The position numbers were made by a program, and so were the translations under genes. A stretch of 64,000 nucleotides of DNA, taken from positions 1,550,001 through 1,614,000 of the forward strand of contig CM026547.1 in NCBI GenBank assembly GCA_014905635.1. Reading direction: 5' to 3'. The notes under the pieces were generated by a model. It did not search any database, had not been told where the DNA came from, and was given only the letters and a program-made list of their open reading frames with translations. Shown here one piece after another: positions 1-64,000 of the stretch (the stretch's first letter is position 1; every line of letters begins with the position of its first letter). The stretch comes from Scenedesmus sp. PABB004. Lineage: Eukaryota.

Positions 1-112
1 GAGCGACCGCACGATGCGCGCTCGCCGACTCGCGCGCGCTTGTTGGCAACGCGAGCCCCCGCGCCCCGCCGCCGCTGGCGACCGGGAGACAGTGGCGGCC
101 CCGAGCGCCCGG

Positions 113-1251
113 TCAGCTGCCAGCGCGGCTGGGCGGCAGCGGCACGGGGTGCTGCGCAAGGATGAGGCACAGCGGGATGCGCGCGACCAGGGTCGTGTCG
201 GGCGCCGCGCCCTGCGGGACGCGTGGGCGCAGGCGTGCGTGGGCGCGGGCTTCACAGCCGCTGCCGCAGGGCAGCGCGCGGCCGACCGCGTGCGCACGTG
301 CCTCTGCCGCCAGCGCGTCGAGCAGCGCCCGCCGGAACTCTGCCAGCGGGTCTGGCCGGTCGGGGTGGGTCTTCCGGCAGATGGCGTACGCGCTCCAGGA
401 CGACACGTAGCCGACCTGCGCGCGCAGCCGGGTCGATCGCCAGCACGCGCCGCGCCGGCCGCGCGCCTCGGCCGCCGCAGGCGTCGGGCCGCCGCTGCGG
501 CGCACCAGCTGCTCGGGCGTGAGCTCGGCAGGGCACTCGAGCTCGTGCAGCTCCACGCTGCCAAACTCGTCGGCGCTCGGCTCGAGGCCTGCGCGCGTGC
601 GCCGGCCGCTGGCTCGCGCGCGCGCCACGCCGCGCCGCGCCGCCGGCGGCGCGGAGCCGCAGCCGCCGCACCGCGGTACATGCGGTCGGCGCTGCGCTTG
701 CGCTCGTCCCAGAACGGCCCCAGGTCGTCGTAGATCCGCCGCAGCGCCGCGCCGCAGCCGGGCGCGGCGCGCGGCGCGGCGGGGACCTCGATGGCCGCCA
801 GGCCCAGCGGGATGGCCCACGCCGCGAAGACGCCGTGCGGCTTCAGCACGCGGCGGACCTCGCCGTAGAAGCGGCGCAGCTCGAGCCAGTGGAGCGCGGA
901 CGCCACGGTCACGGCGTCGGCGGCGCCGTCCGGCAGCGCCACGTCGTGCGCATCGCCGCGCGCGTACTCGACGTTGGCCGCCGGCGTCGCGTGGCGCAGC
1001 TGCGCCGCGTTGGCGTCGGTCGCGAGCACGCGGCGGAAGTGCGGCGCGAGCGCGGTCGCCGCCTGGCCGGACCCCGTCGCGACGTCGACGGCGAGGCCCC
1101 GGTGAGACGGCTCGGGCAGGCGGCTGAGGATGAGGTGGTACAGCTGGTCCGGGTAGCGGGGGCGGAACGTCGCGTACGCGGCCGCCGCCGCGCCGGAGCA
1201 GACGTCGTCGCTGTACGGCGCGGGCGCCGCCGCCGGTGCCGCCGCCGACAT
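113..1251 (-). CDS. SAM-dependent methyltransferase (Methyltransf_11 type), 4 exons
   Basis: Spliced translation MSAAAP...YATFRPRYPDQLY...LAVDVATGSGQA (motif I)...DAVTVASALHW...EVRRVLKPHGVFAAW; later exons GLEPSADEF, VGYVSSWSAY; last intron is GC-AG. Confidence 0.88.
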
Positions 1252-1722
1252 GCGCGCGCGTGCGCGCGGAGCGCGAGCTGGCCGATGGGGGGACGCCTGG
1301 CGCCTCGCTGGGCGGCGGCCGCCTCACTCCAGGGGGGTGGGGGCGCGGCTGGCTGGCTCGTCAGAGCTTCCAAAAGGCTGGGCGGCGGCAGGGCGGCGCT
1401 CTGAACGGCCCGGCGGCACGCGGCACGGCGTGCGGCGGGCCGGGCGGCCGCATGCGCGGCGGCGGCGCGGGGCAGCCTGGGCAGCTGACCGAATAGGGCG
1501 AGCTGAGCGAGACAGCAAGCGCAGCTGGGCGCGAGCTGAGCGGTCGCGGTTTGGCGGCGGCTGTCTGCTCTGCTGCCCCGGTCCGCCCAAAGAGCAGAGC
1601 GGCGCGCCCGCGCAGCAGCACCACCAGTTCCCAGGCGCGAGCTCAGCGCGTTCGGCGGGCTCGAAAAGAGAGCAGCACGCCGCTCCCGCGGCGCGCCGCC
1701 GCCGCTGCTGTCGCTGCCTCGC

Positions 1723-1782
1723 GCGGCCGCCGCTCGCGGCCGCCGCTCGCGGCCGCCGCTCGCGGCCGCCGCTCGCGGCCGC
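1723..1782. repeat. 13-bp tandem repeat (GCGGCCGCCGCTC) x ~4.6
   Basis: Read directly; lies about 60 bp upstream of the ATG at 1842, within a divergent intergenic region. Confidence 0.85.
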
Positions 1783-1841
1783 TGCCCGCACGCACCGGCC
1801 GCCGGCCGCGCGCAACCGCCGCTGCTGCGCGCTGCCCCGCA

Positions 1842-4081
1842 ATGGCGCTGGAGGAGCTGACGCACGACCTGCTCGTCCGCGTCCTGGCGGGCGCCGGCGG
1901 CGCCGGCGTGGCGCGCGCGGCGGCCGCGTGCAAGCGCCTCGCCGCCGCGGCGACGGAGCTCGCCGCCGCGCCGCTGCTGTGCAGCGCGATGAGCACGTTG
2001 GCGGTGCTGGGCGACGCGGTGCGCGACGCGACGCTCCGCGCGCTCGAGGGGTCGTGGGGCGGCGGCGTCGACTTTGCGCTGCTGCTCATCGCTGGCTACG
2101 CGCGCCCTAAGAAGTACCGCGCGTCGGAGGGGCCCGTGGAGGTGCTCGCCGAGCTGCTCGGCAGGGACGTGCCGGTTGTCGGCGCCGCGTGCGCGGGGCT
2201 GATGGGCGTGGCGCCGGGCGGGCCCGCAGAGGTGGACCCCCAGGCGGCGCGCGCGCTCGGCCGGCGCGCGGCGCAGCACGGCGTGGCGGTGCCGACGCGC
2301 GGCGTGGCCGTCCTGCTGGGCAGGCTGCCGAAAAACTGCACGGCGCGCGCGTTTGCGAGCCACACCTGGGTGCGTGGCGCTCGCGCGGGGATGGCACTGG
2401 GGCTGGGGCCCCCGGCGGCGCGCGTCGGCGCGCGCGCGGCGTCGGCTCGCCGCCTGCCGACCGCCGTGTCCGCTCCGCCCGCGCAGCCGCCGCGCGGCGA
2501 CGGCGGCGACGGCGGCGCGTGGCCGTTTGATGACGAGGGTGCGGCCGGCCGCGTACGCGCCGCGGAGCCGCGCCTCTGCCTGCTGCTCCACCGCGCCAAC
2601 GACGACGCGCTGGACGACGCGGTGGAGTGGTTCCGGGAGCGACACCCGGTGCGCCGCGCTGCCCCGCGGCGTGCGCTGGGCGGCGCAGGCGGCGGCACTG
2701 CGCGCGGCGGACGGGGGGGGGGGGGCCGACCCGGACCTGCCCCGCCCTGCGCCGCCGCCGCTGCGGCCGCCGCGCTGCGGCAGGCCCTGCAGGTGGTGGG
2801 CGGCCTGTCCTCTGGCGCGGGAGATTTGCTCTTTGCGCCTGGCGGCCCGGCCGCAGCAGACGCCCCGCGCGCCGGCGGCGCGCCCGTCTTTGCTGGCCTG
2901 CTGCTGTGCTCCACCGACGCGTGCGCGGCACCGCAGCCGGCAGGGGCCGGCGCCGCGGCGGGCCCGTCGGCGGCAGAAGCGGACGCGCCGGAGTGCGGCG
3001 GCCCGCTGCGCGTCGCGACGATGTCGGCGCGCGGCCTGGCCACGCGGCCGGGCGCAGATCTGTTCGCCGGCGTGCGCGCGCGGGTGGTGCACGAGCCCGG
3101 GCAGGACCTGGTGCTGGAGATCGCGGCGGTGGGCGGGGCGCGCGCCCCGCCCGGCGGCGGCGGCGGCAGTGGCGCCGGCGGCGCCGGCGGCGGCGGGCCG
3201 GGCAGGGGCGTGGCGCGCTGACCCTCATCGACCTGCACAGCAGCATCATCGCTGAGATCATGATGCATGGCGTTGAGCCGTGCGTGGCGCTCTGGTGCTG
3301 CCCGGCTGGGGAGGAGCCGGCCCCTTTCACGGGCGAGCAAGAGGTGGGCGTCGGTGCGCGGGGCCGCCGTCGCCGCCGCCGCAGTCGTCGGCGCGGGGCC
3401 GCCGCCTCACCGCGCGCTGGCGGCCGCAGGCGTTTGTGGTGTTCGTCGGTGGCCCCAGCATGGACGGTGGGACTGGGCCGCTGCGCCTGGGCATTGAAGA
3501 CGTGCTGGCAGGCGGCTGCGTGCCGGAGCCCGAGCCCGGCGGCACGCTCTGCCTGCAGGTCGTCGCGTACTCGGCCGCGGTGCGGCGCACGCCGCGCGCG
3601 CCCGCGCGCGCCGCCGGCGGCGCAGCCGCCTCGCGCCCACGGCTTCGCGCGCGCCGCCCGCGCGCGCCGCGCGCAGGCGAGCGCCGCGGCGGTGGCGAGC
3701 GGCCTCTCCCGCCTGCGGGCGCAGCTGCTGCCCGCCGGCCGCGCCGAGGGCCGGCTGGCCGACTGCTACGCAGCCGCGGCGGCGGCGGCGCTGGCCGCGG
3801 GTGCGCGGAGCGGCACCGCGGCGGTCGTGGCGTTCAGCTGCACGGGGCGCGGCCAGGCACTGTACTGCGAGGACGGCAGCGCGGCCACGTCGTTTGGCGC
3901 GGTGACCGAGGCAAAGATCATCGACCAGGCCTTCTCGCAGGCCGCGCCGTTTGTGGGCGCGTACGTCGACGGCGAGCTTGGCCCCGCGCTGCGGGCCCTG
4001 CACCTCGGCGGCGCCGCCGACCCGCCCGAGGTGCAGGGCTACACGAGTATGTTCGGGGGCTGGGCCTTTGAGCCAGCCTGA
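1842..4081 (+). CDS. F-box-like plus FIST (FIST_N/FIST_C) domain protein, multi-exon
   Basis: N-terminus LEELTHDLLVRVLA...VARAAAACKRL is F-box-like; FIST motifs PVVGAACAGLMG, VVGGLSSG, AFSCTGRG..LY, FVGAYVDGELGP, QGYTS; the frame change near 3130-3205 fits a GT-AG intron or a 1-nt indel. Confidence 0.75.
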
Positions 4082-4538
4082 CTGTGCTGCCACACCCCTG
4101 GGGGGTGGCGGTAAAGGGTCGCGCGAGCGCGCACGCGGCGTCTCACGAGGGCCGCGTTGCACCGCGATTCTTCGCCCCGAGCAGGCGCCCAGCCCCTCCC
4201 CGTCAGCCGCCACCCCGTCCGGCCCACGCAGCCGCTCGCTACTAAACCGCTGGGCCGCGGCCCAGCACCCGCCCGAAAATGTACAAGCGCGCCAGGGCCC
4301 CTCATCCGCGCCGCGCGCGCGGTTGGGCCCGGGCGGCGCGGCTGCGCCGCCCCGTGGCGCGCTGCTGCTGCGCGGCGCGCCGCTCGCCGGCCCCAGGCAG
4401 CCGCCGCCTGGGCGCGACTCCCCGCGCGCGCGCCGGCGGCGGCGCGCGCCCAGCCGCCTGCTGGGCGCGCGCCGCGCCGGCGCCTGCTGCTACTGCTGCT
4501 GCTGCTGCTGCTGCTCGCGCGCCGGCTCGCGCGCCGGC

Positions 4539-5209
4539 TCACACCAGCTCGCCCATGCGGCGCTTCTCCTCAATCATGATCGCGCACCGCCGCTTCCACT
4601 CCTGCGCGGCGCGGCGGGCGCGTGAGCGAGCGTGAGCGCGCGCGGCGGCGGCGCTGCAGCGCGGCGCCGCCCGCCGCGGGGCGCGGGCGCGGCCGAGCCC
4701 CGCGCCGCCCCGCCGCGTCGCCGCGCCTTGTACTGGCACTTTTCGTAGACGTGCTTCTCGTGCCCGCACGCCCACGGCGCGTACGTCGCCTTGGCGCGGC
4801 ACGCGTTGAGCGGGATGAGCAGGTGCGCGCAGTAGTCGCGGTACGCGTACGGCAGCCGCGCCGCGTCCATCTCCTCCTGTGCGTGCCGCCGCGGGGCGCG
4901 GGCCGGGGTGGGCCGGCGCCGTCGCGCCGGCACCGCCGCAGCAGCGGCAGCAGCAGCGGCGGCGCCGCGCGCGCCCTCGCCGCGGTGCGCGCCGGCCGCC
5001 GCTGCGCCGTCTGGCGCCGAATTCGCGGGCCTGGCACCCCCCGCCGCCCCTGGCGCGGTCATCCCGGGCGCCAGGGCCGCTGCTGGCTGCGGGAGAAGGG
5101 CCGGCCCGATCGCCCGGGCCTCCCGGCGCTGAGCGGACGCGCCGTGGCCGGCGCCGAGCGCACGTACCTTGGTGACCTTCATCGCCGGCGGCGGGAAGCG
5201 GTCCGCCAT
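4539..5209 (-). CDS. NDUFB7: Mitochondrial complex I subunit B18 (NDUFB7), 3 exons
   Basis: MADRFPPPAMKVTK|EEMDAARLPYAYRDYCAHLLIPLNACR...PWACGHEKHVYEKCQYK|EWKRR; twin CX9C pattern; second intron is GC-AG. Confidence 0.95.
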
Positions 5210-5720
5210 GGCGCTGCTGCGGCACGGCGCCCTGGGCGAGCAGGGCCGGCAGCGGGCGCGGGCGAGGGGCGTGCGCAGGCTGGGGAGGGCGTCGGGGGAG
5301 CCGCGTAACCGATGAGATACCGGGCGGGCAGTGGCGGCGGCCAGGCGAGAGGGGCCTGGCAGCAGCAGCAGCAGCAGCACTCGCCAGGCCCTGAGCCCCG
5401 GCTGACAGAGTTCCTGGTGTCCTGGGCGCCGCCGCTGCTCGACCTCCACTCCCGCCGCCCTGCTGGTGGCTGTGCTCGCCGCCGTCGCACGCACACGCGC
5501 CGTCGCACGCCCGCAACCGCCGCTGCTGCACGCTGCCGAGCCCTTGCCTCCCTGCGGCAACAGCAGGCGCTCCAGGGACCAGCAGCGGCACCCGGCGGCC
5601 TCCAGCCTCAGCCCCGCGAATGGCGGGGGCGCCGCGCCGCCCCGGCGGCGGGGCCGCGCGCCGCGCCGCCGCGGCGTAGGCGAGCGCCCGCCCGCGCCGG
5701 GGCGCGGCAGCGCACGCGCG

Positions 5721-8337
5721 ATGCTGCAGCACGTGGTGCAGACCTTCCTCATTGCGGCGGTGCTGTCGCCGTTCAGCTACGCGGCGGGCCGCGCCGCGGC
5801 GGCGCTGCGCCTGCCGGCCATCACGGGCTACCTGGTCAGCGGCATCGTGTGCGGGCCCTACGCGCTGGGCATCCTCAGCCCCGAGAGCGTCGCCGACCTG
5901 TCCATCATCGAGGGCGCCTGCCTCGGCGTCATCGGCCTCGCCGCGGGCGCGGAGCTGCACCTCGGCGAGCTCAACCGCACCAAGAAGCAGGCGCGGCGGA
6001 CCGCCGGCGGCCGGCGGCCGGCGGGCGGGCGGCGGCCAGCGCGCGGCCGGCCAGCGCGCGGCGGGCCAGCGGGCGGCGGGCGGCGGAGCGGGCGGCGGAG
6101 CGGCGGGCGGCGCGGCGCCGCCGCGTCCCTGTGTCTGACGCGCGCCGCGCCGCGCTGCGCGGGCCGCGCCGCGGCGCGCAGGTCGTGTCGCTGACGGCGG
6201 GCATCTGCGGCCTGACCTGGGTGCTCTGCTACTATGCCTTCACCTGGAGCGCCTCGCTCACGCCCGTGCTGCCCGTGGTCAGCCGGGGGCAGCTCGCCGC
6301 GATCGCGAGCCTCGGCGGCACGCTCATGATGGCGCGCTCCCCCGCCTCGGCGGTGAGCCCCCGCGGCGGCCGCGGCGGCGGCCGGTGGCGGCACGCGCGC
6401 GCCCCGCGCGGCGCAGCGCTGCGTCGAGGCGCCGAGGCGCCGCGCGCGGCCGCAGATCGCGGTGCTGAAGGAGATGGACGCAAAGGGCCCGTTTGTGAGC
6501 CTGGTGATGGGCGTGGTGGTGCTGAAGGACGTCGTCGTCATCGTGCTCTTCGCGCTCAACATGGAGCTCGTGCCACTCGTGCGCGCCGCGGGGCGCGGCG
6601 GCGGAACCAGCGGCGGCGGAACCAGCGGCGCCAGCGGCGGAGCCAGCGGCGGACGCGGCGCCGGGCGCGGCCTGACCGCGCGCCCGCACGCGCCGGCCGT
6701 CGTCGCGCGCAGATCATCAACCACGACTCGTCGTCGTTCGGGCTCGCACACGTGCTGCTGCCCTTCCTCAGCGTCGGCGTGTCGCTCAGCGCGGGGCTGC
6801 TGGGCGGCTACGCCATGAGCCTCGCGCTGCAGCACCAGGCGCACGCAGCGGCCGCCTCGCTCGTCGCGGCCGCGCGGCTCGCGCCCGGCGTGCCGCACGC
6901 CGTCGTGCTGCTGAGGTGCGCGCCTGTGCGGGGCCAAGCGCGGCCGGGCCGCACGCGCGCCGCTGCGCGCCGGCGGCCGACGCGGCCGCTGCGCCGCCGG
7001 CGGGCTGGCGGGCCGGCGGCGCAGGTGCAAGCAGGCGCTGGTGCTGGGGCTGTCGACTGCGGTGTTCAGCGTGACGCGCGCGCTCGAGGCGGAGCCGCTG
7101 CTCGCCTGCGTGACGGCGGGCATGCTGCTGGCCAACCGGCGGTGCGCGGCGCGCCGCGGCGCGGCACGGCACGGCCGCCGCCGCCATCGCCGCCGCACCG
7201 ACGCCGCGGGCCCGCCGCGCCCCTGACAGGCCTGGCGGCGCGGGCGCCGAGGCGGCTCTGGAGGAGCCGGGCGCGCTGATCAACAGCATCATGGTCGTGA
7301 CAAACGTGGCCTTCTTTGGCCTCGCCGGCGCGTCGCTCAAGCTGGTGCGGCGCAGGCAGCCGCGGCGCGCGGGACAGTGCGCGCGGCGGGCCGCGCGCGG
7401 CCCCCCGACGCCGCGCATCGCGCCGCGCAGGCGGCCATCGCGGACAGCGTGTGGGTCGCACTCGTCGTGTTCCTCGCGCGCCTCGCGGCGATCGCGTGCG
7501 GCAGCTGGCTCGGCTGCCGCGTGGGGGGCGTCAAGTCCGAGGCCGCGGCGCGGGTGTTTTGGATGAGCATGATCACCCAGGCGCGGCGCGGCGCGGCGCG
7601 CGGGGTCCAGGAGGGGCCTGGCTCGGCGCCTCGAGCCCTGGGCCTGCCCGGGGGCCGGCGGCGGCGGCGGCGGCCGGTCAACCGCGCTGCCGCCCTCGCC
7701 ACCGCGCCGCCGCGCAGGCGGGCGTGGCGATGGGCCTCGCGCGCATCGCGGGCACCGCGTTCCCAGGGTGGGGCCCCGCGTTCCAGACGGTCTGCATGGC
7801 GGTCATCATGCTCAACATGCTCGTCGGCCCGCCCTGCTTCAGATCAGCCCTCATCCAGGCGCGCCGCGCTGCCAGGCGGCGCGCGCGGGGGCCCGCGCCG
7901 CCGCGGGCCGAGGCGCGGCGCGAGGGGCGGGCGCCGGCGCGCGCCGCCGACCGTGCCGACGCCGCGCCGCCGACGCCGCGCAGGTCGGCGAGGCGCGCGC
8001 GCACGTCCTGCCGTCGGCGGCGGCCGCGGGGGCCGCGGCGCAGGGCCTGCACCGCGACCTCTCAAACGCGCACGACGGCGACGTCGATGGCGTCGTCGGC
8101 AGGGCGGGCAGCAAGGGCAAGGGCGCGCGCGTGCACGCGGGCGCGGGCGGCCTGCACAGCACAGACAGCGGGCCGCTGCAGCTCGCCCGCACGCCGCCTG
8201 CTGGCAAGCTCGCGGCCAAGTCGTCGGAGGCCGGCGACGCGGCGGCAGACCACCCGGTGGTGGTGATCAGCAGCGGCGCGCTGCTGGAGGACCTCGGACG
8301 AGGACCTGAGCCGCGGCGCCGCGACAGCGACGACTGA
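5721..8337 (+). CDS. Monovalent cation/H+ antiporter (Na_H_Exchanger, CPA2-like), 9 exons
   Basis: LRLPAITGYLVSGIVCGPYALG, GLAAGAEL, ARSPASAIAVLKE, VVVLKDVVVIVLF, EPLLACVTAG, FFGLAGASL, TQAGVAMGL; many hydrophobic helices; 3 GC-AG introns. Confidence 0.88.
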
Positions 8338-8364
8338 CTGGCGGGCGGCGCTCGGTGACATGCC

Positions 8365-8369
8365 TTACA
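8365..8369 (-). terminator. TGTAA polyadenylation signal for the deoxynucleoside kinase gene
   Basis: TTACA on the + strand about 340 bp downstream of the stop at 8707; UGUAA is the established chlorophyte poly(A) signal. Confidence 0.55.
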
Positions 8370-8706
8370 CCACTGTCCTCGTTCAGCGACTCGCAGCCAG
8401 CGCGCGCGCGCGGCGCCCGCATTCAGTCAGCCACACGCTTGCACCGGCCGCCACTGCGCAGCCGGGTCGCCGTCACACAAAAAACAAGCTTGCGCGCTCT
8501 CCGGACGGGGCGCGCCCGACGGCGCCGTCCGGCCATGGCGCGGCGCCGGCCGCTTGGCACAGCGAACAAGTAGAGGGGAGGCAACGGACGAATGCCCCCA
8601 CAGCGCTGCGCCGGGAGTGCGGGGTCAAACATGGCCGCACCAAGCGCGCCAGGTATCATACAGCGTGCGTCGTCAAGGCCCCCCGGGGCGCTGCGCGCCG
8701 CGCGCG

Positions 8707-11001
8707 CTAGAGTGCGCCCGCTGACGCCCTGCTCGCGGCGTGCAGCGCCTCGAGCGACCCCGTCGCGCCGCGCGAGGCGCCCACGCCCGCGCCGGCGCCG
8801 GCGCCGGCGCCGGCGAGCAGGCCGCCGACGTCCGGCTGCGCCGTGAGCTGCCCGCTGCCGCTCGGCACCGCCCGCGCCGCGTCGTCGGTCGCGTGCCGCA
8901 CCGCCGCGCCGACCAGCTCCACGCTCGCCGCGGCGACGCCGCGCGGCGCGCCGGGCTGCGCGTGGTGCGGCGAGCCGGCGAGGCCGCGCGGCGCGCCGCC
9001 CGCCAAGGCGCCGAGCTTGGCTGCCGCCTTGTGGGCGCGCATGAACTCGATGTACTTCCCCACCTGCGCCTGGACCTCGGCCTGCGCGCGACGTGGCGGC
9101 GGCGACGCGTCGGCGGCGGCGGCGCGCAGCGGCGCACCGTCCCCGCCCGGCCTGCGGTGTGCACGGCGGCACCACGCGTGGGCGCGGGCGCCGCGGGCGC
9201 GGGGCGCGCCTGGAGGTCGCGGTCGCGCAGGACGTCCTGGTTGAGGTCGAGCACGAGCGCGGGCACCGCGTGCAGCGCGGCGTGCATGTCGCGCGGCGCG
9301 TTGGGGCCGTGCTTGTTGAGGTAGTACAGCTTGTCCTGGAGCGACGCCGGCACGAGCAGCCCGCTCGGCGCAGACACAAAGCCGTCGGCGCCGCCGCCGC
9401 CGCCGCGCGCGCTGGCGCTGTCGTGCGCAAGGTCGCCCGTGCCGAGCCAGTCCTCGTGCTTTGCGTGCAGGCCCTCCAGGTAGTCCATGCTGATCGTGTC
9501 CTCCTCGTGCCGGCCGCGCATCTTGAGCCTGCGCGCACGCGACGGCGGTCGGCCGCCCCGCCCCGCCCCGCCCCGCTCGCCGCGGCCTCGTGCCGCTCGC
9601 CGCGCGCCGCGGCCCCGGCCGCCGCGTGCCGCCGCGGCGCTGCCCCGTTGGCACACACGCACCGCGTCATGCAGGTCGATGGGTCGCACTTGAGGTAGAT
9701 GAAGCCATCCGGCTTGAGCGCGGGGTTGGTGTCCAGGATGGGCCCAAACCAGCTGTCATACACGGCCAGCTCCACGTCGCCCATCCACCCGCTCTCGCGC
9801 ACCGCGCGCACAAAGACCATGCGGTCGCTGAACACGCTGCGCTCCATCAGCCGCACGCGGCGCGCGAGCGGGCTCGCGCTGTTGCGCTCCTGCGGGCGCG
9901 CGGCGCGGCGCGGCGTATGCGGGCGGGCGGGTCTGCCTGCCGGCCGCGCCGCGCCGCGCCGCGCCGCGCGCGGCCCTCTCTCTCCCGCGCGCCGCCGCGC
10001 GGCCGGCTCTCTCCCGCGCCGCCGCGGCGCGGCGCGGGCTTCTTGCCTGCATGACGCGGGACATGAAGACGTAGTTTTGGAAGGTGTACGCGTAGCGCTG
10101 CGGGTCGGCGTAGAAGCGGTCGAGCAGGTTGAGCGTGCCGCCCTCAACCGTGGGCACGCGCTGCCACTGCTCCACCGGCTCGTGCACCACCTGCGCGCCG
10201 GCGGGGCGGGGCGCGGCGGGGCGCGGCGGGCGGGAGGGAGAGGGGGCGCGTGGCGGGGGGGGGGGCACGCGGGGCGGGCGGCGCGCGGGGCGGTGGGGCG
10301 GCGCGCCCGCGGCGCGCGCCCGGTGCGGCGCGCACCCCGAGCTGCTGCTGCAGCTCCTCGTTGCCGGCGGTGATGTAGCCCAGGAACGTCGACTTGCCGG
10401 CGCTGATGTTGCCCTCCACGCAAAAGGTCATCTCCGGCGCCGGCGGGCCCGCCGCGTCGGTGGCGCGGGCGCCGCCAAACACGGCCGCGATGTGGCGCAC
10501 GATGCGCTGCGCGTGGTCCGCGCGCTTGATGCCCAGCTCCTGCAGGTACTTGACCGCCGCGCTGGGCGCCGCGGCGGCGCCGCCGCCGGGGCCGTCGGCG
10601 GGCTCTGCCGCCGCGCCGGCGCGCTCGGCGGCGCGCAGCTCGCGCATGATGCGCTCGCCGAGCTGCTCCACTGTCTCGATGCCCTTGCCGCGCAGCAGGC
10701 GCTCGTAGCTGCGCCCGATGCCCTGCACGTGCTTCAGCTTCAGCAGCGCGACCGCGTCGCCGCCGGCGGGCGGCTTGGCCGCCGCGGCCGCCGACACGAG
10801 GCGCGCCGCGCCGCCGCCGCCGGGCGCCAGCCGCCGCGCCGCGCCGCACGCCGCCGCGCCGCGCGGCGCGGCCGCCCGCGGGGCGCCGGCGGGGAGGGAC
10901 ATCATGGCGGGGCCCAGGGCGCCCAGCAGGCCGCCGGCCGCGCGCGCCGCGAGCGAGAGCAGGGGGGCGTGGGCTGCTGCTGCCAGGGCGCCGCTCAGCA
11001 T
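8707..11001 (-). CDS. Deoxynucleoside kinase (plant-type dNK) with transit-peptide-like N-terminus, 5 exons
   Basis: P-loop FCVEGNISAGKSTFL; EPVEQW; FYADPQRYAYTFQNYVFMSR; MERSVFSDRMVF; PDGFIYL; LKMRGRHEE; YLEGLHAKHEDWL. Confidence 0.93.
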
Positions 11002-11389
11002 GGTCGAGGCGCCGACCGTGCGCGCGTGCGCGCGTTCATGGCGTCGGCGCGACGGTCGGCGAGGCGCGGGGCGACCTGGGCGCGGGGCGGCCTGGGCGCG
11101 CGCGCAGGGCGAGCGGAAGGGCCGCGACCGCGTCGGAGGCGCGAGCGGCGAGGACGGAGGCGTGTGGGCGTCAACGGTGGTCCCGGGCGGCAGCTGCAGC
11201 TGCAGCACCGGCGCGCGGCGGCGGCGCCCTGAAGCGCGGCGGCGCAGCGCTGCGTCTTGGCCGATCGGTGCAGGTGCCCTGGCAGCCCTCCCTGACCGCC
11301 CGGAACTGCCGATCACCGGACGCGCGCGCGGCCCGCACGCGGCGCGCACGCGGAGGCGTCGGCGAGCGCGCGCCGCTGCCGGCGCCGCG

Positions 11390-14300
11390 ATGCGCGGCGC
11401 GGCGCGGCACGCGCTGCTCGCCGCCGCGCACGTCGTCGTGGCGCTCGTCTTCCTGCGCGGCTTCCTGCTGACGCGCCTGGAGCTGCCGGACGTGTCGGCC
11501 GCGCGCACGGCGCCCGCCGGCGGCCCGCCGCCGCCGTTCGACCGCGCGGTGCTGCTGATCGTGGACGCGCTGCGCTACGACTGCCTCTGCGTCCACGGCG
11601 CCGGGGGCGCCCCGCCGCACGCGGGGCGGCTGCCAAAGACGCTCGCCCTGGTCGGCGCGGCGGTGCGGCGCGGCGGCGGTTGGCGCTGCGGTTGGCGCCG
11701 CCCGCCGCCCGCGCGCACTCCACTCTTGACGTGCGGCGCCCCTCCTCTTGCGCGCCCCACAGCCTGGCGCCGCGGTGGCGGCGCGCTTCGTGGCCGACAC
11801 ACCCACCATCACGATGAGCCGGCTCAAGGCGCTGCTCACGGTGCACACGCGCGGGGCGGCGGCGCGCGAAGTCGGGCGCAGCTGCGCCGCGCCGCGCCGC
11901 CACGCCGCCGCCGCCCACCCGCGTGCGCCCGCGGCGGCGGCGCAGGGCGGGCTGCCGACCTTCCTGGACGTGGGCCAGAGCTTCTCCGCCTCAGCGCTGA
12001 GCGAGGACAACCTGGTCGCCCAGCTCACGGCGCAGCACAAGCGCCTGGTGCGCACGCGCGCCCGCCCTGGCGCGGCGGCCGCGGCGGCGGGTCACGGCAG
12101 CGCGCAGCGGCGCGCAGCGCCGCGCTCGGCGGCTGCGCGGCCAGCGGCGCGCGCGCCGCGCAGGTCGTGATGGGCGACGACACGTGGATGCAGCTCGCGG
12201 GCGCCGCGTTTGACCGGGCGCACCCCTACCCCTCGTTCGACGTGCACGACCTGCACACCGTGGACGACGGCGTGTGGGAGGTGCGCGGCGCGCGCCCGGC
12301 AGCGCGCCAGGCGGCGCGCCGGCCGCGCACGCACGCGCGTCGCCGATGCGCGGCGGGCGCGGCGCCGCGCGCCGCCGCGCAGCACCTGCTGCCCGCGCTG
12401 GCCGCGCCACACGGCTGGGACGTGCTGGTGGGTCACTACCTGGGCGTGGACCACGCGGGGCACACGCACGGCGTGGCGTCGCGGCAGATGGAGGCCAAGC
12501 TGGCGCAGATGGACGACCAAGTCAGCCACGTCATTGGTGCGCGGGCGGCCCGCCCCCGCGCGGCGCCGCCGAGCCGGGGCGCCCGAGCTCGCGCGGCTGA
12601 CGGGGGCCCGCCGCCGCCGCCGCTGCAGAGACGCTGGTCGGCGCGGCGGGCCCCGGCGGCGCGCACGAGCGCACGCTGCTGCTGGTGCTGAGCGATCACG
12701 GCCAGACGCTCGGCGGCGACCACGGCGGCGGCAGCGCGGACGAGACCGACAGCGTGCTGCTGGCGGCCAGCCTGCGCAAGATGGCGGCCGCGCGCGCGGC
12801 GGCCGAGGCGACGACAGCGGCCCAGCCAGCGCGGCCGCGGCAGCCGGGGCAGCACTTCAGCCGCTTCTGCGCGCCGCCGGCAGCGACGGCGGCGGCGGGT
12901 GGGGGTGCGGCGCACGTGTCGCCCCTGCTGCGCCGCCTCGTGCACGCGGGCGGCTATGCATTCACCGCTGGCGGGGTGGCGAGGGCGGCGACGGCGCCGC
13001 CGGCGGCGACGGCGGCGAGCCGCCCTGCTGGCCCTGGCTGTGCGGCAGCAGCCTGGATCAGATCGACCTCACGCCGCTGCTCGCGCACCTGCTGGGCGTG
13101 CCGATCCCGTTTGGCAACCTCGGGCGCCTGCCGCCGCACCTGTTCGCGGCGCTCTCGGAGGACGCCGGCGACGGCCGCGGCGACGGCTGGCTGCCCAGCT
13201 ACGCCGCCGCACTGCGCGCCAACGCCGACCAGGTGCGCCGCGGCCGGGCCCCTGCGTGGCGCCGCGCCCCGCCCCGGCGCGGTCACGTGGTGACGGCCCG
13301 CCCCGCCCCGCCCGCTCAGGTGCACACCTATCTCAACCGCTACGCTGCGACCGGCGGGCTGCCCGCCGCGCAGCTGAGCAGCGTCAACGCGCTGCACGCC
13401 GCCCTCGCGGCGCGGCAGCCGCCGGGCGGCGAGGGCGGCGCGCCGCCGTCGCCGGCCGAGCTGGAGGAGCTCGTGGTGGCGCAGCTGTCGTACCTCGCGG
13501 CCGCGGTCGGCCTCGCGCGGCGCCGCTTCACGCTGTTCCAGCAGGGCCCCATCTGGGCCGGCTGCGCGCTGGCGGCGGCCGTGCTGGCGGCGCAGCTCGC
13601 GGCCTGCTGGTGAGCAAGCCGGCGCGCGGCGCCGCCCCCGCCCGTCGGCAACCGCCGGCCAAACGCACCGCCGCCGCCGCCCCCGCCGCGTCGCAGGCGC
13701 GCGGTCGCGGCGCTCGCCCCCGCGGGCGGCGTCGTGGAGCTGTCGAGCGGCCTGGGCTTTGCGGCGCTGGCCGCCTTCCACACAGCGGGCCTGTTCTCGG
13801 TCGGTCTCCTCATGGGCGAGGGCCGGCTCACGTGCGCCCTGCTCGCGGCCGCGACGGCCCTGCTGCTGCGCGCCGCGCTCGCCGCGGCAGCACGCGCGCG
13901 CGCCGCGGCCGCCGAGGGCGGCGGCGCCGGCGGCGGCGGCGCCGGCGACGCCGCGCGCTGGGCCGGGCGGCGGGCGGCGCTGGAGGCGCTGGCGGCCGCG
14001 GGCGGAGCGCTGGCGAGCAACGTGGCGCTGCAGGCGCTGGGGCTCATCGACCGCTCCGGCCAGGACCCGCATGACAAGACGCAGCCCTCTGCTGACCTCC
14101 TGGTGGGGCCCGACGCCGCGCTGCAGCGCGCGGCGCTGCTGGCGTTCACGCTCGCGCCGCTGGGCAGCATGTGGATGCTCGCCTGCCGCACGAGCGCGCG
14201 CTGCGTCGCCGCCGGTGGCGGCGGCGGCGGCGGCGGTCCCACGGCCGCGCTGGTGTCGCTTGCACGGCGGCTGTGCGCCGTGCAGTTTGTGGCGCTGGCG

Positions 14301-15329
14301 GCGTTCTGGGTGGCGCAGCTTTCGGGGCACGCCGACGCCTCGCCGCAGGCGCTCGCGGCGCAGCTGTGGGCACTCGCGCGCCGGCACCCGCTCGCGGCTG
14401 AGGCCGCCGCCGCCGCGGGCCGGCTGGCGGCCCCGCTGCTGGCGGCTGCGGCAGGCGGGCCCGCCGCTGCAGCGCTGCGCGCCGTGCTGGCGCTGCCGGC
14501 GCGGCTGCTGCTGCCGCGCCTCGTGTTTGTCGGCGCGCTCACCGCCATCTGCGGTGCGCTCGCCGCGCGCGGAGCGGCCGTGCTGGCGCCCGCGGCGCCG
14601 CCCAAGGCCGGCGGCGGCGCGGCAGCGGAGCGGGCGCTGCAGCTGCAGCTGCTCGTGTGGCTGTGCGCGTGCTGCGGCGCCGCGCTGGCGATGGTCCTGG
14701 GCTTCAAGGGCCCCGCCACGCTGCTCCTGGCCGCGGTGCAGGCCGGCTGCGTCGTGCGGCTGCTGCTGCTGCACCGCGACGCCGGCGCGTTTGCCGCCGC
14801 GGCGCGGCGCGCCGCCCCGGCGCGCGGCGCGGGGGCCAAGGCCGCCACCGCGCCGCCCGCTGCGCAAGCGGGCGGCGGCGGCAGCGGCGGCGTGCTGTGC
14901 GCGCTGGGCGCGGGGTCCTGGGGCATGCAGGCGCTGGGTCTGTTCTTCTGCAGCGGCCACTTCTGCGAGTTCTCCGGCCTGCAGTACGCGTCGGCCTTCA
15001 TCGGCTTTGACGCGATGACCCCCGCGGTGTCGGGGCCGCTGCTGCTGCTCAACACGGCCGGCGGCCTGCTGCTGGGCTGCCTCGGCCTGCCCGCGCTGCT
15101 GGCCGGCGCGGGCGACGGGCGCGCGGGCGACGCGCAGCAGGCGGCGGGCGCGCTGGTGTTCAACACGCTGCGCTTCGCCGCGCTCGCGGCGTGCATGGCG
15201 AGCGCGGCGGTGCAGCAGCAGCACATCCTGCTGTGGGCGATCTTTGCGCCCAAGCTCATGTTCGAGCTGGCCTTCATGGCCGTGACTGACGCGGGGCAGC
15301 TGCTCGCGTGCGCGCTCGCGCCGAGGTGA
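11390..15329 (+). CDS. PIGO: GPI ethanolamine phosphate transferase 3 (PIG-O/GPI13), multi-exon; apparent 1-nt frameshift near 12975
   Basis: FLRGFLLTRLEL, LLIVDALRYD, ADTPTITMSRLKALLTGGLPTFLD, MGDDTW, SFDVHDLHTVD, HYLGVDHAGHTHG, SDHG...GDHGG, QIDLTP..LGVPIPFGNLG, C-terminal LWAIFAPKLMF. Confidence 0.93.
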
Positions 15330-15462
15330 CGAACCGCGCGTCACACTCGAACGCGCGCCTCCCTGCCTGCCGCGCGCGGCCCGCGCGCGCGCGGCCGGCC
15401 GGCGCGCTGCGCCTGCAGCCGCGCCGCCGCCCGACGCGGCACGGCTGCGCTCAGCATGCGGC

Positions 15463-16527
15463 TCAGCCGAGGCGCATGTCCGTGTCCATGTCCTCCGCCG
15501 CCGCCTCCACGAGCTTGCCCGACGCCTGGCCGCAGCCGTAGCCGTAGCCGTACACCTGCGCGCGCGCGCGGGTCCGCGGTCAGCCCGCGCCGCGCCCGCC
15601 GCGCCCGCGCCCGCGGCCGCGCCCGTCTGACCGCGCCCGCGGCCGCGCCAGCAGCTGTGCCAGCGGCGCGCCTGGTGGCCTGCGGGGTTGACGTTCTCCA
15701 CCTCGTCCGCGAGCAGCGCCTCCTCGCCGGTGCCGTCGTCGCCGAGCTCCTCGTCGTCGTCGTCGTCCTCCTCCTCCTCCTCGCCGTCGTCCGGCTCCTC
15801 GTCCGGCAGGAGGTCGTCCTCGGGCGGCTCGCCCGCGTCGGCCTCGGGCATCGGCGGCGGCGCGTTGTCAAAGTCGTGCGGGAACTTGGTCACGCGCGGG
15901 TGGTCGGCCATGATGCTGCGCTGCAGCTTGGACAGCAGCGGCGGGTTGGGCAGCGGCCGCTCCGGGTCCAGCAGCTCCGGGTCGGTGTACTCGACATTCA
16001 CGTAGTAGCCCACGCGCACAAACTCCTTGCCCTTGTACGAGCACGTCAGCAGCAGCGCCGTCACGCCCAGGAGGTCGCTCGCAGGGATCCTGCGCCGCGG
16101 CGGCGGCGGCGGCGGGCCGCGTGGGCGGTCGCGGCAGCGGGCCGCGCCGCTGCGGGGCGGGGGCGCTGGCGTGCTGCCGCTCGCGCGGCCGCGCCGTTGT
16201 TGACACGCGGCGCCGCTGCTGCCGCTGCCGCCGCCGCGCGCCCCGCGCCCCGGCTGCCCGCGGCGGGCGGCGCGCTCACTTGCTGGGGTCGGGCGCGGGC
16301 GCCTCCATGCGGAACTTGAAGTGCCCCTGCTGCACCGGCCCCACGAGCGCGCTGTCGAGGATTTGGTCGTGCGCGTCGCTCTCGGCGCTGCCCACGTAGT
16401 TTAGTCGCCACTCCAGGTCCTCCGCCAGCGCGCTGAGGCACTCGTACTGCACCTCCAGCACGATGGGGTCGGTGAACGGCGCCGGGTTGTTGAGCACCTG
16501 CACGGCAGTGATGCTGCACTCCGCCAT
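15463..16527 (-). CDS. ASF1: Histone chaperone ASF1, 3 exons, acidic tail
   Basis: ITAVQVLNNPAPFTDP...DLEWRLNYVGSAES...DQILDSALVGP; LLGVTALLLTCSYKGKEFVRVGYYVN; PRVTKF. Confidence 0.96.
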
Positions 16528-17062
16528 GCTGCCCCGCCGCTGCCGGCCCGCGCCCGCTGCTGCTGCGACGGCCACGCACGGCCCTAGATGCTAACTCGCA
16601 GCTCGCGCGGGCGGCGCCGCGAACGGGCGCGGCGGGCGGCCGCGGCGGGCCGGGGAAGTCGCGATGCTGCTGCTTTTCGAGCGCCGCGCACGCGCTGTGC
16701 GGCCCACGGCTCGCGGAGGCGAATGATCGTGGGCGGCGCTGGGTGTGGGTGGGACGGAAGTGAGCAAAGCGGGCGGGGCGGCCTCGGCTGGCACCGCGGC
16801 GGCGGCGTTTGAAGAGCGCGGCGGTTTTTGGTGTTGGAAGGCGGGGTCGGGCAAGGGCCGCAGGGGTCGTCCAAAACCTGACGCTGCTGCCAGCGCTGCC
16901 GCTGTTGCTGCCGCCGCCGCCACCGCGCGCTGGCCGGCCGCGCGCAGCGCTCGGCGCGCGTCCCGGCCTCACGGGCCCGCGCCGGTCGGAGCGGCCGTCC
17001 AGCAGCAGAGTCACAGGCACCCAGCGCCCGCCGCGCGCGCCGCGGTCCGGAGCGCCCAGCCC

Positions 17063-17658
17063 TCACGCGAGCAGGCGCGCGCGGCCGGCGCCGGGCACGA
17101 TGCCCGCGAAGCCGCACCCGCTGTACGTCGCCGCCGCGCCGTCGAGGCGGCGGCGCAGCGGCGCGCTGCCGCGCAGCGCGCGCAGCCAGGCCGCGTCGAG
17201 CGTGAGCAGCAGGTCGGCGAGCTCGTACAGCTGCGCGTCGAGCGCGGTCAGCGCCTCCAGGCGGGCCATGTCGGCCGACGTGAAGGCAAAGCCGTGGTGC
17301 GGGAACGCGTGCCACTCCTCGCCGCCGCCGCCGCGCGCGGCGGCGCCGGCGGCGGCGACGAGCAGCCGGTGCGCACCGTGCGCGCTGCGCCCGCGCAGCG
17401 CCGACGCGCGCGGCCGCTCGAGCGCGCGCGCCGCGAGCGCGGCGCTGGCGTTCCAGAAGCCGCGGCCCCGCGCCTCGCGCTCCAGCCAGGACACGCGCGC
17501 GAGCTCCGCCGCGGCGCGCGCCTCGCGCACCTCGGGCGGCAGCTCCGGCGGCGGCGGCCACGCGAGGAAGCCCAGCCCCAGCGCCGCCGCCTCGTCCGCG
17601 GCGCGCGCGTAGCTGTCGTAGTCCTCCGCCGCCGCCGACGACGCCGCCGGGCCCAAGC

Positions 17659-17694
<36 letters not shown>

Positions 17695-18769
17695 CCCAGC
17701 CGGCCTCGCCGCCGTCCTCGTCGACGTCGCTGCTGCTGCTCCCGCCGCCGCCGCCGCCGCCGCCGCCGCTGCTGCTCTCGCTGCTCCCGCTGCTGCTCCA
17801 GCCGCTCCCGTCGCCGCCCGGCGGCCCCCGCCCGCCGCCGCGCCGGGGTCAGCCGCGAGGCGCCGCAGCGACACCGACACGGGCGGCCGCGGCAGCATGT
17901 CGCGCACGCGCTTGGCGGGCTGGTCGCTGAACGTGCGCGCGGGCCAGCCGAGCAGCGCCGCGACGAGGCCGTCGATGTCCGCCGGGCGGTCCAGGGTCAT
18001 GACCAGGTCAAAGCCCAGCAGCGCCGCGGCCGCGTCGCGCAGCTGCTCCGGGCCCATGTTGGCCGCGCTGCGGCAGAACGCCTCGCGGCCGAGCAGCGAG
18101 CGCGTCGCGTAGTTGCCGACGAGCGCGGGGCCGAGCGCCTCCCACCAGGTCAGGTTCCACCCGGGCGGCGTCCAGGAGGTGATGTTTTTGATCTCCAGCT
18201 GGCGCACGTAGCGGAACTTGACCTCCGCCAGCAGGCTGATTACGTGCGGCACGGGGCGACGCAGCATAATCGCGTTGGTGAAGCCCGGGCACAGCTGCGC
18301 GGCGCGGCGGGGGCAGGGCGCGGGGCGCGTCAGGCGGCGGGCGGGCGCCGCCCGCGCGCGAGAGGGGGAGCCCGGCGTGCGAGGCCCGCGCGGCGCGCGG
18401 CGCGGCGCGGAGCGGCGCGCCGCCCCGCGTTCCACGCACGTGCGCCTTGCCGAGCGAGCGCGCGCCGACGGCGCTGCGCGGGAGCTCGTGCGGCAGCGCG
18501 CGCTCGTTGGCGAGGAAGGTCGTGCCGGTGCGGCGCACGTCGAGGCCGCGCGACGCGCAGTCGTAGAGGCGGCCGTTGAGCGCGTGGGGGCAGGCGTACA
18601 TGAGCCACATGGGCAGCCCCGGCGGCTCGGTCGCGGGCTCATTCTTGTTGTACGCCGCGCGGTCGATCACGCCCGGCGGCGCCGCGTCGAGCCGCCCGAG
18701 CGCCGGGTCGGGGAACGCGCCGCTCGCGTTGACCGCGTGCGCGACCATCCACACGGGGCTGTCCAGGCT

Positions 18770-18825
<56 letters not shown>

Positions 18826-19606
18826 ACGTCAGTGCGCGCGGCGGCCAGCGGGAGGAGCCGGCGCCGTCCCGTGCCGCCGCACCGATCGTCGACCACGCAG
18901 TTCTTCTCGATGTCGAGGTGCGGGTTGGCGCACTTGTTGGTCGCAGCGAGCTGGCAGAGCGTGGTGCCGCCGCACTTGCTGATGTGGTGCAGGCTGATGG
19001 CGCGCCCCTGCGCGCGCCGCACGTGGTGCGCGTACAGCCTGCGGCGGCGGCCGGCCGCGGCAGCCGCCGCGTCAGGGCTGGCGGGCGCCGCCGCCACGCG
19101 CGGCCGCGGCGCACTGCCAGCGCCGGCGCCGCCGCCGCTCCCCGGCAGCGCCCGCCGCACTTGAACATGGTCGCGAGGCTGTCGGCCTCCAGGTGCGTCG
19201 TCTGCCACGCAAACATGCGCGAGCGCTGCAGCAGCCACACCGCCGCGAGGTACGCGCGGCGCACGACGGGGAAGTGCGTGTCGTTGACGTTGGCCTCCAC
19301 CAGCGCCCGCACGGCCTTGCCCAGCGCGCGCACGTGCGCGACGGCGTGGAAAAAGTCGGCGCAGCGGCTGCAGCCCGGCTCCGCCGCCGCGCCCAGCACG
19401 CGCGCAAACTCCGCCAGCGCCGTGTCGTTGCGCGCCGCCGCCCGCGCGGCCAGCAGGTCGGCGGACGTCGCCACCAGGCGCTCCAGCTGCGCGCTGGTGG
19501 GCTGCGGCAGGCCTGGCAGCGCGTCCAGGCCGCCTCTGCTGCCGGCCGCGGCCTGGAGGCTGGCGGCCAGCGCCGCCGCCAGCAGCAGGCACCGCAGCTG
19601 CCTCAT
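17063..19606 (-). CDS. Secreted/Golgi sulfotransferase-like protein; apparent 1-nt frameshift near 17826
   Basis: Signal peptide MRQLRCLLLAAALAASLQAAAG; PSB-loop-like HHISKCGGTTL; 3'-PB-like MLRRPVPHVIS; GNYATRSLLG; FDLVMTLD; ALDAQLYELA. Confidence 0.6.
18771..18824. repeat. (CGG)18 microsatellite at the 3' end of an intron of the sulfotransferase-like gene
   Basis: Read directly. Confidence 0.9.
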
Positions 19607-19933
19607 GCCGTTTTGGTCATGGCAGGGCCGCTGCCGGGATGCTGCAGGCCGCCGCGGCGAGGCGCGGGCCTTCCCGCGCAGTGCCGCGACTGCCTGCTCG
19701 CGCGGGGCTGACGCAGGCGCAGCACGGTGACAGGGAGTTCGGCAACAGGAGCGTGGGAGACTGGCGAGCGCGGCGAAGCGGAGGGCCGAAAAATAGCTGG
19801 GGCAGCGGTGCGCCGTACGGCAGCTGCCGGCGGCGCGCTGTCCCTGCGCCCGGTGGCAGCGCCGCGAGTCAGGTCGCCCCAGTTCGCAGTGGGGACTCGT
19901 TAGCTGGCTGTGCCCGCGGCGCCCCGCCGCGGC

Positions 19934-21083
19934 TCACGGCCGGGGCTTGACAGCGGCGGCGGCGGCGGCGGCGGCATCGCACGCGTCGACGTCGATGCCC
20001 ACCAGCTCGAACGCGTGCTTGGGGCAGGGAAAGAAGGGGAAGCACGAGTCGAGGTGCGCGTTGACCGCCCACAGCGTGCGCCCCACGAGCGCGAGCGTGG
20101 TGGGCACGCCAAGCGTCGGCGGGTCGAGCAGGCAGCGCACCGCCGCGCCGCCCGCGCCGGGCCCGAGCGCGACGCCCCAGACGCGGTTGTTGTAGTTGTC
20201 CGCGACGAACGCCAGCCCCGGCCCCGCCACCGCGACGCCGTCCAGCAGGAGCTGCTTGGACGTGCTCCCCGGCGGCGCCGGCGGCAGCGCGAGCTCCGTC
20301 ACGACCGCAGGCGCGTGCGGCGGCGCCTTGGGCACGGCGGCGCGGTAGAGGTGCCCGGTGTGCGTGTTGGCCAGCAGCAGCACGTCCTCGCCGCCGCCGC
20401 TCGCGTACACGGCGGCGCCGTTGGCGCGGAACTGGCCGAGCTGCGTCGCAAACGCGGCGCCCAGGTGGTGCGCCTGCACCGCGCGCGGCGCGCCGCCGGG
20501 CGGCGGCGACGCGCGTGGCACGCTCCAGAGCGTGGCGCTGAAGCTGTCGGTGAAATAGGCGCGGTCGTCGCTGAGCGCGACGTCGTTGATGTAGCTCAGC
20601 AGCGGCGTGCCCAGCTGCACCGCCTCCACGCGCGCCACGGTCCAGGCGCCGCTCGCGCCGCGGGCGACGTGGAAGACGTAGCCACTGCCCGACAGGCTGC
20701 CCGCGGCGAAGAGCGCCGACTGCGCCGCGTCAAACTTGGCGCCGCTGAGCGCGACGCCCGCCTGGCGGTGCACGACCGTCGAGGTGTTGGTCGCGAGGTC
20801 GACGTGAACCACCGCGCCGCTCAGGCAGGCCACCCAGAGGTCGTTGGAGCCGCCTGCGGCGGGCGCGCACGGCGCGCTGCGGGTCCGGGGAGCCCCCGGC
20901 GGCGAGGGGCGGCGCGCTGGGCGGGCGCTGCCGGGCGCCGCTCACGCCGCGCGCACCGGCGGCCACGCCCTCTGGCCGGATGCCGTCCGGGAGCGGTATG
21001 AGCGACGTGGTCACCGCGTCTGCCGCGGCCAGCAGGGCCGCGCCCGCTGCCAGGAGCAGCAACTGCTGGCGCGCGCGCGCCAT
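19934..21083 (-). CDS. Secreted SMP-30/gluconolactonase-like six-bladed beta-propeller, 2 exons
   Basis: Signal peptide MARARQQLLLLAAGAALLAAADA; blade motifs GIRPEGVA, YINDVAL...AYFTDS, RANGAAV, LDGVAV...FVADN, PTTLAL. Confidence 0.75.
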
Positions 21084-21324
21084 GCCGCCGTGCTCCAACG
21101 AGAGCCGCTCGCTCGCTTAGCGAGTACAATCAGTGGCAAAAGAGCTCCTCGAGCTGCGCCGCGGCCTGCAGCGCGACCTGGCGCGGCGTGGTGCGTTGGC
21201 GACGCCGCGGCAGCTGGCAGCGGCCCGTGGAGCTGGGCCTGCAACCGTGCAGCACGGCCAGAGCTGGGCGATGGGGCGCGTGGCGTCGCGAGCGCGTTAC
21301 GAGGGCGGCACGAGCCGTGGCAGC

Positions 21325-21329
21325 TTACA
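21325..21329 (-). terminator. TGTAA polyadenylation signal for the first ALMT-like gene
   Basis: TTACA on the + strand about 100 bp downstream of the stop at 21430. Confidence 0.6.
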
Positions 21330-21345
21330 CGACCGTCGCGGCGGT

Positions 21346-21484
21346 CGCGCCCCGGCTCACACCTGGCCGCTGTGTGACACCTGGCCGCTCGGGGGCGGCG
21401 GCAGCTCCACCGCCACCGGCGCGCCCGGCTCACACCTGGCCGCTCGGGGGCGGCGGCAGCTCCACCGCCACCGGCGCGCCCGGC
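21346..21484. repeat. ~55-bp tandem duplication plus a partial third copy, spanning the stop codon of the ALMT-like gene
   Basis: ACACCTGGCCGCTCGGGGGCGGCGGCAGCTCCACCGCCACCGGCGCGCCCGGC occurs at ~21377 and ~21433; CCCGGCTCACACCTGGCCGCT also at ~21351. Confidence 0.88.
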
Positions 21485-23691
21485 AGCACCGGCAGCAGCT
21501 CGTTCAGGGCGTTGGTCAGCCCCCACGTTGACTTGCCGAGCTGCCGCGACAGCACGAGCAGCGTGCACCAGCGCGTGGCGCGCGCCTCGTTGCTGCTCAC
21601 GGCGTCCGCGAGCAGCCGCCCGAACGCGGCCGCCACCTGCTCCGCGGAGCGCTCGGCGCCGGGCACGCGCCCGCCCGTGGCTGCCGCGGCGGTGCGCTGC
21701 CACTTGCCGGCAGGGCCGGCCGCGACGGCGGGCGCGCCGGCGCCGCCCGGCGCCGCGCCCGCGGCCGGCTGCGCCTCGTGCAGGTGCTGGTGCTGCGCGT
21801 CGAGCGTGAGCTCAATGAGCTGCTTGAGGCTGCCGCCAAACGCCGCCAGGCTGCACCCGCGCACCGCGCTGACCACGGGCCCGCCCGGCGGCAGCGCGCT
21901 CGCGAGCTCCTGCGGGCGCGCGGCGCGGGTCGGCACGGCGCGGCGCGGCCGCTGCGACGGCGGGCTGCGCCCGCGACCTGCAGCGCCGCCCACCTGCAGC
22001 GCCGCCGTCGCCTGCTCCGCCATCGGCCGCAGCAGGCTGGCCGCCTCGGGCCCCACCAGCCCGGCCGGCGGCGCGCGGTCGGCGAGCGGCGTGGCACCAA
22101 ACTCTGCGAGGATGGCCATCAGCGCGCGCAGCACCTGGCTGGCGGCAAACGTCACGCCCATGACGGCGCCCTCGTCCAGGCCCCGCCTGGCAGCCGGCAC
22201 AAAGCACCTGCACCGGCGTGGCGCGGCGCGCGTTGTCACGGCGCGTCGCGGCGCCGCGCGGCGCTTTAGGCTGTGCGGCGCGGCGGCCCGCACACCCGCC
22301 GCCGGCCCCCCGCACCTGAGGCAGGCGACCCTGCCGACGTAGCGCTCGTTCTTGGCGGACGGCAGGAGCTGCTGCACCACCTGCAGGCTCTGCGACGCCT
22401 GCGCCGCCAGCGACGCCGCGCGGCTGTTGGCTGCGGCGACCGCGTCGACCGCGGGGGCGGGCTGCTCGCCGCGCGACGCTGGCTTGGCGGGCGTGGCCGC
22501 GCCCGCCCCGAGCTCGATGTCCTTGGCTGCCGCCGTGGCGGCGCCCGCGCCGCCCGCGGCCGCCGCGGTCGCGGCGCCCTGCGCCTCACTGCTCAGCAGC
22601 AGCGCCTCGGCGAGCTGCTGCAGCGCCAGCAGCGCGTCCGACAGCGCGCCGACCAACTGCGGGCGGCGCGGCGGCCGCTCGGCGCGCCCCTGCGCGGCGG
22701 CGGGCGGCGCGGCCGCGCGGCCGCGTGCGCGGGCGCCGCGCGGCGCGCGCCTGCTGCGTGGCTGTGAGGGGGAAGATCACGAGCGAGATGAGCGTGTAGA
22801 GCACGATGGTGCCGGAGATGGCGACCGTCTTGACGGCGGTCATCGTGAACGCCTGCTCCACGGTGTTGAAGTTGGTCGCGACTGCGCCGCGCCGGCGGCG
22901 CGCGGCCGCGCGTCAGGCGGCAGGCGACCGACGGCGCCCGCCGCCGGCGGCGGCGCGGGCGGGCGGCGCGCGAGGCCGCGCGCCGCGCGCGCGCGTGGCG
23001 TCGCGCACCAATGAACGCTGTGACGAGGGCGACCGGGAAGAGGTACTGCTTGCCGGTGAGGGCGAAGCTCGCGGCGACGAGCACAAACGCCCAGGCCGCG
23101 AGGCAGAGCGCGAGGAACCACCAGAGCTGGCACGCAGCAAAGAGGGCGTAGAAGAGCCAGCCGCCTGGAAGGCCAGGGGAGGGCGGGGAGGGCGGGGCAG
23201 CGTTGGGCAGGGCGGCATTGGCGAGCGCGGGGGCGGGGGCGGGGGCGGGGAGGGGCGCGCGGTGGTCGCGCCGCACCCGCCATGACGCCGAGGATGCGCT
23301 GCACGCCCTTGGTCATGCTCTTGCCCAGGCAGGGCATGGCGAGGATGGTCACAGTGACCATGGACATCTGCGGCCGCGCCGCCAGCGGCGCGGTCGGCCC
23401 CGCGCGCGCCGCCGCGCGCCGGCGGCGGTGCCGCGCGGGGCGGCGCCCCCAGCGCGGCCGCACCATCGTGCCCTGGTTGACGAGCTTGGTCCACCGTGCC
23501 TGCGGGCCAAGCTTCAGCGTGACGGCGCTGTTGATGATGGCGTAGATGAGCACGCAGAGCGTGGAGGTCGCGCCGATGTGCAGCGCCGACGGCAGCGACC
23601 GCGAGACGCTGCGTTTCGGCGGCTTCAGCAGCAGCGGCGTCTTGCGATACGACTGCGCCAGCGGCGCCGGCTTGGCGCCGGCGCGGGCCAT
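21430..23691 (-). CDS. ALMT/FUSC (aromatic acid exporter)-family membrane protein, 7 exons
   Basis: TVTILAMPCLGKSMTKGVQRILGVMAGGW resembles the ALMT 'G.TL.KG.NR..GT..GG' motif; ...LISLVIFP then a helical C-terminal domain with LLPSAKNERY. Confidence 0.7.
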
Positions 23692-24130
23692 GGCGCGGCA
23701 GCGCCCCGGCGGCAGCGGCGGGGGCACGCGGCGGCGGGCCGGGCACGCGCTGCCGCTGCTGCTGCCGCGGCGCCTGGGAGCGGCTGCGGTGCGTCACGCG
23801 CAATCCCTCGCTGCTGATCTGTCGTTCTCTGTGCCGATCACCAGTGGGCGCTGTGTTGGGGGCGCTCGAGGCGGCGCAGCGGCGGCGTCGAAACCTCGTC
23901 AGCGTCGCGGCACCCCAACGACCCGAACCGCCGCTCCCAGGCTGCGCCCGTGCGCCCACCGATGCGCCGCTGCATTGTCTTGAGCAGGCGCGCTCTGCCG
24001 CGACGTGCAGCGGCCTGCTGACCCCGCCAGCCTCTCTCGGTCGCGCAGCAGCAGCGCCGGTGGCGGTGGGCGCCGCCGGCGGCCGGCAGCTCGCTCGACA
24101 GACCGGCGCACTCAGCCGGGACAGACCGCA

Positions 24131-26218
24131 ATGGCGGAGGCGGGTGGAGCGCCGCTGCCGCTGCCGCTCGCGGCGCCGGGCGCGGCGGCGGTGAAGCAGC
24201 AGCACCAGCAGGCGCCCGGCGCGGGTCCGCCGCGCGAGGCCGTGCGGCAGCACAAGCGCGTGCCGCGCTGGCTGCGCATGTCGCTGCGCACGTCAGTCAT
24301 GATCGGCCTGGTCGCGCTGCCCGCGCTCGCGGTCAAGGAGCCGTCCTTTGAGCGCCTCTTTCGCTTCAAGGGCTACTCCATCGTCTTCATGGTCCTCGGC
24401 ACGCTCGTGCTGCCGATGTGGGAGCCCAACCTCGGCAAGGTCGTGCTCGCCTTCACGCTGCTCATGCCAGGTGCGGGAGCTCAAACGGGCGCCCAGCGGA
24501 GGCGGCGCGCTGGCGCGGCGTCGCCCGGCGGCCGCCGCCAACGCCGCCGCGTGCCGCGCCGCGCAGTCGGGTGCGCGTCGCTGTGGCTGGCGTACGGCCT
24601 CTTCCTGGGCTGCCCGAGCATCATCTTCATGATGGGCGCCTGCGTGGTGGTCACGGGGCTCGTGTTCTTCTTCTCGGAGCTGCTCGGCCTGGTGCGCGGC
24701 CGCCCGGGCGCGGCACCGGCCGCGCTGGTGCTCGGGCGCGCGCGCGCGTGCACACGAGGGCCGGGGCCGGCGCCCGCAGCCGCCGACCGGCCCCGCCGCC
24801 GCCCCGGCCCCGCCCCTAACCCCGCCCCGGCAGCCCGTCGCGCTGCTGAGCGTGTTTGCCACGCTCTTCTGCGCCGCCGCGACGAGCTTTGTGGGGACGC
24901 CGCGCATGGCGCTGCCGATGACGGCGCTGCTCTCCGTGCTGCTCGTCGTCGCGGCGGTGCTGTCAACGCTGGTGTGCTGGCTGGTGTTCCCAGAGTTTTG
25001 CGTCGACGAGGTGCGCAGCCGGCAGCAGCGAGCCGCCGGGGGACCGTCCCCCGCCGCCGGTGGCTGCGCGTGCGCTGCGCCGGCCTGACGGTCCCTCTCT
25101 CCCCCCGCCCTGCGCGCGCAGGTGTTTCGCTTCCACCACGAGGGCCTGGAGCACCTGCTGCAGCTCGCGCACCACGCGCTGGGCGGCACCGCGCCGCCAC
25201 TGCTGCGCCGCGCGCAGACCGCCGCGCCGGCGCTCGAGGCGGGCGGCGAGTGGCGGCGGCTGCTGGCAGCCGCGGACGAGCTGCCCGTGGAGCACGGGGA
25301 GCTCACGCGCATGCGCGCCAAGTCGGCCGTGTCGAGCGACGCGGCCGCGGCGGCGGCGGCAGCGGCCGACCCCGACGAGCAGGCGGCGCGCGTGGAGCGC
25401 TCGCTGCAGCGCATCGTGATGGCCCTGCAGGAGGGCGCGGCGGCGCAGGTCGGCGCCAAGGCGGAGGTCGTTCTCGCGGCGGTGGCGCACAAGCGCGTCA
25501 TCGTGCCCTGCACGCCCCTGCTCCCCTGCGCGCGGGGCCAGATGGACGAGGCAGCCCTGCTCGCGCTGCGGCACGTCGCCGTGGCGACGAGCACTCAGAT
25601 CCACAAGGTCTTTGCCGCCACGCACCCGCTCGACGAGCCCACCGCCGCGCTCATGGGCAGCCTGCGCTCGAGCGCGCAGTGGCGCGCCATGGGCGCCGCG
25701 CTGCAGGCGGCGCTGCAGGTGCGCGCGCGCGCGCGCGGCGCCGGCCTCGCCGCTGCGCCAGGCGCTGGCAGCGGGCGCTGGCGGCGTGCGCACGCGCACG
25801 CGACCGCCGGCTCGCCCCGTCCCCGCAGGAGCTGGTGGAGACCTTCCCGATGGACTACTACCCCTCCCCGGCAGCGCCCAGCCAGGCCTGCCTCGCCGCG
25901 TTCCGCGGCGCCGTGGCGGAGCTGGACGCCGCGTGGCGCGCCGCGCGCGCCCAGGCGGCGGGCGGCGGCGGCGCGGCGGCGGCGCCGCCGTCGCCGCAGG
26001 GCGGCGGCGCCGCGGGCGCGCACCCCGCGGCGGGCGCGGTGGCAGACGTCTTCCACGACCCCCTCGTGCCGGCGGGCAGCCCCGCGGCCGAGGCGCTGGC
26101 GTGGATGAACGCGCTGGTGCTGGTTGGGATGCTCGACGAGCTCGGCGACCTGCTCGCGCAGCTCTTCAGCGCCGCGCGCGCCGCGGCGGACAGCGTGCTG
26201 CGGTTCAAGTGCTGCTGA
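24131..26218 (+). CDS. Divergent ALMT/FUSC-like membrane protein, 5 exons
   Basis: About six hydrophobic segments with WEPNLGK and LVCWLVFP at positions matching ALMT-type topology, followed by a helical soluble domain; the family call is an inference. Confidence 0.5.
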   Translation: MAEAGGAPLPLPLAAPGAAAVKQQHQQAPGAGPPREAVRQHKRVPRWLRMSLRTSVMIGLVALPALAVKEPSFERLFRFKGYSIVFMVLGTLVLPMWEPNLGKVVLAFTLLMPGAGAQTGAQRRRRAGAASPGGRRQRRRVPRRAVGCASLWLAYGLFLGCPSIIFMMGACVVVTGLVFFFSELLGLVRGRPGAAPAALVLGRARACTRGPGPAPAAADRPRRRPGPAPNPAPAARRAAERVCHALLRRRDELCGDAAHGAADDGAALRAARRRGGAVNAGVLAGVPRVLRRRGAQPAAASRRGTVPRRRWLRVRCAGLTVPLSPRPARAGVSLPPRGPGAPAAARAPRAGRHRAATAAPRADRRAGARGGRRVAAAAGSRGRAARGARGAHAHARQVGRVERRGRGGGGSGRPRRAGGARGALAAAHRDGPAGGRGGAGRRQGGGRSRGGGAQARHRALHAPAPLRAGPDGRGSPARAAARRRGDEHSDPQGLCRHAPARRAHRRAHGQPALERAVARHGRRAAGGAAGARARARRRPRRCARRWQRALAACARARDRRLAPSPQELVETFPMDYYPSPAAPSQACLAAFRGAVAELDAAWRAARAQAAGGGGAAAAPPSPQGGGAAGAHPAAGAVADVFHDPLVPAGSPAAEALAWMNALVLVGMLDELGDLLAQLFSAARAAADSVLRFKCC

Positions 26219-26396
26219 CGGCGCGCCGCGGCGGCGGCGCGGGCCGCCCGTGAACGCGGCCCGGCCGGTCGCCCTCCCCGAGGCAACAGCACGCCTTACC
26301 GCGACGCGCGCGCGCGTCCCGCGCCCCGCCGCCCCCGCCGCCCCAGCGGCGTGCCCTCGCTCCGCGCGCGCTCGCGCCCGCGCCGCCATGCGCCCG

Positions 26397-28160
26397 TCAG
26401 CCAAAGTTGCTGAGCATCCAGGTCTTGTAGGAGGCCATGAACTTGGCGACAAAGGCCTCGAGGTGGAAGATGGGCTTCTGGCCCTCCTGCAGGCGGTGCT
26501 CGTAGAACGCGGCGAGGCGCGTGACCTCGACCTTCAGCTCGTCGTCCAGCTTGCGCAGCAGCTCCACCAGCAGCGTGCGCAGGATGAGCTCCGGCGGGAT
26601 GCAGTTGCCGAGCAGCTCGTACAGCTTGCCGCGCACCGTGTAGAGCTTCTTCGGCGTCTGCTCGCTCAGCATGTCCTGCGCGATCTCCACGGTGTACAGC
26701 TCCCAGTCGGGCGGCGCGACCTTGGTGGCCTCGCTGAGCGCGCCGCCGCCCTGCACGTACGCGACCTCCAGCATCAGCAGCGCGCGGCGCAGGTTGCGCC
26801 CGCTCGCGGCCGCGACGTGCGCCGCGACCGACGGCGGCAGCGCCACGCCCTCCTTGCGCGCCACGAGCGCCAGCTGCTCCTGCACGTGCGCCGCGCTCGG
26901 GCCCGGCACGCGCACGCACAGGCAGCGGCTGCGCACGGGCTCCATCACCTGCGGCGCGGCGGAGCGCGCGGCCCGTCAAGCCGGCGGCGGCGCGCGCGTT
27001 GGGCCGCGGCCGCCGCCGGCGCCCGCCGCCACCCTGGCCCCGCCGCCGCCCCCCGCCCCGCGGGCGTGGGCGCGGGCGTCACCCTGCTGATGTTGTTTGC
27101 CACCATGATCAGCCGGCAGCCGGCGCTGTACTTCTCCATCGTGCGGCGCAGGCTCTGCTGCGCCTCGCGCGACAGCCGGTCCACCTCGTTGAGCACCAGG
27201 ACCTTGAAGCCCTTGTTGCCTGGCGCGCGGGGCGCGCACGCGCGGGCGCGTGAGGGGCTCGGCCGCCGCGGCCGCGACGCCGCCCGTGGCCGCGCCGCGC
27301 GCGGGCGGGGGCGCGGGGTCTCACCCGCGACGTCGAGGGGCCGGTTCTTGGCGAGCTCCTTGATGACCTCCTGCACGACGTAGCGGTCGTTGTTGCCCAC
27401 GTCGGCGGGGTTGAGCTCGATGTGGTAGTTGCTGCGATTGCAGCACGCGAGCGGGCGCGGAAGGGTTCAGGACGGAGCGCGCCGGGGCGGGCCGGGGCGG
27501 GGCGGGGCACACGGGGCGCAGGCGGGTGCCCTTCCGCCGCGCCGGCGGGCGCGCCGCCCACACCTGCTGATCATGGTCAGCTCGACCTCGAGCTTGCGGC
27601 TCGGCAGCTCGATGGTCCAGGGCCGCGTCTCGACCTTGATCTGCGCGGCGGCGGCGGCGGCGGCGGCCTCGGCGGCGGCAGCTTCGCAGGCGGCGGCGCC
27701 CGCTGCCTCCCCGGGCTCGCGTCAGCCCAACCGCTGCCCGCCGCCGCCTGCCGCGCCTTTTCTGCGCCGGGGCCGTACACCTCGCGCAGCAGCGCCATGA
27801 CCAGCGTCTTCTTGCCCGCGCCCGGCGGGCCATAGAAGAGGCAGTGCGGGAAGTCGCCGGTCGTGACCTGCGCGCGGTGCGGCGCGGGTTGCGTTGCGGC
27901 CGGCCGGCCATGCCGCGCCGCCTGCGCCGCGCCGGGCGCGCAGTGCGCCCCCTGCAGCCGCCGCCGGCGGCCGCACCAGCTTCTTCAGGTTGGCCGCCAC
28001 ATCAGCGTGCAGCACAAACTTGTCCAGCACGTGCGGCCGGTACTGCGCGGCGGCGCGGCCAGCGCAGCAGCGCGGCGTTCGGTTGGCGCGCGGCGCGCAG
28101 CCGCGATCGCGCTGCCGCCGTCGCTGCGCCGCGGCGCCGCACCTTGTCCACCCAGAGCAT
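26397..28160 (-). CDS. RFC3: Replication factor C 38-kDa subunit (human RFC3 / yeast RFC5), 7 exons
   Basis: [93 protein letters not shown]. Confidence 0.97.
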
Positions 28161-28728
28161 GGTGCCTCGGCCGCTGCGCAGGGGCCCAGGGAGTGCAGCA
28201 GCCTCGCTGCGTCTGTGATGGGTGGGGTGCGCCCCCCGCTGCTGCTGCCGCCTCTAGCGCGGGCCTGCGGCCGCCTCGTGTTCCGGGGGAGGCCTGATCG
28301 GATCAGGCGCGGGGGCCTGGGCTGCTGGGCTCCGAGTGCGCGCGCGTGCGGCTCGCGGCGGGCGCTGCGGCTGCAGCTGCGTGGCGCGGGTGGTCTGGAC
28401 GCGGCGTGAGTGTGGCTGTGACCGGACCGCTGGGCGTGCGGGATGCAGCGCGCGCACCCGAGGCGCAGCTTTGAATCGCGTTCAGCACCTGCACCCCAGC
28501 GCCCTTGCCCTGCGCCCCTCCAAGTCCAGGGCCGGCCCTCACCGACTCGCCGCCCCGCGCTCCAAGCCACCGGCGCCTCACGACGCCAGCGCAGCGTCCG
28601 CAGCGCGCACGGCCGCTGAACGCTCGACCCGCTGCTGCTCTCCGCCCTCCCGGGCCTGCCCGCACGCCCAGCCAGCTCCGAGACGCGCCCGGGCGGGCTC
28701 CGACAGACAGCCGGACAGGCGTGCGGAC

Positions 28729-31276
28729 ATGGCGGACGGCGGCGGCTTCGCCGCGGCGGCGGCGCAGCAGGCGGCGGCGCCGCCGCTGCTGCGCCCGCCG
28801 CGCCACCCGCTGTCGCCGGCGCAGCCGCCGCCGCTGCAGCAGCTGCAGCTGCAGGCAGCGACCAGCAGCGATGGCGGCGCGCCACCGGCCGGCGCGCCGG
28901 CGCGCGCGTGGCCGCCGGAGCTGCAGCGCGCGCTCGAGCGCCTCGCTGCGGGCGTGCTGCGCGGCGCGGCGATCGGGCTCACGCTGCGCGGCGGCCTGCA
29001 CGCCGTCGGCGCGGGCCTCGCGGCGGCGTCGCGGCGGCGCGACCGCGCGCTCACGCGCGGCGCGGCGCTCGAGGACGCGCTGCGCTACGCCGCCTTCCTC
29101 GGCGCCCTCGCGGGGACCTACATCGGCGTCGACGAGGGCATCGCCGCGGCGGTGGGCAAGGACAGGCGCGTGGCCAGCGCGGCGGCGGCCGAGCGGCGGG
29201 AGGGGGAGGCGGAGCGGGGCGCGCGGCGCGCGGCGCGCGGCGCGCGACGCCGTGACGCCGCCGCGCGGCGCGGCGCCGCAGGTCGGCCAAGTGGCGCAGC
29301 CTGGTGGCGGGCGTGTGCGCGGGGCCCGCGCTGCTGCTGACGGGGTGAGCGCGCGCACGCGGCGCCGCGCGCCCTCGCGCCCGCGCGCCCGCGACAGAGC
29401 ACGCGCACCGCCGCCGGCGTCGCGGCCGCGCCGCAGGCCCAAGAACCGGCACTACAGCCTGGCGACCTACATCCTGCTGCGCGGCGTCACGCTGCTCATC
29501 CGCACCGGCAACGCGCCGCGCTCGGCGCGCCGCCACCCGTGGCTGCACGCCGCGCTCGCCCCGACGCGGCTCGCGCACGGCGACACGGTCATCATGTGCG
29601 CCGCGTGCGCCCAGGTGCGGCGGCGGCCGCGCGGCCGCGTGGCGCGCCGCGCGCGGCCGCGTGCCGCGCGGCCCGGCCCGACCCCGCCGCCGCGTGCTGT
29701 GTGCGTGCTGTGCGCGTGCTGTGTGCGTGCTGTGCGTGCTGTGGTCAGATCATCTACGCCTTCATCATGATGCCCACCACGCTGCCCGCGAGCTACGTGC
29801 GCTTCATCCGCAAGCAGGGCGCCAAGGAGCTCCACGTCTGGCAGGGCATCCGGGTGCGGCGCCGCCGCAGCGCGCGCGCGGGCGGCGGGGCACACGCGCG
29901 GCGCGGGCCGCGCGCCACGCCCGCCCGCGCGCCGACGCGCGCCCGCACGCCGCGCGCCGCGCGCCGCGCGCAGGAGCTGGCGGAGCGCACCGCGGCGGGG
30001 CGGCCGCGCGGCCCGCTGCTCGCGCTGGCGGGCACGCGGCATGCGGGCGCGGCGGGGCCGCTGCCGTGCAGCTTCTTCCACCCGGGCACGAGCTGCGCGG
30101 CGCACCCGGTGTCGCTGTTCTGGCCCGCGTACCGGCGCGCGCTGTCGGTGTACCTCCCCGTCTATGTGCTCCCCGCGCTGCTCGTGCACCGCCAGCAGCT
30201 GCTCAAGGCGCCGCTGCCCATCCTGCAAAAGGTGCTGCTCGGCATCGCGAGGTGCGCGGCGCGGCGCGCGTGGGCGTGGGCGTGGGCGGTTTGGGTGGGC
30301 GAGGGTGTGTGTGGGGGGGGGGGGGGTGGCAGGCCGTGCATCATGAGCGCAGCAAGCCCTGAACCCTGTCTGCACCAAGCCCCAAACCCTGCGCCGCCGC
30401 CGCCCCCCCCCCCTCAGGTCGAGCCTGTTCCTGTCGAGCTTCATCTGCGTCGCCTTTGGCGGCGCGTGCGCGGGCCACGCGCTCGCGGGGCGCTCCACGG
30501 GCCTCGTCATCGCGGGCAGCACCTGGGTCGGCGGCCTCGCGACGCTGCTGGAGAAGAAGAGCCGGCGCATGGAGCTCGCCCTCTATGTGCTCTCCCGCTC
30601 GCTCGAGAGCTTCGCGCGCTGCTGCCTGCAGTGGGGCTGGCTCAGCCCGCGCCTCGCGGCCGCCGCGGCGTCGCGGCTCGACGTGCTGCTCTTTGCCGCC
30701 GGCGTCGGCGCGATCACGCACTGCTACAGCGGCTACAACGGCCTCCACCGCGGCGTGTTCCGGTCAAAGTACCTCAACATACTCGACTTTGTCTTTGGCA
30801 GCGCCGGTGCGCCGGCGCGCCGGGGCGGCGCTGCGCGGCGGAGCGGCGCCGGGGGGCGGCGCGGGGCGCGCTGGCCGGCGGCGGCGCGGCGCGGGGCTGA
30901 CGCCGTGGCGGCGCCGCGCCGCGCCCGCGCAGGCATCACGGAGGGCTGCATCAAGCACTGCCCCAGCAACGCCGACCTGCTCAAGAGCGTGAGCTCCCGC
31001 GTGCGCAGCCTCTCGGTCGGCAACCTCGCCGGCCTGGCCGAGCGCACCGCGTGCGAGGCGGCCGCGGTCGCGGCCGCGGGCGCGCTGCCCGCGCCCGGCA
31101 GCGGCGGCGGCGGCGGCGGCAGCCTGGGGAGCTGCCCGGGCGGCGCGGCGGCGGCGGCCGTGGTGGTGGCGGTGCCGCCCGCGGCGGCTGGCCCACCCGA
31201 CGGCGGCAGCGGCGGCGCGGCAGTGGCGGTGGCGGTGGCGCAGGCAGACGCAGCAGAGGGCGCGGGGGCCGTGTAG
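28729..31276 (+). CDS. TMEM135: TMEM135-like (PMP24/Tim17 clan) membrane protein, 7 exons
   Basis: WRSLVAG...GPALLLTG; QIIYAFIMMPTTLPASYVRFIRKQG; PCSFFHPG; VYLPVY..P; IARSSLFLS; LEKKSRRMELALY. Confidence 0.88.
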
Positions 31277-31449
31277 GCGCCCCAACCTGGCACCAGCTAT
31301 CCGGCGCATTGCCGGGGGCTGTGGGAGCGCGCGCAGCACTGAAATCTTGACTGCACTCACTTGGCTGGCGGCGCGGGCTGTGTGCGTGCAGCGCTGGCGG
31401 GTCCCCTCACGTGGCCCAGGCGTGCGTGTCCGGCAAGTGCGTTGCCTCC

Positions 31450-31454
31450 TGTAA
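31450..31454 (+). terminator. TGTAA polyadenylation signal for TMEM135
   Basis: TGTAA about 175 bp after the stop at 31276. Confidence 0.6.
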
Positions 31455-31562
31455 AATGGCTCACGGCCGCACGGCCGCCGGCGCGCGCCGCTGGCTGCAC
31501 CGCCCAGAGTTGAGTTCAGTTCAGCGCCCGCAGCTGCCCGCGCCCGCGCCCGCGCGGCAGAG

Positions 31563-32173
31563 TCAGAAGCGCTTGACGCGCCGCCGCTCGGAGCGGCGCT
31601 CCGCGCGCTCCAGCTTCTTCAGCGTCGCCTCGTCGAGCTCGACGCCCGGCTGGTTGCGCCGCGCGCGCATGGGCAGGATGACCTTGGTGGCGAGCAGGTA
31701 GGCGGCGGTCGCGGGCACGACGGCGAGCACGTACCAGCCCCAGCGCGTGAACGCGGCGAGCACCTGGGCAAAGCCGGTCACGTAGAGGAGGTCAAAGTAG
31801 TAGGAGATCATGCCCTTCCCCAGGTCGCCGCCGCCGTCGACGAGCACGCCGTTCTGCCACACCGGGCGCGCGACCGCGGCGATCGAGACGAAGAACACGC
31901 CCTGCGCCGCGGCCGACCCGGCCGCCGCCGCCCACGCGACCCAGTCGGCGCTGCCGCCGCGCAGCCAGAGGCGGACCAGGACGTGGACCAGGGTGCACGC
32001 CAGCGCGTAGGAGCCCACCAGGCGCACCGTGCGCGCATTATCATCGGCGCGCTTCTTGGCGCCGCCGCCCGCCTGCGGCCAGGCGCGCGGGAGGGCCGCG
32101 CTGGGCGCTCCCACGCCACGGGCGGGAGGTCCGCCAAGCCACGGCCGCGCTGCGGGCAGCGCGCACGCACCAT
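31563..32173 (-). CDS. TMEM208: TMEM208/SND2 (DUF788) ER protein; first coding exon is the ATG alone
   Basis: ATG|GTGCGT intron (32170-32073) then AGGGAKKRADDN...LVDGGGDLG..MISYYFDLLYVT..QVLA..W..LAVVP; basic C-terminus KKLERAERR. Confidence 0.88.
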
Positions 32174-32594
32174 GCCGGCACCGCCGCCTGCCGCTGCCGA
32201 CGCCCGCTGCTGCTGCCGCCAACGCCGGCGCGCGCGCTGCACTGCCGGGCGCCGGTGGGCTCGTGGCTGGCAGCCCGTGGTCGGCTGCGACTCTGGCCGC
32301 GGGAGTGGGCCCAGCAGGAGCGCAACAGGCTCGTCGTAGTGATTGTGCGGCGGCGGCGGTTGAGAGGCCGTTTCGTTACTGTTGTGCAGCGCTCGCGCTC
32401 GCCGCTGCAGTTCCCGCCGCCGCCGCCCGCGAATTCTTCTGCATTCTTGTGTGGTCACGCGCGGGCGCGCTCGCCGTCCGCGCTGCCGCTCTCTCTGCTG
32501 CTGCTGCTGCCGCCGCTCCACAAAACTGCCGGGCCGCGCCGCCACGAAAACCGGCGCCGCTTCGGTGCCCTGGTGGTGCGCCCCCAGGCGGCGC

Positions 32595-33361
32595 TCACAC
32601 GAGGACCTCGATGTTGCCCGCGTCGTCGACGCGGCTCTCAAAGGTGGGCAGGGGCTTCTTGTCTGTCATCTTGCCCACCAGGGGCAGCGTCGGGAACTTG
32701 GGGCACCACTCGCCCTTGACCTCGCCGGTCGCGAGGTCAAACGCGGTGTCGTGCGCGGGACACACGATGCACTTGTCCTTGACCTGCCCCTGCGGGCGCG
32801 GGCGCGGGCGGGGGTGCGGGCACGGGCGGCGCCGGGAGGCGCGTGGGCGCGCGTGCGCCTGCGCCGCGCGCGAGCGTTGCGGTGCCGCGCGCGCTCTGTG
32901 TGTGCCGCGTCCCCCCGCGCGCGGGCGGACCTGGAAGAACGCAGTCTTGCCGACCAGCGGCAGGCCCAGGTGGCTGCACTTGTTGGACACGGCGTAGACC
33001 TGCACAGAGCGCGGCGCGCGCGAGGTGGTGGGCGTGGCGCGCCGACGCCAGGAGGCCGCGCAGCCGCTGCTCGCGCCGCCGCCCGTCTGCACGCCGCACC
33101 TGGCCCTCCGTCTCCACTATCAGCACCTTCTGGCCGCCCAGCTCGACCACCTGCGGCACGGCCGCGCGCGGTGGGCGCGGAGCAGCAGCAGGCGCCCGTG
33201 GCGCCGCTGCCGTCGCCGCCGGCGCGCGCCTGGCGGCCGCCGGCGGTGTTCAGCTCCGTCTTGGTGGTGGCCTTCTGCCACGCCGCGGCGGAGACCGCCA
33301 CGGTGCGCGGGCGGGACAGGGCCGCGGCGCGGGCAGCGGTCGCGCGAGTGGTGAGGGCCAT
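32595..33361 (-). CDS. Plastid-targeted small Rieske [2Fe-2S] ferredoxin-like protein, 4 exons
   Basis: Transit peptide MALTTRATAARAAALSRPRTVAVSA; Rieske motifs NKCSHLGLPL and IVCPAHDTAFDLATGEV. Confidence 0.92.
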
Positions 33362-33637
33362 CGCTGCTTCTGGTGCTGCTGGTGAGCAGGGGGGAGGGGG
33401 TGCGGGCGCGTGTGGCGGCGGCGGGCGCAGCGGCGCGGTGGAGGCACCGGCAGCGGCGGCGCCGTCACTTGCGCGCGGTTCGCTGGCGCCCTGACGCCCT
33501 CCTGCGACGTGCTGGGCCAACCCGGGGCGCGCAGTCGAGCTCCCCCAGCGACTGCAGCGACATCAGGCAGCGCGCGCGGCACGCAGCAGGCGGGGGGCGC
33601 CGATCATCAGCAACGCACCGCCCCTGCCGGCGCAGCC

Positions 33638-36600
33638 ATGGCGGGCCGCGGCTGGGCGGGTGATGAGCCGGTGGCGGTGATGAACGCGGCGCTGCAGGCG
33701 TTTGGCGCCGAGCCAGCGGCGGCGGCGCCGGCGCGCACGGAGCCCGACGCGCCGCTGTTCATGCCCGCGGGCGCGTTCCGCGGCGCCAAGCAGGGCTACT
33801 ACTTCGGCACCGGCCCCCACGGCACGGGGTGCGTGTGTGGGGGAGGGCAGCGGCGCGCGCGGCGCGAGGGGCGCGCGCCGCGAGCCGTGCGAGCCGCGCG
33901 GCGCGGCAGCAGCGCGGCGCCCGACCGCCGGCGCGCCACGCCGCGCCCTGCCCGCAGCTACTACCGCGACGCGGCGCAGCCCCTGGACGAGGCGGAGCTC
34001 GCGGCGGCGGCGCGGCGGCACGACCCCGCGGCGCTGCTGCGCGAGGCGGAGGCGCAGGCGGACGCGGCGGAGGTGCAGCTGCTGGACGAAAGGTCGCTGC
34101 GCAAGATGCTCAACGCCTTCGACAAGAAGGTCAGACTGGCAGGCACCAGCGGCAGGCACCGCGGCAGGCACCGCGGCGGCGGCCGCTGCTGCGGGGCAGC
34201 GGCTGCGCCGACCGCTCTGGCGGCCGCGTCACGCCCGCCCCGCCGCTCCGCCGCCGCGCCGCGCCCGCGGCGCGCAGGCCAAGGAGAACCTCGAGCTGCG
34301 CATGAAGTACGCGGACGAGCCGATGAAGTTCCTTGACAACGAGGTCGACCTCATGTCCCTCATCCGCAGCCTCGCGCAGGTCGGGGCCGACCCCAACACC
34401 CTCTACCCGCTGCTGCTCGACAGCGCCGCGGTGCCGACGCTCGCGGGGCTGCTGAGCCACGACAACACCGACATCGCGGTCGAGGTCATGGACCTGCTGC
34501 AGGAGCTCACAGACGCGGGTGCGCCGCGCCGCGCCGCGCCGCGCCGGCGCGGCGACGGCGCTTGCGCGACGGCGGCGGCGCTGCCGGCCCGCCGGCGCCG
34601 CGCGCGCCCGCGCCGCCCGGCGTGCACGCGCGGCGGGGACGCGCGCGACGCGCGCGCTGCGGCGCGCCGCAGACGAGGAGGAGGACAACCAGGAGGTCGC
34701 GGGGCAGCTGGTCGACGCGCTGGTCGAGGCAAACGCGCTGGAGCTGCTCGTCGAGCGCATGGCGCGGCTCTCCGAGGGCAACGACGAGGAGGCCGGCGCG
34801 GTGCACCACGCGCTGGCGGTCATTGAGCACGCGCTGGAGGTGAGCGCCGGGCCCCGGGCAGACGCGGGGCCCTGCGTGCGGGGGCGCGCCCGCTCGGCGG
34901 CAGGGCGGCGGACGCGCGGCGCCGGCGCGGCCCGCGCCCGCCGACCCGCGCGCCCGCCCCGCCGCGCCGCGCAGCTGCGTCCGGCGCTGGCGGAGGTGCT
35001 GCTGGCGCGCACCAAGCTGCTCAAGTGGCTGCTCGCCCGCATCCGCGTGCGCGGCAGCGACAGCAACAAGCAGTACGCGAGCGAGATCCTGGCCATCCTC
35101 ATGCAGGCACGCCCCGCACTGCTGCTCGCGCCGCAGCCCGTGTGTGCGCCGTGGGCTCTCGCGCGCCGCCGCCGTGCTGCGCCGCCCACGCCGCGGCCGC
35201 CGCCGCCCGCGCGCGCGCGCGCCGCAGGGGCACGAGGCCAACCAGCGCGTGCTGGGCGCGGCCAACGGCATCGACGCGCTGCTCGTCTGCCTCGCGGGCT
35301 TCAAGTCGCGGGAGCCGGCCGACGCGGAGGAGGCTGAGACGATGGAGAACCTCTTTGACGCGCTCTGCTCCTGCCTGCTGCTGCCGGCCAACCGGTGCGC
35401 GCGCGGCGCGGCGCGGCAGCGCGGCGGCGGTCGTCGTTTGCGGCGCGCCCGGCGCGCGCGGGCGGCGGCGGCGCGGCGAGGCGTGCCGCGCAGCGCCGAC
35501 GCCCGCCGCCCGCCCGGCCGGCCGGCCGCCGCCTGGCAGCGCGTCGTTTGTGTCGTGCGAGGGCGTGGAGCTGATGCACCTGCTGCTCAAGGGCCGCAAG
35601 TCGAGCCGCTACGGCGCGCTCAAGGCGCTCGACTTTGCGACCACGCGGTGCGCTGCCCCGGGGGGGGGGGGGGGGGGGGCTGGGCGCGGCCCCCGCCGCG
35701 CAGGGCCTGGGGGCGGCGCCCGGCTCGGGGCCTGGGCCGGCGCTGCCCCGCCGCTGCGGCCGGGCCGACACAACCGCCCGCGCTGCGCCGCGCCGGCCCC
35801 GCCGCGGCAGCTCGCCGCCCGCGTGCGACCGGCTGGTGGAGGTGGGCGGGCTGGCGCAGCTGTTTGCCGTGTTTATGGCCCGCTCCAAGATCAAGGTCAG
35901 GAGCGGCGGCCGCGAGCGCAGCGACCGCGACGTCGCGCGCGAGGTGGAGGAGCGGTGCGTGAGCATCATAAGCAACCTCTTCCAGGGCGTGACCAAGGCC
36001 AGCCGGCGGGAGCGCCTCGCCGCCAAGTTTGTGGAGGCCGAGTTTGAAAAGGTCGACCGGCTCATGGAGATATGCTTCAGGTGGGTCAACCCCGCAGCAG
36101 CGGCGTCGGCTGCCCGGCGGGCGGCGTGCGGCACTCGCCGGCGGCGCGCGCGGCGCCGGCAGGCGCCCCCTCCCTCAGCACGCACACGCACGCACGCACA
36201 CACACACGCCCGCGCGCGCAGGTACGAGGCGGGCGTGCGCGCGTGCGAGGCGCGGCTCGCGCGCGCGGCGCTGGACGCGGAGGAGGAGGTCGACGGCGAC
36301 GAGCTGCTGCTGGAGCGCATGGACGCGGGGCTCTTCACGCTGCAGAGCGCCATGGTCATCGCCGCCGCGCTCTGGGCCACCGGCGACGCGGGGCTGCGCA
36401 AGCGCCTGCTCGCCTGCCTGCACCAGCGCGGGCAGAGCCTGGGCATGGTCCGGTGCGGCCGGGCGGCGCGCGAGCCCCGCACGCGCCGTGGGCCCCGGCG
36501 CTGCGCTGCCGGCGCCGCCGTCCGCCGCCACGCGCCGCGCTGCCGCGCCTGCACGGGCGCCACCCGCCCGCTGCCGTCACTGCCCCCCCCCCCCCCACAC

Positions 36601-36929
36601 ACACACACACACGCGCGCGCAGGGCGTACCTGCGTGAGTTCTATGCCAGCCTCGGCGAAGACAGCGCACCCGAGGAGCGCGAGCGCCAGCTCGCCCGCCT
36701 CGCGCAGCTGCTGGCCGCGCTGGGCGTGGACGTCGCGGCCGAGGCGGCGGCGGGGGGCGGCGACGGCGGCGGCGACGCGGCGGCGGGCGCGGTGAGCGGG
36801 CGCGCGGGTGGGGGGGGGGGGGGTGGCGTCGGCGCCGGGCGCTGCTGCGCTGCGCTCTGAGCGCGCTGCACTGTTTCCGCGCAGGCCGATGGCGGCGCCG
36901 GTGGCGAGGGCATGGAGCTGGAGGGCGGC

Positions 36930-36971
<42 letters not shown>

Positions 36972-37425
36972 CAGGAGCAGCAGCCGCCGGCGCGCGATGC
37001 TGTGGCTGACGCCGGCGGCGCCGCGGCGGGCGGCGCAGAGCCGCAGCGTGCGCAGGGCAACGGCGTTGCGGCGGAGCAGCCGTCGCAGGGGCAGCCGGAG
37101 CAGCCGCTGGACGGCGGCGAGGGCAGGGAGCGCAGCCGGCGCGACGAGCGGGAGCGCGAGGGCGAGCGCAGGAAGGAGCGCAGCCGGCGCAGCCGGAGCC
37201 GGAGCCGCAGCCGCAGCTGCAGCCGCGAGCGCCGCAGGCACCGCAGCCGCAGCCGCGACAGGTGAGGCGGCTTGCGCGCGCGCGCGGGCAGGGGGCGGGG
37301 GAGGTCGCACGCGCTGCACGCCGCGCCCACCGCTGCCGCTCGCCGGCCGCAGGGGCGAGGACGGCCACCGGAGCAGCGGCAGCCGGCAGAAGCGGAGGCG
37401 CTCGTCGCGGTCGCGCTCGCGGTGA
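33638..37425 (+). CDS. CTNNBL1: Beta-catenin-like protein 1 (Prp19/NTC splicing component), 12 exons, with RS-rich tail
   Basis: ENLELRMKYADEPMKFLDNEVDL; LLSHDNTDIA; LQELTD; SNKQYASEILAIL; EEAETMENLFDALCS; EGVELM; ALKALDFA; AKFVEAEFEKVDRLME; MDAGLFTLQ. Confidence 0.95.
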
Positions 37426-37481
37426 CGCGGCGGCGGGTGCACGCGGCGGCGGGCGCGCGCGGCGCTGCAGCAGGGTTAACG

Positions 37482-37486
37482 TTACA
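37482..37486 (-). terminator. TGTAA polyadenylation signal for the CBS-domain gene
   Basis: TTACA on the + strand about 240 bp downstream of the stop at 37724. Confidence 0.55.
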
Positions 37487-37723
37487 GCAAGCCGCGGCAG
37501 ATCGTTGCCGGGCTGCGCGGCCGCGTTCGGTCAGTCGTGCAGGCGGGCAGTCGCACGCACCAGCAAGGGTTGGGCCCCCAGTGCGCAGGCAAAATTGGGT
37601 GTCAAGTGCGGCCGTCAGGGGTCAGCAAAAAGGGGTCAAAATGGGCGCGCCGGCGCCGCGCCACGTTAGTGGGTCAGGAACGCACGCAGTCCGTCGAGCA
37701 CCCCCGCTGCGCCGCCGGCGCGG

Positions 37724-39180
37724 TCACACGGCGGTGTTGATCAGCGCCGCCTGGCTGCTGACCGGCAGCAGCCCGCGCCGCGACTCGATGAGCTCGTGCC
37801 CCCGCACCACGCCCATCGACGCGTCGGGCTGGTCGTGCGGCACCTGCTCCACCTCCTGCTCCAGGTCCACCTCCACCTGCGGCGCGCGCGGCGGGGGCGG
37901 CGGCGGCGGGGCGGAGCGCCGGTCAACGGCCGGCCGGGCGCAGGCCGCACACGCCACGTGCACGCGGCGGCGGGGCTGGGCATGGCGCTCGTCGCGCGCC
38001 GCGCGCCGCGCGCCGCGCACCGGCCCGCGCGCGTCCAGCAGCGCGGTCGCGCCGATGACGAGGCGCAGCAGGTCGGTGTTGGTCACGATGCCCACGGGGC
38101 GCGCGCGCGCGTCGAGCACGTGCAGCCGGTGCAGGCGGTGGCGCGCCAGCAGCGCGAGCGCCTCCCGCAGCGTGCTGCCGGGCCCGACGGTGACCAGCGG
38201 GGGCGGCTTCAGGCCCTCGGCGCCCTGCGCGCGCACGCGGCGGCGACGACTGCGTGACCCCGCGCCGCCGCCCGAGGGCGGCACGGCCGTGCAGGCGGGG
38301 AAGCCTCGCGCTGCGCGCACGCATGCCGCGCGGCGGGCGGGCCGGGCGGCCGCACCTTGAGCCCCCACGCCTGCGCGCTGCCCGGCAGGGGCGGCGCCTG
38401 CAGCGGCTGTGCGGGCGCCATGGGCGAGCGCGGCGACGGCGGCGACGGCGACGGCGACGGCGACAGCGACGGCGGGTGCAGGCGCAGCTGCCCCGGCGGC
38501 AGCGGCTTGTGCAGCGCCGCCGCCATCGCGGCGCCGTGCTGCGCGGACCAGCCGGGCGAGCCCTTGGCGCTCAGGAACTGAAGCACTGGCGCGGCGAGCG
38601 CCGCAAACTGCTCGGGCAGCAGCCCCGTGAGGTCGGAGCTGCTCAGGCTGGCCACGAGCCCGCCGCCGTGGGCGTGGCTGATCACGCCCACGCACGACAC
38701 CTGGTTGGCCTGGCCGGGCGGCGCGCGCGGGCGGCGGCGCGCGCGCGCGCGCGAGCTGGGCACGCAGCGGCGGCAGCGGCGGCGGCGGCCGCGCAGCACT
38801 GGCCGTGCAGCGCTGGCCGTGCGGTGCGGCGCCCTCACCACCATGCTGGCCAGGGCGTTGATGGTGGGCATCTCCCCCGGCACGCACACGACGGGCTTGT
38901 CTGCCAGCCCCAGCGCCGCCAGCGTCGCGTCGGCGAGCGGGCCGAGCTGGTCGGCGCGGCGGGCCAGGAAGGCCACGACGTCGCTCTGGCTCACGACGTG
39001 CGTGATGCTGCGGCGCGCGGCGGCGGGCGGCGGGCGGCTCGCTCCGGGGCGCCCGCGCGCGCGTCGTGCTGGGGCCGGGACCGCCGCCACCGCGCGCGCG
39101 CGCGCCGCGGCGGCCGCACCGGATGCCGCGCAGCCCCGGCGCCGCGTCGCCGTCGGCCATGTTGACGTCGCTGGCTTCGC

Positions 39181-39227
<47 letters not shown>

Positions 39228-39870
39228 GATTCGAACACGCCCACGCGGTGGACCACCTGCGTCGCGCCGCGCCACGTGTGGGCCCGCCCTCCGCAGGCAC
39301 CGCGGCGGCTCGCGGATGCCGCGCGCAGCAGCCGCGCCTGCAGGCGGCCGGCGGGGTCGGGTTGCAGGAAGCCGTAGACCACGACGTCGTGCAGGCTCGA
39401 CGCCAGGTCCGCCTTGTACAGCAGCACGCCGTCCTGGCGCGGGTTGAGGCTGCGCAGCGGCGTGGACGCCAGCTCCAGGCCTGCGCGGCGGCGCGGGGGC
39501 CAGCCAGGGGCCGCTTGGTCACTACTTGGGGCGCGCACAGGGGCCAGCCTCGTCAGCCGCGCGCCGCCGCGCGCCGCCGCCCACCCGCGGCGTGCAGCCG
39601 GTGCTCGCGCTGCTCGGGCGTGAGGTGGGGCGGGAGCGCGGCCAGGAGGGCGAGCGCGATGTCGGCGGCGCTGATGAAGCCGGTGCAGGCGCGGTCATTG
39701 AACAGCGGCGCCGAGCTGATGCCGTGCGTCGCGAGCGCGCGCAGGGCCTCGCCGATGGTGTTGGACGTCGACAGGACCGTCACGGCGCTCGGCGGCTTGC
39801 CCGCCAGCAGCGCGCCGAGGCTGGTGCGGCGCAGCAGCGAGCGCGCGGGCCCGAAGAGGGACTCCGACAT
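37724..39870 (-). CDS. Four-CBS-domain protein (AMPK-gamma/SDS23-like), 7 exons
   Basis: TIGEALRALATHGISSAPL; VVHRVGVF; ITHVVSQSDVVAFL; VSCVGVI...LVASLSSSDL; TLREALALLARHRLHRLHVLD..PVGIVTNTDLL. Confidence 0.85.
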
Positions 39871-40189
39871 GACGGCACTGATCAACGCGCTCACATGCCG
39901 GGCGCGCGGCAGCTGCGGGCGCCGGCGCGCGCGAGGCGGGACGGGTGCGCGTGCGCACTGGCCGAGTCGACGCGGCGTCGCGTGCGTGGGCTGCGGTGGG
40001 TCGTTGGGATCCACGGTGGTGGCTCGGCGCGGCGCCAGCGGGATGCGTTGCGCGGCGCGTCGCGCGCCGCCGCTGGGGGCCGCTCGACTGCCGCCACCGC
40101 GCGCTTCTGCGCGACGGCCGACGCCGCTCTGCACGCTCCTGGCGGCGACCCACCACCACCACGCCCGCCGCCGACAACTGCCGCCCCCC

Positions 40190-41366
40190 TCACACCGCAG
40201 CGGTCGCGAGCACCGCCGCGGCGTCGGCCGCGGTGACCATCGCACCCGCGTTGCCCGCCTGGCGCTGCGCGAGCGCGGCCTGCTGCTGCGCGATCAGCTG
40301 CCGCAGCGCGAGCGCGTGCACGGGGCTCGCCGCCGCGGCGTCCACGAGGCCGCCGACCACGCTGAGCAGCGCGACATTGATGTACGGCGCCGGCGCGGCG
40401 GGGCCCATCGCGGCGGCGGGGCCGTAGTCGTGCGGGCGCTGGATGCGCAGCACCGCGCCCTGCGCGACGCGCGGGCGCGTGAGCCGCGCGAGCCGCGCGG
40501 CGCGCGGCGCGCGCGCGGCGCTGGCGCGCCGCGCGCACCTGGCAGGCCACGCCGTCAAAGGCCATCGCGTTGCTCGCCTCCTCGAGGGACCTGAACTCGA
40601 CAAACCCAAACCGCCGATCGGGGCTGAGGTAGCAGGAGCACACGGGCGCGCCTGGAGCGCTCGCGCCGCCGACGGCGAGCATGACCTGGTTGAACCAGGC
40701 GATCAGCGCCACCTCGCTGAGCTCCAGGGGCAGCCCGCTCACGTGCAGCCGCCGCGCGGGCCGCGTCGCGACGGCGGCCATCGCCGCGGGCGCGGCCGCC
40801 GCGAGCGCGGCGAGGCGCGCCTGCTCCGCCACGCGCGCCAGCTCCGCGGTGACCTCCGCCCTGCTGCGCGCCGGCGGCGAGCCGCGCCGGGCGCCCCGGC
40901 TGCGGCTGCGGCTGCGCGACCTGCTGCTGCTGCGGCGGTGACGGCTGCGGCGCTGGCTGCGGCTGCGGCGCCGGCTGCCGCTGCGGCGCCGGCTGCCGCT
41001 GCGACTGCGGCGCCGGCTGCGGCTGCGGCTGCGGCTGTGGCGCCGGCTGCGTCGCCGGCTGCCGCTGCGGCTGCGAGCGCGCTTGAGCTGCTGCCGGCGG
41101 CGCCCGGGCGAGCGCGAGCTGCTGCGGCTGCGCCCGCGGCGGCTGTCCCGCGCGCGCTTTTTGTGGCGTTTGGCGTGGCGCGCAGTGTCGCCGCCCGAGG
41201 GCTCCGGGCTGCGCACGGAGGGGCCCGCGCCGTCGCTGGGCGCTGCCTCAGGCTGCTGCTCCAGCGCGCCAGCTGCCCCGGGAGCTGGCGGCGGCGGTGG
41301 CGGCGGTGTGGCCGCCACCGCCTGCGCCGGCTCGCCCGCACCCACGCCAGGCTCCGCTGCCGCAGC

Positions 41367-41411
<45 letters not shown>

Positions 41412-42310
41412 GGCCTCGCCGTTGGGAGGCCCCGGGCTGCCGGGCCCGCCGGTGGGCCGCGCTGGGCTGGGGCTGCGACCGTCGCGGCGCTCCCCACGGC
41501 GGCGAGGCGGGCTGGCCCTGGCGCCGGAGGCGCGCGGCGGCGACTGACCGTGGCGGCCGCCGCGCCGGCCGCGCGACTTCGACCTGCTGCGGCTGCGCCT
41601 GCGCCTGCCGCGGCTGCGGCTCCTGCTGCGCCGGCCGCGGCTCCTGCTGCGCCGGCCGCGGCTCCTGCTGCGCCGGTCCCGGCTCCGGCTGCGGCTCCTG
41701 CGCCTGCCCTTGGGCGCGCCCGCCCGTGCTTTGGCAGGCGGCGGTGCGGCGGGCGTCGCCGCGAGCTTGGGGCCCTTCAGCAGCGCCAGCTTGGGCTTGG
41801 CCAGGATGGGCTTGGCCGGCAGCGCTGCTGCGTCCCCGCCCGGGGCGCCGTCGCCCGCCTTGGCCGCCTGCTCCGCCTCCTTGGCCTGCAGCTGCGCCTG
41901 CAGCTGCGCCTGCACCTCGCTCAGCTGCTCGCTGCTCGGCGCCGCCGGGGCGCCTGCATCGACGCGTGGCGGTGGTGGCGGCAGCGAGAGGGGCGTGTGA
42001 GGCGTTCGCCGGCCGGGCGCCGCCGGCGCGCGCCGTGCGCTGCTGCTCGCGCCGCGCCCACCTGGTGGGCCGTTGACGTACGCCGTGTGGCCCGGCCAGT
42101 ACACGCCTGCTGGGTAGGCCGCAAGTGGGTGCCCCGGCCGGGCTGGGCGCCCGGCGGCTCCGCCGGCGCGCCATCACCGTGGCCGAGCGCAGCGGCGGCT
42201 GCGGGCGCCACCGCAGGCTCAGCCGGCGCTCCTGCAGGCTCGGGCGCCGGTTGTGCGTCCGCCGGTTGGGCGTCCGCCGCCTGGCGCGCGTCCGCGGCAG
42301 CCGTCTCCAT
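40190..42310 (-). CDS. U2AF65-like protein with long RS/Pro region and only RRM1
   Basis: RS repeats, then ATRPARRLHVSGLP...FNQVM...FGFVEFRSLEEASNAMAFDG..|GAVLRIQRPHDY, matching U2AF large-subunit RRM1; the stop follows the linker; 5' model needs a 35-nt intron or an indel near 42150-42180. Confidence 0.75.
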
Positions 42311-42559
42311 GGCGGCGGCCAGCAGCGCGCTGCGGCGGCAGGGCCGGCGGCAGCGCTTGCTGCTCTCCCTCCGCGCTCTGTGGCTGGCCGCGGCTGCCCG
42401 GTCATGCAGAATGCGCACGGCCGCGGTTCAGCAGAGTGAAGCGCGCTGCGCCGCTGCTGCTGCGCCGCGCGCTCGAGCGGCGCGCCACACCTCCCCGCGC
42501 GCGCCGCACGCGCGCCGCAGCATGCCCGCCCAGGATGCCGCCGCGCCGCCGGCCGCGCC

Positions 42560-43505
42560 ATGAGCCGCTCCGCGCCGCCGGCCGCGGAGCCGATCGCGCT
42601 GCGCCCGCTGTCGCGCGAGCACCTGCCCGCGCTCAAGACGCTCAACGCCGTGGTCTTCCCCCTCAAGCTGCACGTGCGCGCCGCCCCCGCCGCCGCCACG
42701 GACGCCGTGCGCGCGCGCACGCAGCGCCGCTGCAGCCCTCCCCCTGCACCCGCTGCCTCCGCCGCCCGCTGCCTCCGCGCGGCCACGCTGCCCGCTGCTT
42801 GCAGGACCAGGTCTACCGTGACGCGCTCGCGTGCGGGCCGGTGTCGCAGCTGGGTGAGCGCTCGGCGGTGCTGCGCGGTCGCAGCGCAGCGCGCGCCGCA
42901 GCCGCCGGCACACGCACGCGCGCCGCCGCCGCCGCCGGGCGCAGCCTTTGAGGGCGACACGCTGGTCGGCGCCATCGCGTGCCGCCTGGAGGCGCTGGTG
43001 CGCGGCGCGGCGCTCGCGCGGACGGCGACCGGGGGCGCGCTCTGCACCAGCCCACCCGCGCGCCCTGCCACCCACACGCTGCACCCCCCCCCCCCCCCGG
43101 GCACTGCAGCCGCAGGGCGGCGCGCGGCTGTACATTGCGTCGCTCGCCGTGCTGGCGCCGTACCGCGGCTGCGGCCTCGGCTCGCGCCTGCTCGCGGCGA
43201 GCCTGGCCGAGTGCGCGGACGACGGTGCGATCCGCGAGGCCGTGCTGCACGTGCACGCCGCCAACGAGGAGGCGCGGGAGTTTTACGAGCGCCGCGGCTT
43301 TGCGGTGCGCCGCGCGCTGCCGCGGCCGGCGGGCCGGCCGGCCGCCCCGGGGCGGGCCCGCCGCGCCGTCGCCGCCTGCGCTGCGCGGCTGACGCCGTGC
43401 TGGCGGTGGCGCCGCCAGGTGCGTGAGGTCATCCGGGGCTACTACAAGCGACTGGAGCCGCCGGACGCGGTGCTGCTGGCAAGGCAGCTGCACCCGGCGG
43501 AATGA
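42560..43505 (+). CDS. NAA50: GNAT N-acetyltransferase, NAA50-like, 5 exons
   Basis: LKTLNAVVFP; LVGAIACRLE; LYIASLAVLAPYRGCGLGSRLL; LHVHAANEEAREFYERRGF; IRGYYKRLEPPDA. Confidence 0.85.
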
Positions 43506-43823
43506 GTGCTGCTGCTGCGCCTGCCGCCTCGGGCGCGGTCGCGAGCGGGGGGCGGCGCGGCGGCGCGGCGGCGCGGCGGCCAGCGCGGGGCAACTCGATT
43601 ACCTGCAAGTCGCAGGGCGGCCAAAATCGGCGCCGCGCGACGCCGCCCACCGCGAGCCGCGCCCCAGACACCAGCAGCCGCGCGCGGCAAGAATGAAACC
43701 GCGGCCGGCGGCAATGGCCGCCGACGCGCGCCCAGCCAGCGTTTGCCAGCGCGCGCCGCCCAATCCCCGCCCCCCGCCCAGCCCTGCTGCCGCTGCTGCC
43801 GCCGCGCGTCGCCCGTGCTCGCG

Positions 43824-45126
43824 TCAGAGCCGCCCCGCGGGCGGGAGCGCCTCGTCGGCGTGCGTGACGACGGTGCCGACGTCGTCGCCCATCGCGGCGC
43901 GCACGATGTTGCCGGGCTGCATCGCGTTGAACACGATGACCGGGATGTTATTCTCCTTGCACAGCGTGACCGCGGTCTCGTCCATCACGCCCAGCTCCTG
44001 GCTCGTCACCTGCCGGTAGCTGTGGCAGCGCGGCGGCGCGGCGCGGCGCGCGGCGCACGCGCGTCGGCGTGCGCGGGTGCCGCCACCCGGGCGCGCGCGC
44101 GGCCGGCGCTGGCGGCGCGGGCTCGCCCTGCTCCCGCGCGCGCACCTGAGGCGCTCGTAGCGCTGCGCCTTGTCGGGGTGCTTCGCGGGGTCGCAGCTGA
44201 AGATGCCGTCGACCTTGGTCGCCTTGAGCAGCACCTCGGCCTGCACCTCGGCCGCGCGCAGCGCCGCGGCCGTGTCGGTCGTGAAGTACGGGTTTCCCGT
44301 TCCGCCGCCAAAGATGACGACGTGCCCGTTCTCGAGGTGCCGGATCGCGCGGCGCCGGATGTAGGGCTCCGCGACCTCCCGCATCTCGATCGCCGTCTGC
44401 ACGCGGCTCGTGACGCCCAGGTTCTCCAGCGCCGCCTGGCCGGGGCGGGACACGGGGCGGAGAGGTGAGGCGCGGCGGGGCGCGCACGCGCAGCTGCACG
44501 CGCAGCCGCAGCTGCAGTGTCACCTGCAGGCAGAGCGCGTTCATGACCGTGGCGAGCATGCCGACGTTGTCGGCGGTCGCTCGCTCCATACCCTCCCACG
44601 CGCTCGCGCCCCGAAAGTAGTTGCCGCCGCCGACGACGACCGCGATCTGGATGCCGTGCGCGCGCGCGGCCTGGATCTCCGCCGCGATGGCCTCCAGGAC
44701 GGAGGGGTCCATGCCGAAGCCGCGCGCGCCCGCGATGGCCTCGCCCGAAACTTTCAGCATGATGCGCCTGTACTTGGCCACGCGCGACGCCGCGGCGGCC
44801 GCCGCGCCCGGCGCGAGGCCCGCGTGGCCGCCGCCGCCGCCGCCCCAGGTGGCCGCCGCCGCCGCCGCCGCCGCCGCTGCGTGGCCGCCGTCGCCCCAGG
44901 CACCCGCCCCCAGCTGGCCCGGTGCCACTGGCGGTGCGGGCTGCTGCGCCGCCTGCTGCTGCGCGGGCGGCTGCTCGCCCGCGCCGCTGCTGCCGGCGGC
45001 CGCGGCCACGGCGCGGCGTCGGCGGGCGCTGCCTGCCGGCTGGCGCAGGTGTGACACGCAGGCGAAGCTCTCGCGGCCCGTGGCCGCCGGAGCGGGGCAG
45101 CGCACGGCCCGGGAGCAGAGCGCCAT
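43824..45126 (-). CDS. pyrH: Plastid uridylate kinase (PyrH-type), 3 exons
   Basis: Transit peptide; [67 protein letters not shown]. Confidence 0.96.
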
Positions 45127-45562
45127 TCGCCTGGCTGGCGTGTGGCCGTCGGGCGGCGGCGCACCCCGGCAGCTGCCGACGAGGTGGCTTGGGGTAATGC
45201 GCTCACGCCCCCGCTCGACGGCAGCGCTTGCGGCTTGGCCTGGAGCCGGAGCCGGGGCCGGCGCGACTGCTTACGGCTCGAGAGGCGCGCGTGTGCGCGG
45301 GAGGTGATCGCGAGGTGCGAAATACGCTGGCCGCTGGACGCGGGCGACGGCGGACGGCTGACCGGAGCGGCGGCGGCGGCTGCGCTTCCGGCCGCAGTGC
45401 CCTGGCCGCCGGCCGCGCAGACGCTGCGGGCGGCGCCGCCTGGCCGCACTGCCACTGTGCGTCTCCATGGCGGTCCCACACCAGGCGTCCGACGTTTCAC
45501 GCGTCAGCGCAGACGCCGTGCAATCCCCTCACTCTCTCGCGCGCGGCGCGGGCACGGGCGCC

Positions 45563-47435
45563 TCAGTCGAGGTCGTACAAGGCCTGCGCGACGGGCGCCC
45601 GCGCCGCGCCGCCGTCGAGCCGCTCCTGCCGCTCCCCCTCCTGCCGCTCCTGCTGCCGCGGCGGCGCGACGGGCGGCACGCCAGTGGCGCCGGCGCTGCG
45701 CCCCGCCCGCTGCTGCTGGGCTCCGGCCACGGCCGCGCCGCCGCCGCCGCCGCCGCCGGCGCCGGCGCCCGCGACCGCGGCGGCCTCGTCCAGCTCGAGC
45801 GCGAGCGCGGCCGCAAGGCGCTCAAACGCCGCAGGCGGCTGCTCGTTGGCCCACACGAGGTGAAAGTGCAGCTTGCGACCCGCGAGCTTGAGCCGCTGCG
45901 CGAGCGCCCGCTGCGCCGCCGCGGGCGCGCCGGCGCCGGCGCCGCGCTGCTGCTTGAGCCCGGCCCGCGCGTCCTCGACCACCCGCCACGCGTCGGTGAG
46001 CGCGAGCAGCACGCAGGGCCGCCCCAGCCGCAGCAGCTGCAGCGCGTCCGACGTCGCCAGCTGCAGCAGGGCGCGCAGCTCGGGCGGCACCGCGCCGGCG
46101 CCGCCGGCGCCGCCCGGCGCGCCCTGGCCGCCGCCGGGCAGGCAGCCCAGGCGCGCGGCGGCGGCCATCAGCTGCATGCGCGCGCCCCGCGCCGAGTCGG
46201 GCGCGGGCTCGGCCGCCGCCGCCGCCGCCGCAGCCGCCGGCGCCCCCGCGCTCGCGGCCGGCGCCGCGAGCGGCGGCGCGAGCGCGACCAGCTGCTCCGC
46301 CGCCTCCCAGCCCGCCGGGCCGGCGTCGCCGCCGCCGCGGCGCCCGCTGTCGGGCTCGCCGTTGTACCACCGCAGCACCGCGCTGTAGGCCACCAGCAGC
46401 TGCAGCAGCGCCCACGGCAGCAGCGGCGACGCCCTGAAGCCCCGCCCCGCGAGCTCCGCGAGGCTGGGCAGCGGCGCCGCCGGCGGCGCCGGCAGCCCGC
46501 ACCCGGGCTGCTCCGCCGGCGCCGCCGCGCCGCCGAGCGCCGTCACGCCGCGCTGCCCCGCCGCGTTGAGCTGCAGCTCGCGCACTTCGTCGCGCTGCCA
46601 CCACGGCTGCCAGGGCGCGACGAGGTGGCTCAGCTGCCCCGCGAGCGCGAGGCGCTCCAGCTCCCGCGCCAGCGCCGGCTCCAGCTCGCCCAGCGCCGCG
46701 TCCACGTCGCCGCCGAGCGCGGCGGCCTGCGGCGGCGGCGGCGGCGGGCGCGCATGAGGCGGCGGGCGCGCGCGGCGCCGGGCCGGGCGCCGCCGGGCGC
46801 GGGGCTGTGCGGCGCGGCGCGCCGCCGGCGCACCCGCTCCACGAGAGCCCGCAGCGCCGGCGACGCGTCCAGCGCCGCGTCGCCGGCGCCGCCGCTGTCA
46901 TCGCTGCCGCTGCCGCCGGCGTCGCCGCTGCCGTCGTCGCTGCCGCCGCCGCCGTCCTCGCCCTCGCCGCGGTCGGCGGCGTGCAGGCGCCGCAGGATCG
47001 CGGCCATCTCCGCCGCCTGCTGCGGCCCCGCGCGCGTGGCCTTCATCTCCGCGGTCGCCTGCTCCCTGCGCGCGCGCGGCGCGGGCGGCGCGGGTGGGCG
47101 GCGCGGCGGCGCCGCCCGCCTGCGGACGCCGCGCCGCGCGCGGGCGACGCCGTGCCGCGCGCGGGCGCGCCTGTAGAACGCCTCCGTGCAGGCGCTCCCG
47201 TGCGCGCGGTAGCAGGCGGAGGTGCAGTAGGCGCGGTGGCAGCGCGGGCAGGCGTACTGCGCGGCCGCCTGGCAGCAGCTGCGCGGCGGGCGGCAGGCAG
47301 CGCGGCGGCGGCTCGGCGTGCGCGTGGGCGCGCGGCGCGGCGCACGGCGGCCGGCGCCGCTTTCCCTCCCTCTCACTCACACGCTGCAGACGCGCCGGGG
47401 GCGGCCGCCGCCGGCGCGGGCGCCGCCGCGGCCAT
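45563..47435 (-). CDS. ZNHIT2: HIT-type zinc finger protein, ZNHIT2-like; apparent 1-nt deletion in a C-run near 47399
   Basis: VCSV|CCQAAAQYACPRCHRAYCTSACYRAHGSACTEAFYR; LVAPWQPWW; YSAVLRWYNG; KLAGRKLHFHLVWAN; the start is uncertain. Confidence 0.8.
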
Positions 47436-47671
47436 CGCTGCTGCGCGCGCGCGGGCGCCGCCGCTGCTGCCGCGCCGCCGCCGCCGCCGCCGCGGTTCCG
47501 GGGCCTCGGCCCGGTTGCCGTTGCTGCGGTCTCCCGACGTTGTTGCGCGTCCCGGCGTGACCGCGTGACGCGCCGGACCGAATTCTCGTTCCGGCTCCAT
47601 GCCCAGGCCGCGGAGCGCGGGGAGACAGGCGGCCCGCGCAAGTTCTCCCCGCGCGCGCTCCGCGGCCTGGC

Positions 47672-49265
47672 ATGGCGCTCGCGACCCGGCGCGCGACGAT
47701 CGCCACTCCCTCGCGCGCGTTCGCCGTCCCCAGGACCATGGTGCGACGCGGAGCGGCCGCTTCCCGTCGTCGCGCCGGGCGGGGGGCGGCGCGGGCCCGC
47801 GGGCGCCTGTACTCGGCTCGATCTGCTGCTCCGCACGCATGCGCCCGCCCCGCCCGCCCAGGGCGCCTCCGCCTCCACCGCCAAGCGCGGCGGGCCCGCC
47901 AAGGCCGCGGCCGTGGAGCCGGCCACGCTGAACATCGCTGAGAACGTCACCCAGCTCATCGGTGCGCGCGCGGCGGCGGGCGACTGCTGCCGCCGCCGCC
48001 CGGCGCCGCGCCGCCGACCCGGCGCGCCGCGGCCGGCCGGCCGCAGGCAACACGCCCATGGTGTACCTCAACCGCGTGACCGAGGGCTGCGGCGGCAAGG
48101 TGGCCGCGAAGCTGGAGATCATGGAGCCCTGCTGCTCCGTCAAGGACAGGCGCGCGGCGGCGGCGGCAGCAGCGGCGCCGCGCCCGCGCGGCGCCCGCCG
48201 CGGCGCGGCGTGCGTGCAGCAGCCGACGCGGCGGCCCCGCTCGCGCCCCCGCGCGCGCAGGATTGGCTACAGCATGATCGACTCTGCCGAGAAGGAGGGC
48301 AAGATCACGCCGGGCAAGGTGCGGCGCAACGCGCGGGGCTGCCGCCGCCGCGCAGCAGCGGCGGCGGCGGCGGCGGCGGTGGCGGCGGCGAGCGGGCGCG
48401 AGAGCCGCCGCGCCGCCCGCCCGCCGCCGCGCCGCCAGACGACGCTGGTGGAGCCGACGAGCGGCAACACGGGCATCGGCCTCGCCTTCATCGCCGCGGC
48501 GCGGGGGTACAAGCTCGTGCTGACCATGCCCGCGTCGATGAGCCTCGAGCGCCGCATCCTGCTGCGCGCGTTTGGCGCGGAGCTGGTGCTCACCGACCCC
48601 GCCAAGGGCATGAAGGTGCGGCGGCGGCGGCGGCCGCGCACCGGCGGCGGCGCACCGGCGCGTGCGCCCGCGCGTGCGCCCGCGCGTGCGCCCGCGCGCT
48701 CACGCGCCCGCGCGCGCTCGCAGGGCGCCGTGGCCAAGGCGCAGGAGATCGCGGCCAACACGCCCGACTCGTTCATCCTGCAGCAGTTTGAGAACCCCAA
48801 CAACCCGCGCGTCCACTACGAGACCACCGGCCCGGGTGCGCGCCGCGGCGGGGCGGCCCCCGCGCGCCTCGCGCCGCCCCCGGGGCTGCTGGGGCTCCCC
48901 CCGCCGCGCCGGCCGCCGACCGCGCCGCCGCCGCCGCCGCCGCGGCGCAGAGATCTGGCGCGCGACGCAGGGCAAGGTCGACGTGCTCATCAGCGGCGTG
49001 GGCACGGGCGGCACCATCACCGGCACGGGCCGCTTCCTCAAGGAGAAGAACCCCAACGTCAAGGTGACCCCCGCACAGCAGCGCGATGCGCCCAGCGCTG
49101 ACAGCGCTGCCGGCGCTGCCGGCGCTGCCGGCGCTGCCCGCGCCGGCCCGCGCGGCCGGCCGCGCAGCAGGCGGCTGAGCCCCGCCCCCGTCGCGCCGCC
49201 GGGCCGCGCAGCTCGTCGCGGTGGAGCCGTCCGAGTCGCCCGTGCTGTCGGGCGGCAAGCCGGGG

Positions 49266-49297
<32 letters not shown>

Positions 49298-49877
49298 TGT
49301 GCCGGGCGTGCTGGACACCAAGATCATCGACGAGATCATCCAGGTGGGTGGCACACCACGGCCGCACACGCCACGTGCACACACACACACACACACCACA
49401 CCACGTGCCCGCGCGCCCCGTGGCGCTGCGCCCCCGCGCGCGGCTCCCAGCGCTGAACCCCCGCCGGCGCGCCGCGCCGCGCCGCCACCGCCGCCTGGCT
49501 CGTCCAGGTGTCGAGCGACGCCGCCGTCGACATGGCGCGCCGCCTCGCGACCGAGGAGGGGCTGCTCACCGGCATCAGCTCCGGCGCCGCGGTCGTGGCC
49601 GCCATCGAGGCATGCGCGCGGCGCGGCGCGAGTCGCGCGCGCGCTGCGCTGCGCGCGCCGGACGGGCGCCGCGCGCCGGGCGGCGCGCGCCGCGCCGCGC
49701 CGCGCCGCTCAGGGCGGTGCTGCTGCTCCGCGCGGCGGCGCGCAGGTCGCGAAGCGCCCCGAGTTCAAGGACAAGACCATCGCGGTCGTGCTGCCCTCGT
49801 TTGGTGAGCGCTACCTCTCCAGCGTGCTCTTCCAGTCCATCCGCGACGAGGCGGAGCGCATGACCTTTGAGGCGTGA
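47672..49877 (+). CDS. OASTL: Cysteine synthase / O-acetylserine(thiol)lyase, organellar, 10 exons
   Basis: Transit peptide; [26 protein letters not shown] (PLP lysine); [52 protein letters not shown]. Confidence 0.97.
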
Positions 49878-50044
49878 GCCGGCGCGCGGCGGCCAGAACC
49901 AACAGCTGGGGCGGGGGCCGGCGATTTGTACACGCGGCGGGCCACGGGCGCGCGGGCGCGGCGGCGGGCTCGGCCTGGACGGCCGAGGGCTCGGTGGTGG
50001 GCCTGCAGCGCGCGGGCGCGGTGCAACACAGACCCTGTGGCGCT

Positions 50045-50049
50045 TTACA
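50045..50049 (-). terminator. TGTAA polyadenylation signal for the TPR gene
   Basis: TTACA on the + strand about 65 bp downstream of the stop at 50113. Confidence 0.55.
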
Positions 50050-50112
50050 CGCCGGCAATGCCGCGGCGCGCGCGAGCTCGAGCGACGCCGACCGCGGGCT
50101 CGCGCGCCGCTC

Positions 50113-51567
50113 TCACTGCTCCTCCTCCTCGTCGTCCATCGCGAACGAGAGCTTGGCTTTCTGCTTCACCTTGGCCGCGCCGCCGCCGCCGCCGCCTGCT
50201 GCGGCGCCTGCTGCCTGCTTGTTGGCCGACGCGCCGCCGTCCCGCTGCCTGTCCGGCTGCTGCTTCTGGCCGCCGCCACTGCCGCCGCCGCCGCCGGGCT
50301 TGGCCTTTTTGAAGACGTGCTTGCGCTCACGGATGTTCTGCAGCTCCAGCGCCGACGCGCGGTCCAGCGCGGCGCGCAGCGTCTGCGGCCCGGCGCGCGC
50401 GCACGGCGTGGGCGCGCCTGCCCGCAGCGTGTGCGCGCGCGCCTGCCCGCCCGCGCGCGCGCCGCGCCGCGCCGCGCCGCGCCGCGCCTGGTCGTCCGGC
50501 TCGAGCTTCACCGCGCGCTCGTAGGCCTCCTTGGCCTCGCTGTAGAGCTGCAGGCCCATGTACGCGGCGCCGCAGCGCGCGTGCGCCTTGACCCAGCCCG
50601 GCCGCAGCTTCGCCGCGGCGCGCGCGTCGGCGAGCGCGGCGTCGAAGCGCCCCAGGTTGGCGGCTGCGGCGGAGCGGTTGCTGAAGTACACTGCGTCCCT
50701 GCGGCGGACGCCAACGGCGGCGGCCAGCGGTGAGCGGTCAGCAGGCGGCGCGGCCGGGCAGCGCCGCGCGGGCGGGCGGGAGGGGCGCCGCACCCCGGGT
50801 CGAGCTCGACGCAGCGGTCAAAGTGCTTCAGCGCGGCCTCAAAGTCCTTGGCGGCAAAGGCCTTGTTGCCGAGCTCCTTCTCTCGCCCCGCCTCGACCTG
50901 CCGCGCGCGGCGCGGCGCGGCGCGGCGCGGCGCGGCGTGGGCGCCGCTGCCGCGCGCGGCGCCGGCCGTTGCCGCTGCGCGCGGCGGCGCCGGCCGCCGC
51001 TGCCGCCCGTGCCGGCGCGCCGCCGGCCGCGCCTTGGTGAGCGCCTCTGTGCCCAGCTGCTCCGCGAGCTCTGGGTTCTCCTCGAGCGCGCGGCGGATCG
51101 CCTCCTGCTCGTCCGCGGCGTCGTCGTCGGCGTCGTCCTGGTCGTCGGCGGCGCGGCGCCGCGCCTCGCCCGGCTGCACGACCACGGGCTCGTCCTCGTC
51201 GGCGGCCGCGTGCGTGGGCAGCATGTGGGCGTAGGGCGCGAGGAACTTGGGCAGCTGGCGCGTGAAGTTGAGCGCCGTGTCCTTCACGCGCTTCTTGCCC
51301 GCCGTGCCGCCGCCCGTGCCGCCCGTGCCTGCGCGCGGCGCGGCGGGCGCGGCGGCCTCAGCGCCGGCGGCGGCGGCCTCAGCGCCGGCGGCGGGGCGCG
51401 GCGGGGCGCGGGCGCCGCGCAGCAGCGAACGCGCCTTTGGTGAAGCCGCTGTGCTCCTCGCGGTCCTGCGGGGCCCAGGAGCCGAACTGGTCATCGAACT
51501 CGTGCGTCTGCTTGCGCTTGCCGCGCCGCTCCCCGCCGCCGCGGTCGCCGCCGCCGCCGCCGCGCAT
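50113..51567 (-). CDS. Three-TPR (carboxylate-clamp-type) co-chaperone-like protein with DUF4604-like flanks, 5 exons
   Basis: EKELGNKAF..KDFEAALKHF; AVYFSNRSAA; PGWVKAHARCGAA; flanks LNFTRQLPKFL and C-terminal KLSFAMDDEEE. Confidence 0.82.
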
Positions 51568-52049
51568 GGCGCCGCGCCGCGCCGTGCAGCGCGCGCGCCG
51601 GCAGCGGCGCTGCCCGCGGGCGCCCCGCGCCGCGCCGCGGCGGCGCCGGTGAATGCCTGGCGCGCCTCCGGCGGCGCGGTCCCGGCGCTCCGCGCCAACC
51701 GGGGCGCTGCGGGCACACAGGGCCGGGCGCGGACGCGGGCGCGGGGCGGGCACGGAGCTGGGGATGGCGTCGGGCGGCGTCCGGGCGGGGCGCGCGGGCG
51801 GCGGTGCGGCGCGGGGCGGTGCGTCGGGACGCCAATGCACGCGGTGGGGCTGCTGGACAGGCCTTTTCGGTCCTGTCTCAAATATCTGCGCAAAACCGCG
51901 TCGACTGCTGGCCGCCCAGCGCGCCCTTAGCGTCCCCCCGCCGCTGCGCTCGCTCACCCTCCCCCGGTTCCGTTCAGTCTCGGCTGGCGGTTCGTTCGGC
52001 TCCGGTTCCGTTTCGGCTCGGCTCCCGGCTCGCGTGTGAGGTCGGCACC

Positions 52050-53355
52050 ATGGGCTCCGTCAAGCTGTGCGTTGCGGCGGGCGCCTGGGCGGGCGCTGGG
52101 GCGGGCGCCCGGGGCCGCGGGGGCCGCGGCGGGGCCGGGGCGCGCGTGGCGGGCGGGCGCGCCGCCCCGGGGCGCGCCCCGGCGCGCCCGGGGCCCGCGG
52201 GCGGCGGGGGCGGCGCCCGGGCGGCGGATCAGCGGCCGCCCGCAAGATCGCGGCGCCTCGGGCATCGCTGCGGCGCGCCGGGACGCCGCGGCGCGGCCGA
52301 TGCGCCCTCGCGCCCGCCCGCCCGCCTCACGCGCGCCGCCCGCGACCCCGCGCGCGCAGGTACGTGGGTAACATCCCCTGGTCCACCAACGTGGACGACC
52401 TGCGCGAGCTCTTCGGCCAGTATGGCGCCGTGGAGGACGCCTTCATCCCCCAGGTGCGGCGCCGGCGCGCCCGGCCGCGCAGCCCGCGCCCCGGGCCGCC
52501 CCGCGCGCGGTCCTCCGGCGCGCGCGCGACCAGCCGAGGCCTCACCGGCCCCCGCCGCGCCGCGCCGGCGCCGCGCCGCGCAGGATCGCGAGTCCGGCCG
52601 CCCGCGCGGCTTTGCCTTCGTGACCATGTCCAACGGCTCCGAGCAGGCCATCCAGGCCCTCAACGAGACCGACTTCCAGGCGAGCCCCGCCGCCCGCGGG
52701 CTGGCTGCGGGCCGCGGCGCCGGGCGGCCGGACGGATGCACGCGAGCTCCGGCACGCCCGTCCGCGCGCCCCGGCGCCCGCGCCGCGGCGCAGCCGCGCG
52801 TGCGGGCGCGGCGCGCGCCGTCCGAGGCCCTGCGCTCACTCCCCCGCCGCCGCTGCCACCGCCGCGCCGCGCAGGGCCGCACCATCCGCGTGAACGAGGC
52901 GCAGCCCCCGGGCTCTGGCGGTGGTGGCTTCCGCCGTGGCGGTGGGTACGGCGGTGGCTTCGGCGGCGGCGGCGGCGGCTACGGCGGTGGGTTCTTAACG
53001 CTGCGGCTGGCGCGAGCTCGCGCCAGCCGGGGCGCGAGGGCAGGGACGCCCACCCGCCCCCCGCGCCCGCAGGTGGCGGCTACGGTGGTGGCGGTGGCTA
53101 CAACGGCGGCGGCGGCGGCTACGGCGGTGGCGACGGTGCGCGGCACGCGCGGCCGGCCCGGGGCGCGGCGCGGCGGGGCGGGGCGCTGCTGGAAGCGCGC
53201 GCGCGCGCGCGCGTGCTCCCTCCCGCCCGCGCGCTCGTGCCGACCCCCTGCCGCCCGCCCCTCTCTCCCCGCGCGCGCCCCCCTGCGCCGCAGGTGGCTA
53301 CGGCGGCGGCGGCTACGGCGGCGGCGGCCGTGGCGGCTATGGCGGCGGCTACTAG
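52050..53355 (+). CDS. Glycine-rich RNA-binding protein (RRM plus GGY tail), 6 exons
   Basis: KL|YVGNIPW (RNP2); DRESGRPRGFAFVTM (RNP1); GRTIRVNEA; GGGYGGG repeats ending GGY*. Confidence 0.93.
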
Positions 53356-54675
53356 GCTGCTCGCCCGCGCGCGCGAGGAGGAGGAGCGTGGGCCGCACGC
53401 CGCGGCGCGGCGCAGCGCGCGCGCTGGCGCGCCCGGCGGTGCGGACGGTCGGCGGCCAGGGGCGCGCGGGGCGCGGTGCGTGAGCGCCGCGCCCCGCGCG
53501 GCGCCCTGTGCCGGGCTGCGGCCAGGCCACGGCTGGCGGCGGGGCGCGAGCATTGATGTCGGTCGGCGCCACCAGTGCCGCTCGCTGCCGACAAACGCGC
53601 CACGATCAAAGAAGGGTACCGGAGGCGTGTGTTGACTGGTGCTGCTGCTGCTGCTGCGCGCAGCGGGTTGTCCGGAGTGGACGGCGGGGGCGCGCGGCGG
53701 GGCCCGGCGCGCGCCGCCGTCCTGCTCTGCGCAAGGACGCGCTCGCGCGCCGCGCGCGCCGCCGCCGCCCCCTCGACGCGGGTGGCCTCGCCTACACTTA
53801 CGCAGCGCCGCGCACGCCGCGAGGCGTGGCGCGGCGCGTGTGCTTGTACCTTGCGCGTGCGAGCGCGCCGGAGCCCGGAGCAGCGTTTGGGACGACTCGC
53901 TGCCGCATGCAGCGCGCCAGCACCCCGCTGCGAGACTCTTGTGTACATGACACATGTTGTTGTTGGGCTGTTCCCTTGCAGGCAACCAGCGGTGACCGAG
54001 CTCGCGCGATCGGGCTCGCATCCGTCCGTCCGCCGAACGGCCGGCGCGCGCCGCGCTGGCAGCGCCTCCAGCTCCCGCCCGGCGTCGCCACGCGCGCGGC
54101 GCCTGCGGCGGCGCGAGAAGTCCCGCTCCGCGCGACTCCAGACCCCAAAACCCCCCCACGCGAGCGACGGCATGCGCCGCCAGCCGGCGGCGGCGGCTGC
54201 GACCGCAAACGCGCACCGCAGCCCTCGCGCTCGCGGCCCTGACCCGGCCAACCCACCAGCTCCAACGCCTGCGGAGCCCGCGTCGACCGGCTAAGGTGCG
54301 GGCCCGCCCCGCCGCCGCCGGGGCCCTGTCGTGGCGCCCTGGCCGCCCGGCTGCCCGGGGCCGCGCGCGCGCTTGGCCGGGCAAAGGCGGCGCGGGGCGC
54401 GGATCGCGGCGCGCGCCGCGGTGCTTGCCGCGAGGGTGGCGTCTACCCGTCGCTCTCTTTAGAGGCGTCACTTGGGATGATTCCTGGCTCGCAGCGGCCC
54501 CGTGGGCCGCCCACGGGGGCCCCGGGACGCTGGCTGTGCGCTGGGCCTTCCGCGCGGCCATCCTCTGGCCCCACGGCGCCGGGAGGGGTCGGCGCGCGCG
54601 GGCCATCTGCTCACTCCCGCCGCCCCGCGCCCCGCGGCCCCCACGCGATGCGTTGCCGGCAGGGTGTCTGGAGAG

Positions 54676-56620
54676 ATGGAGCGGCAGCTGCAGCGCGGCC
54701 GCGCCGCGAAGCGCGCTGTCGAGCAGGCCGCGGCAAGCAAGAAGACCTGCACATGCTGGCCGAGATGGAGGAGCAGGCGCGGGCAGGCAGAGGGGCCGCG
54801 CGCCGAGCTGGCCGCGCCGCCTGCCCACCCCCGCCGCCGCCGCCGCGGCGCAGGCGCGCGCCCCGCCCAGCCCGGCACGCGACCTCGTGCCCAAGCGCCT
54901 GAAGCCCGCGCCTGCCCTCGCGCCCATTCCTGTGCACGACGACGACGACGAGGGCCCAGCCCTGACGGCGCGGCCCGACGGCTACGCGCGGTGCGGGCGG
55001 TCGGGCGCGCGCGAGCGCCGAGTGTCGGGAGTCGGCCCCGCCGTCGCCACGGCCGCGCCCCTGCCCACGCCTCCCCGCCATCGCGCGCGCCGCAGGCTGC
55101 AGCAGCTCGACAGCGACGATGAGCCCGCGGTGCGCCCTCCGTGCCCCGCCGCGCAATGCCGCCCGCGCGCCGCGCCCGCGCGCGCCCCGCCATGCGTCGC
55201 GTGTCGCGCGGGGCGGGGGGCCAGGCGGGATGGGGCCGGGCGGGCGGCTCACCGTTCTGCACCGCGCGGCGGCGACCGCTGCCCGTTGCGACCGCCGCTG
55301 CTGCCGCCACAGGAGGTCGACGGCGACGACGAGGACGACAAGGAGGGCCAGGGCGACCAGCGGCACAACTGGCTGTTCTGCCGCCACCAGGGCTGCCGCG
55401 CCACTGCCGTGTTTGGGCCCCCCGGCCGCGCCCCGGAGGTTTGCGCGGCGCACAAGGTGCGCGCCGCGCGCAGCCCTCGCCGGCGCGCCGCGCCTGAGCG
55501 CGCGCCCGCGCGCGCGGCCTCTGCGCGACGTCGCGGGGTCGTCGGCCACCACCACGCACCCTCGCGCGCGCCGCGCTGCCCGCAGGAGACCCACATGCGG
55601 CGGCGCAGGGAGGCGTGCGGGCTGCCGGGCTGCGACAGCGACAAGCTGGCCACGCACCGCGTCGACGACGGCACCGGCGCGCCGCTCATGGGCCCTGAGC
55701 ACCTGCGCTGCCCCGACTGCGCCAAGTCGGCGGCGCAGCGCGACGAGAAGCTTGTGGTCAGCGCCTCGGCCGCCGCGCGGCTCTGCCGCCACGAGGGCTG
55801 CCGCGCCGCTGCCGCGTTTGGGCCCCCCGGCCAGCTGAAGGCGCCGCCGGCCGGGGGCGGCACGCCGCAGCCGGCGACGCCGCGCATGCCTGCGCTGCAG
55901 GAGCCAGGCCGAGGCAGCGCTGAAGCGGCGGCCAACGGGCAGGGCGGCCCCCCGCCGCGCGGCGCGGGCGGCGCCAGCAGCGCCAGCAACGAGAGCCAGA
56001 AGCGAGCTGCCTCGACTAGCGGCAAGCCGGGGCTTGTCATCTCCCTGCGGCGCCCTGCCGGCGGCGCCAGCGGCCAGCAGGCCGACCCTCACCACGCCGG
56101 CGTGCTCGAGCGGCTCGGCGGCCCCCCGGGCGGCGGCAGCGGCAGTGGCGGCATCAGCCGCGGCGACCGCGGCGACCAGCGGCCGCCCGCGCCCCGCGCC
56201 GGCGCTGGCGGCCGCGCGGGCCACGCCCGCGCGCCCGCGCTCGGCGCCGCGGCCGCGCGGGGGTCGGGGCCCGCGCCCGGCAGCGCCTGGCTCAGCCGTG
56301 GCAGCGGCGGCTCGGCCGGGCCCCCGCCGGGTGCCGGCGGCCGCGGCGCGGGCGCCAACCAGCAGCAGCGGCAGCAGATGCAGCAGGCGCAGCACCAGCA
56401 GCTGCTGTACCAGCAGCAGCTGCTGTACCAGCAGCAGCTGCTGTACCAGCAGCAGCTGCTGTACCAGCAGCAGCTGCTGTACCAGCAGCAGCTGCTGTAC
56501 CAGCAGCAGCTGCTGTACCAGCAGCAGCAGATGCAGCAGGCGCAGCACCAGCAGATGCAGCAGATGATGCAGCAGCAGCAGTGGGGCGACCTGGGGGCGT
56601 GGCAGCCGCCGCACCAATGA
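54676..56620 (+). CDS. Hypothetical protein with EsV-1-7-like Cys/His repeats and a Gln-rich tail; 5' end uncertain; apparent frameshift near 54734
   Basis: Exons bounded by splice sites; LFCRHQGCRATAVFGPPGRAPEVCAAHK, ACGLPGC...CPDC, LCRHEGCRAAAAFGPPG; (LLYQQQ)7. Confidence 0.55.
56402..56527 (+). repeat. Perfect 18-bp coding tandem repeat CTGCTGTACCAGCAGCAG x7
   Basis: Read directly; flanked on both sides by a ~30-bp direct repeat encoding QQMQQAQHQQ. Confidence 0.95.
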
Positions 56621-57093
56621 CCTGCTGCCGCGTGCGACTGCCGCCCCGCCCCGCCTGGGCTGGGGGCCCATGATTGGCGGCGGCGCGCGGCGCTGCTGGC
56701 GTGGTGGCGCAGGGCGGCGGCGGGCACGTGCTTGTGCGGCTGGGCGGCCCGCGCAAACGCGGTGTGGTCGCCCAAGGTCCGAAGTTTCTCTTGACCGAGC
56801 ATCAGGCATCGACCCTCCTCGCAAGTAACCGATCCAGCGCGAGCCGACACGCGGGCGGCGGGGCGCAGCGGCCCCTGGGTTCAGCGCGGCAGCGGCACCC
56901 GCAGCCCCGCGACCCCCTCCCACCACCGCCGCCAGCCCACAGCCGCGCGCTCTGCGCAGACCAGCAGCAGACGTGGCGCGAGCCAGCGCTGCCCGCGCGC
57001 TGCACGCCGCCCGTCGGCGCTGCCGCCGCCGATCTTGACCGCCTGCGCGCCGTCTCGACGTCACGTCGGCAGCTGACCGTGATAGCCACGCGC

Positions 57094-58993
57094 ATGCAGC
57101 CCACGCTGGCCCCACACCGCGGCGCGGGCGTGTCGCAGCAGATGCGCTACAGGCCGCTCCGCGCCTGCGGCCCGGGCGCCGCCGTGGTGCCTCGATCGCG
57201 ATTGCAACGGTCGCGCAGGGTCCTCCACACGCCTCGCGCGAGCCTGCAGGTGCGCGGCGGCGCCGGCGCGCGGGCGGCAGCAGCGCGGCGCCGCAGGCGG
57301 GCGGCATGGGCGAGGGGCATGGCCAACACCCAGCTCGGGGCCCCAGGAGCTGAGCACCGACGTGGCCATCATCGGCGGCGGCCCGGCGGCGCACACGGCC
57401 GCGACGTATCTCGCGCGCGCGGAGCTCGCGCCGGTGCTGTTTGAAGGCTGGATGGCGAACGGCATCGCGCCCGGCGGCCAGCTCACGACCACGACGTACA
57501 TCGAAAACTGTGAGCGCCGCCGGGACCGCCGCGGACGGCGCGCGTGCGCGGCGGCCAGCGGCGCTCACCACTCACCGCCCGCCGCCGCGCCGCCGCGCCG
57601 CCGCGTTCCCGCAGTCCCCGGCTTCCCGGAGCCCATCCTCGGGGCGGACCTCTGCGACCGCTTCCGGGCACAGAGCGTCGTGCACGGCACGCGCGTGTTC
57701 ACCGAGACGGTCGAGAAGCTGGAGCTCAGCGGCGGCGGCCCGTTCAAGCTCTGGACGGACAGCAAGCTCGTGACCGCGCGCGCCGTGATCATCGCGACCG
57801 GCGCGGCGGCCAAGCGGCTGCGCATCCCCGGCGCCGACGAGGGCGAGGGCGGGTTCTGGAACAGGGGCATCAGCGCGTGCGCCGTCTGCGACGGCTCCAG
57901 CCCGCTCTTCAGGCGTGGCGCCCGCCGCGGCGCGCGCGCCGCCGCCGCCGCCGTCGACGGCGCCGCCGCCGCCACGCCGCCGCGCCGCCGCCGACGGCGC
58001 TGACGGCCGCCGCTGCGGCGGCGCGCAGGAACAAGCCCGTCGGCGTCGTGGGCGGCGGCGACGCGGCGATGGAGGAGGCCTGCTTCCTCGCGCGCTACGC
58101 GAGCACCGTGTACGTCATCCACCGCTTCGACTACCTCGAGGCCAGCAAGGTCATGGCCAAGCGCGCGATGGCAAACCCCAAGATCCAGGCGCGCCGCCCG
58201 CGCCGCCGCGCGGCCGCGCGAGGGGGGGGGGGCGTGGCGGCCCGCGGCGGCGGCGGCGCCCGCGGCGAGCCGCCCGGCGAGCGCCGCGCGCGCCGCCGCC
58301 GCCGCGCGCGCGCGCAGTTCCTGTGGCAGCGCGAGGTGGTTGAGGCGTACGGCGTGGAGGGCGACGACGTGCTGGGCGGCGTGGTGCTGCGCGACCCTGC
58401 CGGCGCGCTGTCGCGGCTGCCGCTGTCGGGGCTGTTCTTCGCGATCGGGCACTCCCCCGCGACCGCCTTCCTCGGCGGGCAGCTTGAGCTGGATGAGTAC
58501 GGCTACGTCATCACAGCGCCCGACAGGTGAGCGAGCGCCCGGGCGGCTCAACACGTCGCAGCAGGGCCAGGGCACCGCACAACCGCGCGCCAAGCGACGG
58601 CGCCGCCGCCGGCGGCGCCTCTCCACCGCGCCGCTGCGCCCGCCGCCGCCACACGCGCCCGCCCCGCCTCCCCTCTCCTCACCAGCACCGCCACGAGCGT
58701 GCCGGGCGTCTTTGCCGCGGGCGACGTGCAGGACCGCAAGTGGCGCCAGGCGATCACCGCCGCGGGCTCGGGTGCGCGCGCCGGCCGCGCGGCGGCGGCA
58801 GGGCCGGGCGGGCAGGCGGCCCAAGCGCGCGCGCTGGCAGGGCTCGCAGGCACGCCCGCCGCCGCCGCCGCCGGCCGGCGCCGCAGGCTGCATGGCCGCG
58901 CTCGAGGCGGAGCGGTTCCTGGCAGAGTCGGAGAGCTCCGGCTCTGGCGCCGGCACCAACGGCAAGCAGCAGCCCGTCGCGACGGCGTCGTGA
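57094..58993 (+). CDS. NTR: Low-molecular-weight thioredoxin reductase (NTRA/B-like) with transit-peptide-like N-terminus, 7 exons
   Basis: [45 protein letters not shown]; active site [52 protein letters not shown]. Confidence 0.95.
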
Positions 58994-59738
58994 GGGGGCG
59001 GCGGCAGCACTGGGGGCCGCCGCACTGCTCAGAACGGCGGGGGCGGGGAGAGAGGGAGAACGTCGGGGGGGGGGGGGGGGGCAAGCGGGCTGCCCGCGCG
59101 CAGCGTCGACGCTGCGCGTGGGCGGGCGGGGCCGGGGCGGGCCGCCCGCGCGCAGCGTCGTTGTGCGGCGGCCGCGCGCTCTGGCGCGCGTGGGTGTCAC
59201 GAGCGAGGCCATCAAGTAGTAGCGTGTTCAGTGGCTGTGCGGGGTGCGTCGTTGGGAGTGGCTGGAGCGTGGCGCCGCCGGCGGCGCGCCGCGGCTGCCG
59301 CGCTTCTGAACCGCCCGCCGCCGCAGCGGCGCAGCTAGCTCGCCGCCCGCCACCGCCTCACACGGACCTCCCGGCAGCCTGGCAGCAGCGACCAGCGCAG
59401 CCGCCCCGCTCTCTCGTCCTCGCCCCGCGTGTGGCGCCCGTCTGCTGCCGCCAGCGCGCTGCGCACCGCCCGGCGGTGCTCGCTGAGACCAGCCTGGCCG
59501 TCGCGCCGTCGCTTTGGGTCGCGCCCCCGCCGACTTGGCTCAACTGATGGCTGCTGCTGCCGGCGGGCCGTGCTCCCGACATAGGCGCGCCAGCGCTTCG
59601 CATCGGTGCTGAGACAGCGGGAAACCGCCCGCCCGACGCCCCGGCCGAGCCAGGCCGAGCCAGGGGCCGCCGAGCGCTCGCCGCGCCGCGGCAGCAGCAG
59701 CGGCGCGCCGCCGCAGCCGCCGCGCGGCCGCCGCCGCC

Positions 59739-62700
59739 ATGGGCGTGCCCGCCTTCTACCGCTGGCTGTCCGACCGCTACCCCAAGATCGTGCGGGATGT
59801 GATCGAGGAGCAGCAGCAGTGGGTGGACGGCGAGGAGGTGCCGCTCGACACGTCCAAGCCCAACCCAAACGGCGAGGAGTTCGACAACCTCTACCTGGTG
59901 CGCCGCCCGCCCGCCCGCCCGCCCGCCCGCCGCCGCCCGCCCGCCCCGCTGCTCGCCCCCTCCGCCCTGCCGCTGCGGCGGCGCCGGCGGCGGCGCGCGC
60001 TGCCGCCGCGGGCGGTCCGGCGCCGGCGCGCCCGCGAGCTGCCGCCGGCGCGCCGCTTGCAGGACATGAACGGCATCATCCACCCCTGCTTCCACCCCGA
60101 GGACAGGGTGCGCGCGGCGCGCCCTCCCCTGCCCAGCGCCGCGCGGCGCTGCGCGCGGCCGCACGGCCGCGCACGTGGGCGCGGGCGCCGGCCGCTGCCA
60201 GCCACGCCGACCGCTGCCGGCTGCTGCCGACCGCCGCGCCGCCGCGGCGCGCGCCGCCGCGCAGCCCGCGCCGACGAGCGAGGTGGAGGTCTTCCAGAAC
60301 ATCTTTGACTACATCGACCGCCTTTTTGCCATCGTGCGCCCCCGCCGCCTGCTCTACCTGGCCATCGGTGCGCGCCAGCAGCAGCAGGCGCCACGCCGGC
60401 AGGCGGAGCGGCCGCGGCGGCGGCGGCGGCAGCAGCGGCGGCGGCGGCTGGAGCAGCGGCGGCGGACGCGGGCGCAGCAGGCGCGGGCGTGGCAGCGCCC
60501 GGCGCCGACGCGGCCGCCCGCCCGCCGCCCGCGCCCGCGCCCGCCCCGCAGACGGCACCGCGCCGCGCGCCAAGATGAACCAGCAGCGCTCGCGGCGCTT
60601 CCGCGCGGCGCAGGACCTGGAGGAGAAGGCGCGCGCGCCGCTGCACGCCGCTGCACGCCGCCGCTGCACGCCGCCGCCGCGCCGGCCGCGCGCGCCGGCC
60701 CCGCGCCGGCCCCGCGCGCCGGCCCGCGCGCCTGCCCACCGCGCCGCGCCGCGCCCGCCGGGACGCGCAGGAGGCGGAGGAGGAGCGGCTGCGCGCGGAG
60801 TTTGAGAAGCAGGGCATCCACGTGCCGGTCAAGGGGCGCAGCGAGATTTTTGACTCCAATACCATCACGCCCGGCACGCCCTTCATGCACCGCCTCTCCA
60901 TCGCGCTGCAGTATTTCGTGCACCTCCGCCTCAACGGCGACCCCGGCTGGCGCGACATCGAGGCGCGGCGCGGCTGCGCGTCGCGGGGCCGCGCCGCCGC
61001 CGCCGCCGCCGCTGCCGCCGCCGCCCCGGCCGCCGCGCTGGCGCGCGCCCTCACCCCGCTCGCTCGCGCGGCCAGGTCATCCTGAGCGACGCCAACGTGC
61101 CGGGCGAGGGCGAGCACAAGGCGATGGCGTTTGTGCGCGAGCAGCGCGGGCAGCCCGGGTGGAACCCCAACACGCGGCACGTGATGTACGGCCTTGACGC
61201 CGACCTCATCATGCTCGCCCTCGCCACGCACGAGCCACACTTCACCATCCTGCGCGAGGCGCGCCACGCGGCCGCGCGCGGGGCGCCAGCGCGCGCGGCG
61301 CAGGGCTGGCGCGGCGAGCCGGGCGCGCCCCGCCCCGCGCCGCGCCTGCGCCCGCGCCGCCGCCCTCCGACGCCCGCCCCGCCCCGCGCCGCCGCGCCGC
61401 CGCGCCGCCGCGCCGCCCCGCGCCCCGCGCCCCGCGCCCCGCGCGCCGCGCAGGTGGTGTTCCAGGGCAAGCCGCCGCCCGCGGACAACCGGCCCGACGT
61501 CGCGGCGATGCTCGCGGCCGCGGGCGCCGCGGGCGGCGGCGGCGCCGCGGAGGAGCCGCGCGTCGAGGTCGCGCGCAAGCCGTTCCAGTTCCTGAGCGTC
61601 GTGCTGCTGCGCGAGTACCTGGCGCTCGAGTTCCGCATCCCCCACCTGCCCTTCCCCTTTGACCGGGAGCGCATCCTCGACGACTTTGTCTTCCTCTGCT
61701 TCTTCGTCGGCAACGACTTCCTGCCCCACATGCCCACGCTCGAGATCCGCGAGGCGCGCGCCGCGCCGCTGACGCCGCGCCGCCGCGCCCGCGCCCGCGC
61801 CGCCGCGCGGCCCCGCGCCGCTGTGCGGATCGCGCGCCGACTCCGCGCGCCGACGCCGTGCCCCCGTGCCGCGTCGGTTGCCGCCACCACGCAGGGCGCG
61901 ATCGACCTGATGATGTCGGTGTACAAGCAGATGCTGCCCAGCCTCGGCGGCTACCTCACGCGCGGCGCGCACGTGCGCCGCGCCGCGCGCGCGCCCTGCC
62001 GCGTCGCGCGCCTCGCCCCTGGCCCCCGGCCCGCCCGCCCCGGCCGACGCGCCGCCCGCCCCGCGCGTGTGTGTGCTGCCAGGTTGACCTGGCCAAGGTG
62101 GAGCGCTTCATCCAGCGCATCGGCGCCTACGAGGACACGATCTTCCAGAAGCGCATGCGCCTCCTCGCACGGCACGCGCGCACCCGCCACACCCGCCGCC
62201 ACCGCGCGTGCCCGGGCGGGGGCCCCGCCTCGGCGCGCGCGGCCGCCCACGCGCGCCGCCGCTCGCCGCCGCCGCGCAGGCAGCGCGACCGGCTGAAGCA
62301 CCAGCAGGCCGCCGACCGCGCGCGCCGCTCCAAGGCCAAGCGCAAGTACATCGGCGCCGACGGCGCGGCGCCGAGCGCGGAGGTCGCGGACCGCCTCGCG
62401 CCCGCGGCGGCGGCGGCCTGATGGCGGTCAAAGACCTCGCCCGCCACAAGCTCGACTTCTCAGGTGCGGCGCCAGCCCTGCGCCGCGCGCCCGTGTGCGC
62501 AGCGTGACCGCCCACGCGGGGGTGCCCTGGGGCGGCGCCAGCCCCACCGCGCGGCGCGAGCCCCGCCCACCGTGCGCCGCGCGCTGCGCTCGCGCCGCAC
62601 AGGCTCCAAGGGCCCGCACGCGCCGGGCCACCTGCGCTTCACGGACGAGGGCCAGGCCGTCGCCGGCAGCATCGGCGGCGTCGGCGCGGCGCCGCCGGGG

Positions 62701-64000
62701 CTGCGGCCCTCGGCCGCCGCGAGCAACAAGTCGGCCGCGCAGCTCCTGCGCGAGCGACTCAAGGGCGGCGGCAGCGGCACCGCTGGCGCCGCCGGCGGCG
62801 ACGCCAAGCCCGCCGCCGACGGCCCGGAGGTCAAGCAGGAGCCGGCCGACGGCGGCGACGGGGCGGCGCCGCCCGCGGCGCGGCGGCGGTCAAGCCCGAG
62901 CCCGGCGCCGCCGCCGAGAACGGCGGCGGCGGCGCGGCCAACGGCGCCGCCGCCGGCGCGGGCTCCGGGTCGGACGACGCCGCCACGCCCGGTGAGCCGC
63001 TGCCCAAGCGCGCCAAGGTCGACACGCCGCCGCCGGCGGACGCGGCCGACCGCGAGATGGCCACCCCCGGCGCCGAGGCGGACGCCGCGGCGGCGGGCGC
63101 GGCCGACATCGCCGCCGCCGGCGGCGGGAGGCCGGCGCGGGCGTGTCCGACGCGGAGGTGCTGGCGGTCGTGGCCGGCGGCGACCTGGTCGACGGCGAGG
63201 AGGAGGAGGCGGAGGAGGAGGACGAGGCGGACGACGACGACGACGACGAGGAGCCGCCCGTGGCCGACGCGGCGGCGCTGAAGCGCGTCGGGGCGCCGCC
63301 GCTGCCGCTCGGGCCCGGCGGCGCGCCGCTCGCGGCGGCGGACGCCGAGGCGATGGCCGAGTTCAAGGAGCACATTGAGGACCTGCTTAAGGGCCGCAGC
63401 GACCGGCTGGAGGAGAGCGCAGAGGCGGAGCAGAAGATCCGGCTCGGCGAGGCCGGCTGGAAGGCGCGGTGAGGGCCCAGGGGCGGGGCCGACCGGAGTG
63501 TGGCGGCGCCGGCGGCTGCCGCAAGCTCTCCCCTCCCCCCCTTCCACCCTCTGCACTCACCCACCCACCCACCCACCCACCCACCCACCCACCCACCCAC
63601 CCACCCACCCACGCAGGTACTACCAGGAGAAGATGGGCGCCGCGCCGGAGGAGCAGGGCCCCATCATCGCGGCTATCGTGCGCGCGTACGTGGAGGGGCT
63701 GTGCTGGGTCATGGCCTACTACTACGAGGGCGTCGCGAGCTGGGAGTGGTGCGCGGCCGGCCGCCGCCGCGCCCCCGCGCCGCGCCGCGCACTCGGCGGC
63801 CGCGCGCGACGCCGCTCGCCAGCCGCACTCGCACCCTTCAAACCCTCGCAAGCCTCTCAACCCCTAAACCTGAACCCTGACCCCCCACCTAAAACCTGCC
63901 GCCGCCGCCAGGTTTTACCCCTACCACTACGCCCCCTTTGCGAGCGACCTGACCGGCCTCGCCTCGCTCGACATCAAGTTCTCCATCGGGCGGCCCTTCA
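59739..64000 (+). CDS. XRN: 5'-3' exoribonuclease of the XRN2/3/4 (Rat1-type) family, runs off the window; three apparent 1-nt frameshifts in the linker (~62400, ~62875, ~63125)
   Basis: [122 protein letters not shown]. Confidence 0.96.
63558..63612. repeat. (CACC)n tetranucleotide microsatellite, ~13-14 units, directly before an XRN intron acceptor
   Basis: Read directly. Confidence 0.9.

Follow-up and report, generated by a model that had tools for sequence, protein, structure and literature searches.

About a quarter of introns are predicted to begin with GC in a 64-kb window of the very G+C-rich green alga Scenedesmus sp. PABB004

In a 64-kb window of the genome of the green alga Scenedesmus sp. 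PABB004, which is the whole stretch of DNA analysed here, about a quarter of the U2-type introns very probably begin with GC and end with AG, with G+C pressure as the likely cause. The genome is reported to have 78.5% G+C in 39.8 Mb (PMC12571836), and the window has 79% overall, with 77-81% in every 4-kb bin. It is intron-rich, and its exon-intron structure can be read from codon periodicity. Plants have a mean GC-AG share given as 1.2% across 121 genomes (PMC6310983), against roughly 23-29% in this one window, where 16 of the GC-AG introns are independently supported. The shift is real but of an already known kind, seen in other very G+C-rich algae.

Frequency of GC-AG introns in the window

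An ab initio parse, trained without use of the site list of the initial annotation, gave 26 gene models with 140 introns between positions 113 and 63999, of which 100 have GT and 40 have GC donors. When the introns were restricted to those of 60-400 nt with well-scoring flanking exons, 27 of 105 had GC donors, and when GC donors also had to follow AG, 23 GC and 78 GT introns were left (23/101). The initial annotation had put the share at about a quarter, with some 30 GC-AG introns among about 128; the parse gives 23/101 to 40/140, depending on the filter. The trained parse recovers all borders placed by orthologues in the cysteine synthase and TPR genes and in the first ten introns of XRN, and it over-calls GC donors in low-complexity stretches. 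In the exchanger gene it produced two GC introns that are false when judged against the proteins P0274 and P0277, and in XRN four that are unverifiable.

Fifteen GC donors on the + strand had been named at the outset. All 15 positions carry GC at the given base and all are reproduced by the ab initio model, while 13 are also supported by evidence that makes no use of splice signals: nine by alignment to orthologues, 35107 by Pfam tiling, and 58189, 57913 and, weakly, 52680 by solved proteins. Of the other two, 29166 has the ab initio model as its sole support, and 62172 is unverified, since XRN is poorly conserved there and the six references disagree on the borders.

Placement of GC-AG introns by homology

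Intron borders were placed with a purpose-written splice-aware protein-to-DNA aligner using orthologous proteins as references. Spliced alignment in four genes placed 30 introns, 12 of them GC-AG, a share of 40% that is biased upwards because the genes were picked partly for their many claimed GC donors. The cysteine synthase gene has two among eight introns, the cation/H+ exchanger three among eight, the TPR gene three among four, as first claimed, and XRN four among the ten that can be placed, where five of 12 had been proposed. Transcript-derived orthologues lack the GC-AG segments.

The three introns of the exchanger lie on the + strand and all change the reading frame. The first (5991..6181, 191 nt, CAG|GCGCGG) is placed by the 100% identical protein P0274 and by the orthologues P0277, P0275, P0285, P0296 and P0292. 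Five of six references agree on each of the others, 7581..7717 (137 nt; P0275 skips the exon) and 7859..7983 (125 nt; P0296 differs). In the cysteine synthase gene, also on the + strand, spliced alignment places a phase 2 intron of 111 nt at 48150..48260, which is in frame and stop-free and splits an Arg codon conserved in P0052, P0057 and P0072, and a frame-changing intron of 136 nt at 49610..49745 (GAG|GCATGC). The TPR gene, HOP2 according to its source name, is on the - strand. Its intron at 51329..51434 (106 nt) changes the frame and has an internal in-frame stop (P0271, P0272), that at 50898..51032 (135 nt) is in frame and stop-free (P0271, P0272, P0273), and that at 50383..50487 (105 nt) is in frame and corresponds to 35 residues missing from the orthologues P0272 and P0273.

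XRN, on the + strand, has a frame-changing intron at 60629..60770 (142 nt) with the donor found in five of six references and the acceptor varying from 60770 to 60782, followed by another at 60963..61075 (113 nt) on which all six agree; the XRN_N profile covers its positions 121-179 and then 179-240 on either side of the latter. The intron at 61754..61894 (141 nt, in frame) is likewise found with all six references, and the XRN_M profile covers 2-33 and then 33-58 around it. Among the 16 supported introns, the in-frame 61259..61453 (195 nt) is placed least securely, its exact borders being given by two of six references and by the ab initio model; the remaining four take other nearby GC donors, and the XRN_N profile stops at the exon end. 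A read-through test with short XRN fragments from other organisms, in which 4 of 48 have Ala after ...ILRE as the GC donor predicts, was set aside as confounded, because XRN proteins also natively continue with Val.

Four more GC-AG introns, all on the + strand, were placed with Pfam profiles or with proteins of known structure, giving 16 whose placement is established. A CTNNBL-like gene has a frame-changing intron of 121 nt at 35107..35227 (CAG|GCACGC), across which PF08216 runs from position 214, the last residue of the upstream exon, to 217 after two unaligned residues in the next exon; no GT occurs within 24 nt downstream of 35107. Two introns interrupt an NADPH thioredoxin reductase. At 57913..58028 (116 nt, phase 2, frame-changing) the upstream exon matches 1vdc_A 61-157 right to its end and the next exon matches from 159, the split codon being 158. 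Across 58189..58317 (129 nt, in frame) a read-through query aligns its residues 1-53 with 1vdc_A 159-211 and its residues 97-164 with 212-280, and the 43 unmatched residues in between are exactly the intron. The fourth, 52680..52874 (195 nt, in frame), falls in the RRM domain of a glycine-rich RNA-binding-like gene, where the last exon residue is position 68 of 2ki2_A and the first one after the intron is 69; support is weak here, as the second stretch of the alignment is weak on its own. In the RFC gene, the GC donor 27756 is supported from one side, as a 25-residue RFC exon had no match among solved proteins.

Donor context and the role of G+C pressure

The sequence context of the GC donors is established and differs from that of the GT donors on the exon side. 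As the initial annotation had proposed, GC donors depend on this side: in the ortholog-verified set from four genes, AG precedes the donor in 12/12 GC and 5/18 GT introns (Fisher p = 8.7e-5), and none of the 13 donors without a preceding AG is GC. All the verified GC donors follow NAG, the exons ending in CAG, AAG or GAG, and the four further supported donors follow CAG. Nearly all GC donors had been said to follow AG, which is true of 14 of the 15 named examples, the exception being 62172 after ACG. After AG, there are 12 GC and 5 GT donors in the verified set and 23 GC and 28 GT in the filtered ab initio set. On the intron side and at the acceptor the two classes are alike. Positions +3..+6 read GCGC or GCGG in 10/12 GC and 14/18 GT donors (ortholog-verified), the acceptor is CAG in 30/30 ortholog-verified introns, with CAG|G common to both classes, and the median length is 121 nt for GC and 126 nt for GT introns. 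The consensus is G-C/T-G-C-G-C/G on the intron side and GCGCAG|G at the acceptor in GC and GT introns alike.

Judged by this context, the GC donors resemble normal GC-AG donors of the U2 type, with compensation at the other positions. They have the same features as the U2-type GC-AG introns of plants and animals, which start with GC, end with AG, have a strong NAG exon side that offsets the mismatch at +2, and otherwise carry the signals of the GT introns of their own genome. Most probably, a strong compositional drive to G and C has led to the fixation of T-to-C changes at +2 of those introns whose other contacts with the spliceosome still suffice, these being A at -2, G at -1, G at +1 and G at +5, and the share of GC-AG introns has thereby probably risen about twentyfold over the 1% or so that is typical of plants. 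Extreme G+C pressure is a plausible driver and fits the published accounts of Emiliania huxleyi and the pelagophytes. When metagenomes were scanned for related loci in which orthologous donors could be compared, 80 were obtained, of which 68 had a single uninterrupted match and 12 were split, the latter at 30-45% G+C, with no close relative among them.

One variant of this account has an appreciable but minor chance of being right, namely that position +2 is close to neutral once the exon ends in AG, with GC the commoner choice there, and that the public gene set under-calls such introns, because the majority contain no stop and many keep the frame.

A change in the splicing machinery of the lineage, in the U1 5' end, the U6 ACAGAGA box, U1-C or PRP8, such that C at +2 is recognised like T, is rather unlikely. 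The very high tolerance for C at +2 after AG, with 12 GC to 5 GT among verified donors and 23 to 28 in the filtered ab initio set, speaks for it, but the lack of any GC donor among the 13 without AG is the pattern of unchanged machinery that needs compensation, and the still higher share in E. huxleyi is ascribed in the published account to G+C and not to altered machinery (PMC4028052). The relaxed or re-tuned recognition system that the initial annotation invoked is thus not needed to explain the data. An Rfam scan of the 64-kb window found no match to an snRNA or to any other Rfam family.

Reading frame and coding signal

Nine of the 16 supported GC-AG introns change the reading frame and therefore must be removed. 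The length of the other seven is divisible by three and they have no in-frame stop, so that on the DNA sequence alone they could be read through as coding. It is conceivable, though improbable, that a good part of such segments are translated as lineage-specific Ala/Arg/Gly-rich insertions or are often retained, in which case the true share would be closer to 10-15%. The public protein P0271 indeed reads through the intron 50383..50487 and holds its 35 residues, and since the aligner always favours an intron over a gap of 35-65 residues, homology alone cannot discriminate here. Coding signal does speak to the question: the codon log-odds are negative in all 16 introns, at -0.41 to -1.10 per codon compared with +0.61 in exons, and range from -0.41 to -0.78 in the seven in-frame ones, with -0.41 in 50383..50487 itself. 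The segments also split conserved folds between adjacent residues (1vdc 211|212; 2ki2 68|69). Moreover, the public PABB004 proteins P0052, P0274 and P0271 match the GT+GC models of the window at 100% identity, by which eight of the verified GC-AG introns are already implicit in the public annotation, and they leave out six other GC-AG segments. We thus favour splicing of these introns as placed.

Controls on border placement

The GC-AG borders would be artefacts of reconstruction if the true donors were nearby GT sites. In the window 21% of dinucleotides are GC, so that one is nearly always at hand, and the parses do go astray in this direction, as shown by the false GC introns of the trained parse in the exchanger. 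An earlier, naive parse with a flat penalty was rejected, having over-used GC, merged genes and replaced two true GT donors of the cysteine synthase gene. Against such an explanation, homology fixes the 16 borders to classes of equivalent placements that yield the same mRNA, and in the 13 introns examined, each with four to seven such placements, every class includes GC-AG and none includes GT-AG. Solved-protein coordinates are also contiguous across the GC-AG borders.

Alignments restricted to GT donors harm all four genes tested, losing 53-232 score units and deleting or inserting conserved residues. With identical proteins, alignments that allow GT and GC score the same as those with fully unconstrained borders (1594 = 1594, 2600 = 2600, 1885 = 1885), and with orthologues they regain 82-100% of the gain of unconstrained borders. 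As a second donor pair, GC ranked first of 15, ahead of the 14 others, in 9/9 ortholog tests. A chance origin of the GC-AG placements is excluded. On the DNA evidence, misplaced junctions are refuted by homology at 16 sites and survive for the calls made ab initio alone, and as a general explanation they are very improbable.

Allowing GC raises the total score of the ab initio parse from 5611 with GT only to 6129, the highest of 15 alternatives. Every other dinucleotide also gains, by 34-398 bits compared with 518 for GC, which may reflect the same sites called at shifted positions; since all alternatives gained score, this control is not an independent noise floor.

The GC-AG introns might also form a separate class, U12-type or otherwise non-conventional. 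U12-type introns carry a long conserved donor box. This reading, in favour of which nothing was found, can be practically dismissed, as the GC-AG introns are without such a box and agree in +3..+6 bases, length and CAG|G acceptor with their GT neighbours in these genes, and as minor introns and minor snRNAs are reported absent from Chlorophyta (PMC11347168).

Comparison with other algae and implications

A close parallel is E. huxleyi, also a G+C-rich alga with AG acceptors, in which 56-60% of donors are GC, ascribed to a G+C content of 65%, and in which gene prediction suffers from tools that expect GT (PMC4028052). It is a haptophyte and thus belongs to another eukaryotic supergroup than this green alga, and RT-PCR and ESTs were used to check its junctions (PMC4028052), while ours are predicted from DNA. 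The share is not a matter of G+C content alone, because 79% here goes with about a quarter and 65% in E. huxleyi with 56-60%. In the pelagophytes Aureococcus anophagefferens and Pelagomonas calceolata, about 14-17% of introns are predicted to be GC-AG, again ascribed to high G+C, and a relative with lower G+C has 0.32% (bioRxiv 10.1101/2024.10.30.620910). These are stramenopiles with 0.2-0.9 introns per gene, in contrast to the 140 introns in 26 models of this green alga.

The principle of GC donors linked to G+C is therefore already published for other algae. Going by titles and abstract openings, we found no report on green algae of an elevated proportion of GC-AG introns, nor did we find a remark on donor usage for the public PABB004 annotation. 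If the near-neutrality of +2 after AG were to extend to the whole genome, together with altered U1, U6 or PRP8, haptophytes and pelagophytes would be joined by a third independent lineage, the first among green algae and plants; the GT rule would then be in the course of being replaced, with lower-G+C sister species open to direct evolutionary comparison. An alga of 79% G+C with relatives near 57% (PMC12571836) would be a convenient lineage pair, which would allow the composition-driven erosion of a core splicing signal, and the contacts that compensate for it, to be measured. Gene prediction and read alignment with software that assumes GT donors will mis-build a large share of the genes in such genomes, and the public TPR protein still carries an unspliced GC-AG intron.

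Composition and gene content

The G+C content lies at 77-81% in each 4-kb bin of the 64-kb window, and the Scenedesmus sp. PABB004 genome is published as 39.8 Mb with 78.5% G+C (PMC12571836). Codon-position periodicity and codon log-odds segmentation reveal, on both strands, short exons with intervening introns of some 80-250 nt; with no splice model in use, the 3' ends of coding segments fall at G|GTGCG or at NAG|GCGCG, and the latter are the GC donors listed in the initial annotation. Scanned against Pfam, 138 coding segments gave profile matches that tile across successive exons; they include a cation/H+ exchanger, a deoxynucleoside kinase, ASF1, an RFC subunit, TMEM208, a CTNNBL-like protein, a PLP enzyme, a TPR protein, an RRM protein, a pyridine-nucleotide oxidoreductase and XRN. 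Two exons at 55313-55840 (+) carry the EsV-1-7 cysteine-rich motif (PF19114; E = 2.2e-6 and 0.031), which is named after a brown-algal virus protein; the gene carries no other family assignment. Database searches returned three public proteins with Scenedesmus sp. PABB004 as source, P0052 (cysteine synthase), P0274 (exchanger) and P0271 (TPR gene), which match spliced models of genes in the window at 100% identity; Tetradesmus obliquus and other Sphaeropleales supply the nearest named orthologues.

GC-AG introns placed by homology

Orthologues were aligned with a splice-aware protein-to-DNA aligner (BLOSUM62, affine gaps, three intron phases, settable donor and acceptor dinucleotides) that allowed GT-AG only, GT-AG plus one further donor pair, or unrestricted pairs at both ends. 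In cysteine synthase eight introns were placed, two of them GC-AG (48150-48260 and 49610-49745, +); with the identical protein the GT+GC score equals the unconstrained score of 1594 and GT-only falls 67 units lower, and with four orthologues GT-only costs 53-66 units. Three of the eight exchanger introns are GC-AG (5991-6181, 7581-7717 and 7859-7983, +), at a score of 2600 both with GT+GC and unconstrained versus 2368 for GT-only; the T. obliquus orthologue gives 1683, 1683 and 1519. The TPR gene on the minus strand has three GC-AG introns among four (51434-51329, 51032-50898 and 50487-50383), exactly as proposed initially. For XRN, where five GC donors among twelve introns had been claimed, six references make ten introns placeable and four of these are GC-AG: donor 60629 (+) is found with five references, 60963 and 61754 (+) with all six, and 61259 (+) has its exact borders with only two, the others using GC donors close by. 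At 62083-63468 (+), a long, low-complexity and poorly conserved part of the gene that separates XRN_M profile positions 85 and 178, the six references place introns differently; the proposed donor at 62172 lies inside it and is therefore unsupported by homology.

Four further introns are placed by solved proteins or Pfam. The pyridine-nucleotide oxidoreductase proved, by alignment to chain 1vdc_A, to be an NADPH thioredoxin reductase: residues 1-53 of a read-through query match 159-211 and residues 97-164 match 212-280, leaving 43 residues unmatched that coincide exactly with the intron 58189-58317 (+). The exon before 57913-58028 (+) aligns through its final residue to 1vdc_A 61-157 and the following exon begins at 159, so that 158 is the codon split across the intron. 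In the RRM gene the flanks of 52680-52874 (+) are contiguous in 2ki2_A (68|69), the second stretch being weak alone, and the Pfam match of the CTNNBL-like gene reaches profile position 214 at the last residue before donor 35107 (+) and restarts at 217, after the first two residues of the next exon. This brings the supported GC-AG introns to 16. GC is present at all 15 plus-strand positions named initially, and 13 of these are among the 16.

The donor identity was controlled by substituting each of 14 other dinucleotides for GC in the ortholog alignments: GC gave the largest gain in nine of nine tests, usually with CG second. When every border shift yielding an identical mRNA was enumerated for 13 introns, the equivalent classes (4-7 members each) contained GC-AG in 13/13 and GT-AG in 0/13.

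Introns or translated insertions

The rival explanation is that the in-frame GC-AG segments are translated, lineage-specific insertions. In nine of the 16 the length is not a multiple of three, and these must therefore be removed if the orthologous frame is to be preserved. The other seven are in frame and stop-free, and for these homology alone cannot tell the two apart. However, every one of the 16 scores below zero in codon log-odds (-0.41 to -1.10 per codon, versus +0.61 in exons), the segments fall between neighbouring residues of solved folds, and most are absent from public proteins. What speaks for translation is 50383-50487 (-), in frame and stop-free, which P0271, a protein that its source names HOP2, keeps as 35 Ala/Arg/Gly-rich residues; these are absent from the transcript-derived orthologue P0272 and from the Bryopsis protein P0273, and by these comparisons the segment looks like an intron that the public gene model overlooks, or one that is retained. 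Only two of the 16 introns contain an in-frame stop in the upstream frame. At 79% G+C introns seldom break the reading frame, a weakness for gene prediction as well as for any stop-based surveillance of retained introns.

Donor anatomy

In the four ortholog-verified genes AG precedes 12/12 GC donors (CAG 5, AAG 3, GAG 4) versus 5/18 GT donors (Fisher p = 8.7e-5); put differently, GC makes up 12/17 donors after AG and 0/13 without it. An AG-ending exon, claimed for nearly all GC donors, precedes 14 of the 15 positions named initially, the exception being 62172 (ACG). Positions +3 to +6 read GCGC or GCGG in 10/12 GC and 14/18 GT donors, and the acceptor is CAG in 30/30 introns. Judged by sequence, these appear to be ordinary compensated GC-AG donors, and nothing indicates a separate intron class. 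Window-wide, phase 0 accounts for 20/27 GC versus 41/78 GT donors in the filtered ab initio set, a bias that fits an exon-side AG supplied by the preferred codons CAG, AAG and GAG.

Introns immediately after ATG (ATG|GTGCG) occur at 47738-47861 (+) and 32073-32173 (-); P0052 begins with the Met encoded before the former, and the first exon of the TMEM208 model is the start codon only.

The window-wide share

An ab initio parser (codon log-odds, frame-consistent introns, position weight matrices from Viterbi training) was trained with GT only and then with one additional donor class, the initial list being unseen. At convergence it called 101 GT and 43 GC introns and reached a total score of 6129, versus 5611 for GT-only; merging zero-length exons left 100 GT and 40 GC introns in 26 models. 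All ortholog-placed borders of cysteine synthase, the TPR gene and the first ten XRN introns were recovered, as were all 15 initial examples. The parser over-calls GC in low-complexity regions: P0274 and the exchanger orthologue P0277 show two of its GC introns in the exchanger to be false, and four GC calls in XRN are candidates only. All other dinucleotides also raised the score (to 5645-6009), which makes this control weak as a noise floor; we think that they captured the same sites at an offset of one to three bases. With exons scoring 10 bits or more on either side and intron lengths of 60-400, 78 GT and 27 GC introns remain; requiring AG before GC donors as well leaves 78 and 23, or 23%, the same share as the manual tally of about 30 in 128.

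Comparison with other algae

This is about twentyfold above the plant-wide mean of 1.2% (PMC6310983). A raised share is already published for haptophytes and pelagophytes: Emiliania huxleyi has GC-AG at 56% of 241 manually mapped junctions, a shift ascribed to its 65% G+C, with thirteen junctions (9 GC, 3 GT, 1 GA) checked by RT-PCR and Sanger sequencing (PMC4028052), and pelagophytes reach about 14-17% versus 0.32% in a relative of lower G+C (bioRxiv 10.1101/2024.10.30.620910). For a green alga we found no such report in the open-access literature, as judged by titles and the beginnings of abstracts; eight of the verified introns are already implied by the public PABB004 proteins. We favour the reading, in line with these published accounts, that pressure from base composition probably fixes T-to-C at +2 where the other contacts suffice; we infer both the direction of change and its cause. 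E. huxleyi has the higher share at 65% G+C, whereas the window has about a quarter at 79%, and G+C content alone is therefore not decisive; the exon-side AG requirement may cap the share here.

A changed U1, U6 or PRP8 is a less probable alternative, and an Rfam scan found no snRNA genes in the window; a metagenome scan for orthologous loci of relatives found none. Ala follows ...ILRE in four of 48 short XRN fragments from other organisms (P0147, P0155, P0156, P0165; Ala-Arg in three), which read-through of a GCGCG donor at this intron position would give and which hints that relatives might share this XRN GC donor; the comparison is confounded by Val also being the native next residue. Short simple repeats (CCCA units, CA units and GTGCTGTG-like units) lie just upstream of three plus-strand acceptors, at about 63588-63617, 36193-36222 and 29716-29745, and may substitute for the pyrimidine tract in this G+C-rich setting.

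Follow-up and report, generated by a model that had tools for sequence, protein, structure and literature searches.

Does a green algal thioredoxin reductase in which the NADPH-selecting pocket has been rebuilt still draw its electrons from NADPH? Redox regulation in plants and algae is usually viewed as having two inputs, ferredoxin (via FTR) and NADPH (via NTRA/B and NTRC). The window analyzed here, a 64,000-nucleotide stretch of the nuclear genome of the very G+C-rich chlorophyte green alga Scenedesmus sp. PABB004, carries a thioredoxin reductase gene (57094-58993, + strand) with a splice model of seven exons encoding 392 amino acids. It belongs to a conserved form of NTR with an organelle-type leader that is remodelled at exactly this pocket, though annotated as 'NADPH-dependent'. 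Its electron source is probably something other than NADPH, and NADH is the most likely donor. The features of the locus are as follows.

57094-58993, + strand: complete coding sequence of the variant enzyme (392 aa plus stop), from the splice model and Arabidopsis NTRB homology
57094-57249, + strand: exon 1, a basic 52-aa leader with ten Arg and no Asp or Glu, ending ..PRASLQ, from the splice model and the ortholog junction
57347-57509, + strand: exon 2, start of the FAD-binding Rossmann fold (IIGGGPAAH, 57368-57394) and TTTT-Y-IEN, from motif positions
57615-57912, + strand: exon 3, remainder of the first FAD-domain segment with CAVC (57878-57889) followed by DGSSPLF, from motif positions
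57913-58028, + strand: intron 3, GC-AG (GCGTGG...GCGCAG), 116 nt, 92% G+C, from the homology frame
58029-58188, + strand: exon 4, pyrophosphate motif GGGDAAMEE (58051-58077) and ten-residue 2'-phosphate motif (58120-58149), from the NTRB alignment
58189-58317, + strand: intron 4, GC-AG (GCGCGC...GCGCAG), 129 nt, 96% G+C, in frame and stop-free, from a gapless NTRB alignment
58318-58526, + strand: exon 5, remaining pyridine-nucleotide domain, including a ten-residue segment at 58435-58464, from the NTRB alignment
58686-58771, + strand: exon 6, second FAD motif (ten residues, 58705-58734), from Pfam and motif positions
58887-58993, + strand: exon 7, last helix (an eleven-residue motif) and a 23-aa low-complexity tail to QQPVATAS and the stop, from motif positions

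The splice model was examined against homologs and public reads. Among the GT donors for intron 3, none preserves the frame demanded by homology (F-R-N-K-P-V). The Arabidopsis NTRB alignment runs uninterrupted across the join of exons 4 and 5 (chain residues 211|212), and the join of exons 1 and 2 (..SLQ|ELSTD..) agrees with the Tetradesmus sequence ..ALQEISAD... The Tetradesmus obliquus ortholog (P0007) is 77-79% identical to the Scenedesmus protein over the columns kept for the tree only. Comparison with four public freshwater metagenome and metatranscriptome runs (X1-X4), which held 5-7% of the sampled words, revealed matches to 195 nt in the RNA run X1 (57712-57906, 1 mismatch), 183 nt in X2 (57147-57329, no mismatches, unspliced over the border of exon 1 and intron 1) and 151 nt in X4 (57354-57504, no mismatches). 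X3 matched over 256 nt (56975-57230, 8 mismatches) and 185 nt (58319-58497, 6 mismatches). The bin at 58055-58131, which includes part of the 2'-phosphate motif, had a depth of 0 in all four runs, with short pieces elsewhere, and no read joints matching the introns were found in these runs, whose matches were short pieces only.

The gene product is, from its sequence, a homodimer-type low-Mr thioredoxin reductase of plant NTRA/B descent; the homodimer is the textbook case for this family. Pfam matches to Pyr_redox_2 (E 1.9e-13) and Pyr_redox cover exons 2-6. An earlier note on this DNA had read the enzyme as an NTRA-derived protein that keeps the CAVC active site and FAD motifs and has no C-terminal Trx domain, and our analysis bears out each of these points. 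The FAD-binding GxGxxG/A motif is present as IIGGGPAAH and the redox-active CxxC as CAVC, whose cysteines (C202 and C205) do not vary across 54 variant, canonical and bacterial sequences. Of the relatives with solved structures, Arabidopsis NTRB (PDB 1vdc; E 4e-34 for exons 4-5) is the best match. The ortholog P0010 scored 457 bits against 1vdc, 328 against 7p9d (which we take to be Chlamydomonas NTRC), 138 against 5j60 (presumably GvDTR), 121 against 3cty and 70 against 6gna (presumably a clostridial FFTR). NTRA/NTRB enzymes (1vdc; barley NTR2, 2whd) share with the variant the fold, length and domain order, together with the FAD motifs, CAVC, the pyrophosphate motif and the AIGH and GDV motifs; the variant differs in its added N-terminal leader and its long, disordered tail. 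The AlphaFold2 model of P0007 has the TrxR fold (mean pLDDT 80, pTM 0.71) with a disordered leader and tail.

Two other identities were considered and rejected. NTRC is likewise an organellar NTR of phototrophs, but the variant lacks its Trx domain: the protein stops 23 residues past the ERFL motif of its final helix, and a search of all + frames of 58994-59738 found no thioredoxin motif of the form W/F-C-x-x-C (WCGPC type). NTRC also stays NADPH-dependent according to the NTRC literature. Kinship with DTR/FFTR was rejected on the scores of 138 and 70 bits (5j60 and 6gna) compared with 457 for NTRB, and on the intact pyrophosphate site.

In PMC5627308, GGGxxAxE is described as binding the pyrophosphate of the dinucleotide and VxxxHRRDxxRA as binding the 2'-phosphate. 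The variant lacks the HRRxxxR that characterizes NADPH-dependent thioredoxin reductases (EC 1.8.1.9; NTRA/B, TrxB). At the site where NTR and TrxB enzymes have HRRDxxRAS, it reads HRFDYLE (58120-58140), with the second Arg replaced by Phe (58126-58128), the last Arg by Glu (58138-58140) and a Tyr at 58132-58134; relative to NTRA/B, HRRDxFRAS has become HRFDYLEAS. Column statistics on 34 variant and 147 canonical sequences revealed non-overlapping residues at three positions: column 239 (Phe 33, Tyr 1 in variants; Arg 147 in canonical sequences), column 241 (Tyr 32, His 2 compared with Glu, Thr, Ala or Ser) and column 243 (Glu 34 compared with Arg 147). Neither of the lost Arg residues occurs in any of the 34 variants; both are present in 147/147 canonical sequences. 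The His and first Arg are retained in 31/34 variants, with Gln replacing His in P0016 and P0019. The remodelling from Arg to Phe and Arg to Glu described in the earlier note is therefore conserved.

An assembly or sequencing error, or a decaying NTR pseudogene, would also account for an odd motif in a single gene, and the earlier note had named an error missing from reads and orthologs as the finding that would count against it. In the list of 33 homologs, however, the variant motif occurs in 21 proteins: it is identical to the letter in 13 independent database proteins and a close variant in 8 others. The reading frame is open across seven exons with GC3 = 0.95 and all catalytic motifs are intact, and the clade reaches back far enough to include two algal classes. 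We regard error or decay as having a negligible probability; the F/Y/L/E remodelling is, by sequence comparison, genuine and conserved across the clade.

A second proposed peculiarity, GGGDAA in place of GGGDSA, was confirmed in its letters (58051-58068, inside GGGDAAMEE) but not as a remodelling, since the clade has Ser 14, Ala 13, Val 6 and Thr 1 at this Ala position with the rest of the motif invariant; GGGDAA has no diagnostic value for the variant enzyme. GGGxxAxE is thus preserved, and G221, G222, G223, D224, A226, E228 and E229, as well as I310, G311, H312 and P314, are invariant both in 54 variant, canonical and bacterial sequences and in 29 variants. Other positions do separate the clade from NTRA/B. 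The inter-domain Asp/Glu of TTTT-x-VEN is replaced by an aromatic residue (Tyr codon 57497-57499 in Scenedesmus), the column containing Tyr 26, Phe 7 and Leu 1 in variants compared with Asp 133, Glu 13 and Val 1 in canonical sequences. The Trx-docking loop DGAAPIF has become DGxSPLF (DGSSPLF in Scenedesmus), Gly is replaced by Ala ahead of strand beta-2, and Gly by Pro in FPGFPE-x. The docking-loop (DG-x-S-P-L-F) and inter-domain changes suggest another thioredoxin partner and altered domain dynamics. Mean column entropy of the pyridine-nucleotide domain was 0.91 in variants compared with 0.60 in canonical sequences, and that of the first FAD-domain segment 0.80 compared with 0.67, in sets that differ in taxonomic breadth.

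To place the variant form, its rows were examined in phylogenetic trees. They were monophyletic with an SH-aLRT support of 100 (24 variant rows of 67) and of 99 in a second tree, and masking of the motif plus three further trait sites left the support at 100. The clade is nested inside the Viridiplantae NTRA/B tree. At least seven named species have both the variant and the canonical HRR form, including Tetradesmus obliquus, Chlorella vulgaris, Micractinium tetrahymenae, Parachlorella kessleri, Chlamydomonas schloesseri, Edaphochlamys debaryana and C. leiostraca; judged by these sequences, the variant form is a paralog clade that coexists with the canonical cytosolic NTR. Variants are present in the genera Chlamydomonas, Volvox, Chlorella and Tetradesmus. 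The named carriers among the matches listed belong only to Chlorophyceae and Trebouxiophyceae (plus unnamed records), and none was named from prasinophytes, Ulvophyceae or streptophyte algae among those matches. No description of this clade was found in searches of open-access text, in line with the earlier suggestion of a possibly undescribed algal redox route.

How would electrons enter such an enzyme? The variant keeps its FAD site, its CAVC disulfide and its pyrophosphate site GGGDxAxEE, and hydride would be expected to pass from a pyridine nucleotide via FAD and the CAVC disulfide to thioredoxin, as in any TrxR. The 2'-phosphate pocket is rebuilt from H-R-R-D-x-F/L-R to H-R-F-D-Y-L-E, with two Arg removed and a Glu and two aromatic or hydrophobic residues introduced, each change being nearly invariant across the variants. 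The Glu would repel a 2'-phosphate and could contact a free 2'-OH, shifting the preference from NADPH to NADH, and the Phe or Tyr could stack on the adenine. A preference for NADH is favored because the clade conserves a remodelled 2'-phosphate site alongside a pyrophosphate site that does not vary. We propose, with moderate confidence, that the enzyme is an organelle-targeted, NTRA/B-derived paralog in which donor preference has moved from NADPH to NADH.

Known NADH-preferring reductases offer a precedent. By sequence alone, the variant fits the class of NADH-dependent thioredoxin reductases, in which the HRR residues are gone and the pyridine-nucleotide site is retained. HRR is likewise absent from the enzymes of Thermoplasma acidophilum (3cty), Desulfovibrio vulgaris (TR3) and Thermotoga maritima, according to PMC5627308 and PMC6262447. 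The Thermoplasma enzyme is described as NADH-dependent without HRRxxxR (PMC6262447), and DvTR3 and the Thermotoga enzyme as preferring NADH (PMC5627308). These enzymes differ from the variant in being prokaryotic, distant (121 bits for 3cty) and of independent origin. Three features of the variant run against the NADH reading. The His and first Arg remain, and could allow residual or even dominant use of NADPH. Classical NADH-type Rossmann sites have an acidic residue ending strand beta-2, a position at which the variant has His. The pyridine-nucleotide domain also varies somewhat more among variants than among canonical NTRs, by the entropies given above for sets of unequal taxonomic breadth.

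The same His-Arg pair, present in 31/34 variants, and the invariant GGGDxAxEE are what would be expected of an enzyme that remains NADPH-dependent, with the F/Y/L/E residues merely tuning affinity or regulation, for example through a higher Km and activity only at a high organellar NADPH/NADP+ ratio. Variant members also bear the database name 'NADPH-dependent thioredoxin reductase A', but this name is automatic and assigned by homology. Such tuning would have to accommodate a shift of about three charge units in the pocket (two Arg lost, one Glu gained), at a site where canonical enzymes keep both Arg in every case (147/147), and a second organellar NADPH-NTR would duplicate NTRC in the plastid or a leader-bearing canonical NTR. 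We therefore consider continued dependence on NADPH unlikely.

The absence of the NADPH 2'-phosphate site from a TrxR fold is shared with cyanobacterial DTR/FFTR (5j60/6xtf) and clostridial FFTR (6gna), and could point to a convergent reductase of DTR/FFTR type that takes electrons from ferredoxin, or another protein donor, in the illuminated plastid. Loss of the 2'-phosphate Arg is common to all NAD(P)H-independent TRs (PMC5627308), the leader is compatible with plastid import, and the cyanobacterial-type enzymes occur in phototrophs and in 'a few marine algae' (PMC8154056). However, the algal clade has no DTR/FFTR descent, being about threefold nearer to NTRB than to 5j60 in bits, and its unvarying pyrophosphate motif contrasts with the degraded site of ferredoxin- and F420-dependent TRs (PMC5627308). 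The Trp tail is also absent: no aromatic residue occurs in the 22 tail letters compared, in contrast to the tail of DTR and cyanobacterial-type FFTR as described in PMC8154056, and the P0007 tail is predicted to be disordered. Ferredoxin is a less likely donor than NADH because the dinucleotide site is retained, and we judge a ferredoxin-dependent reductase to be very unlikely.

The compartment of the putative NADH-preferring enzyme was assessed from its leader. The earlier note had described a leader of about 50 residues, rich in Arg, Ser and Ala and ending in PRASLQ; the 52-aa leader (R10 P6 A6 Q5 L5 G4 V4 S4) matches this in length, end and Arg content and is free of acidic residues, but is not especially rich in Ser. 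An extension of 28-97 residues ahead of the Rossmann fold is found in 21/29 variant rows compared with 4/26 canonical algal rows, and it is basic in most full-length variants; this is consistent with the earlier view of an organellar leader. The 8/29 variant rows that have no leader may be truncated gene models. Residues 1-42 of P0007, the segment matching the leader, fall below pLDDT 50 in the AlphaFold2 model. The leader appears to be of the organelle-import type, suited to plastid or mitochondrion alike. Canonical NTRs with a leader include Haematococcus P0046 and Polytomella P0202. The main text of a chloroplast protein atlas preprint contains no mention of thioredoxin or NTR.

If the NADH assignment is correct, algal redox regulation would have a third input, probably NADH, connecting the reduction of thioredoxins with catabolism or dark metabolism, and the variant clade would be a candidate for missing reductases, such as those of calredoxin or of algal mitochondrial thioredoxins. 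Calredoxin is a Ca2+-dependent chloroplast thioredoxin conserved in green algae and missing in vascular plants, and modelling of its reductase favored the NTR type over the FTR type (PMC4911631); electron exchange between NTRC and calredoxin is inefficient (PMC10602609). A dedicated non-NADPH (NADH-driven) organellar reductase feeding a lineage-specific thioredoxin, with calredoxin as the candidate, or alternatively a chlorophyte mitochondrial reductase running on matrix NADH, is a specific scenario that we consider quite unlikely. Were the calredoxin pairing true, the Trx-docking loop residues peculiar to the clade would be its imprint. The natural R-to-F and R-to-E pair could also guide the engineering of cofactor preference in the TrxR fold.

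Among the matches listed, Polytomella and Prototheca have canonical forms only. For Chlamydomonas reinhardtii, no variant ortholog appeared in the best 120 matches, where those of C. incerta and C. schloesseri are present; its canonical NTR is CHLRE_07g355600 (P0122). By elimination, the C. reinhardtii variant may be NTR2 (Cre02.g098850), a gene identifier that appeared in the main text of a single paper; NTR2 is named as selenium-free and induced by singlet-oxygen stress in PMC7230881.

The 392-residue low-Mr thioredoxin reductase (NTR) is encoded on the + strand by seven exons (GC3 0.95), in a window with a G+C content of ~79% throughout and spliced, eukaryotic genes. All of the sequence elements described in the earlier note were located, and, as had been claimed, no thioredoxin domain follows: the protein ends in a short tail.

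57094-57249, + strand, exon 1 (splice model)
57347-57509, + strand, exon 2 (splice model)
57615-57912, + strand, exon 3 (splice model)
58029-58188, + strand, exon 4 (splice model)
58318-58526, + strand, exon 5 (splice model)
58686-58771, + strand, exon 6 (splice model)
58887-58993, + strand, exon 7 (splice model)
57913-58028, + strand, intron 3, GC-AG borders
58189-58317, + strand, intron 4, GC-AG borders
N-terminal, + strand, Arg-rich leader of 52 residues without acidic residues (found in sequence)
57368-57394, + strand, FAD motif IIGGGPAAH (found in sequence)
57878-57889, + strand, redox-active CAVC (found in sequence)
58051-58077, + strand, pyrophosphate motif GGGDAAMEE (found in sequence)
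58120-58149, + strand, remodelled 2'-phosphate motif (found in sequence)

Four introns have GT-AG borders; introns 3 and 4 are GC-AG introns of 92-96% G+C, and no GT donor preserving the frame required by homology was found near them. The join of exons 4 and 5 gave a gap-free alignment to Arabidopsis NTRB (PDB 1vdc), and that of exons 1 and 2 (SLQ/ELSTD) agreed with ALQEISAD in Tetradesmus. Since introns 2 (105 nt) and 4 (129 nt) contain no stop and keep the frame, read-through ORFs resemble continuous genes. The T. deserticola isoform P0147 (447 aa) carries a 27-residue insertion exactly at LQ/E, the exon 1/exon 2 border in the window, suggestive of intron retention at a conserved intron position. 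Long homopolymers are error-prone in assemblies; the two G runs here, 11 nt at 58222-58232 (intron 4) and 19 nt at 59064-59082 (3' flank), are both non-coding. An ORF with an EsV-1-7 cysteine-rich motif lies upstream on the + strand and ends in a Gln/Leu/Tyr-rich QQQLLY repeat, encoded by an 18-nt tandem array (~9.7 copies, 56358-56581). An XRN-family 5'-3' exoribonuclease gene, also on the + strand, starts at 59739, ~750 nt downstream (XRN_N, E 8.7e-10, 59739-59903). Neither neighbour suggests a functional link with the NTR, as expected for a nuclear genome.

The remodelled motif is not a sequence error, the possibility left open in the earlier note. A database search using the unspliced exon 4-intron-exon 5 translation returned 33 proteins, 21 of which carried the variant motif, letter for letter in 13. 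Named carriers were Tetradesmus obliquus, T. deserticola, Scenedesmus sp., Volvox reticuliferus, V. africanus, Pleodorina, Edaphochlamys, Chlorella sorokiniana, Micractinium, Parachlorella and Chlamydomonas leiostraca; further searches added Chlorella vulgaris, Chlamydomonas incerta, C. schloesseri, Astrephomene and Gonium. Among the matches listed, named variant members were confined to Chlorophyceae and Trebouxiophyceae, the remainder being metagenome or transcriptome records. In at least seven named species a variant protein occurs alongside a canonical HRR one, and the variant therefore arose by duplication, not replacement.

In a maximum-likelihood tree of 67 rows, all 24 variant rows, the window protein among them, grouped in one clade (SH-aLRT 100), and support was also 100 once X had been substituted at the motif and at three further trait sites. 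The clade lay within the Viridiplantae NTRA/B group, adjoining canonical chlorophyte NTRs (support 88, weak). This placement bears out the proposed NTRA ancestry, as does the top score of Arabidopsis NTRB against the variant ortholog P0010. A second sampling recovered the clade again (support 99), now including P0217. Sequence comparison thus identifies the variant proteins as a paralog clade of one origin. P0217, an Ala/Arg/Gly-rich metagenome protein (457 aa), is a very divergent member on a long branch (1.82), with a best identity of 55%, to the window protein; it carries HRFPRLEASA, TTTT-R-VEN and a shortened post-CAVC loop (CAVCDGALFRGG).

Scores of P0010 against solved chains
1vdc (Arabidopsis NTRB): 457 bits
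2whd (barley NTR2): 422 bits
7p9d (presumably Chlamydomonas NTRC): 328 bits
5j60 (presumably Gloeobacter DTR): 138 bits
3cty: 121 bits
1hyu (AhpF): 114 bits
5nii (presumably DvTRi): 71 bits
6gna (presumably a clostridial FFTR): 70 bits

A column-by-column comparison set 34 variant sequences against 147 canonical ones from plants and algae. Near-identical cluster members were kept; six bacterial rows, all rows <300 aa or without a pattern-detected motif, and P0017, P0034, P0039, P0053 and P0156 were excluded. This analysis revealed seven columns with zero overlap.

Columns separating variant from canonical sequences (residue positions in the window protein)
239 (H-R-F): variant F 33, Y 1; canonical R 147
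241 (motif): variant Y 32, H 2; canonical E/T/A/S
243 (motif): variant E 34; canonical R 147
103 (TTTT-x-VEN): variant Y 26, F 7, L 1; canonical D 133, E 13, V 1
113 (FPGFPE-x): variant P 34; canonical G 147
130: variant Y 29, C 4, H 1; canonical F 144, C 2, A 1
202 (CDG-x-x): variant S 32, N 2; canonical A 146, L 1

Columns 171, 204, 210, 230, 320 and 346 were near-diagnostic; column 230, immediately before strand beta-2, is A in the variant and G in the canonical form. In contrast to the motif, GGGDAA is not a remodelling as had been supposed, since the residue at that position varies among the variant sequences (S 14, A 13, V 6, T 1) and the pyrophosphate motif is otherwise invariant. G221, G222, G223, D224, A226, E228 and E229, as well as I310, G311, H312 and P314 (numbering of the T. 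obliquus ortholog P0007), are invariant in variant, canonical and bacterial sequences.

The TrxR fold thus keeps the sites for FAD and for the dinucleotide pyrophosphate intact, together with the redox disulfide. What has been rebuilt is the 2'-phosphate pocket, whose replacement residues are strongly conserved in the clade; because the other sites are intact and the new residues conserved, the alignment indicates a functional rather than an abandoned site. Hydride would pass from a pyridine nucleotide to FAD, then to CAVC and to a thioredoxin. In the 1994 NADP+ structure of E. coli TrxR, three arginines and a histidine reportedly contact the 2'-phosphate. Because two cationic ligands are gone and a carboxylate replaces the last one, nucleotide preference may have moved to NADH, to which we give about an even chance; retained NADPH use by the variant enzymes is considered unlikely, and a protein donor such as ferredoxin more unlikely still. 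In PMC5627308, pyrophosphate is bound by GGGxxAxE and 2'-phosphate by VxxxHRRDxxRA, and every non-NADPH TR in its alignment lacks the HRR residues. The paper also identifies 3cty as the Thermoplasma TR, an NADH-dependent enzyme without HRRxxxR (PMC6262447), and reports NADH preference for DvTR3 and Thermotoga TR. Pyrophosphate sites are poorly conserved in ferredoxin- and F420-dependent enzymes (PMC5627308). Cyanobacterial DTR/FFTR require a Trp-bearing C-terminal tail for ferredoxin binding and activity (PMC8154056), whereas the tail of the window protein has no aromatic residue. The DTR/FFTR reported there in "a few marine algae" form a separate, cyanobacterium-related family, not the variant clade. 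Two euglenid NTR-like proteins also lack HRR: P0212 (Ploeotia vitrea, 388 aa) has VMLPELNASA in its place, and P0204 (Entosiphon sulcatum, 1427 aa) has VAGKAMTASK and VPGPTMSASK. P0204 is one long unit in two tandem copies, each with an NTR-like domain behind an N-terminal region that by eye resembles ankyrin plus PH domains.

Column 103 aligns with Asp56 of Arabidopsis NTRB (from P0010 against solved chains) and, by a constant offset from Gln50/Gln42, would correspond to Glu48 of E. coli NTR. Positions 201-204 fall in the post-active-site stretch ("FF" in E. coli) marked as Trx-binding in PMC5627308. These docking-loop and inter-domain acidic-residue changes suggest a distinct thioredoxin partner and an altered FO/FR balance. 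The chloroplast thioredoxin calredoxin is conserved across green algae but missing in vascular plants. An NTR-type enzyme has been proposed as its reductase (PMC4911631), and its electron exchange with NTRC is inefficient (PMC10602609); the variant clade is a candidate for this role. We found neither this clade nor any green-algal NTRA/B of NADH or ferredoxin type described in the main text of open-access papers and preprints.

A basic, acid-poor extension of 28-97 residues precedes the Rossmann fold in 21 of 29 variant rows; the other eight, which start 4-15 residues ahead of the fold, could represent truncated gene models. Among canonical algal rows, 22/26 start 7-20 residues before the fold and the other four have long extensions. 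An AlphaFold2 model of P0007 had a confident core (mean pLDDT 80.1, pTM 0.71), with pLDDT <50 for residues 1-42 and most of 390-419. Many variant leaders end in V/L-x-A/C directly before the mature part, which we take to resemble the Chlamydomonas stromal cleavage pattern, and some also fit the R-3 mitochondrial pattern; the protein is therefore predicted to be organellar, either plastid or mitochondrial. The earlier reading, an NTRA-derived organellar enzyme that has lost its NADPH 2'-phosphate site, is right in outline. Long extensions occur on a minority of canonical chlorophyte NTRs (P0046 from Haematococcus, P0202 from Polytomella, P0043 and P0059), so the canonical enzyme may also be organelle-targeted in some green algae. 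A short hydrophobic C-terminal motif after a disordered tail is frequent in both forms, as ..Q-Q/P-V-A-V/T/M-A-S in variant P0006-P0011 and the window protein (58967-58990) and as ..P-x-L-V-A-A in canonical P0042, P0044, P0051, P0064, P0077, P0085 and P0103; land-plant NTRs, unlike these, end in ..QEGKSD.
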